A DNA stretch of 53,269 bases from contig NW_014040124.1 in NCBI RefSeq assembly GCF_001186125.1, positions 14,710 through 67,978 on the forward strand. Reading direction: 5' to 3'. The notes under the pieces were generated by a model. It was given only the letters and a program-made list of their open reading frames with translations, was not told the origin of the DNA and did no database searches. The translations under genes were made by a program, and so were the position numbers. The stretch is from Sphaeroforma arctica JP610. Its lineage: Eukaryota. This document shows positions 1 through 53,269 of the stretch, one piece after another; positions within the stretch are counted from its first letter, which is position 1, and each line of letters opens with the position of its first letter.

Positions 1-81
1 GCAAGCACGCAGAGAGGCTAAGTACACAACATACACTTATTTCCTTATACGCATTAGCCAATTACAGCAATTTACAGCAAG

Positions 82-1026
82 ATGGCTGCAGAAGAATCCG
101 ACGAAGAAACCTCTTCATCAAGTAAACGAGAACAAACACAAGCACGGGCAGCTACGCATAAAGTTTCGCAGCGGGAAGGAAACATCACCCAATTAGGCGT
201 AGCGAATCCTGATACGGAAACCATTATCAAGACAACAAGTGAAGAATTTTTTCAACGCGAACTGGCAGCTAGGGTGGAAGAACCTGAAAGAGAACTGGCC
301 ATCAAGGAAGCGAAGAGAGCTGATGACCATGCAATACAAGACAGCAAGATCAAGATGATGGAGATGCAAATCATGAATTTGTCAACCGGAGCAAGGAACA
401 AGGAACGTACGGAGTTGGAAGCCGAAGCAACACTGCGAGCGAACAAATTTTCCAGAATCACTCAAGGAGAAATTTCGTGAAGGTAAGCCAGTATAACTAA
501 CAGAAGTGAAGCGTGCGGCGAGACCAGCCCATGTATGAACATACGACGCAGAACTTACGATGGACTCGGGCGTAGCCAAAGTGAAAGCAGAAAAAGAGAG
601 CTTTTATTCAGCAGCAGATTTGTTAAAAGTATAGACACAGGTGATGGGTGCGACGCTAATCCACAATATGGATATACGAACAGACCCAACAGCAATAATG
701 TATCTGGTTGCGTATCAAGCACAGCTTTGTCAGCACCTGATAGATTTGACACCTGATGCAGTTGCATCTCTGGATTTGGAACACAGGTGTCGCTTTGATG
801 TCTGCACACCAGAAGTACGAATAGCAGACATTGAACCAAAGGTGCTCACCAGATTCCTGTGCGCACTCAGAATCGCCTGCCAAAAATCTACTGTGAGAAC
901 TCCACTGTGAGCATCGTGTTCTGTACGTGCGTCGATGCCACGGATACTAAGAATGGGACGACGAGAGGCGACCCACCTAAGAGATTGTAATGACAACTTC
1001 AACCGAGGCAGTTGCAAGATGAACAA
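82..1026 (+). pseudogene. Degenerate gag-like ORF1 of a probable DIRS/Ngaro-type retrotransposon, 5' part; interrupted at 1027 by an LTR element
   Basis: Broken ORFs 82-480 and 641-910 (YLVAYQAQLCQHL...LDLEHRCR), then CNDNFNRGSCKMN just before the insertion. Joining to 8774 gives CNDNFNRGSCKMNNCRFVHECNWNKCKDRKSH, a CCCH-type finger of the kind found in Ngaro ORF1. No RT or recombinase visible. Confidence 0.45.
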
Positions 1027-1218
1027 CGTAGTAAGTATACGCTGGATGAGGGAGACTTTGTTCATTTATTAGTAAGTGTAAAATTCATGACTCTAATTAT
1101 GAGACATAAGTCATGTGCTGTAATAGTCAGCAAAAACTAAGTTTATCAGATTATTCTGATAAACTGTAAAAACTGTAATAAAACTAAAATAACCCTAAGT
1201 ACTTGTATTCTGACCACG
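1027..1218 (-). repeat. 3' LTR (family D) with an internal deletion of about 30 bp
   Basis: Aligns by eye to 8551-8769; ends are (c)GTAG...CCAC(g) versus TGTAG...CCACA. Confidence 0.8.
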
Positions 1219-1219
1219 A

Positions 1220-1232
1220 CCCCCCCCCCCCC
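1220..1232 (-). other. Polypurine tract (G run on minus strand)
   Basis: C run on the plus strand directly adjacent to the 3' LTR. Confidence 0.6.
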
Positions 1233-1234
1233 AA

Positions 1235-1960
1235 ACTGAAGCACTGACCAATAGACTCACAGTATTGTCTAATGGAATGTGTAATTTCCTTATGACGTCG
1301 TTCAGCAGTACCCAGTACTTGGGGTCGATATGGTGGTGATGCCTTGTGTAGTATACCCACTTCTTGGACCAGGAGCTCCACTATCTTGTTGGTGAATTCA
1401 TTCCCCATGTCCGTCTGGATCATACGTGGGAAACCATGCTCGCCAAAAACTTATATTAGTGTCTACGCCGTCGCCTCCTTCGTCTTGTCCGGTGTCGCTC
1501 GAAGGATTGAGTAGCCTGTAGCGATGTCCAGGACGTGAAGTATACAATTGTTCTTCCTTCTGGACTCCAGTGGCATCGGGATGTAATCAACTTGAATATG
1601 GTCCCACGGGTAGCACGCGTCAATGCTAATCATCGGGTGAAAGCCTTTACGTAGCGTATCCTGTCCCAGACATGTAGCGCATTGCCGTTTGACTTCCGCT
1701 GCCAATTCAAGTGCGCCTGGCCATACATGGCCGTTATGTCGTAGTTGTTGAACTGTATCGGCCGCTCCATGATGTCCTTGTTCGTGGTGAGCTTGCGTGA
1801 GTCGCGTTCGGCGCTGTTGTACTTCTGGGGTCGCTCGCTCAAACGCCGGTTGACTCTCTGCGTCTGGCATCGCCACTGAGATTTCTCGTGCCGTATCTAA
1901 ACACATCACGTACGCGGTGTGTTTGGGTTCTGCACGCTGTGAAAACAGCGGGTTCAGTTT
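1235..1960 (-). pseudogene. Family A Gypsy integrase (HHCC zinc finger and DDE core; C-terminus missing)
   Basis: HHEQGHHG...CATC; PWDHIQVDY; TDMGNEF; PPYRPQVLGTAERRH in ORFs 1463-2101 and 1184-1423. Confidence 0.92.
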
Positions 1961-1969
1961 GAACCCGTT

Positions 1970-2340
1970 AGGAGGTCCCACCCGTGCAATCACTGTGTGT
2001 CCCCATGGTGTCTTGCCACAGGCGTACTTAGCATACTTGAGGGACGTATGTGGCGTTCGTGGAACCAGCACCGATTCGGACTGCAACAACTGCTTGAACA
2101 AGTCAAACCATGGTGCCCTTGAAACCCTTGCGCAACATTATATGTATCTTCTCCCATGGTGGGTTCATCCATCCATCGACCGTCGACCAGTCGTGGGCAA
2201 ACGCACCTTCCGCATCGTCTTCAGTCCAAAATCGAGGGAGCTGAGCGTTATTTGGGTCCGCAAGTACGTCTATATTATTCGGACCGAAGTGTTCTTGTGC
2301 TTGTTCAAAGTAACTCGGAAATAACTGCCAACAATCTGTG
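1970..2340 (-). pseudogene. Dam-like amino-methyltransferase domain within family A pol
   Basis: FGPNNIDVLADPNNAQLPRFWTEDDAEGAFAHDWSTVDGWMNPPWEKI...YACGKTPWGHTVIARVGP; in frame with RNase H in ORF 2103-2609 and running into integrase in ORF 1463-2101. Confidence 0.85.
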
Positions 2341-4268
2341 TACAGTATTTCAGGTTCATCTTGCTCCTTTGTCCCCTCGTGTACTCTGCTCAACATGTCC
2401 GGAAGCACGTTCGTCTCTCCTGGTATATGTGATATATTAAAGTTGAACGGAGCGATTATATGGTGCCATCTCTGAAGCATCGGATTATGCTTGGGCTGTG
2501 TATTCATATACACGAGGGCCTTGTAGTCCGTAAAGACTGCAAACCGTTGCCCATCCAAGTGCTCCCTAAAATGTGTAAGTCCATACACCAAAGCGAGTAA
2601 CTCCTTCATTGGTATGCGTAGTTCTGTTGCGCATGGTTCTGAGTCGTGCTAAAGAACATTAAATAGTGTTTCTTGGAATAACGCTCCCCCCAAACCGTAA
2701 TCGCTAGCTTCGGTTTCCAAGTTCAATGGTATACCGTCTACCGGGAAGTGCAACGCTACTGCATTAACAACTGCAGCTTCCATTGCCTGCCACGCCTGTG
2801 CATGTCGCTCCTCCCAACGATCGCCGATCAACTCCTTCGGTTTGAGTTTGCAAAATTCGCGCAAAGGTGCTACCGTGTTCGCGAAGTTGGGGAGATGCTC
2901 ATGAAGGTAGTTCGCCAAACGTAAGGCGGAGGCTATATCCTTGTACCGTATCGGGGTAGGCCAGTCGATAAGCTTGGCCTGCTTCTCATGATCAATGTCT
3001 ATGCCTTGTGCAGACACCTTCTTCCCTAGGATCATCACTTCGGGAATAGCAAAGGGGCACTTGGCGGGGTTAAGCTTAAAACTGTGGTATGTCAAGCGTT
3101 GAATCACCTGCTGCACCGTCTTAACGTGTTCATCATAGTCGTCGCTAGCGATAACGATGTCGTCGATATAGTGGTGGACCGGTAAACCGTCAAGTATCGT
3201 GCTCAAGGTACGCGGGAACTGTTGCGTGAGCACATGGAGTCCAAACGGCGCCGATGTAAACGAGTACTGATAACGCTTGTGCGTAAAGCTGAACAAGTAT
3301 TGTAAATCTGTATGGATCGGCAGCCTGTGGTATTCGGCAGAGATGTCCAGCGTAGGGTAGTTACTTCTTACTCTTGAGGCGAGAGATAAGTTCGTTGACC
3401 TTTGGAATCAAAATCTGGTCACCGGGGATAAGGGCATCAACGGCGCGCATGTCTAAACACAGCCGTAACTTCTTCACATTTCCTTCTGCATCGAACGTCG
3501 GAACCGCAAGGAGAGGAGGTTGACGGTGGTCGGTGTCGTCCGTTTCGTGATCACCAAATCTGCGAACCACTTCTCCACTTGTTCGTCCATGTAGGGTAGC
3601 CATCGGTCGGATACAAAGTTACGTGTCGATCTGCGCTTGTACATCGCCTGTTCACGGGTTACCGGAATGGTAACTTCACTTCCTTCCAGACGGCATCGCG
3701 CGTTGTCAGCAATCAACGCATCCGCCTCTAAATTATGTGCCAGACGTTGGCGTGCATCGGCGGGTTCTGTCGTATTCGGTGCCTGTCGGCGTGGGATGGG
3801 TTCGAGGAGCTCTTCCAATTATGTGGGGTCGATCGGTGCGAGTGGCGATTGTATACCGCCTATGTAGAGACCCAAGCCTTTCAACATATCTTGCCCCACT
3901 ATGATGTCTATACCTGCAGGTAAATTCATCAACTCAAGTGACCCGTTGATAATCTTGGTGTCATACCGAATGGGTGGTACCACTTCTGTCGTCCCCAGTC
4001 GAGGAGTCCGAACCGCCTTGTCAGCTAAATAGATGAATGACCCAAGTGGTGCGGGAGTTATTGGGCGGCCGAAGAGGTCTGCGGATGTCTGTGAGATACA
4101 ACTTCTGTTTGCTCCCGTGTCTATCAATGCTTTGAACGTGCGTCCGTTAACTTGCACTTGAAAATAAACTCGGTTATCAGAAGAAAGCAATGGGTCCTGT
4201 ATCTCAATCACTGCCCTAATAGTGTTAGCAAATGTGAAGCTCATATCCGACTCAGGCACCCTCACATC
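2341..4268 (-). pseudogene. Family A Gypsy pol: protease, reverse transcriptase, RNase H (frameshifted)
   Basis: ALIDTGANRSCIS (protease); LRLCLDMR, APFGL, YIDDIVI (RT); TEASDYGLGGAL, ELLALV, FTDYKAL, DMLSR (RNase H). Confidence 0.95.
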
Positions 4269-6570
4269 TCATGCTCGTTCGGTGACGGACTCCCGTACTC
4301 CGTGGTCCTGGTCTGTGTCCGGTGCCGTGTGCTCGAAGTCTTCCGTGAGTATCGTATTGATGTGTACCTCTGTAGCTTCTGATGGTGGTACAAGGCCGTC
4401 GTTCTGTGTAATCGCATTCACCTGTACTTGATGAGTCGGACGCGTAGTTATCAATTCTCTACTCTGGGTGGTGGTCTGCCCCTGCCCTGAGGTTGAAGCT
4501 GTGGTCGGCCTGTGTGCCGAATGTGCGTCTCTTGATATGCGGTTGTTGTCGTATGGCTGTGCTCGGCCATCCGTACCCCCTGGTTGCGATGCACGGAAAT
4601 GATGGCATCGCGGAATAAGACGCGAACCTGGTGGTGCTTGTGCCTGGCATCCAGCACAATTCGTAGGTAGTGACGGTTGGGGTCGCTGAGACCAGTTCTG
4701 CGACTGTCGTCGAACCGTCTGCGGGCTAGGGCGGCTATTGGTGTAGTCCCGACCTCCGTTGTTCGGCTGACCCTCGCGATTGTTCCGGTTCTGCAGCCTC
4801 GCTGTGGTGCGCTGCTGTGCGTCCTGAATATCGGGGCTCAGTAACTGCAGAAGCTCGTGCGTCTTCATCAATTGCCATTTAGGATGCAACTGTAAAGTAC
4901 GCTCATACGTTCGGCCGTTGAGAGCTCCCTCTAACAGTTGTACGATGCAATGGTTTAATATATCCTGATAGAAGTCTGCATCCGTCTGGCACCGTTCACG
5001 TGCCCTCCTATGGTTCTCCATGAGCTGTGTCATTTGTTTCATAATAAGGGTGTGCATGTTCCGACTGTGGCCCTTGGCTAACTTACGAAACGCGGGATTG
5101 ACAGTGGCTTGTGTCTCATGCGAGCAGATCTGTTCGAATTGTAGTTGTGGCGTCCACATCCTCAATCGTTCCGAGTTGTCGCGTATGTAATCCAATGTTG
5201 ACTTCTCAGCCTTAAAGTAAGATAATACCTTTTGGAACCATGTTAGGCTCCAACTCTCATCTAACCCTGCGATTTGCGCGTTCTTAAATGTCTCAAGGAG
5301 AGCCCCTCTCGTATCCCGTTCCATAATGTCGTGTAGGTGGTATCTGTTCGAAGGCCAATCGGGCCATGTATGTGGTGACGGGAAAGGCCGCTTTTCCACC
5401 GGGCGGGACTCCAGCGTAGCCCGGAGCGTCTCAATCGCTCCCCGAAGAGCTTCAGCTCGAGCCGTAATATTATCCTTGATTGCTTGGCATAGCTCGTTGC
5501 TCAGGTGTAGTGTCCGTGCATGCAGCGCTTGTCGGCTTTTCTCAATACTATCCGGCGTAGGCGGAGGTACAGGTGTATCCTTCCCCTGCCGTATGGGTAT
5601 CTGTACAAATTCACTGGCTGCTTCCTTCTCGAACGACTGACGTTGCTGTTGCTGGCGAAAGTTAGTACTTAACCGATCCTGCATATTCTTCAGTGCCTCA
5701 CTCCCATGAGGGTTCTGCTTGGCTAATACCTGTTCACGTGCGAACTCCTGGAAAGATGAGGGGTCCTCAATAGAAGACAGAGTCTGCTCCCCCTCGGCCG
5801 ACCGGGCCTCTGACCCAGATGATTCATACCCGAGTCCATGATGCGGTCGTGTACGGCCTTGGGGACGGAACGTAAAGTTGTCCTCAATTCCTAGCAACGT
5901 ATGCACACGTGCGTGTGTGCCAGTAACTGTCTCAGTGGCAGCCAACAATGTTGTAGGCCGCTCGGCAGTCGTGCGCTGCAACTTTTGTTCATACTTCTCT
6001 AGAAGTGACTGCTGTTGAGCCATTAGCTCAGTAAATTTCTGAGCGCACGATTGGCCCCGTACCGTGTCCTTGTTGTTGGTGCGCCGACGGTAGCGTCTAC
6101 GTTTGTTAGGTGGAAGGCGGTTAGACATTACTGGAGGACAAGGCCCCTGAAGTACCCGAAGACGAACGGGAGGACAGACCATTACTAGCTACATATTCAC
6201 CAGTAATTGTCTGACTCCGGTCCACACGCAGGTCGGGAACTCTCTTGGTCTCACCCTCGAAGACGACGTCGTCCCCTGAATGAACAGGTTCATCTCCGTG
6301 TGCCGTTGGCGACTGCTTGTCGTTAGCGGATACAGGGTAGAGATCCTCTAGACGTGACTGTTGTTGCCCCTCCAGAGCCTGTCCTGTGTGTAGACCAGTG
6401 CTGTCCGGATTAGATGGACGACGCTTAGTCTCACGTCGGTCAATATCATTTTCTTTGCGACGCTCAGGGTTCAGGTGATGCTGTCTACGACTTTGTCGGG
6501 GGTTGGACATGGTCGGGGAAGTATGTTTCAACGGAGATCTTGAAATGTGTGCGAACGAACTCGGAAAGAA
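4269..6570 (-). pseudogene. Family A gag (637 aa ORF plus overlapping upstream ORF 6121-6588)
   Basis: Long ORF directly upstream of and in frame with the protease; low-complexity C-terminus with CAGC...RCHH. Called mainly from position. Confidence 0.75.
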
Positions 6571-8420
6571 TTGAATATAAATACCCATTTCCTATCAAGA
6601 GTCCATCCCTCAAACACATGAAGTCTCGACGATGATCCTCGAGGAACCAGTGGGCTCACTCTTGATTACTTCATTTCACTCACAGACCCTAGTTGTATAG
6701 AGAGTCGAGACCCATCTATCACTAACTGATGTCTTACTCTCCTTCAAATAAATACCTCGTTGAGGTATGCCCCGCTTGTCGGAACATCCTCTCAACCTTC
6801 CCTTCGGCTGCTCCTGCTCCGACCTGGTGTCAGCCTAGCCTCGGTATCTCGTCGCATACTCCATCTGTCGCTCCTGATTGCTCTTCTTACTCCCCTGGCT
6901 TCGTGTCCTCTACTCATGATGTCCTTGTCATGTGCCGTTGCGGTTGTTAGATTGTATTCCTCGACCTAAGACTTATTTGTTAGATATTGCGCTCCTAAAC
7001 AACACTGCCGCAAACAACGCCTTCTGTACGTGCTCGTGAGCCGCTCCAATTACCTGATGTAGCTAGAAGCTCTATTGGTTCGTGCGTGTGCGTCTGTCAT
7101 TTCCGCAATTTTAACCATGTACTACTTACACCGATCGTGTTATGTACGCTCCCACATTATATATTCTTAAAAGAATATAAACTCACAGATGCTTACTTAT
7201 GTGTTTGTGTTCTTCCTTCTAACCTCCTCCGTCGACCAACCTATCTAAATCACCTTATGTGCACTTCTGGTTGTAGTTTGATGTCACTTGGATAGCTATC
7301 GCTTCTCAACTTCGTCGCTACCTATTGTAGCCAAAACTTAAGTAGATAATTCTAAATAAATACTCCTGTCTATTCGTCCATAAGTTATAAGCCCAATATA
7401 TAGCCCCTTCAGAGTCTTAACTCCTACTCCGTTGCGTATGGATACCATTAGGTGTATATGTCGTGCCATTCCATTTCCTATTCCTTAAAACTTCGGTCTG
7501 CCCACGCCATAGTATACATGATGTAGTCTTGTGACGTGTTGCCTGATATATATACACCGGTGTGTCTTTTACCTATCCTCTGCTTATTATTTGTTGTACT
7601 TGTGTTTTGGTCATTGTTTAGTACCCATGATCTTCAGTATATGATCTTCAGTATCGACTATACGTGTACACTATTTTGTCAACTGACGTGTGCACTATGT
7701 AGCCTTGTCTATTTTGTATAAAGACTAAATATCAGTTCATATAACTTAACCTCTAATCATCTTGGAACTTTTGTAAAAGAATATAGTATATCGCTGCTTT
7801 TTTGTGTCGTGGTACTAGACGAGTCGGCACTAACCATGTGTACCCTCCATTTCTACCACTATAGATCCTGAATAAGCTTCTTCTTTCTTCTAACAACTCT
7901 TAACTTATAGTTTACGTATTGCTACTTGCACACTCTGTTTGTACTTGTCTCACACGAAAACAACCTCCCTACCTGTTTTCACACGTGACTACTTATCTGT
8001 GGTTTCTGGCTGATTCTCAGATTTCGTTATTTGATCGTCCTGGGACCTTCCTTGTTGTCCTTGGGTTGATGTTGTGCTTGATTGTGATGGTTCCTTCTCG
8101 GTTTCACTCGACTCAATAGATTCTATCTTCGTACTTGTTGTCCAAACATCATTAGTACGACGACCAGTTAGTCTAAATTGTTCAAGTTATCGAGCCATTT
8201 CGTATCTGTTGATTCTAAATCTCTTTTCTTCCACTTCATCAATCGTAGGTGGTTCTGCGCGGTTATCCCCTTGGTTCTCCGGTCTTGAGTCTCCTTCTGC
8301 CTTACTGCTGCTGGTCGAAATTAATGGCGGTATCGTATCACTAGCCTCACTACTCGAGAACCCACTATCTCCTTCTTCGTTAGGCAAATTTCGGAAGATC
8401 TCGTCATTTTGATGCGACAT
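6571..8420 (-). pseudogene. Highly degenerate gag-protease relic (family D)
   Basis: ATG at 8420 lies 130 bp inside the 5' LTR; acidic, Ser-rich N-terminus; many stops; ends in CV*GMDS**EMGIYI, resembling the protease C-terminus IIVGQDMLKGLGLYI of family A. Confidence 0.45.
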
Positions 8421-8550
8421 TCTTTATTCTTATAATTCTTAAATTGTACTTATAACAAAATAAATAAATACTAGCTACTGACTATTTCTTATTCCGTAGC
8501 TTTCCCTACAATTACTAATAAAGTAACAACTTCTTATGGTAAGTTAAAAA

Positions 8551-8769
8551 TGTAGTAAGTGTACGATGGATAACTATATCTCAACGTTCTCGTTCCGTAG
8601 AGAGGGAGATGTTGTTCATTTATTAGTAATTGTGAAATTCATGACTAATTATGAGTCATAAGTAATGTGCTGTAATAGTTAGCAAAAACTAAGTTTATCG
8701 GATTGTTCTGATAAACGTAAAAACTGTAATAAAACTAAAATAAATCTAAGTACATGTATTCTGACCACA
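8551..8769 (-). repeat. 5' LTR (family D), 219 bp
   Basis: TGTAG...CCACA ends; direct repeat of 1027-1218; followed by the ACAA duplication. Confidence 0.8.
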
Positions 8770-8773
8770 ACAA

Positions 8774-9075
8774 TTGTCGATTTGTACACGAGTGCAACTG
8801 GAACAAATGCAAGGATCGCAAGTCTCATAGCGGCGCCAACCATGACCCCAAGAAGCACAAAATGAAAATTGTGTGAGACCCAGTAAAGCCATGGTACGCC
8901 ACAGAATCTCAGCAATGTTATTGTAGATAAACCCAGACCACATTCAGTACCAAACCTGGTACCGTTTTGATGTCTGCACACCAGAAGTACGAATAGCAGA
9001 CATTGAACCAAAGGTGCTCACCAGATTCCTGTGCACACCACAGAATCGCCTGCCGAAAACCTATTGTGAGAACTT
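8774..9075 (+). pseudogene. Continuation of the Ngaro-like ORF1 zinc finger, plus a second copy of the 790-900 segment
   Basis: CRFVHECNWNKCKDRKSHSGANH right after the TSD; about 8962-9072 is near-identical to about 791-900. Confidence 0.5.
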
Positions 9076-9113
9076 GTAGCGTATGGGGAGTAGCTGAAAG
9101 GTACGAGACAATA

Positions 9114-9762
9114 TGATACAATAGACCTCTTCTCAAGCGCGGCTATCTCAGCTGGGAAAAGTCCCTAGTCTGAGAGAACCGAACCGGGTCTTTATTTGTG
9201 TTTTCACTAGACTCAGGATTTACTTGAGTGTTTCTCTCACACGCGGGAGTCCCGGTATATCTTACCAGTTCTACCGCTAATATTTCCGATGACTCTAATA
9301 TCATAAATATTTTAATCCTAATTCCAAAACTCAGTATTTGATCATTCTGGGTTTTGGGATTTGGATTGGCTTTTGATAATCTGGTCCCTAGATGCTACAG
9401 CCCCCCAACTTTGTGCTTCTTAGCCTGCGTGGGAGTAGAAAGTAACATCTTACAGTACTATATTATCTAGAGGTTGGTGTTTGTATACAGGGAAAAACTT
9501 GTCCCTTAGGGGGCATAAAATGAAAAACCTGCCACCATTTTCTAATACATATTACCGATTTATTGAATTTATACTGCAGCAGGAGTACTCTACCACGCTC
9601 ATTGGAGTCAGTCTAGACCAATGCTCTCGGTTGATCTCAACTTGGCTTAGAAAAACGCATCTCAACGGTGGCTCTACAGCTGATTCTCTGGTCCTTGTCC
9701 CTCTGGTGTGTGGGGGGAGCATGCTTCTAGGCAAGAAAAATGGGAGTGTCATGTGGTATCAG
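9114..9762 (+). mobile_element. Probable orphan 5' LTR (9114-9751) with an initiator-Met tRNA primer binding site (9754-9762)
   Basis: TGATAC...GTGTCA imperfect inverted ends, followed 2 nt later by TGGTATCAG; no partner LTR in the window. Confidence 0.45.
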
Positions 9763-9819
9763 TGAGACTTGCTTAGGTCCCCCACCTCGTGCGCTGTCTG
9801 TGGCTCGCTGATCTTTCAT

Positions 9820-10030
9820 CAGTGCTCGTTGTCGTTGGCTTCTTTGGCCTGGACTGCCTTCGTTTACGTCTCCGGCGTTGATGGTATGTTGTAGTGACAT
9901 CAACATCTACGGTGTTTGATTCACGCGTCTAGGTATGCTCACCATCGGTTCAATGCAGTAGGTACTCCTGGGATCCATCGCCTCGGATGGACGGCTTGTC
10001 ATCGACTATCGAGGAGAGCTGAGTCTCTTC
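9820..10030 (-). pseudogene. Chromodomain-like C-terminus of family B integrase with a basic tail
   Basis: Reading through two stops: SSIVDDKPSIRGDGSQEYLLH*TDGEHT*TRESNTVDVDVTTTYHQRRRRKRR; both stops fall at the conserved Trp positions of the EYLVKW...TWE pattern. Confidence 0.7.
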
Positions 10031-10882
10031 GTTTGGTTGTACGTGATTGTTGGAAGTAAATGCTTCCGGAACACTGGCCCTTTTTACGAGGCCAAGTAGC
10101 TCATAACTGATCGAGTCAGGATATTCGGGGGCTATAGTCCCATCAAGTTTACAGACATTATACCCGTTGCCCTCCCTGCATTCTATTTTGTATGGTCCGT
10201 CATTTGGTGCTGTTAACTTGTTCATTTCACCTTGATAGCGAACCATGACTAGGTACCCTTCCTGGCAGTTTACATACTTCTTTTGGTATTTTCGATCGTA
10301 TGCTGCGCGCATCTTCTTTTGATACTGGGCAACGTTGCTATCTAGCTGTGGCCTGATGGCTTCTTCTAGATTTCGCAGTCGCTCTTCCCAAGATACTGTT
10401 GTACTGGGTGCGGTCACTGGCTCATTGTAGTCCGTGAGTTGATTCTGTCTGCGACCAAAGTACACATTAAAGCGGGGTGACGTGTGCCTTCTGGATGTAC
10501 GCAGATTGTGGCCCATCTGTACGAATGGAAGTCGTGAACACCAGTTACCTGGATTCTGTTCTACGAATTTCCGTAGCAGTGGCAAGAGGTCTTTGTGCGA
10601 TCGTTCGTTCGCGCCTAAAAATTTAGGTTGATACGGCCGAGAGACTAGGTGTTGCATTGGCGCTTGTTCAACAACTTTTAAAGGTATGTTGTTAACGTAT
10701 TCAGTGCCTTGGTTAGTCTGTATGATTTGTGGGAATCAATGTTCACACATGATGGGTACTAGCGGGCGTGCTACACTCGCCGCTGATTTGTCCATCATTA
10801 GACGCAAAATGACATATGATGAATGTACATCAAGCCAGACTAACACATATGTGTGTGCTCTGTTGGAATCCAATAGTGGACC

Positions 10883-11192
10883 TATGGTGTCCACTTGGAC
10901 TCTGTCGCCTGGGTATGCGGCTGTGATTGATTGTAAGAGGTGAAAACCCTTTTTTATCTTATTTTGAGACATGGTATGCATCCGTCAATGAACTTGTGTT
11001 CATGTTGTTGGATGTCAGGCCAATCATGTCCTTCAGTTATGGTGTCCACTTGGATTCTGTCGCCTGGATATGCGGCTGTGATTGATTGTAAGAAGTGAAA
11101 ACCCTTTTTTATCTTATTTTGAGACATGGTATGCATCCGTCAATGAACTTGTGTACATGTCGTTGGATATCAGGCCAATCATGTCCATCAGT
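10883..11192. repeat. 155 bp tandem duplication inside family B integrase
   Basis: Units start at 10883 and 11038; ORFs 10736-10981 and 10954-11136 begin with the same peptide. Confidence 0.9.
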
Positions 11193-11369
11193 TTGCAACT
11201 TGTGTACCGTTTCCTCCGGAGTGTAATGTCTTAAGTTGTGGTATTACTCGACGGTGTTGACACGTGTCTCATACTCTGTTGCCTGTGGTGCATCCCCAGA
11301 GTGAACTGGTTCTGATGCCGCAACGTGTATAGCAGGTTGGTCCCTCGCTGTGTCAAAGTATGGAGACTT

Positions 11370-11770
11370 AGCTCTTATCTTTGCGACCAATGTGACACCC
11401 CATGGGGTCTTGCCACAAGCCTTCTTGCCCTCTTTTAAAAAAGTGTTGTTTGTGTTTTCCACTAGCTTCGGGTCATCTTCTAGTAGAAACAAGAGCTTTG
11501 GAAACTACGAGGCATTGGGGTAATATGGTACACATATCGTGATACTGGTTACCTCTTTAATGACTTTGTCAAGGACATCAGGTATGGGTTCCCATGGTGG
11601 GTTCGCCCATGCATTCGCTTCCTGCGCCCACTTTTGTTGTAGCGCATTCTGTTCTTTGGTGTGGTATTTATCTGCGTGTGCATTGTATGCCAATGCAAAC
11701 AGATCTACTGTGAACTTCCCAACCTTCGTTCCGCTTCTTGATAGAATCTGGGATGTAACATTCAATATAT
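11370..11770 (-). pseudogene. Dam-like amino-methyltransferase domain within family B pol
   Basis: GKFTVDLFALAYNAHADKYHTKEQNALQQKWAQEANAWANPPWEPIPDVLDKVIKEVTSITICVPYYP...TFLKEGKKACGKTPWGVTLVAKI. Confidence 0.88.
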
Positions 11771-14598
11771 AACCGATATGGTTAAGTGCATGTCTGTTTC
11801 CAAGGTGGTGTACTCTTGGCTATTATGTGATGCCTCATTCGCTTTTTGTATTACTTTTGACTCTTTTGTACTAAAAGTATCTTCTTGGAGACGCGATAAT
11901 ATGTCTGCCATCTGGTTGTCCTTGCCTGGGACATGTATGATGGGGAAATGGTGGTGGAACGTTTTCGCTATCCATTTGGCCAGCATTGGATGTGACGTCT
12001 GTTGACTGTTCATTTGCGTGAGTGCTTTGTGATCTGTTCACAGTGTTATGTCCCCCCTTTAATGTATTCGGTGAAATATTCCAGGCTGAATACCAGTGCT
12101 AGTAGCTCTCTGGTATTTGTGCCATAGCGTTATTGTGCTGGGTTCAAGCCTTTTGAGAAGTAGAGAATGTCGTTTCTAACCCCATCGATGACTTGAAATA
12201 AACACTCTCCTATGCCATAGCCACTAGCATCGTTCATAATTTGAAACGGTACCCCATGGACAGGGTATGCTAGCGTCTTTGAACAGGCGATGGCTTCTTT
12301 GAGTTCTTCCCACTTCTTTATTAGTTCCGGAGTCCATAACATGTATATGTTCTGGTTCATTTTTCCTTTCATTACGTTCCGAAAGTGTTTCGTTGTGTGA
12401 GCAAAGTTGGGGACATGGTCTCGCATGTAATTTGCTAGTCCCACTGCTTTGTGCAGATACCTTTTTGTTCTGGGTAGTGGCTAATCCATCATTCTTTTCT
12501 GTTTCTCAGGGTCTGCTTTGAGTCCAAGTGTGGTGACTTTCACCCCAAGAATGTTGACCACTTTGACCGCAAAGGCGCACTTGTTGTGATTAAGTCGGAA
12601 GTTTGCGCTATTCAGTCGCTTGATTACTTCACGAACTGTCTTGCGGTGTTCTTCTTCTGTAAGACTCACAATGACTATGTCAACTACATACACTTGCACT
12701 CCTTTGATATCTATGAACAGATTCGCCATGACTCTCTGGAATTGTGCTGTGAGTGATTGTAGTCCAAACGGCGCGGACTTGAATGAGTATTGCGCTCATC
12801 TCCACGAGAATATGAAGAAATGTTGGCTTGCTTCGTCTACTAAGAAGCGGTGAAATCCTCCTGTAAGATCTAGCTTTGAAAAGAACTATGCCCCTTGTAG
12901 GTTGTGTAAAACTTCTTTATTTTCGGTAACACGAACTTGTCTTGCTGATATTGATGATTGATCTCACGTAAGTCTAGACATGTCCTTACTTTCTTGAGGA
13001 GACCCGTTTGGTCATGTTCACCTGTTGATAACATGAGTAGGCTCACCGTTGTGGGCGTGTCGCGTTTGTATATGTGACCATCTTTAAGCCATCGTTGCAC
13101 ATTCTCATCCGTTTGCGGAATGTATTTGTGCGGAACAAAGTTGACTTTAGCGTGCCTCATTTGTCTGACGTTGGTTTCATTTGCAGGTGCTGTGACTGTG
13201 GAGCCTGGTAGGTTGCAATGAACATCAGGAGGTATATTCGCATTGGTATTCAGGAGGTCTGTAAGCGACTCTCTGAAACCTTCTTGTTCATGCTCTGGGT
13301 CCTCTCCATGTGGTGTGAGGAGCGATTCCCATTTTGCATCTGTTGGTATAAGTGGATTGATTAACCCTGTTATGTATATGGTCTTCCTCCATACATAGTT
13401 AATGTCACAAACTTCTGTTGAATCAGTGCGTTGTATTCTTGCATCTGTTTGTGCTAGTTGTATATACCCCTGTTGTACTCTAACAGAAAGATATAGTTCT
13501 GATACTACACTTTTGTCCATGCATGAGCGTTGTGCACCCTAGTTTACTAGTGCATTATATGTATTGCCATTGATTTGTATGTCAATGTGTAAACGTTGGT
13601 CTCGTGGTGCGGGAAGTAAAGATAAAGGTTGGTAATTTGTATCATTTGCATTTATTAACAACGTTTCCTCATCTGTAAATAAAATGAGTCTATCAGCCAG
13701 GTCAATCATGTTTGCTTCCGACCACCAGTGTTTTCAGCCTTCATCACCTTCTGTGATGTCTTCCACCTTGCCAGATGTAATGGACAGTCTTGCTATCTGT
13801 ACATCTTTCTTGGCTCGCTCCTCAGCCTGCTTGACTTGATTTGCTTTCTTCTTGGGACATTTACTGAACCGATGTGGGGATGGCATTACCAGGCAGTATA
13901 TGCATGCACGCTCTTCACATGCCCCTTTCTTCTCCTGTGCCTGTCCCCCTGTAGGATTGTGGTTGTTTGTACCATTGTCTGTTTTGTACCGTTTGTTAGC
14001 ATTGGTAGTATTAGCCTCTGCTGGTGTGGTAGTCTGTGCGTTGTTAAGCTTGTTTGCTGCTCACACCTGATCCCTCAACATACGCTCTGCTTGTGTTAAG
14101 TCGCCGTTTTTATGTGTGTCTCAGTCGTAGTATGAAACTTGGTGTGGTCTAAGTCGGACAAGTGTCCTTCACTCCCATCCGGTTGCTTATATCCTTTAAT
14201 TAGAGTATCCACAACTGATTGCAATCCATAGTACTTAAGTGCTAGGTACCTTTGTACCTTTAGGATTTGGAAGTGTATGGGTTCCTTATCCGAGCTGCGG
14301 TAACGCTCCTATAACATCGCCATTGACTTGTGCACACGCTCTATACGCACTTCGACGTCCATCTTCTTATTCTGCATGTCATTGAAAACCTTCTCCAATA
14401 GATAGTCTACTGAGTGTGATCTGAGTCGATCAATAATGATTCTATTGCACTGCTCAGGATCAATGAAGTGCCTAGTTGCACGTGTCTCAGAATCTCTTGT
14501 TATTGAGTACTGATTTGGTCTTCTCCGTTGCATCAGTAAAATCCAATAGGCTTTGCACTAGTGCTGGGTATTGACACAGAGGCATTGACTTAGCTAAG

Positions 14599-14790
14599 AA
14601 TATATATATATATATATATATAAACACGCACACACACACACACACAAGCACGCGCGCGCACACACACAAGCACGTACACACACACGCGCTCACACAGACA
14701 CACACACAAACACACACACACACACACACGCACACACGCTCACACACACACACNNNNNNNNNNNNNNNNNNNNCACACACACACACAAAC
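14599..14790. repeat. (TA)n/(CA)n microsatellite spanning an assembly gap
   Basis: Visible dinucleotide runs and Ns. Confidence 0.95.
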
Positions 14791-14796
14791 ACTTAC

Positions 14797-14901
14797 CTTC
14801 TTATCCACATGTTCAATCTACACTTCGATATGTTACAATTTGATGGCGTTATGCTTTCACTAAATTCGACAGGCATTCTTCTCAGATCGTGTGTCTCATC
14901 C
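14797..14901 (-). CDS. Possible isolated 105 bp exon of an unidentified gene
   Basis: Pyrimidine-rich ttttatttgctacag acceptor and gtaagt donor bracket an open frame (DETHDLRRMPVEF...); no homology recognised. Confidence 0.3.
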
Positions 14902-15254
14902 CTGTAGCAAATAAAATAAAGAGTATTGTTAGATAAAGCACAGAACATGATATTAACTACTGAATCTGTGCGCATTTCTTGGACTTCTACATACATAGCA
15001 GTATTTAAATTTTGTTATACATCCATACAAGATTTTGCATATGTGTGAGTCGGTTGTCAGTTATCACAGTCGCCGGCATTTTGAACCTGATAAAATTAGA
15101 AAAATCATTTTTATATTTTTTGTGTCATTAAAAAAATTACAGCACTGGAAAGTCTCCAAATGTACTTTTTAAATTTTTTGTTTGAAAAGTTTGAGAAAGG
15201 AATTGAAAATCACATTTGATGCTGAACTTCGGGTGAGGAGAACCCTCTTGAAAT

Positions 15255-15452
15255 TGTTAGGCAAATGTAAACTGATAAGAAGTAATTTTATTTGGCCTTC
15301 CTACTGAGGGTCTTATATGATTCTACCGCTTAGGGCGGGAACCTAATTTGCCATGGTGTCATATTTCTGATGACACCTTTCAGTTCATGTACCGAACTGT
15401 ATATATTCTGATGATTTCACAACTGCTGGTTTGTATATTATAATGTCCAACA
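15255..15452 (-). repeat. Copia 3' LTR, 198 bp, preceded by polypurine tract AGGGGAG
   Basis: TGTT...AACA ends; ctcccct at 15453-15459; 15352-15452 repeated at 27102-27202. Confidence 0.85.
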
Positions 15453-15504
15453 CTCCCCTGGAAAAAGTAGATGTGGAATCGAGAGAATGCAACCTTATGC
15501 TATC

Positions 15505-18207
15505 TTAATCTCCCCTGGATTGGTTCTCGCAAACACTCTCGGGCTCGGGCGGAGCTTCGCGCAGTAATGCGTTAGTGTGTCGCGAGTGTGTAGGATGTGC
15601 AGCGTTTCTGGTTAGTATATCGGCTTGATTATCTGCCGAAGGAGCATATTCCACCTTGATGATCCCATGGTCTTGAAGTTCTTGAATATATTTAACGCGT
15701 ACGTCAATGTGCTTCAGGTGTTTGGTGGGCCCAGTGGATGCTATCGCATGGATGGTGGATTTGTTATCACACTGGAGAACTGTTGGGGATTGTTGGGGAA
15801 AACCGAGCTTTGTGAGCATATTGCGAAGCCATTGGATAGACTTTGCGGCCTCAGATGCAGTGAAGTACTCAGATTCCGCGGAACTGGTCGAGATGGTTTT
15901 CTGCCGATGTGATTTCCATGCGACGGGTATCTGGTTGATCCGAAGGATATATCCAGTTGTTGATCGACAAATATCAGGGCAAGCCGCATAATCAGCGTCA
16001 GATACAGCATCAGCGATAGGTGGGCCTGTAAGATACTTGTAGGTAAGTCCAAGGGGTGGTGTACCCTTTAAGTATCGGAGTATCCGTTGGACAGCTATCC
16101 AATGTTGCTGTGATGTATTGTCCATATATCTCGCCAGTGTGTTGAGCGCGTAGCTGATGTCGATACGGTTCAGAACCGTTAGATATTGTAAAGTGCCGAT
16201 CAGTTCACGGTCTGCACGCATGTGTCGTGGTCCTGTGCTTTTCGTTATTGGGACTTGTATTGCTGGTGTCGGTGTAGGATAACTCTCGGCGAGGTCAAAA
16301 GTGTCTAAAGCTTCTTTGTTATAGCTTTCTCGGAGGCTAATAGAGTCTGGTGTAGTTAGTATGCGGATTCCTAGTAGCCATCGCGGTTCCCCAAGATCCT
16401 TGCAACTGAATTCAGCATGTATCAGTGATCGGAAGTGGTCGACGTCGGACTTGTATTGCCCGCATATTATAAGGTCGTCCATATAGAGTAATACTACGCA
16501 TTTCAAATCGTTGCTGTCAGCAATAAACACACTCATCGCTAGCAAATTGACGGAACCCCATGTCGAGTAGTTTAGACTTGATGAGAGCATGCAATAACCG
16601 TCCAGATTGTTTCAAACCATACAAAAATTTCTTGAGTTTTAGGATACAGTCAGCTGGAATGCCCATTGCGTCCGTTCCCGGTGGTGGCTTCATGTAAATT
16701 GGCTCGTCGAGGGCCGCGTATAAGTAGGCTGTATCCACGTCCATTTGTGCTACATGCCAACCCTGAGAGGCAGCAACGGCGAGCAATGTGCGCAATGTCT
16801 CGTGACGGCAGGTAGGTGCGTATGTCTCACTGAAGTTGATACCTTTGGTTGTGTAAAACCACGTGCGCATAGTCTAGACTTATATTTGTCAACAATGCCG
16901 TCGATGAGCGTATCGTTAAATACCCATTAACTGGATACTATAAAGGCGTCATCCGGGACCTCGTCGGGCCGTAGGAGGTCGTATGTCTCTTTTTCTGCGA
17001 GGCTGTCGAGTTTCCGTTGTATTGGAGCACGCCACAAATCTGCATCCGCACCTTTCAGTGCAGTTCGGATGGTAGTCGAGGTAAGTGGGTGTTCTTGGAT
17101 TTTCACACAGGCGCTGTAAATGTAGTGAACAGTGTCGTTGTATATTTGTTGTTGCTTGGCAATGTCCTCTTTACTAGGCTCAGGGGTGGACGATGGTGGT
17201 GTGAGGTTGATGGGAATGTTGATGTCATCTGATTCATCATCGTGGTCGAGAGTCTGTAGCGTAGCCGGTTGGTGTAGCGCTGATATGGATTTGTTCGTAC
17301 TAGAGCGGGTATGTTGTAGTGCATACCGACAGTATTGTTTATTGGCAGCGTTTTGGCGTTTGGCCCGTTTCGAGTTTGCGAGTGCGCGGAGGTACTTTTG
17401 GCGGAGGGTTTCCACTTTGACGGATACGTCTTGAGGTAAGTTGGGGTTCTCTGTGTTCTTCTGAACGGTGAGTATGCCGCTGTTCTCCAAGTCACGTGCC
17501 CAGGAGATTCGTTTGGTGTTCGTGCTCGGAAGTGTTCCATGCTCCCCTGGAAGGAGGGAGTATGAACATGGTTGAAATTAGAGATAGCGTGGGTATCACT
17601 GGCAGTGGTCGCCTCTGGAAGAGTGCTTGGAGGGGCTGCTGGTGTAGCAGCAGTGGTGTGCTCCCCTTGAAGCTGTGTTGTAGTGTGTCCCATGTTGTGT
17701 GGTGATGGAGCTGAAGATGTTGTGTCCATGGTAGTATTTGTTGAACACGTCCCTGGAATAGAGGTATCGCCAGCAGGTTGATCCTCGGCACCGTGTTTGT
17801 TTGCAGTGTTATAGGATTGTATTTGACGGGCGCGTTGTCTCGTCATCTGCATTTTGTTAGGTAGATGCGGTTCATTGAACGTGCCCGTATTTTGCCGAGG
17901 TTCAAGTGAGAGACCGCGAAAGGCGCGGGATTCAGGATGTCGGGCAATGTGGGTTTGTAAAGTGTTGTTAATAGCGTCTTTCATGCCTGGTATCGCGGTT
18001 GATGGTGCTTGTGCAGTCGATGCAGTGTCGGGAGTAGGTAGGAGCGTACGTGGCGTAGCGTGTGTGGTTGGTGTAGACAGAAGGGCGTTTTGAGCAGGGA
18101 GAGGATCCTGGTGTGTATCAGCTGGGATGGCGACATCGTCTGTCTGTGTGCCAACCGAGGAATAGGTAGGTGTTTGTGTTTCGCATGTAGTGTCTTGATT
18201 GGGTTGT
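15505..18207 (-). pseudogene. Copia linker, reverse transcriptase and RNase H
   Basis: ETYAP, QMDVDTAYL, LYGLKQSGR, LLYMDDL, KDLG, SDADYA, RSTTGY, SSAESEY, CDNKS, KHIDVR, NQADILT. Confidence 0.96.
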
Positions 18208-19030
18208 TGTAAGATTCGGTCTAATAAAGGCGATACTAATGCCTTAGAATAAATAAACGCGTAGGTAAATTTTAAATATCATGTGAATATCGATATAAAT
18301 AAACGAAATGAGACGTTTAATAAAGTTGGGTTTGCGTCGTAAAAACAGCAATACTCTGAGGGATTGTGAGGCTGAGACATTGCCTATATATAATCCTCTC
18401 AGTACTGTTTCCGCCGAAGGAATTTTATTTAGTGTTTCGTTGTCGTTCTATTCTGGGGCGAATCCGATAGACTCATAAAATTCTATCTTTAGAAAAAATA
18501 AAATAAAGATAAAAATACTCATGACGTCTTTAGTTATTGTCTTAACCAATAACTTGCCACTATCAAGAATTACCGACTTAGCCTTCATCAGACTGGCACA
18601 TCTGGTTGGCTTATCAGAGGATCAACTAGGTAACGTTAATAGTCCCTAGAAACCTATATTCGGTTGAGCCATCTCGCTACCGAAGTATTCAGATATAAAT
18701 GAAATTGGAAAGTAAATAAAGCTTTATTAATAGAACTACACCAACTCTTTTATGTTTGATATTTTACTGAGGTCTTTTAACGGCCTCATCCAAATATCTG
18801 ATATGTTAAATGGAAAAGGTTTAATTAATAAAACCATTAAAACCCATTTTAGGAAACTTAAGTTCCTCGTGCTATTAAGAGCACATTTAGAAGACTTAAA
18901 TTCCTCGTACTATTAAGAGTACATTTAGGAAACTTAAGTTCCTCGTACTATTAAGAGTACGTTTATAATTTGCGTACTACTTAAGAGTACAATTATACGT
19001 AAGTCTAATTTGGAGGCCCGGCTTATTACC
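18208..19030 (-). mobile_element. Solo LTR of Gypsy family C inserted in Copia pol
   Basis: Reverse complement of 40987-41769; TTGT on both sides (18204-18207, 19031-19034); removal fuses ORF 18977-19201 in frame to ORF 17103-17984 (MALQ-PNQD...MKDA). Confidence 0.92.
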
Positions 19031-19686
19031 TTGTAACGCCATAGTCAGCTCACGGATTGTTGGTACGTCTTTTGTGTCTGTGGCAAAGTGTGGAACGGGT
19101 GTGTTCCCGACCATGGTCCATGTCGGAAAGACGCGGTAAGAATTTAACGTCTCTAGAGTGACATATTTTATCTGTCTTGAGGTTAAGTATTCGGCACTCA
19201 TCGTAATATTTTGATTGACAGTCGTGACCTAGGTATACCCCAATATTGGCGCGATCGTCCAGTTTGCCAGTGCGTGACTGATTGATGAATGCTACTTGAC
19301 ATCCAAAGGGGTGCATGTTCTTAATGCGGTCAGTTGGTTTAAACCCCCAGAACACTTCCCAAGAGGATTTTTGGTCTCTGTTGTGTTTGTTGTTGTGGAC
19401 AGAGTTCTTGAAAGCTGCGTATTGGATAGCTTCGGCCCCCATGTTGTCGGGCATATTGGCTTGCTTCATATCGCTGAGCATGATGTCATGTATGACACCA
19501 TTTGCACGCTCGACTAAGCCATATAATGCAGGCGTTGCAGTGGGCACGTAGAGTATTTTTACATGTTTCTGCGTGTTCACCTTGTTGAATTCTTGAGAGA
19601 TGAATTCCCCGCCACGGTCACATTTGAGTTCGCGTAACTGTGCAAGTTTATCCTTCCCGATTTCAATGTAGAATTGATCAAGTGCG
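19031..19686 (-). pseudogene. Copia integrase core and SH3-like region, N-terminally truncated
   Basis: CDRGGEF, TPALYGLVERAN, PFGC, GKLDDRA, YLGH, SRDVKF. Confidence 0.95.
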
Positions 19687-22600
19687 TGTAAGTTTCGGTC
19701 GATCAAGGCGATATTAACGCCTTAGAAATAAACGCTTAAGTTAGGTCTAATTATATTAATGTATCAAAATAAATAAACGAAATGAGTCTTTTAGTAAAGT
19801 TAGGTATGCCTCGTGAAAACAGCAATACTCTGAGGGATTGTGAGGCTGAGACATTGCCTATATATAATCCTCTCAGTACTGTTTTCGCCGAAGGGATATT
19901 ATTTAGTGTTTCGTTGTCGCTCTATTAGAAACTATGGTATGTTTCGTTGGGACGAATCCGAGAGACTCATAAAACCCTATCTTTAAGAAAAAAAGAAAAA
20001 GAGAAAAAGAAAAAAAAATACTTTTGATGTCCTCAGTTATTGCATTAACCAATAACTTGCCACTTATCAAGAATTACCGACTAGCCTTCATCAGACTGGC
20101 ACATCTGGTTGGCTGAACGGAGGATAAACTAAGCAACACCAATAGTCCCTAGAACCCTATGCTCGGTTGAGCCATCTCGTTACCGAAGTATTCAGATATA
20201 AATAGATTTGGAAAGTAAATATAGTTCTTTTAATAGAACTAGACCAAATCTTATATTTGGTATTTTACCGGGGCCTTTTAATGGCCTTGTCCAAATATCT
20301 GATATGTAAAATGGAAAAGGTATTTAATTAAAAAAAACCGTTGAAAACCATTTTAGGAAACTTAAGTTCCTCGTACTATTAAGAGTACGTTTATATGTTT
20401 ACGTACTATTAAGAGTACGTTTATTACAAGATTCTAACGTGACACAGCCCTCATCCAGCTTTGAGACCCAAGAGAAGCAAGTTGCTTACTCAAGCTGATT
20501 ATAAGTCATAAAATCGAGAAAGGAAAACGGGTCGAAACACTAAGTAGCATAACGTATAGTTAATGTTTCTCAGGCGGAGACGTGAAGCGTCCTCGGTTAC
20601 CCTGTGAGTTTTTGGCTTAGGTCCAGTAGGTCCGTGGTGGTCGACTGGCCGTTTATTGCGCTTCAATGACTTTAGGACATACGAAGGATGAGCATTAAAG
20701 CTCGGGATAAATGCTGTAGACGAGTAAGTTTAAACTTCCGTGCCTTCAGACGATGGAAACATGCTATCTCTTTCAGCTTGTGACTTATGTAGGCGTTTAC
20801 GCCATTTTCTATTACAGGCTTTTAAATAGTCTTGATTGTCAAAAGCGTCTGAAGTTAATTCAGCGATTGTACCGTCTATAAAGCGAGTATGATAGTATGT
20901 ATATCCTCCTTTATCCGTTCTCCATATAATGTCTTTAAATTCGGAGCGGTCAAGAGGGGCATTTGAATCATATCTTCTTGCGAAGATAATATCGGTAGTC
21001 GGAATCCGACTAGTGCCTATATTTAAAGCACTAGAACCGTCTGGGTTATTCAACTCGTAGGTTCCACTTTTAGCGTCAGTACAGAGATTATATATGATCC
21101 TATCCATTTTGATGTTAATACAGTAGCATCGGAATTACGTTGACGGATGTCAACTCTGTCTCCCAGCTGACACTCTGCTATCTTTTTGGTGGCGTTCCAT
21201 CTATTTTGTCTTTTTAATAAGGCAATATTGCGTGATTCTCGCAAGCAAGAATATACAACGTTATAAATACGTTGTACCTTCTCAAACCATGGTAACTCAT
21301 AGTGTTCAGGTTCGTCCTTGTTAAAAGGTATTTGTAACTCACTATATCTGCCACGAAAATAGTGAGCGGGTGTTGTTCCTGTAACCGGATCAACACACTC
21401 GTTCACCTGTGTTTGTAGCCACTTAAGGTGGTACGGCCAATCATCTGCATCATCCGTTAATGCAGTACGTAAGAAGAACTTATTTTTCCGTGGCGCGTTT
21501 TATTAGCGCCTTGTGTTTGCGGTTTATATGGTACACCCCTTTTATGGCACATACCTGATACGAGTACTAACGATTCCAATACGTCATCGCAAAACTCGCT
21601 ACCGTTATCAGTGCACATTATACCCGGCCACCCGTGGTCAGCAAAGACTAATTCTGCCACGGTCTGCGTACTCTTGTCCTTTAATGGATAGAACAAGTTA
21701 AACCGTGACGCCACATCAAAGAAGTGGCATACGTAACGGTCGCCTGTGTGCTCGGACGTAGGCAGGTCAACCAGATCAATGATGACCCTGCGCCATGGAA
21801 CATCTTCAGTCACACTCTTAAGCGGTGCGAACCCATAGCACTTAATCTGGTTGAGATCACAGTCTGTACATGACTGATATACTCTGTCAACTAAAGTTGC
21901 CAGCTTAGGGTGCGCGATCCCATTTCGCTTAGCATCTTTAAGTGCGTCTACTACGTTCTGGTGCTTCAGCTTATGGTTTTGCGTCAGCCAAGCAATCATG
22001 TTTTTATCATTCTGCTCCTCCAGAATAAAGGTAGGGTGTTGAGAATCCACTTGCGTGGTCTCTGAGTCTGTAGTGTTTCCATACTCCTGTCTTTCGTTCG
22101 CATGAGTGTCATAAGTACGATCATTTGCGTTTGATACACCTGACTTATTTAATAGTCGCATTATATGTGTATATACTTCGGGATTATCTTTCATTAGTTC
22201 ATTTCGAAATAGTGTCTGAAAGACTCCGGGCTTGGACTTTGTTATTAAACAGAGTCCTAGCTAGAGACTGACGCTTTTTAACAGTGTCATTAGTAGATTG
22301 TATTTCTTGTGCATAGACTTCAAGTGCTGTGTTGCCTTTGAACTGCTTAACGTTCAATCTAGTGGAGAGTGGAATCTCCGATTCTTTGACCTTGTTAAAG
22401 AAGGTCTCAGAAGGGGTCCATTTAGTTGTTCCAATGGGACCTATACGACATATTATAGTATGTATCCAGGACGTCTTCTGGACGGCTCGGGTATCCTGAT
22501 ATAGGAAAGTATCTACTTCCCTATCTAAATATATTGGCTCGCATCGTATCATGCTTATTTATTTATTGAGCCATGGATCTTTACTCCGTAATGGGCAACA

Positions 22601-35280: not shown

Positions 35281-36532
35281 GCTCTGATCATCTTCTCCGC
35301 TCCTGATATAAATATATTCGTGTGAGTAAAAATGTGTTGATATATTCGAGCTGGTTGATTGTCAAAAGCTGAAAGATATCAAATACAAGGAACCAAGGGT
35401 GACTGCCACCCTTTATATAACATAATAGACATTGCAATATAATGAAAAATCATCAATATTCGTCAAAACTAAAAAACCTGGGTAACCGTGATAGCTACCA
35501 CTATTAATCAATTGGTATAAAAACACTATTGTCGTCACATTAAAGATCCCAAATAAAGACAGTATGGAACTCGAAATGCTATGACAAATTTGTCAAAAGC
35601 AGTATTGATTTATAGTATTCACGGATATTCCAGCGAACAAAAAGGCAAAAATGCAAACACTAAAGCGAACTCCATGCTCGGTTAAGGCGTACAATATCAA
35701 TATCTCCATACATGCCAAGTACTTACAACTCGGTGTGCAGGCGGACTCCTCACAGTTAGCTTTCCGAACATAAAATTTACAGTGTAGACTACCCATTCAC
35801 TACACTGCAATACATCGCTGCTTTTCTATAATCTCTGTCAACAGTATGTAAATAGCGCATAAATTATTAAATCAAAACGATATGTACATCTTTACACTGC
35901 GCAGTTAGTTAGTATCCATCAAATATATTTATGCACATAATATTTATATAAAATGATGTTAAAGAATACGAATTCACTTGTATTACGATGACCCATTTTG
36001 GCGTATGAACGAGAGAACTCTGAAGCGCATCCAATTCCGCTTACCTGCTAATTTGCAGATCATTATGACACGACAATTGACAACTTCCATTTTTCTTGGT
36101 GGCCGAAACGACGGTAGAGGAGCTTATTGACGAGCCTGAATCAAGTAGATCACCTTCTGTAAAGAAGGTGATACTCGTTGCTGGTGCAGGCAGGATCGAC
36201 TTAGTTCCCTCGAAACCGATTTTCTCTAAACTCATTACGGCTTGCGTCTGTGCGCCGTGCGGCTGGATTGCAAATCGCACAAATTGTAAATAGCTTTGTA
36301 CTGGACTGATCTGAAAATGTATAAACTCCATTTTTTAGTATAAAATATGTTTGCGAATAGGCTATTTATTTTAGTACATATTTATTTATAATGTACATAT
36401 GAATACGTTTTTTTTAAAGAAATCACAAACAAACAAAAAACTCTCTCTCTCTATTTAGTCATGGCAAATAGAACTTTCTACTCTCTATATATTGTAGCTA
36501 CTCTAGAGAGAGAGTAGAGAGAGAGAGTCTTA

Positions 36533-37345
36533 CGACACCCGTCACCATAAGAGCCCTCTATTAGTAGTATAGTAGTATTCCTACGTGTAGGTTTTTGTTT
36601 TCAAAGTCCTGATCTGTAATCCAATCATATTTTGTTCTCGAGGAAATTATTGTTTTGAAGAAAATCTAAGCCACTACGGACCGGGGGGATTGTCGATTTT
36701 GAGAATTCTGTCAACCCGTGCTAAGCGGGTATTGTCAGTCAAAATACCTGGAAACCAATACATATCGTCAATATCGTCAATTATAATATATGCACCGAGT
36801 GAGCCTTTTTTCATTTTATGTTCTAAAAAAACAAATTGCGGTTAATGAAATCACAGAACAGGACAAATCCCTTGGACCTAAAATCTGCAACAGAACGGGA
36901 CAAAACCAAATTCAACAATGTTGAACTACAGTGCAATTGTGCAAACCAACCGATCGTTTTTTACATAGCCTTCTTTTCTTTTTCTCTCTCTTGTATTTAT
37001 AATTTAGAAAGCTATGAAACCTATTTTTTAGAATATTCTTGTATAATTTAGAAGGCTATGATATTCTGAAGTATGGATCCACGAATTCACGCTCACAGGT
37101 TTAATAGACCATTGGCTCCTCTAGTCTGGGCGTTGTATTCTATTTCAGGTGGTCGGTGTAGATTATGTACCGAAATCTGATACTTGACTGTTGTATCGGT
37201 AAGATATATTTGCAAGTGTAAACGCTTAATAGTTCGGTACTTGGGCCAAAGTCGCCTTACGTGGGCCCATAAATATCGACCCTACGTTTGCGAATGGACC
37301 GGTCGCGGTTTTGGACCGTTTACAACTATATAGTGACGGGTGTCA
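36533..37345. mobile_element. Probable non-autonomous TIR element (MITE), TA-flanked
   Basis: TA-cgacacccgtcaccata at the left and tatagtgacgggtgtca-TA at the right (15 of 17 inverted match); no coding capacity. Confidence 0.55.
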
Positions 37346-38766
37346 TATAGACAAAGTCATTTGTATAAAAAATCATATATATATATATATATTTACACAT
37401 ACATATTTATATACATACTAAATACAGTTAAAAAAAGAACGAGAAGGCTAAGCGAAAACCCACAAAACAATAGTTTCTATACAGTATTTATTGGATTTTC
37501 CGTTTATTTTTTTAAGGCGTACATAGCTGATACACAATAAGACACCTTTTTTTTTCTTTTTTCTTGAATTTTAGAAAGCGTACACGGCTACAGTATGACT
37601 ATTTTCTTAAAAATAAAAATATAAAGACAAGCGTTGAGATTTCAGATTTGAGCACTTTAGACTTAAAAAAGAGTTCGCTAGTTGAGACTTGAGACTTGAG
37701 AGTTGTGCGAGTGTCTTGTGATTTGTCAGTTGTCATCAGTTGTCACTTTCTTCTTTCTCGTGTGAGTTGTGCAACTTTTATTTATTTCATTATTTGCGTG
37801 TATTTATGTAAATGTATGGTGCAGTTGCTTTTTTTTTAAATGTTCCACTGAAAAAAAAAACTAAAAGTCGATTTACACATAGAAGAAATTCGAAACCTAA
37901 AAGTGTATTTTTTTTCTTTGCAAACTCCGCGAGCTGTAGCGTTAAGCCTTTATCACACCAATCAAGATATCGATACGCCCCTTTGACAAATCGTCTGGTT
38001 GTATCCAATCTAACTCCGTTTAGTGACCACTACTTGTGACCTTTGGCTTTGAGCGAAATCAGCGTCAATGCCAACATCACTTTTGCTACCAGATGTGTCT
38101 TCGCCTACATCAGGTTCATATTCTGTATGTTGTGTGACAGATCGAAACTTATTGTCAGCTCCACGTAGTGAGTGTCTCATGTCCCTCCCACCACTTAGAT
38201 GCTTGGCTGTCTTTGATGGCATGACTGACATCGTGTATTATAAGGTGTTTGACTAAAAACGTGTGTATGACTACTAAAGCGAAGTGCAGTTTTTAGGGTC
38301 TCACTCACACTAAATAGACTTTTAGGCCTGGTGGAATGATGTTTTGAAAATTGTGACACTTCGTCAGACCTTAGAGATAACCGGGTGATTTTCTTATTCG
38401 GGTCATTGTGAGCATTTTCCGCTATCAAACTCTCGAATCGGGTCCATATTTAATGTCCCACGCGGCCATGCTCTGTCAAAAAGGGTGATTTGGTGGAACA
38501 TCTTTTTTTCTAAAACTTGTTTTTGAAAAAAAATGAAAAAATTGTATAGAGAAGGCAAGGAGGCAAGGAGGCAAGGACAGACTCCAAGCCGGACAGACTT
38601 CGAAGTTCAAGACTCCAAGCCCAAGCCCCAAGGAGTCGCTACTCGTTTGCTCGCTATTTGTCATTTATGCAATCCTGATCCTGTGCCATATGTTGAATTG
38701 TCCACATAAAGTCATAAACTCAAACAGCACTAATATCAGGCACCAGCTGCCAATATTCCTCACCAA

Positions 38767-38868
38767 TCCTCACTCCTCACTCCTCACTCCTCACTCCTCA
38801 CTCCTCACTCCTCACTCCTCACTCCTCACTCCTCACTCCTCACTCCTCACTCCTCACTCCTCACTCCT
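38767..38868. repeat. (TCCTCAC)n heptamer array, about 14.5 units
   Basis: Perfect tandem repeat seen directly. Confidence 0.97.
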
Positions 38869-40986
38869 GCGTATTGTGACCTCACTCCCGTCAGTCCTCC
38901 AGTGCCAGTATGTACTACTCGTAGTACTCGGGGGAGGGTAGGCGAGTGTCGACCAGAATCTAGAGAGGCGGGCTGCGGGTATGTATTTACATACAACCGG
39001 TACACTGTATAAACATTAAATCTTTAACCGTTACTTTTTGGAATATAAAAGTTATAACTTTTATTTGGGATAAAATAATATATATGAATTATAAATTTGC
39101 ACTGGAAAAGACGTCCTATAAATATCAAAATTTGGATCTAAAATGAATTTTAGCCGATCAGAAATGTTCAATCTGACACTTGGTTGCGACCTAAAAACAG
39201 GACAAAATATATATACTCACTGACCTGAATATTGCACCTACATAATTTGAGAAGGGCTTTTATAGGTATAAAAGGTGTCCTTTAACGTAAAAAAACATAC
39301 AAAAATAAAAGTTATAACCTTTAACTTTATGAGGTTAGATTGAGAGTACCAAAATAAATCGCCAGGAAGATGCGACTCAATCCAGTCTCCAGAGGGCCAT
39401 GTATTGAGAGTACCAAAACAGAGGATCTCACGACTCACGGTCTCAGGCGTAATTTGATTTTAAAGTACAGTTTTTCAGTTTCTCAGTATTCAAATATTTA
39501 ATCTCATAGCAAGATAATCCACTGAGAAATTGGACAAGACCATAGCTAGCCAGCCAACTAGATGTGCCCGTCTATGCCTTAAATGGAATGGGGAGCCTAG
39601 GAGTGATCACGACCAACGTCTGACGCTGACCTCAGTCACTTCTTCGCGCCACGTGATATCACACCGGATGACAGATCACAGTACCAGCTTTATCAGCATA
39701 GTCACAAGAGACAACGCTCACCCAGCACACGCGATATGATGAACCAAGCTACTGTTTCCAGCGCTGATACAGATCACACACAATCGATCGACGACCGCGC
39801 TTTCCACCAAGGCTAGCATGTACACGGTCAGCAAAGGTCTCATCCTCTAAGACTCGAACAACGTAGGGATTATCCTCTCACCGACAGCAAGGATCGACGA
39901 CAGAGTATGCCAACTGTTGCTTCAGAGTTCAACAACCCGGCGCAGATAACCCACCAGTGATAGTTATAGCTTTCAACTCGGTGATATTCACCGTGGACGC
40001 GCACCGCACCGTACGACGCACCGCATCTCATATTGTCACAGATGTGACAGCCATCGTTCTCGTACTCACGCACGCAAGAGCCGCAAACAGTCACCACTCC
40101 CACCCCCTCCGATTTTCACGGATACAAAGCGTGTCCAGAATCTCTGGCACAAGTATGATGCCCAGATTGCACAACAAGCTAGTCAGGAGCAATTACCACT
40201 TGATGATGACGCCTATCCTAACCTCTCATCGACCCACAGTCTAAGTCCCAGTATTGATGCAAATGGCCCCCGATATCGTTGTTTAACTTGATGGCACTCA
40301 AATACCTCACGGATAAAACTTTAAATTGGCCACTTGAGTCCCAAACAGCGTTCTCCACCGCAGCATTTACCTCCGTCAGCGGAACTGCCGATTCCCATGC
40401 CATAGCATGATGCTAGTCAAAAGTAGGTGCCTTATGTTTAGGATGCATCTAGGCCAATCCCGAAGTAGCGCCTAACGCCACACCACATTACCACGCACCG
40501 CACAGCCCAGCTTCAATCTGGGAAACGATTATACGTGACATCCAACAGGATGCGGACAAGCAAATAGGGATGTACCACAATCAAGCCTTAATGCCGCTCA
40601 TATTCATCTCCATCAAATCACGGGAAGCACTCATACTGGTCTGGCATAAGGAGTTACCAAAACTATACTCTTCTCTTGAATAGCTGCGTATTGTATCGAC
40701 TTGTAAACTGTAGCATAAGAACAATAAAGATTCCTAATGAATATCGTGTCACCTCTTCATGCGCTTAAAATAAATTTGCACCCTTGTATTGACTTCAGCA
40801 TCATATGAAGAGTTCAATCTGCGTACAATCTTTGAGTTGAAATAGTCGTTGACTATGAAACAATTGTGTCCATAGCAGAAATATTTAGCCGTCCTTTCCG
40901 TTTAACTGAGAGTATCATGTCTACGAACTTTTATACAGTAATGGCTAGCTCAGCCCCTGACGGTCAAAATAATATGAAATTGTCCC

Positions 40987-41769
40987 TGTAATTTGCCGGG
41001 CCTCCACATTAGACTCTATGTATAAACGTACTCTTAAGCAGTACGCAAATTATAAACGTACTCATAATAGTACGAGGAACTTAAGCCTCCTAAATGTTCT
41101 CAATAGCACGCGGAACTTAAGTTTCCTAAAATGGTTTTTAATGGTTTTATTTATTAAACCTTTTCCATTCAATATATCAGATATTTGGATGAGGCCATTA
41201 AAAGGCCTCAGTAAAATACCAAACATAAAAGAGCTGGTCTAGTTCTATTAATAGAGCTTTATTTACTTTCCAATTTTATTTATATCTGAATACTTCGGTA
41301 GCGAGATGGCTCAACCGAATATAGGTTTCTAGGGACTATTAACGTTACCTAGTTGATCCTCTGATAAGCCAACCAGATGTGCCAGTCTGATGAAGGCTAA
41401 GTTGGTAATTCTTGATAGTGGCAAGTTATTGGTTAAGACAATAACTAAAGACGTCATGAGTATTTTTATCTTTATTTTAATTTTTCTAAAGATAGAATTT
41501 TATGAGTCTATCGGATTCGCCCCAGAATAGAGCGACAACGAAACACTAAATAAAATCCCTTCGGCGGAAACAGTACGAGAGGAGTATATATAGGCAATGT
41601 CTCAGCCTCACAATCCCTCAGAGTATTGCTGTTTTCACGAGGCAAACCTAACTTCATTAAACGTCTCATTTCGTTTATTTATATCGATATTTACACGATA
41701 TATAGAATTTACCTACGCGTTTATTTATTCTAAGGCATTAGTATCGCCGTTATTAGACCGGATCTTACA
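40987..41769 (+). repeat. Family C 5' LTR
   Basis: TGTAA...TTACA ends; homologous to three other copies; TATATATA box near 41586. Confidence 0.92.
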
Positions 41770-44700
41770 CATTTTAAAGTTAGCAAAAGTATTAATTACT
41801 TAGACTACTTAAGCGTAAAGGTAAGTTAACTACCACAACATTTTTTTTCTCTCCTGTCTAAGCTAGTCGTTAAGAGACAAGCTAGTAGTCATAAGTTAAG
41901 ATTATGACCAAGAAAGACAACACCCTTCTAATAAACGTAGAGCTGTAAAGAAGAAGATGGAGAGAGAAGTCGCTAACGCTGCCACAGCTATTACTGCTGC
42001 GCAAGCCACCGACGCCGCTGATGATGCATTTATGCGCACTGTAGCCAAAGCACTTGCCTCTGACAATTATAGTCAAAAGAACAATGCTTCAGATAAGGAA
42101 GTAGCCACTCCGCTTAAGGAGACTACTCCTACTGACAGAGCCCGAGGGCCAACTATTGCCTCAACTTCAAAGCTTGCATTTACGAAGCCAAGAAGTGAGA
42201 CAAGGGACACGTCTCAAGACGACCCAGCCAATTCTTCTGACCAAACTCAGAAAGAAAAGTTCCCAATTATGAGGGCGTCCCCAATTATAGGGGACAAGGA
42301 CAAATCTCAGAAGGAACCTATAATGGAACCAGAAGAGGAGGCAAGCTCAAGTAGCAAAACCGAATCTACGTCCGAGACTTCTAAGCCGAAGCTCATAAGT
42401 AAATTAATTACTAAATACGCTGATCTTATGAATCAGTTAGCTACTATTATGAAAGACTTGACTGTCGAGCATGTAGATCAATTAGAAAGATCAGGAAAAC
42501 ATACACAGCGCTTACGCGAGCATGTTTCCCCGGGCATTACTGAAACCCTACAGAAGTGGACAGAACGTCGACAGGCAATTACGCCCAAAGACTCAAGCTC
42601 GACACCTGAGTCATATGATCCTGAGATGCACAGCGTCGATATACCGTACGAGGCATTCCTGCCAGAAGAACAGGATAATCATTCGCCTGTTCTGACACCT
42701 GGTCGTGAGTCACCTGTCCTCAACGGTATTATAGACCGAGAGGTAAGGAAATATACTCCGCCACTTGTACCCAATTGGGAGGACAATCGTCGGAAACCAG
42801 TTAAGACTGGGTACTTTATTCCGACGCCAAGGGATATTAATCATCCCCGCAGACGTGTGAACGATATCGAGTTTAATCGCTTCGACCGCACGGCTTTACA
42901 CCAACCCGCAGAGGATTTCCACTCTGACGAGGTGACCGACCTTAATAAATCGGTCGACGACTATACCAATAAAATGGAAGTCGCCCATGCTGCGCATCCT
43001 GCTATTGACGTAGCATACTATGCGAATATTATTGCGATTAAGCAAAAGCGCATAGACCAATTACTTCAGGCCCAACGTGGATAAGACCACAGGGACAACC
43101 AGAAGTACAAAGGACAGATCAGTCGACTTAAGTCGAACTGGAATGCCAACAGCAAGCAGGTCGAGTTTATAAACAACCATGACCTCGACACGCTAACCCG
43201 TACGCTTAATGCGTTTACGGTCATGCTGGAGACGAATGATATCGCTCCCCAGCAATGGATCTCTGCTTTAATGCAGACGTTTGACCCTACAGGTACAAGT
43301 TATTTGATCCTGCAGCGACACCAACATGAGCTAGACACTTGTCGTGACTGACCAGCTGTGTGTTGGTTGGTCACATCCTTGTTAAGTAAGGATATACGTA
43401 GCCCTGGGCTGAGTTCAATTTTAAATGAGCCAGCCGAGAACACGCCCATTCATAGTTATATTCTGAAGTTAGATGCTGACTTGAAACGTCCCGATATAAC
43501 AAAGGACAAGGCACATCGATAATACGAATTCCTGGTTATGCACGTGTTCTGTAAGAACATAGGGAATAACGACCATGAGAGTCTGTACACCGAGTTGCGA
43601 CGTAAACACGCGACTGAGGCTCAAGACAAGGGACATGAAACAAAGTTTTATCTATCCCGTCTTACATGGGAACAGTTTTATGATACTGTATCCACTCTTT
43701 TTCTCGCACATGCGGGAGCTCACCGATCCCTGGTACGTATCCAGGCAGACCTCAAACGAGAGACCCCAAATTACACGTGCTCGCGAATCCATTTTCACAA
43801 CGCGACCCAATAAACGGGCACGCGCAGGAGCGAAGGACATGGAACCTCCATTTAAGGAGATTAAGAAATGTGCCGACGCACAGTGTGGGTATGACATGTA
43901 CCAGTTAACCCCTAACGGTTATTGGAATGGCAGGCATGCATCCACCTGTACATATTTTCTTACTAAGTGTGACAAGTGTGAGAAGACCAATAGTTATCAC
44001 ACTAAGTCTTGTGACCGAAAGCCCAACATTAAGTTGGAGTGACTGTACTACCAGGTACAATCGTTACACAAACGATACAACGACTCTTTAGATGAGCGTG
44101 TAATCATTCCTGTATACTGCAATGGAAATAAAATCCTTGCGTTGATTGATCCTGGTTCAGAAATTTCATGTATATCCGATCGCTTTGCATTAATGAAAGA
44201 TATCGAAAGGAGAACACAAACAACTCACCTCATTTTAGCTGATGACAAAAATTCTAAGTGTGGTACCATGGGCACAGATGTTAAATCTCCCTGGCCGATG
44301 ATAGGAGTATCACTACTCAAGCTGTGATAGTTAAGATGTCACAGAAGTACGACATTATAGTCGGAATGAGTGATTTACTCACTCTAGGTATAACCGTAAC
44401 TGGTCTACCAAATAACATAGATCCATTAAAGGATCAATCAGACGATAACTGTCTGAATCCATATAGGCCCCCGTCAGACACAGTCAAGGCATCAATACCT
44501 GACTTTGCGGACAAAATCATGGATCTGATTCTTGTTAATAAGAAAATAAAGATCACAGATTGGGCAAAATTCCGCTTCAACGACGGATATGTCAACCTTG
44601 ACTTAACCAAGGTAGACTTTACACAGTTAAAGTGTCCCTCAAGGAACTATGTATCCTGGAGACACGAGGCTGTTGTAAAAGAACAAGTTGAGAAGTGGCT

Positions 44701-45934
44701 AGCAGATGGTGTGATAGAAATTAACTATCAACAAACGCCAGTTAACTTGGTACTGCTAGCTGTAGACCAACATAGCTCTGACGGATCGTTTAAGAAAGTC
44801 AGAGTATGTTTAGATATGAGTCCAATAAATAAATTATTGCCGACTCATAGCTTTCACTTACCTCGTATTAACGAGCTACTGCGAAGGATGGAAGGTGCTA
44901 CAGTATTTACAACTATAGACCTTACACAAGGATATCATCAAATGCAGGTATATGAACCACGTCGTAAATACTTTAGTTTTACGTGGAAAGGTAAACAATA
45001 CAGGTTCAGAGGTGCACCTTTCGGGTTACACTCTTTACCAGCATTCTTCCAACAAGTAATGTAAGAAATATTTGCAGACATGCCTAACGTGCAAGTCTAC
45101 ATAGATGACATAGTCATCTTTTCCAAAACTAATGGCGAACACGCCGCATTAGTCAGACGAGTCCTTAAGAGACTCAATGAGCAAAACTTCAAGATTAACG
45201 AGAAGAAATGCCACTTCGCAATGAGCGAAATACAGCTCTTAGGCTACCATATATCTGGGGAAGGTATTAAGATCGACCCCGGTAAGGTAGAACACCTGTT
45301 AGATTGGCGAACACCAACTACAGGAAGAGATGTTAACAGCATGTGTGGGTTTGTAAACTTCTTTTCAGATGGAGTACCACACTTAGTTGACTACCTTAAA
45401 CCTTTTGGACACTTAAGATGTCATAAAGGCAAACTAGGAGACTTGTGGACTAAAGAGTGTGATGACGCATTTAAAGCGCTCAAACACGCAGTCCAACAAG
45501 CCTCTGTTGTACAAGGACCAGTCGATGGCGTGCCGTTTGAAATAGCAACGGATGCCTCCGACTTAGCCTTAGAAGGAGTATTATATCAGGCTATAGATAA
45601 CAAACCTAGATATATACAATTCTTTAGTCGAGCAATGAATGCTTCACAGTTGAATTACCCAACTGTTAAACAAGAGCTATTAGCCATAGTGGCAGCTCTA
45701 ACACACTTCCGAGACTACTTATACGGAACAGCATTTACGCTGATGTGTGATCAGAAATCTCTTCAATATATGAAGGAGATGAAACCCGACTCGCAATTAC
45801 TGAGTCGCTGGCATGATAAAATATCAAAGTTCCATTTTGATATAAAACATCTGCCAGGAATACATAACCATTTTCCAGATATGTTATCACGCTTCGTACC
45901 GGACTTTAATAAATCGGTACGTGAGTTACTAGCC

Positions 45935-46350
45935 ACTGACTGGAAGTGTAATCCCAGGTGGTTTGAACTGGCTCAAAAGATATTTGGGCCACATAACATA
46001 GATATGTTTGCTGCACATCATAATGCACAACTATCGAATTAAAGGACTTTAGATCATCCTTTGGGAGACGCCTTTTAAATAGACCTCTCCAAACATAATG
46101 CGTGGGCTAATCCACCATGGCAGTTAATTGCCCAGCTATTAAATTATGTTCATATACATAAAGCTACCATCACGTTGTGTTGCCCATTACGGAGTAAGAT
46201 CCATGGCTCAATAAATTGATCAGCATGATACAATGCGAGCCAATATATTTAGATAGGGAAGTAGATACTTTCCTATATCAGGGTACCCGAGCCGTCCAGA
46301 AGACGCCCTGGAGATATACTATAATATGTCGTATAGGTCCCATTGGAACA
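45935..46350 (+). pseudogene. Dam-like amino-methyltransferase domain, family C second copy
   Basis: DWKCNPRWFELAQKIFGPHNIDMFAAHHNAQL in frame with RT and RNase H (ORF 45080-46042), then AWANPPWQLI and QKTPWRYTIICRIGP. Confidence 0.88.
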
Positions 46351-48296
46351 ACCAAATGAACCCCTTCTGAGACCTTCCATAACAAGGTCAAAGAATCAGA
46401 GATTACACTCTCTACCCAATTGAACGTTAAGCAGTTCAAAGGCAACACATCACTTGAAGTCTGTGCGCAAGAAATACAATCTACTAATGACACTACTATT
46501 AAGAAGCGTCAGTCTCTAGCTAGGACTCTGTTTAATAACATAAAGTCCAAGCCCGAGGTCTTTCAACCTCTATTTCTAAAGGGATTAATGAAAGACAATC
46601 CTGAAGCGTATACAAATATAATGCGACTATTTAATAAGTCAGGTGTATCTAACGCACATGAGCGCACTTATGACACTCATGCGAAAGCAGGACAGGAGTC
46701 TGGAAACACTACAGACTTAGAAACCACGCAAGTAGATTCTCAACACCCTACCTCTATTCTGGAGGAGCAGAATGATGAAAACATTCTTGCTTGGCTGACG
46801 CAAAACCATAAGCTGAAGCACCAGAACGTAGTAGACGGACTTAAAGATGCTAAGCGAAATGGGATCGCGCACCCTAAGCTGGCAACTTTAGTTGACAGAG
46901 TATATCAGTCATGTACAGACTGTGATCTCAATCAGATCAAGCGCTATGGGTTCGCACCGCTTAAGAGTGTGACTGAAGATGTTCCATGGTGCAGGGCCAT
47001 CATTGATCTGGTTGACCTGCCCACGTCCGAGCACACAGGCGACCGTTACGTATGCCACTTCTTTGATGTGGCGTCATGGTTTTACTTGCTCTATCCATTA
47101 AAGACAAGAGTACGTAGACCGTGGCAGAATTAGTCTTTGCTGACCACGGGTGGCCGGGTATAATGTGCACTGATAACGGTAGTGAGTTCTGAGATGACGT
47201 TATGGAATCGCTAGTACTCGTATCAGGCATATGCCATATGAGAGGTGTGCCATATAAGCCGCAAACGCAAGGCGCGAATGAAACGCGCCATAGAAGACTT
47301 AAGTTCTTCTTGCGTACTGCATTAACGGATGATGCAGATGATTGGCCGTACCACCTTAAGTGGGTACAAACACAGATGAACGAGTGTGCTAATCCGGTTA
47401 CAGGAACTACATCCGCTCACTATTTTCGTGGCAGATATAGCGAGTTACAAATCCCTTTTAACAAGGACGAACCCGATCACCATGAGCTACCATGGTTAGA
47501 GAAGGTACAACGTATTTATAACGTTGTATATCCGTGCTTGCGAGAAATACGCAATATAGCCTTATTAAAAAGGCAAAAGCGTTGGAACACTACCAAGAAG
47601 ATAGCAGAGTATCAGGTTGGTGACAGAGTTAACATCCGTCAACGTAATTCCGATACTACTGTATTAACATCTAAATGGATAGGTCCATACATAATCTCTG
47701 TAGCAGACACTAAAAGTGGAACGTACGAGGTAAATAACCCCGATGGTTATAGTGCGCTTAATATAGGCACAAGTCGTATTCCGACTACAGAGATTATACT
47801 CGCAAGAAGACATGACTCTAATGCCCCTCTTGATCGTTCTGACATTATATGAAGAACGGATAAGGGAGGCTATACATACTNNNNNNNNNNNNNNNNNNNN
47901 ATAATCAAGACTATTTAAAAGCCTTTAATCGAAAATGACGTAAGCGCCTGCATAAGTCACAAGCTGAAAAAGATAGCATGTTTCCATCGTCTGAAGGCAC
48001 GGAAGTTGAAACTTATCCGCATACAGCATTTATCCCGGGCTTTAATGCTCATCCTTCATATGTGCTTAAGACACTGAAGCGTAAGGAACGTCCAGTCGAC
48101 CACCACGGATCTACTGGACCTAAACCCAAAACTCACAGGGTAACCGAGAACGCTTAACTTCTCCGCCTGAGAAACATTAACTATATGTTATGCTACTTAA
48201 TGTTTTCGACCCGTTTTTCCTTTCTCGCTTTTTGACCCATAATCAGCTTGAGAGAGCAACTTGCTTCTCATGGGTCTCAAAGCTGGGTGGGCGCTG

Positions 48297-49052
48297 TGTA
48301 ATAGCCGGGCCTCCACATTAGACTCATGTTATAAACGTACTCGTTAGCAGTACGTAAAATATAAACGTACTCTTAATAGTACGAGGAACTTAAGTTTCCT
48401 AAATGGGTTTTAATGGTTTTTTTTTAATTAATACCTTTTCCATTTTACATATCAGATATTTGGACGAAGCCATTGAAAGGCCCCAGTAAAATACCAAACA
48501 TAAGAGTTGGTCTAGTTCTATTAATAGAATTTCCAACTTTGTTTATGTCTGAATACTTCGGTAGCGAGATGGCTCAACCGAATATAGGCTTCTAGGGACT
48601 ATTAACGTTACCTAGTTAATCCTCCGATCAGCCAACCAGATGTGCCAGTCTGATGAAGGCTAAGTCGGTAATTCTTGATAAGTGGCAAGTTATTGGTTAA
48701 GACAATAACTAAGGACATCAAGAGTACTTTTTTAAATTTTAAATTTTTTCTAAAGATAGATTTTATGAGTCTCTCAGATTCGCCCCAATGAAATATACCA
48801 TGGTTTCTAATAGAGCGACAACGAAACACTAAATAAAATTCCTTCGGCGGAAACAGTACTGAGAGGATTATATATAGGCAATGTCTCAGCCTCACAATCC
48901 CTCAGAGTATTGCTGTTTTCACGAGACATACCTAACTTTACTAACAGTCTCATTTCGTTTATTTACTTTGATATTTTCACGATACTTCGAATTTACCTAC
49001 GCGTTTATTTACTCTAAGGCGTTAATATCGTCTTAATAGACCGAATCTTACA
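48297..49052 (+). repeat. Family C 3' LTR
   Basis: TGTAA...TTACA ends; follows the same 3' untranslated region as 20445-20730. Confidence 0.92.
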
Positions 49053-49059
49053 ACCACGA

Positions 49060-50090
49060 GAATCAGGCGAAGATAATCGACTGGCCAACCCCACAACCAA
49101 ACTACCTCCACGAATACCTGCCAATTTTTCGCACTCATAGTAACGCTTTTGTAAACTCAAGCCGAACGAAATGATCGGTGACCGATGGGAGCAACGGCCC
49201 GCGGATGCATGGCAGGCAACAAAACACGCGGTGGTCCAAGCGGTAGCCTTCCCCTTTCCGGCCGAAGGGGTACCACTGAACTTAGAAACCAACGCAAGCG
49301 ATTACGGGCTGGGGGGAGCACTGTTCCAATGGGTCGATGGGAAGAAACATTACTTAATATTCTTCAGTAAGACGTTGAACCATGCGTAGCAAAACTACGC
49401 GACACCAATGATAGAAAAGTACTAGCACTGGTGCACGGGTTGACACACTTCAGAGACCATCACGACTACCAACGGTTTGCAGTCTTCACAAACCATAAAG
49501 CATTAGTATACATGAACACTCAGCTTAAAATCAACTCGATACTGCAATAGTGGCACCATATCATCGCACCATTCAATTTTACTATATCACACATACATAA
49601 TGTATTACCAGACATACTGAACAGGGTGCATGAATAACAGCGGGGAGCGACGAGCCCGAAATATTTTACACGGACTGTTGGCTACTATTTCCCAGTAAAT
49701 TCGATCAAGATCAACAACACTTCGGACCGAATAACGTAGACGTATTCGCGAATCCTGCCGCCGCCCAGCTAACTCGGGTTTGGACGAAGGATGACGGTGA
49801 AGGAGTGTCTTCGCGCAAAACCCACCATGGAAGAAGATGCAGAAGATGCTTCGAAAGATATAAGCAGAAGGAGCAAGTGCAACAGTATGCATACCTCGGG
49901 TACCGAGAGTGCCGTGGTTTGACTTGTTCAAGGAGTTGTTACAGTCAGAACTAGTGTTAGTGCCACGAACACCGCAAACGTTTCTAAAATATGCTAAGTA
50001 CGCATGTGGTAAGACGCCATGGAAGCACACCGTGGTAGCAAGAGTAGGTCCAGCCAATTGTTACAAGCTAGACCCTCTATTCTCACAATG
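49060..50090 (+). pseudogene. Family A Gypsy fragment: RNase H and MTase
   Basis: TNASDYGLGGALFQ; FGPNNVDVFANP; NPPWKKM...ATVCIP...PWFDLF...YACGKTPWKHTVVARVGP; homologous to about 1935-2920. Confidence 0.9.
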
Positions 50091-50599
50091 GGGTTGGAGA
50101 CCTACACTGCACGATCTGATAAAATCATACACATAAACCATGGATGGTACGACATAAATTCGACTACATACATTCATGTCTAACATAGTGAAAATCAGCG
50201 GGTTTCTTTAGTAAAAGCAATGATAAACGTATATTATAAACGTATGAGCGTTCTACGTGAATACGTTAAAACGTATTTGTAGGTATTTGTGAAATGCAAA
50301 AATAATAAATTAGATACTGAGAAGAAGCAAACAAACAAACAAACAAACAAACAAATAATTAGCTTTTGGATATTTGATAATACAAGTATATATAATAAAG
50401 AATGGAGAATTTCTAGAACATGTTTTCCATCAGTTGAAATTGACACCTGATGACACTTGTTATATTTTCGAACACTCTCAGCGCAAGAAAATCCTCTCCA
50501 CTGAGAAATAGGACATGGTATTCATTCATCCTAGCCAGCTTACTATATGTGTCCGTCTATGTCTTCAATGAGATGGAGAGAGCTAGGTACCAAGTGATG

Positions 50600-50809
50600 G
50601 GGTATAGGTGCAGATATTTAACTGCGCCAGCTTGGTGTTTTCGGTTTCGTTTATTTTTCATAAGTTGGACTTAGAGTTATTGAATAGTAATTACGAGTTT
50701 ACAAGTTATTAGATTCTGTGCTTAAGGTTTAACGAATAAAAGAATAAACAATGTCTCCCTCTGAACAGAGGGAGAACGTTGAGATACTGTTATTCGACGT
50801 TTAACTACA
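50600..50809 (+). repeat. LTR related to family D (3' end clear, 5' end uncertain)
   Basis: tctccctct...gagaacgttgagata...actaca matches the reverse complement of 8551-8620; contains a perfect hairpin TCTCCCTCTG-aa-CAGAGGGAGA. Confidence 0.45.
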
Positions 50810-52190
50810 AAGAAATAAATGCGTTGTTGGATACTAGCTCGCAAATTTCATGTATATCATCAAGTTTTTAATAAAATGATAGATGTAGCTTGTAAACAGA
50901 GCCTACTATGTTGAAGTTAGCTGACGAGAGAGAGATGACATGTCGAGACACGGCTGTAGATCTGAGGTTTACACTCACCGATCAACGCACTACAGTCACA
51001 AAGGCAGTCATCTGTATCACTTCGCCAGACTACAATTTAATAGTAGGTATGGGATATGGGATATATATTGTCATTAGGTACACCAATTACTGGTTTACAT
51101 ACTAACATAGACCCACAAAAGGATCAGTCGGATGATAACATACTGAAACCTGTATACAAGCCTTCTAAGACTGTGAAAGAGATGATACATCGATTCACGG
51201 GGAAGATAAAGAGTTCTTCGAAAATGACAAGATTAAGATCACTGACTGGTCTAAGTTCAAGTTTCGTAAGGTTTACGTGAGCTCGATTCACGGAGAAGCT
51301 ATAGAGTTCTTCGGAAATGGCAAGATTAAGATCACTGACTGGTCTAAGTTCAAGTTTCAGAATGGTTGCGTGAGCTAAAGACCTAGCTAAAGTGGACTTT
51401 TCGAGGTTGAAATGCCCGACGCACAACTTTGTAGCATGACGTCAGGGACAGGTAGTCAGAGAACAGGTTAAAAGCTGGTTGAAAGATGGAGTGATCGCAG
51501 TAAACTACGAACGTACTCCAGATAATCGAGCACTCTTCGCAGTAGTTCAGTTCAATTCGAATAGGGCATTGAAGAAAGTTCGCGTATGTTTGGAAATGAG
51601 CCCGATATACGCACTCATACCTACACTTAACTTTCATCTGCCAACAATGAACGAATTAATTTCTCCACCATACACTTGAAGCAAGTCTACTATCAGAAGA
51701 AGATATACAAGCCGCATAGGAAGTACTTCACCTTTACTTGGGATGGTGGTTTACACATGTTACCAGCGTACTTCCAACAGATCATGCAGGATTTGTTCCG
51801 AGACATGGATAATGTGCAAGTATATATAGACGATATCGTCGTATTTACCAAGACCAAAGGGGAGCATGATAAGGTTGTTCAGCCTTCTAAGAAATGTCAA
51901 TCTGGCGTCAACGGGATTCAGCTGTTGGGCTACCGAGTTTCCGGAGAAGGAATTATAATCGACCCCTGAAAGGTAAACGCTTAGTAGATTGGAGAACACC
52001 CACAACCGGAAAGGATATAAACAGGATGTGCGGTTTCGTCAAGTTCCTGTCGGATGGAGTTCTCCACCTAGCAAGCTATCTTGAACCCTTCGGACATTTA
52101 AGATGTCATAAGGGTAAATTAGGAGCCTTATGGACCACAGAATGTGATGATGTCTTTAAGCAGCTCAAAACAGTGGTACAGCAGGGCACC
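50810..52190 (+). pseudogene. Family C-related Gypsy fragment: protease and RT
   Basis: ALLDTSSQISCIS, KKVRVCLEMSPI, YIDDIVVF, WRTPTTG; 93 bp tandem duplication at 51191-51376. Confidence 0.9.
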
Positions 52191-53269
52191 AGTAGTTCAT
52201 CCGTAAGGGATTATAATAGACAATCTCTATGAATTTCAAGCACACTAAGCTCCACCTTTTTTAAGACAAATTACAATAGCAAGAAACTCTTGAGGTTCAT
52301 CCACGTGTTTCCCTAAAATTCAGTCACAGGTTTGTTTAAAACACACATATACTTAAACATAGGCGAATCGAAGGTATTCCTTCTGATATTGTTTCACCCG
52401 CGATACTTGTTTTGTCGAAGCATGCTTGCGATGGTTTTAAGTGATTTGCGGGCTTCAGTGACCTGACCTGAAATAAAATCCAGTTCTTTGATTTATTTAA
52501 ATTTTCTTGCGATTTTGCTAATGGTGCAGAAATTAGTGGTTTGCTCGGCAGGATTTACTGAGTATACGCCATCCTTCACGAACGTGACAAAAGAAAACAT
52601 GTTGCGATGATTACAGGAGATCACTCTATGCGTCTGCTGTGGACGCTTGATAACTATCGTTGCCATATGCATTCTCTGACACACAGTATGTTTGCGGGTT
52701 GAATGTGACATTCTCCGGAAATTGATCCACCTGGGCAACGGTAATAAAAACACGATTAAGATTAGTACAGCCAATACTATAACAATGTGAAATTAAAAAA
52801 TCTTTAAGTAGATGTGAAATTGAACTAGTTCGTCTTAGCGGATGCAAGTTTGCGCATGACCATTATACGTACCGCGACCATTTATATTCGTGTGCATCAG
52901 GTGACGAAATCGTGGACAAGAGTGCCTTCGAAAACAACAGCACTTCACTAAGTAGAAAGTATTCGAGGACACTGCCGACGATATGTCCGGGCGATGCATA
53001 TACACACACTTCCGTATAGAAATGCACAAAACATGCGTTATATAACACCTTTGCATATTTTGGTCATGCATGGTTCATCATAGGCTTATTCATCCACTAT
53101 TTAATACGTTATTTGTAAATTAATTGTCACCCTTCAAGTGGCACGGTTACCTGAGGGTTGTTACGGTTGTTACCATGCATACACACCTAGATACACATAC
53201 AATACGCATGAATAATTTAATATATATATGTATATATATATATATATATATAGATGTAGAATATACAAT

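What the first reader, a model, noticed from the sequence alone, without database searches (positions are those of the whole stretch)
11370..50055. The MTase domain is conserved across three divergent Gypsy families with NPPW intact in all five copies
Seen: copies at 1970-2340, 11370-11770, 22420-22835, 45935-46350 and 49670-50055 share D-x-[F/L]-A, NA or AA-Q, NPPW and a C-terminal [G/Q]KT[P/S]W motif, although the families have unalignable gags. Inference: an old, selected domain defining a clade of methyltransferase-encoding LTR retrotransposons, possibly marking their own DNA with 6mA or 4mC to affect expression, silencing or autointegration.
Basis: partly seen in the sequence, partly recalled or inferred. 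Interest (0 to 1): 0.9.

Follow-up and report, generated by a model that had tools for sequence, protein, structure and literature searches.

The report
Adenine methyltransferase in Gypsy and Copia
These are dead copies of jumping genes, likely from the protist Sphaeroforma, carrying a conserved adenine-methyltransferase domain: the five Gypsy copies match a kind described in a 2026 preprint, while a sixth copy lies in a Copia element whose relatives hold the domain inside the integrase zinc finger, where it would likely mark the element's own new DNA.

Summary
Observation confirmed. Five decayed Ty3/Gypsy copies (three families) carry a Dam-type (PF05869) domain between RNase H and integrase. 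NPPW is present in 5 of 5 (0.1 expected by chance), though every copy is broken by stops or frameshifts. The domain evolved under purifying selection (dN/dS 0.21 in family B; pN/pS 0.19 in family A, equal to RT/RNase H). This is already known: a May 2026 preprint describes these DAM-LTRs, including in Sphaeroforma arctica, the likely host lineage here. It found 6mA enrichment on them but no activity in E. coli.

Nine S. arctica proteins are related to it. One shows, and three more support, the domain inserted between the His-His and Cys-Cys halves of the integrase zinc finger. I found no report of a Copia-borne Dam. That placement ties the enzyme to integrase. A predicted model is closest to PCIF1 and KsgA/Erm RNA adenine methyltransferases, roughly tied with DNA enzymes. 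Best guess: it marks nascent cDNA with 6mA; RNA-acting or binding-only roles remain open.

The parts
1028..8769 (-). Gypsy element A1: 3' LTR 1028-1219, 5' LTR 8551-8769, gag 4269-6182, protease 3819-4268, RT-RNase H 2400-3407, integrase core 1256-1800 (C-terminal part missing)
   Evidence: LTRs 92.6% identical ungapped, TG..CA ends (both termini of the 3' copy changed by one base), poly-G tract next to the 3' LTR, matching 4-bp flanks; Pfam gag-asp_proteas, RVT_1, RT_RNaseH, Integrase_H2C2, rve
1961..2339 (-). Dam-type domain of A1, frameshifted shortly after NPPW
   Evidence: Pfam Dam E 1.7e-9, in the same frame as RNase H; TIGR01712 E 8e-7, phrog_111 E 3e-7
9833..14480 (-). Gypsy element C (no LTR pair found): gag remnant, protease, RT-RNase H, Dam, integrase, chromodomain-like tail 9833-10042
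   Evidence: tblastn to A1/B1 domains; rve E 0.014, Asp_protease E 0.019; the tail has no Pfam hit and its only 2 PDB hits are cpSRP43 at E 1.9; no LTR partner
11367..11770 (-). Dam-type domain of C, one stop, frameshift ahead of motif I
   Evidence: Pfam Dam E 3.9e-12; read with X at stops
19687..26285 (-). Gypsy element B2, 5'-truncated, nested in the Copia element; 3' LTR 19687-20424
   Evidence: inverted match to B1; B-family contigs leave the window at 26285
22412..22825 (-). Dam-type domain of B2, one stop
   Evidence: Pfam Dam E 2.5e-5; summed contig depth as high as the flanking pol bins in 4 of 4 runs, so family-wide
40987..49052 (+). Gypsy element B1: LTRs 40987-41769 and 48297-49052, gag, protease, RT-RNase H, Dam, integrase
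   Evidence: LTRs 92.0% identical ungapped; flanks do not form a target duplication; Pfam RVT_1, RT_RNaseH
45935..46356 (+). Dam-type domain of B1, two stops and a frameshift
   Evidence: starts in the open RT-RNase H frame 45065-46042; Pfam Dam E 2.3e-4
49053..50088 (+). Gypsy fragment A2 (RT end, RNase H, Dam 49634-50064 with a frameshift and a stop)
   Evidence: 67% nucleotide match to A1; 74% amino-acid identity to the A1 Dam over 111 codons
15349..27201 (-). Ty1/Copia element: short LTRs 15349-15452 and 27102-27201, protease, Dam, [B2 insertion plus deletion], integrase core and SH3 19050-19685, [solo B LTR], RT-RNase H 15505-16873; gag missing
   Evidence: LTRs 96% identical over 100 bp with a purine tract before the 3' copy; RVT_2 E 1.2e-25 and 6e-9, SH3_retrovirus E 1.9e-12; SARC_07328 matches both the protease-Dam piece (50%) and the integrase piece (68%)
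26339..26698 (-). Sixth Dam-type domain, in the Copia element, in frame behind the protease (26750-27100); two stops; motif IV reads NISF
   Evidence: HMM from the five Gypsy copies: 21.3 bits, E 8.5e-6, profile positions 3-122 of 141, best of 20 shuffles 8.0 bits; Pfam Dam only E 0.06-0.11; the upstream part hits only retroviral proteases in PDB, E 0.008 and 1.6
18208..19029 (-). Solo LTR of family B inside the Copia element
   Evidence: 90% to the B1 5' LTR; matching 4-bp flanks if one terminal base is changed; a contig joint 18199-19032 skipping it in 4 of 4 runs

Best explanation
The five copies are decayed Ty3/Gypsy retrotransposons with a Dam-type N6-adenine methyltransferase domain between RNase H and integrase, and a sixth copy sits in a Ty1/Copia element; the domain likely travels with integrase and likely puts 6mA on the element's own nascent cDNA. 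SHOWN: domain identity, position, purifying selection, and the Copia copy with relatives that place the domain between the His-His and Cys-Cys halves of the integrase zinc finger. FROM THE LITERATURE: DAM-LTR insertions in S. arctica carry more 6mA and are more expressed than other LTR elements. INFERRED: the host is Sphaeroforma or a close relative. In Copia the domain could not be cut away without splitting the zinc finger, so it would stay part of mature integrase, be packaged in the particle, and meet single-stranded or hybrid cDNA and then the pre-integration complex. Marks on ApT would be kept by host AMT1 after insertion, giving new copies open chromatin. The Gypsy domain is assumed to work the same way. 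Identity of the elements about 0.9; this mechanism about 0.45.
For: Motifs and Pfam/TIGR/PHROG hits. Selection: B Dam dN/dS 0.21 (pN/pS 0.23, 95% 0.08-0.46, 132 codons); A Dam pN/pS 0.19 (0.13-0.28, 111 codons) versus 0.19 for RT/RNase H. Between families Dam identity is 32-45% and RT-RNase H 36-43%. Copia: 9 of 9 hits among 1.84 billion representatives are S. arctica proteins on contigs of nine different lengths. SARC_09551 has H-x4-H at 155, motif I at 211, motif IV at 250 and C-x2-C at 355; SARC_07328 and SARC_01068 have H-x4-H just before the domain; SARC_05500 has C-x2-C just after it and then the integrase core. An AlphaFold2 model of SARC_09551 (pLDDT 62-94 by block over residues 191-350) matches class I adenine-N6 methyltransferases: PCIF1 Z 8.7, rmsd 3.4, 134 aligned; KsgA/Dim1/Erm Z 8.0-8.6; M.TaqI 7.5; E. 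coli Dam 7.3. Atlas structure neighbours include RT-RNase H-Dam clusters, TM 0.58-0.65. The preprint reports 6mA and expression enrichment and proposes the same AMT1 hand-over model.
Against: No activity has been shown: the preprint's E. coli expression of DIRS, LTR and adintovirus DAMs raised no 6mA, and Iyer et al. 2016 judged DIRS MTase domains likely inactive. The top structural neighbours are RNA enzymes, though Z gaps of about 1 are near a tie. Motif IV in the Copia copies is NIPF, NPIW, NQP, NILS or NISF, never NPP[WFY]. No copy in the window is intact. In the window's Copia copy the His-His half is absent and B2 plus a deletion separate Dam from the integrase core, so the zinc-finger placement rests on SARC gene models whose DNA I could not see; only 1 of 9 shows both halves. 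Pfam gag_pre-integrs hits are weak (E 0.06, 0.16). The C-x2-C region of the model has pLDDT under 50, so closure of the finger is not shown. dN/dS is noisy: the B integrase N-terminus gives 0.84 on few changes, and dS runs from 0.06 to 0.80 along B. ApT is not enriched in the elements (observed/expected 0.97-1.09). The host is inferred, not named by any search on the window itself.
Confidence: 0.6

Rival explanations
1. The domain is a catalytically dead or weak binding module that tethers integrase, for example to 6mA-marked open chromatin, to adenine-rich nucleic acid or to RNA polymerase II, and steers insertion rather than writing marks.
For: Negative E. coli assay in the preprint; Iyer et al. 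2016 call DIRS domains likely inactive PCIF1 mimics; non-canonical motif IV in all Copia copies seen; placement on integrase suits a targeting role; 6mA enrichment could follow from where elements insert.
Against: NPPW is kept in three Gypsy families only 32-45% identical in this domain, and the motif I Asp is kept in Gypsy and Copia alike; Erm and KsgA enzymes are active with N-[IL]-P-Y (recalled, from no call).
Confidence: 0.25
2. The domain is an RNA adenine methyltransferase acting on the element's genomic RNA, its cap-adjacent adenosine or the primer, to aid stability, translation, packaging or escape from RNA surveillance.
For: Best structural matches are PCIF1/CAPAM (Foldseek E 4.7e-4; Z 8.7) and KsgA/Dim1/Erm; Iyer et al. 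place DIRS MTases in the PCIF1 clade; it would explain no 6mA on E. coli DNA.
Against: Sequence profiles are phage DNA methylases (PF05869, TIGR01712, phrog_111); DNA enzymes score only about 1.2-1.5 Z lower; the preprint sees DNA 6mA enrichment; fusion to integrase suits a DNA step.
Confidence: 0.2
3. It methylates cDNA, but to block autointegration or shield cDNA from host nucleases or deaminases before insertion, with no role in later expression.
For: The integrase-embedded position puts it with free cDNA; anti-restriction is the usual role of phage solitary methylases (established knowledge).
Against: The preprint links DAM-LTRs to AMT1-encoding hosts (9 of 13) and to higher expression in two ichthyosporeans; nothing here tests autointegration.
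Confidence: 0.1
4. The Copia-Dam link is accidental: a Gypsy or DIRS Dam fragment nested in a Copia remnant, joined by assembly or by gene-prediction error.
For: The window is a nest of insertions; the copy abuts B2; SARC models can splice unrelated pieces; no DNA for the SARC loci was seen.
Against: Protease and Dam share one frame in the window and in SARC_07328, SARC_01068, SARC_09551 and SARC_00770. Zero-difference contigs 26421-26728 and 26701-27002 tile the piece. Copia Dams form their own group (UFBoot 94) apart from the Gypsy ones (88) and are only 11-27% identical to them in the window copy. Two divergent Copia families, 22-28% identical in Dam, share the same position.
Confidence: 0.07

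Closest known systems
Ichthyosporean DAM-LTR lineage (Pirum, Abeoforma, Sphaeroforma arctica), bioRxiv 10.64898/2026.05.21.726589 (whole main text read; figures and supplements not seen)
   Same: Ty3/Gypsy organisation with a Dam domain in pol, Asn-Pro-Pro motif, likely the same host lineage; the paper also describes DAM between RT and integrase in its Chloro-Ochrophyta clade.
   Different: The paper reports DIRS, Ty3/Gypsy and one hepadnavirus-like host for DAM and never mentions Copia or Ty1 (0 occurrences). It says this lineage lacks chromodomains, whereas family C has a weak chromodomain-like tail (inconclusive). It compares the domain with E. coli/T4 Dam, whereas the model here is closest to PCIF1 and KsgA/Erm.
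DIRS1-like retrotransposon MT domain (PF05869), PMC3783388 passages; Iyer et al. 2016, PMC4738411 passages
   Same: Same Pfam family, directly after RNase H in the Gypsy copies; Atlas structure neighbours include RT-RNase H-Dam clusters.
   Different: These elements have an aspartic protease, a DDE integrase and direct LTRs, and no tyrosine recombinase was found.
PCIF1/CAPAM and KsgA/Dim1/Erm RNA adenine-N6 methyltransferases
   Same: Best structural matches of the Copia Dam model (Z 8.0-8.7, 123-134 aligned).
   Different: 9-14% sequence identity; the domain is about 140 aa and shows no WW or helical partner domain; substrate untested.
Phage N-6-adenine methyltransferases (TIGR01712, phrog_111)
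   Same: Profile hits over the N-terminal half, E 1e-11 to 1e-2.
   Different: All scores are far below the TIGR01712 cut-off (39 versus 97 bits); embedded in a polyprotein.
Retrotransposon-borne C5 DNMTs (de Mendoza et al. 2018, PMC5890265 passages)
   Same: A DNA methyltransferase captured into pol.
   Different: Different enzyme class; that paper states Symbiodinium Copia elements lack any DNMT.

Membership tests
Ty3/Gypsy LTR retrotransposon (A, B, C) | pol order protease-RT-RNase H-integrase | tested here: met
   Pfam and tblastn order in A1, B1, B2, C
Ty3/Gypsy LTR retrotransposon (A, B, C) | direct LTRs with TG..CA ends, polypurine tract, short target duplication | tested here: met
   All present for A1; B1 has both LTRs but unmatched flanks; the solo B LTR has 4-bp flanks; none found for C
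Ty3/Gypsy LTR retrotransposon (A, B, C) | HHCC zinc finger plus DDE integrase core | tested here: met
   HHCC pattern in A1, C, B1, B2; rve E 5e-6 (B2), 1.9e-5 (A1), 0.014 (C), all under the curated cut-off
DAM-LTR, ichthyosporean lineage | Dam (PF05869) domain in the pol of a Gypsy element | tested here: met
   4 of 5 copies hit PF05869, 2 above cut-off; A2 is 74% identical to A1
DAM-LTR, ichthyosporean lineage | ichthyosporean host | tested here: inconclusive
   Likely: 9 of 9 relatives of the Copia piece are S. arctica proteins at 31-57% identity; no window protein was found by exact look-up (0 of 10); no genome held
DAM-LTR, ichthyosporean lineage | no chromodomain | tested here: inconclusive
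   No Pfam Chromo hit in C or B tails; the C tail's only PDB hits are cpSRP43 at E 1.9; the B tail gives one unrelated hit
DAM-LTR, ichthyosporean lineage | placement in the paper's DAM and RT trees; raised 6mA on insertions | not testable with these tools
DIRS/Ngaro retrotransposon | tyrosine recombinase; no aspartic protease; no DDE integrase | tested here: not met
   Protease and rve present; no Phage_integrase hit in the 31 frames and no match to a recombinase pattern in six frames
Ty1/Copia LTR retrotransposon (sixth copy) | RVT_2-type RT and order protease-integrase-RT-RNase H | tested here: met
   RVT_2 E 1.2e-25, SH3 E 1.9e-12, integrase upstream of RT; SARC_07328 and SARC_05500 bridge Dam and this integrase
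Ty1/Copia LTR retrotransposon (sixth copy) | Copia-type protease and GAG-pre-integrase zinc finger | tested here: inconclusive
   No Pfam hit for the protease, only weak retroviral protease hits; gag_pre-integrs E 0.06-0.16 in two relatives; H-x4-H and C-x2-C-x2-GK patterns found; reading these as Copia signatures is recalled knowledge
Ty1/Copia LTR retrotransposon (sixth copy) | gag, primer-binding site and 5-bp target duplication | tested here: inconclusive
   The 5' LTR abuts the protease and has lost its end bases, so gag and primer site are deleted; flanks do not match
N6-adenine (amino) methyltransferase | motif IV [DNS]PP[YFW] | tested here: met
   NPPW in 5 of 5 Gypsy copies; only variants in the 5 Copia sequences that reach it
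N6-adenine (amino) methyltransferase | class I Rossmann-type fold | tested here: met
   SARC_09551 model, 8 chains at Z>=8 of 48,161 on the whole-model count, with the top ten rows all SAM-dependent methyltransferases; the Gypsy B2 model was too poor to tell (pLDDT 52, no Z>=5)
N6-adenine (amino) methyltransferase | SAM binding and methyl transfer | not testable with these tools
   Needs biochemistry; the published E. coli test on related DAMs was negative
N4-cytosine methyltransferase | Ser at the first position of motif IV | tested here: not met
   Asn in all copies; criterion from PMC4738411 passage

The most novel reading that the evidence does not exclude
Sphaeroforma harbours an undescribed class of Ty1/Copia elements, at least two divergent families, in which an adenine methyltransferase is spliced into the integrase zinc finger. 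This makes a single integrase-methyltransferase enzyme that marks cDNA or target DNA during integration. It would be the first Copia DAM-LTR, a further independent capture in the same genome as the Gypsy DAM-LTRs, and direct architectural evidence that retroelement Dam acts in the pre-integration complex.
Probability: 0.45. Interest if true: 0.78.

Novelty: new variant of a known kind. Interest (0 to 1): 0.57.

Why it matters
What retrotransposon Dam domains do has been open for about two decades, and the one heterologous test of LTR-borne ones failed. A Copia family with the domain inside the integrase zinc finger says which protein carries it and so which substrates to test: cDNA ends, hybrids and target DNA, assayed as an integrase fusion. 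It also shows that screens keyed on RVT_1 and a strict Pfam threshold miss DAM-carrying elements, so the capture is more recurrent than published. The Gypsy part on its own only adds family-level selection numbers to a known kind.

Tried and rejected
Word-based protein searches found nothing for the A1 Dam or the Copia integrase; both are weak negatives. Metagenome scans with the Copia piece and the B Dam and viral scans found no relative; three alignments had no stretch conserved enough to scan with. PDB sequence searches gave only chance Chk1 hits for the Dam profile and nothing for SARC_09551. The B2 model was poor and its fold searches uninformative. An IQ-TREE run timed out and was replaced by FastTree. 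No RNA holder was listed, so expression was not examined. A closer read of other copies of the Copia Dam region was not obtained, so their motif IV and a Copia dN/dS stay open. DIRS/Ngaro identity was rejected (protease, DDE integrase, direct LTRs); the swapped-looking repeats around A1 resolved into ordinary LTRs plus an outer 112-bp repeat. N4-cytosine specificity was rejected on motif IV. The direction of transfer between Gypsy, Copia and DIRS could not be tested: the Dam tree has no outgroup. Atlas gave no answer for the host ORF or SARC_05500. Earlier-finding look-ups by place and sequence were empty.

Full report
1. Observation. A six-frame scan finds NPPW at 2165, 11603, 22669 (minus) and 46109, 49819 (plus), each followed 150-190 bp later by [G/Q]KT[P/S]W. 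Codon-shuffled windows give 0.105 NPPW on average and at most 1 in 200. Pfam Dam PF05869 hits 4 of the 5 copies, two above the curated cut-off. The domain lies after RNase H, in its frame in A1 and B1, and before the HHCC zinc finger in A1, C, B2 and B1. Every copy has stops or frameshifts. Gags of different families do not align (0 of 5 cross-family pairs at E<=0.01).

2. Elements. A1 is a whole decayed element with LTRs 92.6% alike, a poly-G tract and matching 4-bp flanks. B1 has 780-bp LTRs 92.0% alike but unmatched flanks; B2 is a 5'-truncated relative; C has no LTR pair; A2 and D are fragments. Protease and DDE integrase are present and no tyrosine recombinase was found, so these are Ty3/Gypsy and not DIRS. 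Contigs of four runs cover the B2 Dam as deeply as the neighbouring pol bins, so the domain is family-wide.

3. Selection and phylogeny. B1 versus B2: Dam dN/dS 0.21 (pN/pS 0.23, bootstrap 0.08-0.46, 132 codons); RT 0.06 and 0.16, RNase H 0.12, integrase core 0.20, gag 0.44, linker 0.42, integrase N-terminus 0.84 on few changes. A1 versus A2: synonymous sites are saturated; pN/pS is 0.19 for Dam (111 codons) and 0.19 for RT/RNase H (143 codons). Codons with stops or gaps and locally poor columns were dropped. A FastTree RT-RNase H tree with 85 of the 111 proteins (those with at least 170 aligned columns) groups A, B, C, D and P0002 at support 0.85, inside a clade at 0.997 that includes Rhizopus and Lichtheimia elements. 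The four relatives checked that span RNase H to integrase have no Dam between them, and the Gypsy-Dam profile scores no better than E 0.68 among the 111. This fits one capture in the ancestor of A, B and C, with moderate support.

4. What is known. bioRxiv 10.64898/2026.05.21.726589 (May 2026; whole main text read; figures and supplements not seen) describes DAM-LTRs in five lineages, one of them ichthyosporean (Pirum, Abeoforma, S. arctica). It reports more 6mA and more expression on these insertions, an association with host AMT1 (9 of 13 species), and no 6mA gain when DAMs were expressed in dam-minus E. coli. DIRS-borne Dam is older knowledge (passages of PMC3783388, PMC5890265, PMC6338049). 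Iyer et al. 2016 (passages) place it in the PCIF1 clade and think it inactive. PMC12695648 (passages) shows AMT1-linked 6mA on expressed genes in ichthyosporeans. The finding as written is therefore a member of a described kind.

5. The sixth copy. A profile built from the five Gypsy copies alone finds one more domain at 26339-26698 (21.3 bits, E 8.5e-6, 120 of 141 positions; best of 20 shuffles 8.0 bits). It follows in frame a stretch whose only PDB hits are retroviral proteases. It lies between a 100-bp LTR pair that also encloses an integrase core, an SH3 domain and an RVT_2 RT-RNase H, the Copia order. B2 plus a deletion separate it from the integrase core. A search of 1.84 billion representatives with this piece gave 9 hits; 9 of 9 are Sphaeroforma arctica proteins, which makes that lineage the likely host. 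SARC_07328 matches both the window's protease-Dam piece (50% over 161) and its integrase piece (68% over 62); SARC_05500 matches the Dam C-terminal half (58%) and the integrase (68%). Among the relatives, H-x4-H precedes the domain in three (a fourth has a variant with Ser for Gly), C-x2-C-x2-GK follows it in two, and SARC_09551 has both. The domain therefore appears inserted inside the integrase HHCC finger. SARC_09551 and SARC_00770 look like a second family, whose Dam is 22-28% identical to the first. In an unrooted tree the Gypsy Dams group at 88 and the first Copia family at 94; the direction of transfer is untested. Limits: these are gene models whose DNA I did not see, only one shows both halves, and the window copy lacks the His half.

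6. Is the Copia form in print? The preprint has no occurrence of copia, Ty1 or RVT_2. Searches combining Copia, integrase, adenine methyltransferase, Dam, PF05869, Pseudoviridae and Sphaeroforma (listings only) showed no such report. The library lacks most subscription journals and Repbase Reports, and the preprint's unseen supplements may list these proteins among its 46% orphan DAMs. Its screen used E<1e-5 and RVT_1 or recombinase context; the Copia Dams score E 1e-5 to 5e-3 against Pfam and have RVT_2, so they would likely be missed (inference). Earlier AI notes from this scan mention Copia elements with cytosine-type domains ahead of integrase in other genomes; these are unchecked, concern a different enzyme class, and are not support.

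7. Structure. The B2 model was poor (pLDDT 52). The SARC_09551 model is good over the domain (block pLDDT 62-94). Foldseek ranks PCIF1/CAPAM (E 4.7e-4) and KsgA first. VIA-align gives PCIF1 Z 8.7 (rmsd 3.4, 134 aligned), KsgA/Dim1/Erm 8.0-8.6, M.TaqI 7.5, E. coli Dam 7.3 and T4 Dam 7.2. These Z values are middling and close together: they support an adenine-N6 methyltransferase fold and keep an RNA substrate open, without deciding it. The model does not show the zinc finger closing, since its Cys half is under pLDDT 50. Motif IV in the Copia copies departs from NPP[WFY].

8. Mechanism. Shown: a selected amino-methyltransferase domain placed just before integrase in Gypsy and inside it in Copia relatives. 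Inferred: it stays on integrase after processing, enters the particle, and methylates adenine in nascent cDNA or hybrid; AMT1 then keeps the mark and the new copy sits in open chromatin (about 0.45). Rivals: a binding or targeting module without catalysis (0.25), an RNA methyltransferase (0.2), protection of free cDNA (0.1). The Copia link being an artefact is about 0.07.

9. Verdict. The Gypsy DAM-LTRs are already known; the Copia DAM-LTR with the domain inside the integrase zinc finger is a new variant as far as my searches reach. Interest 0.57.

Noticed in passing
window 26750-27100 (-); P0116, P0117, P0122: The Copia protease's expected catalytic Asp position reads Asn in three SARC relatives and the Asp is absent in the window copy; decay or an odd protease.
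   Followed up: no
window 9833-10042 (-) and 20778-20990 (-): Chromodomain-like tails after integrase in families C and B; only a weak cpSRP43 hit for C.
   Followed up: partly
window 41770-48296 versus 20425-26285: Synonymous divergence between B1 and B2 runs from 0.06 to 0.80 along pol, suggesting recombinant subfamilies.
   Followed up: no
window 40987-50088: B1's flanks do not form a target duplication and the 5' half of A2 is not on B1's left, so B1 is probably a recombinant of two insertions or borders a deletion.
   Followed up: partly
window 18208-26285: Family B has summed contig depth two to three orders of magnitude above the Copia part in 4 of 4 runs: very high copy, though depth is no copy number.
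   Followed up: no
window 46360-46800 and 21975-22400: Family B has about 695 bp from NPPW to the integrase zinc finger, versus 363-376 bp in A and C: an extra linker, less constrained (dN/dS 0.42).
   Followed up: partly
window 8520-8550 and 41770-41800: No TGG-type primer-binding site follows the 5' LTR of A1 or B1; both have a T-run then AA, so priming may be unusual.
   Followed up: no
window 1024-1027, 8770-8773 and 18204-18207: The 4-bp flanks of A1 and of the solo B LTR are the same word on opposite strands (2 of 2 measurable cases; too few to call a preference).
   Followed up: no
window 791-901 and 8963-9074: A 112-bp direct repeat (94%) lies outside both A1 LTRs; origin unexplained.
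   Followed up: no
window 10883-11192 and 51190-51375: Tandem duplications of 155 bp in the C integrase and 93 bp in fragment D.
   Followed up: no
window 50968-52232 (+): Gypsy fragment D (protease-RT, 63-67% to B) ends before the Dam position.
   Followed up: yes
window 31514-32014 and 34633-35361 (-): Probable host exons among TA/CA microsatellites: a hydrophobic ORF and one that looks RGS-like by eye (recalled resemblance; no meaningful Pfam hit).
   Followed up: partly
window 27202-27400: A further high-copy repeat seems to begin beyond the Copia 5' LTR (depth of the last bin).
   Followed up: no
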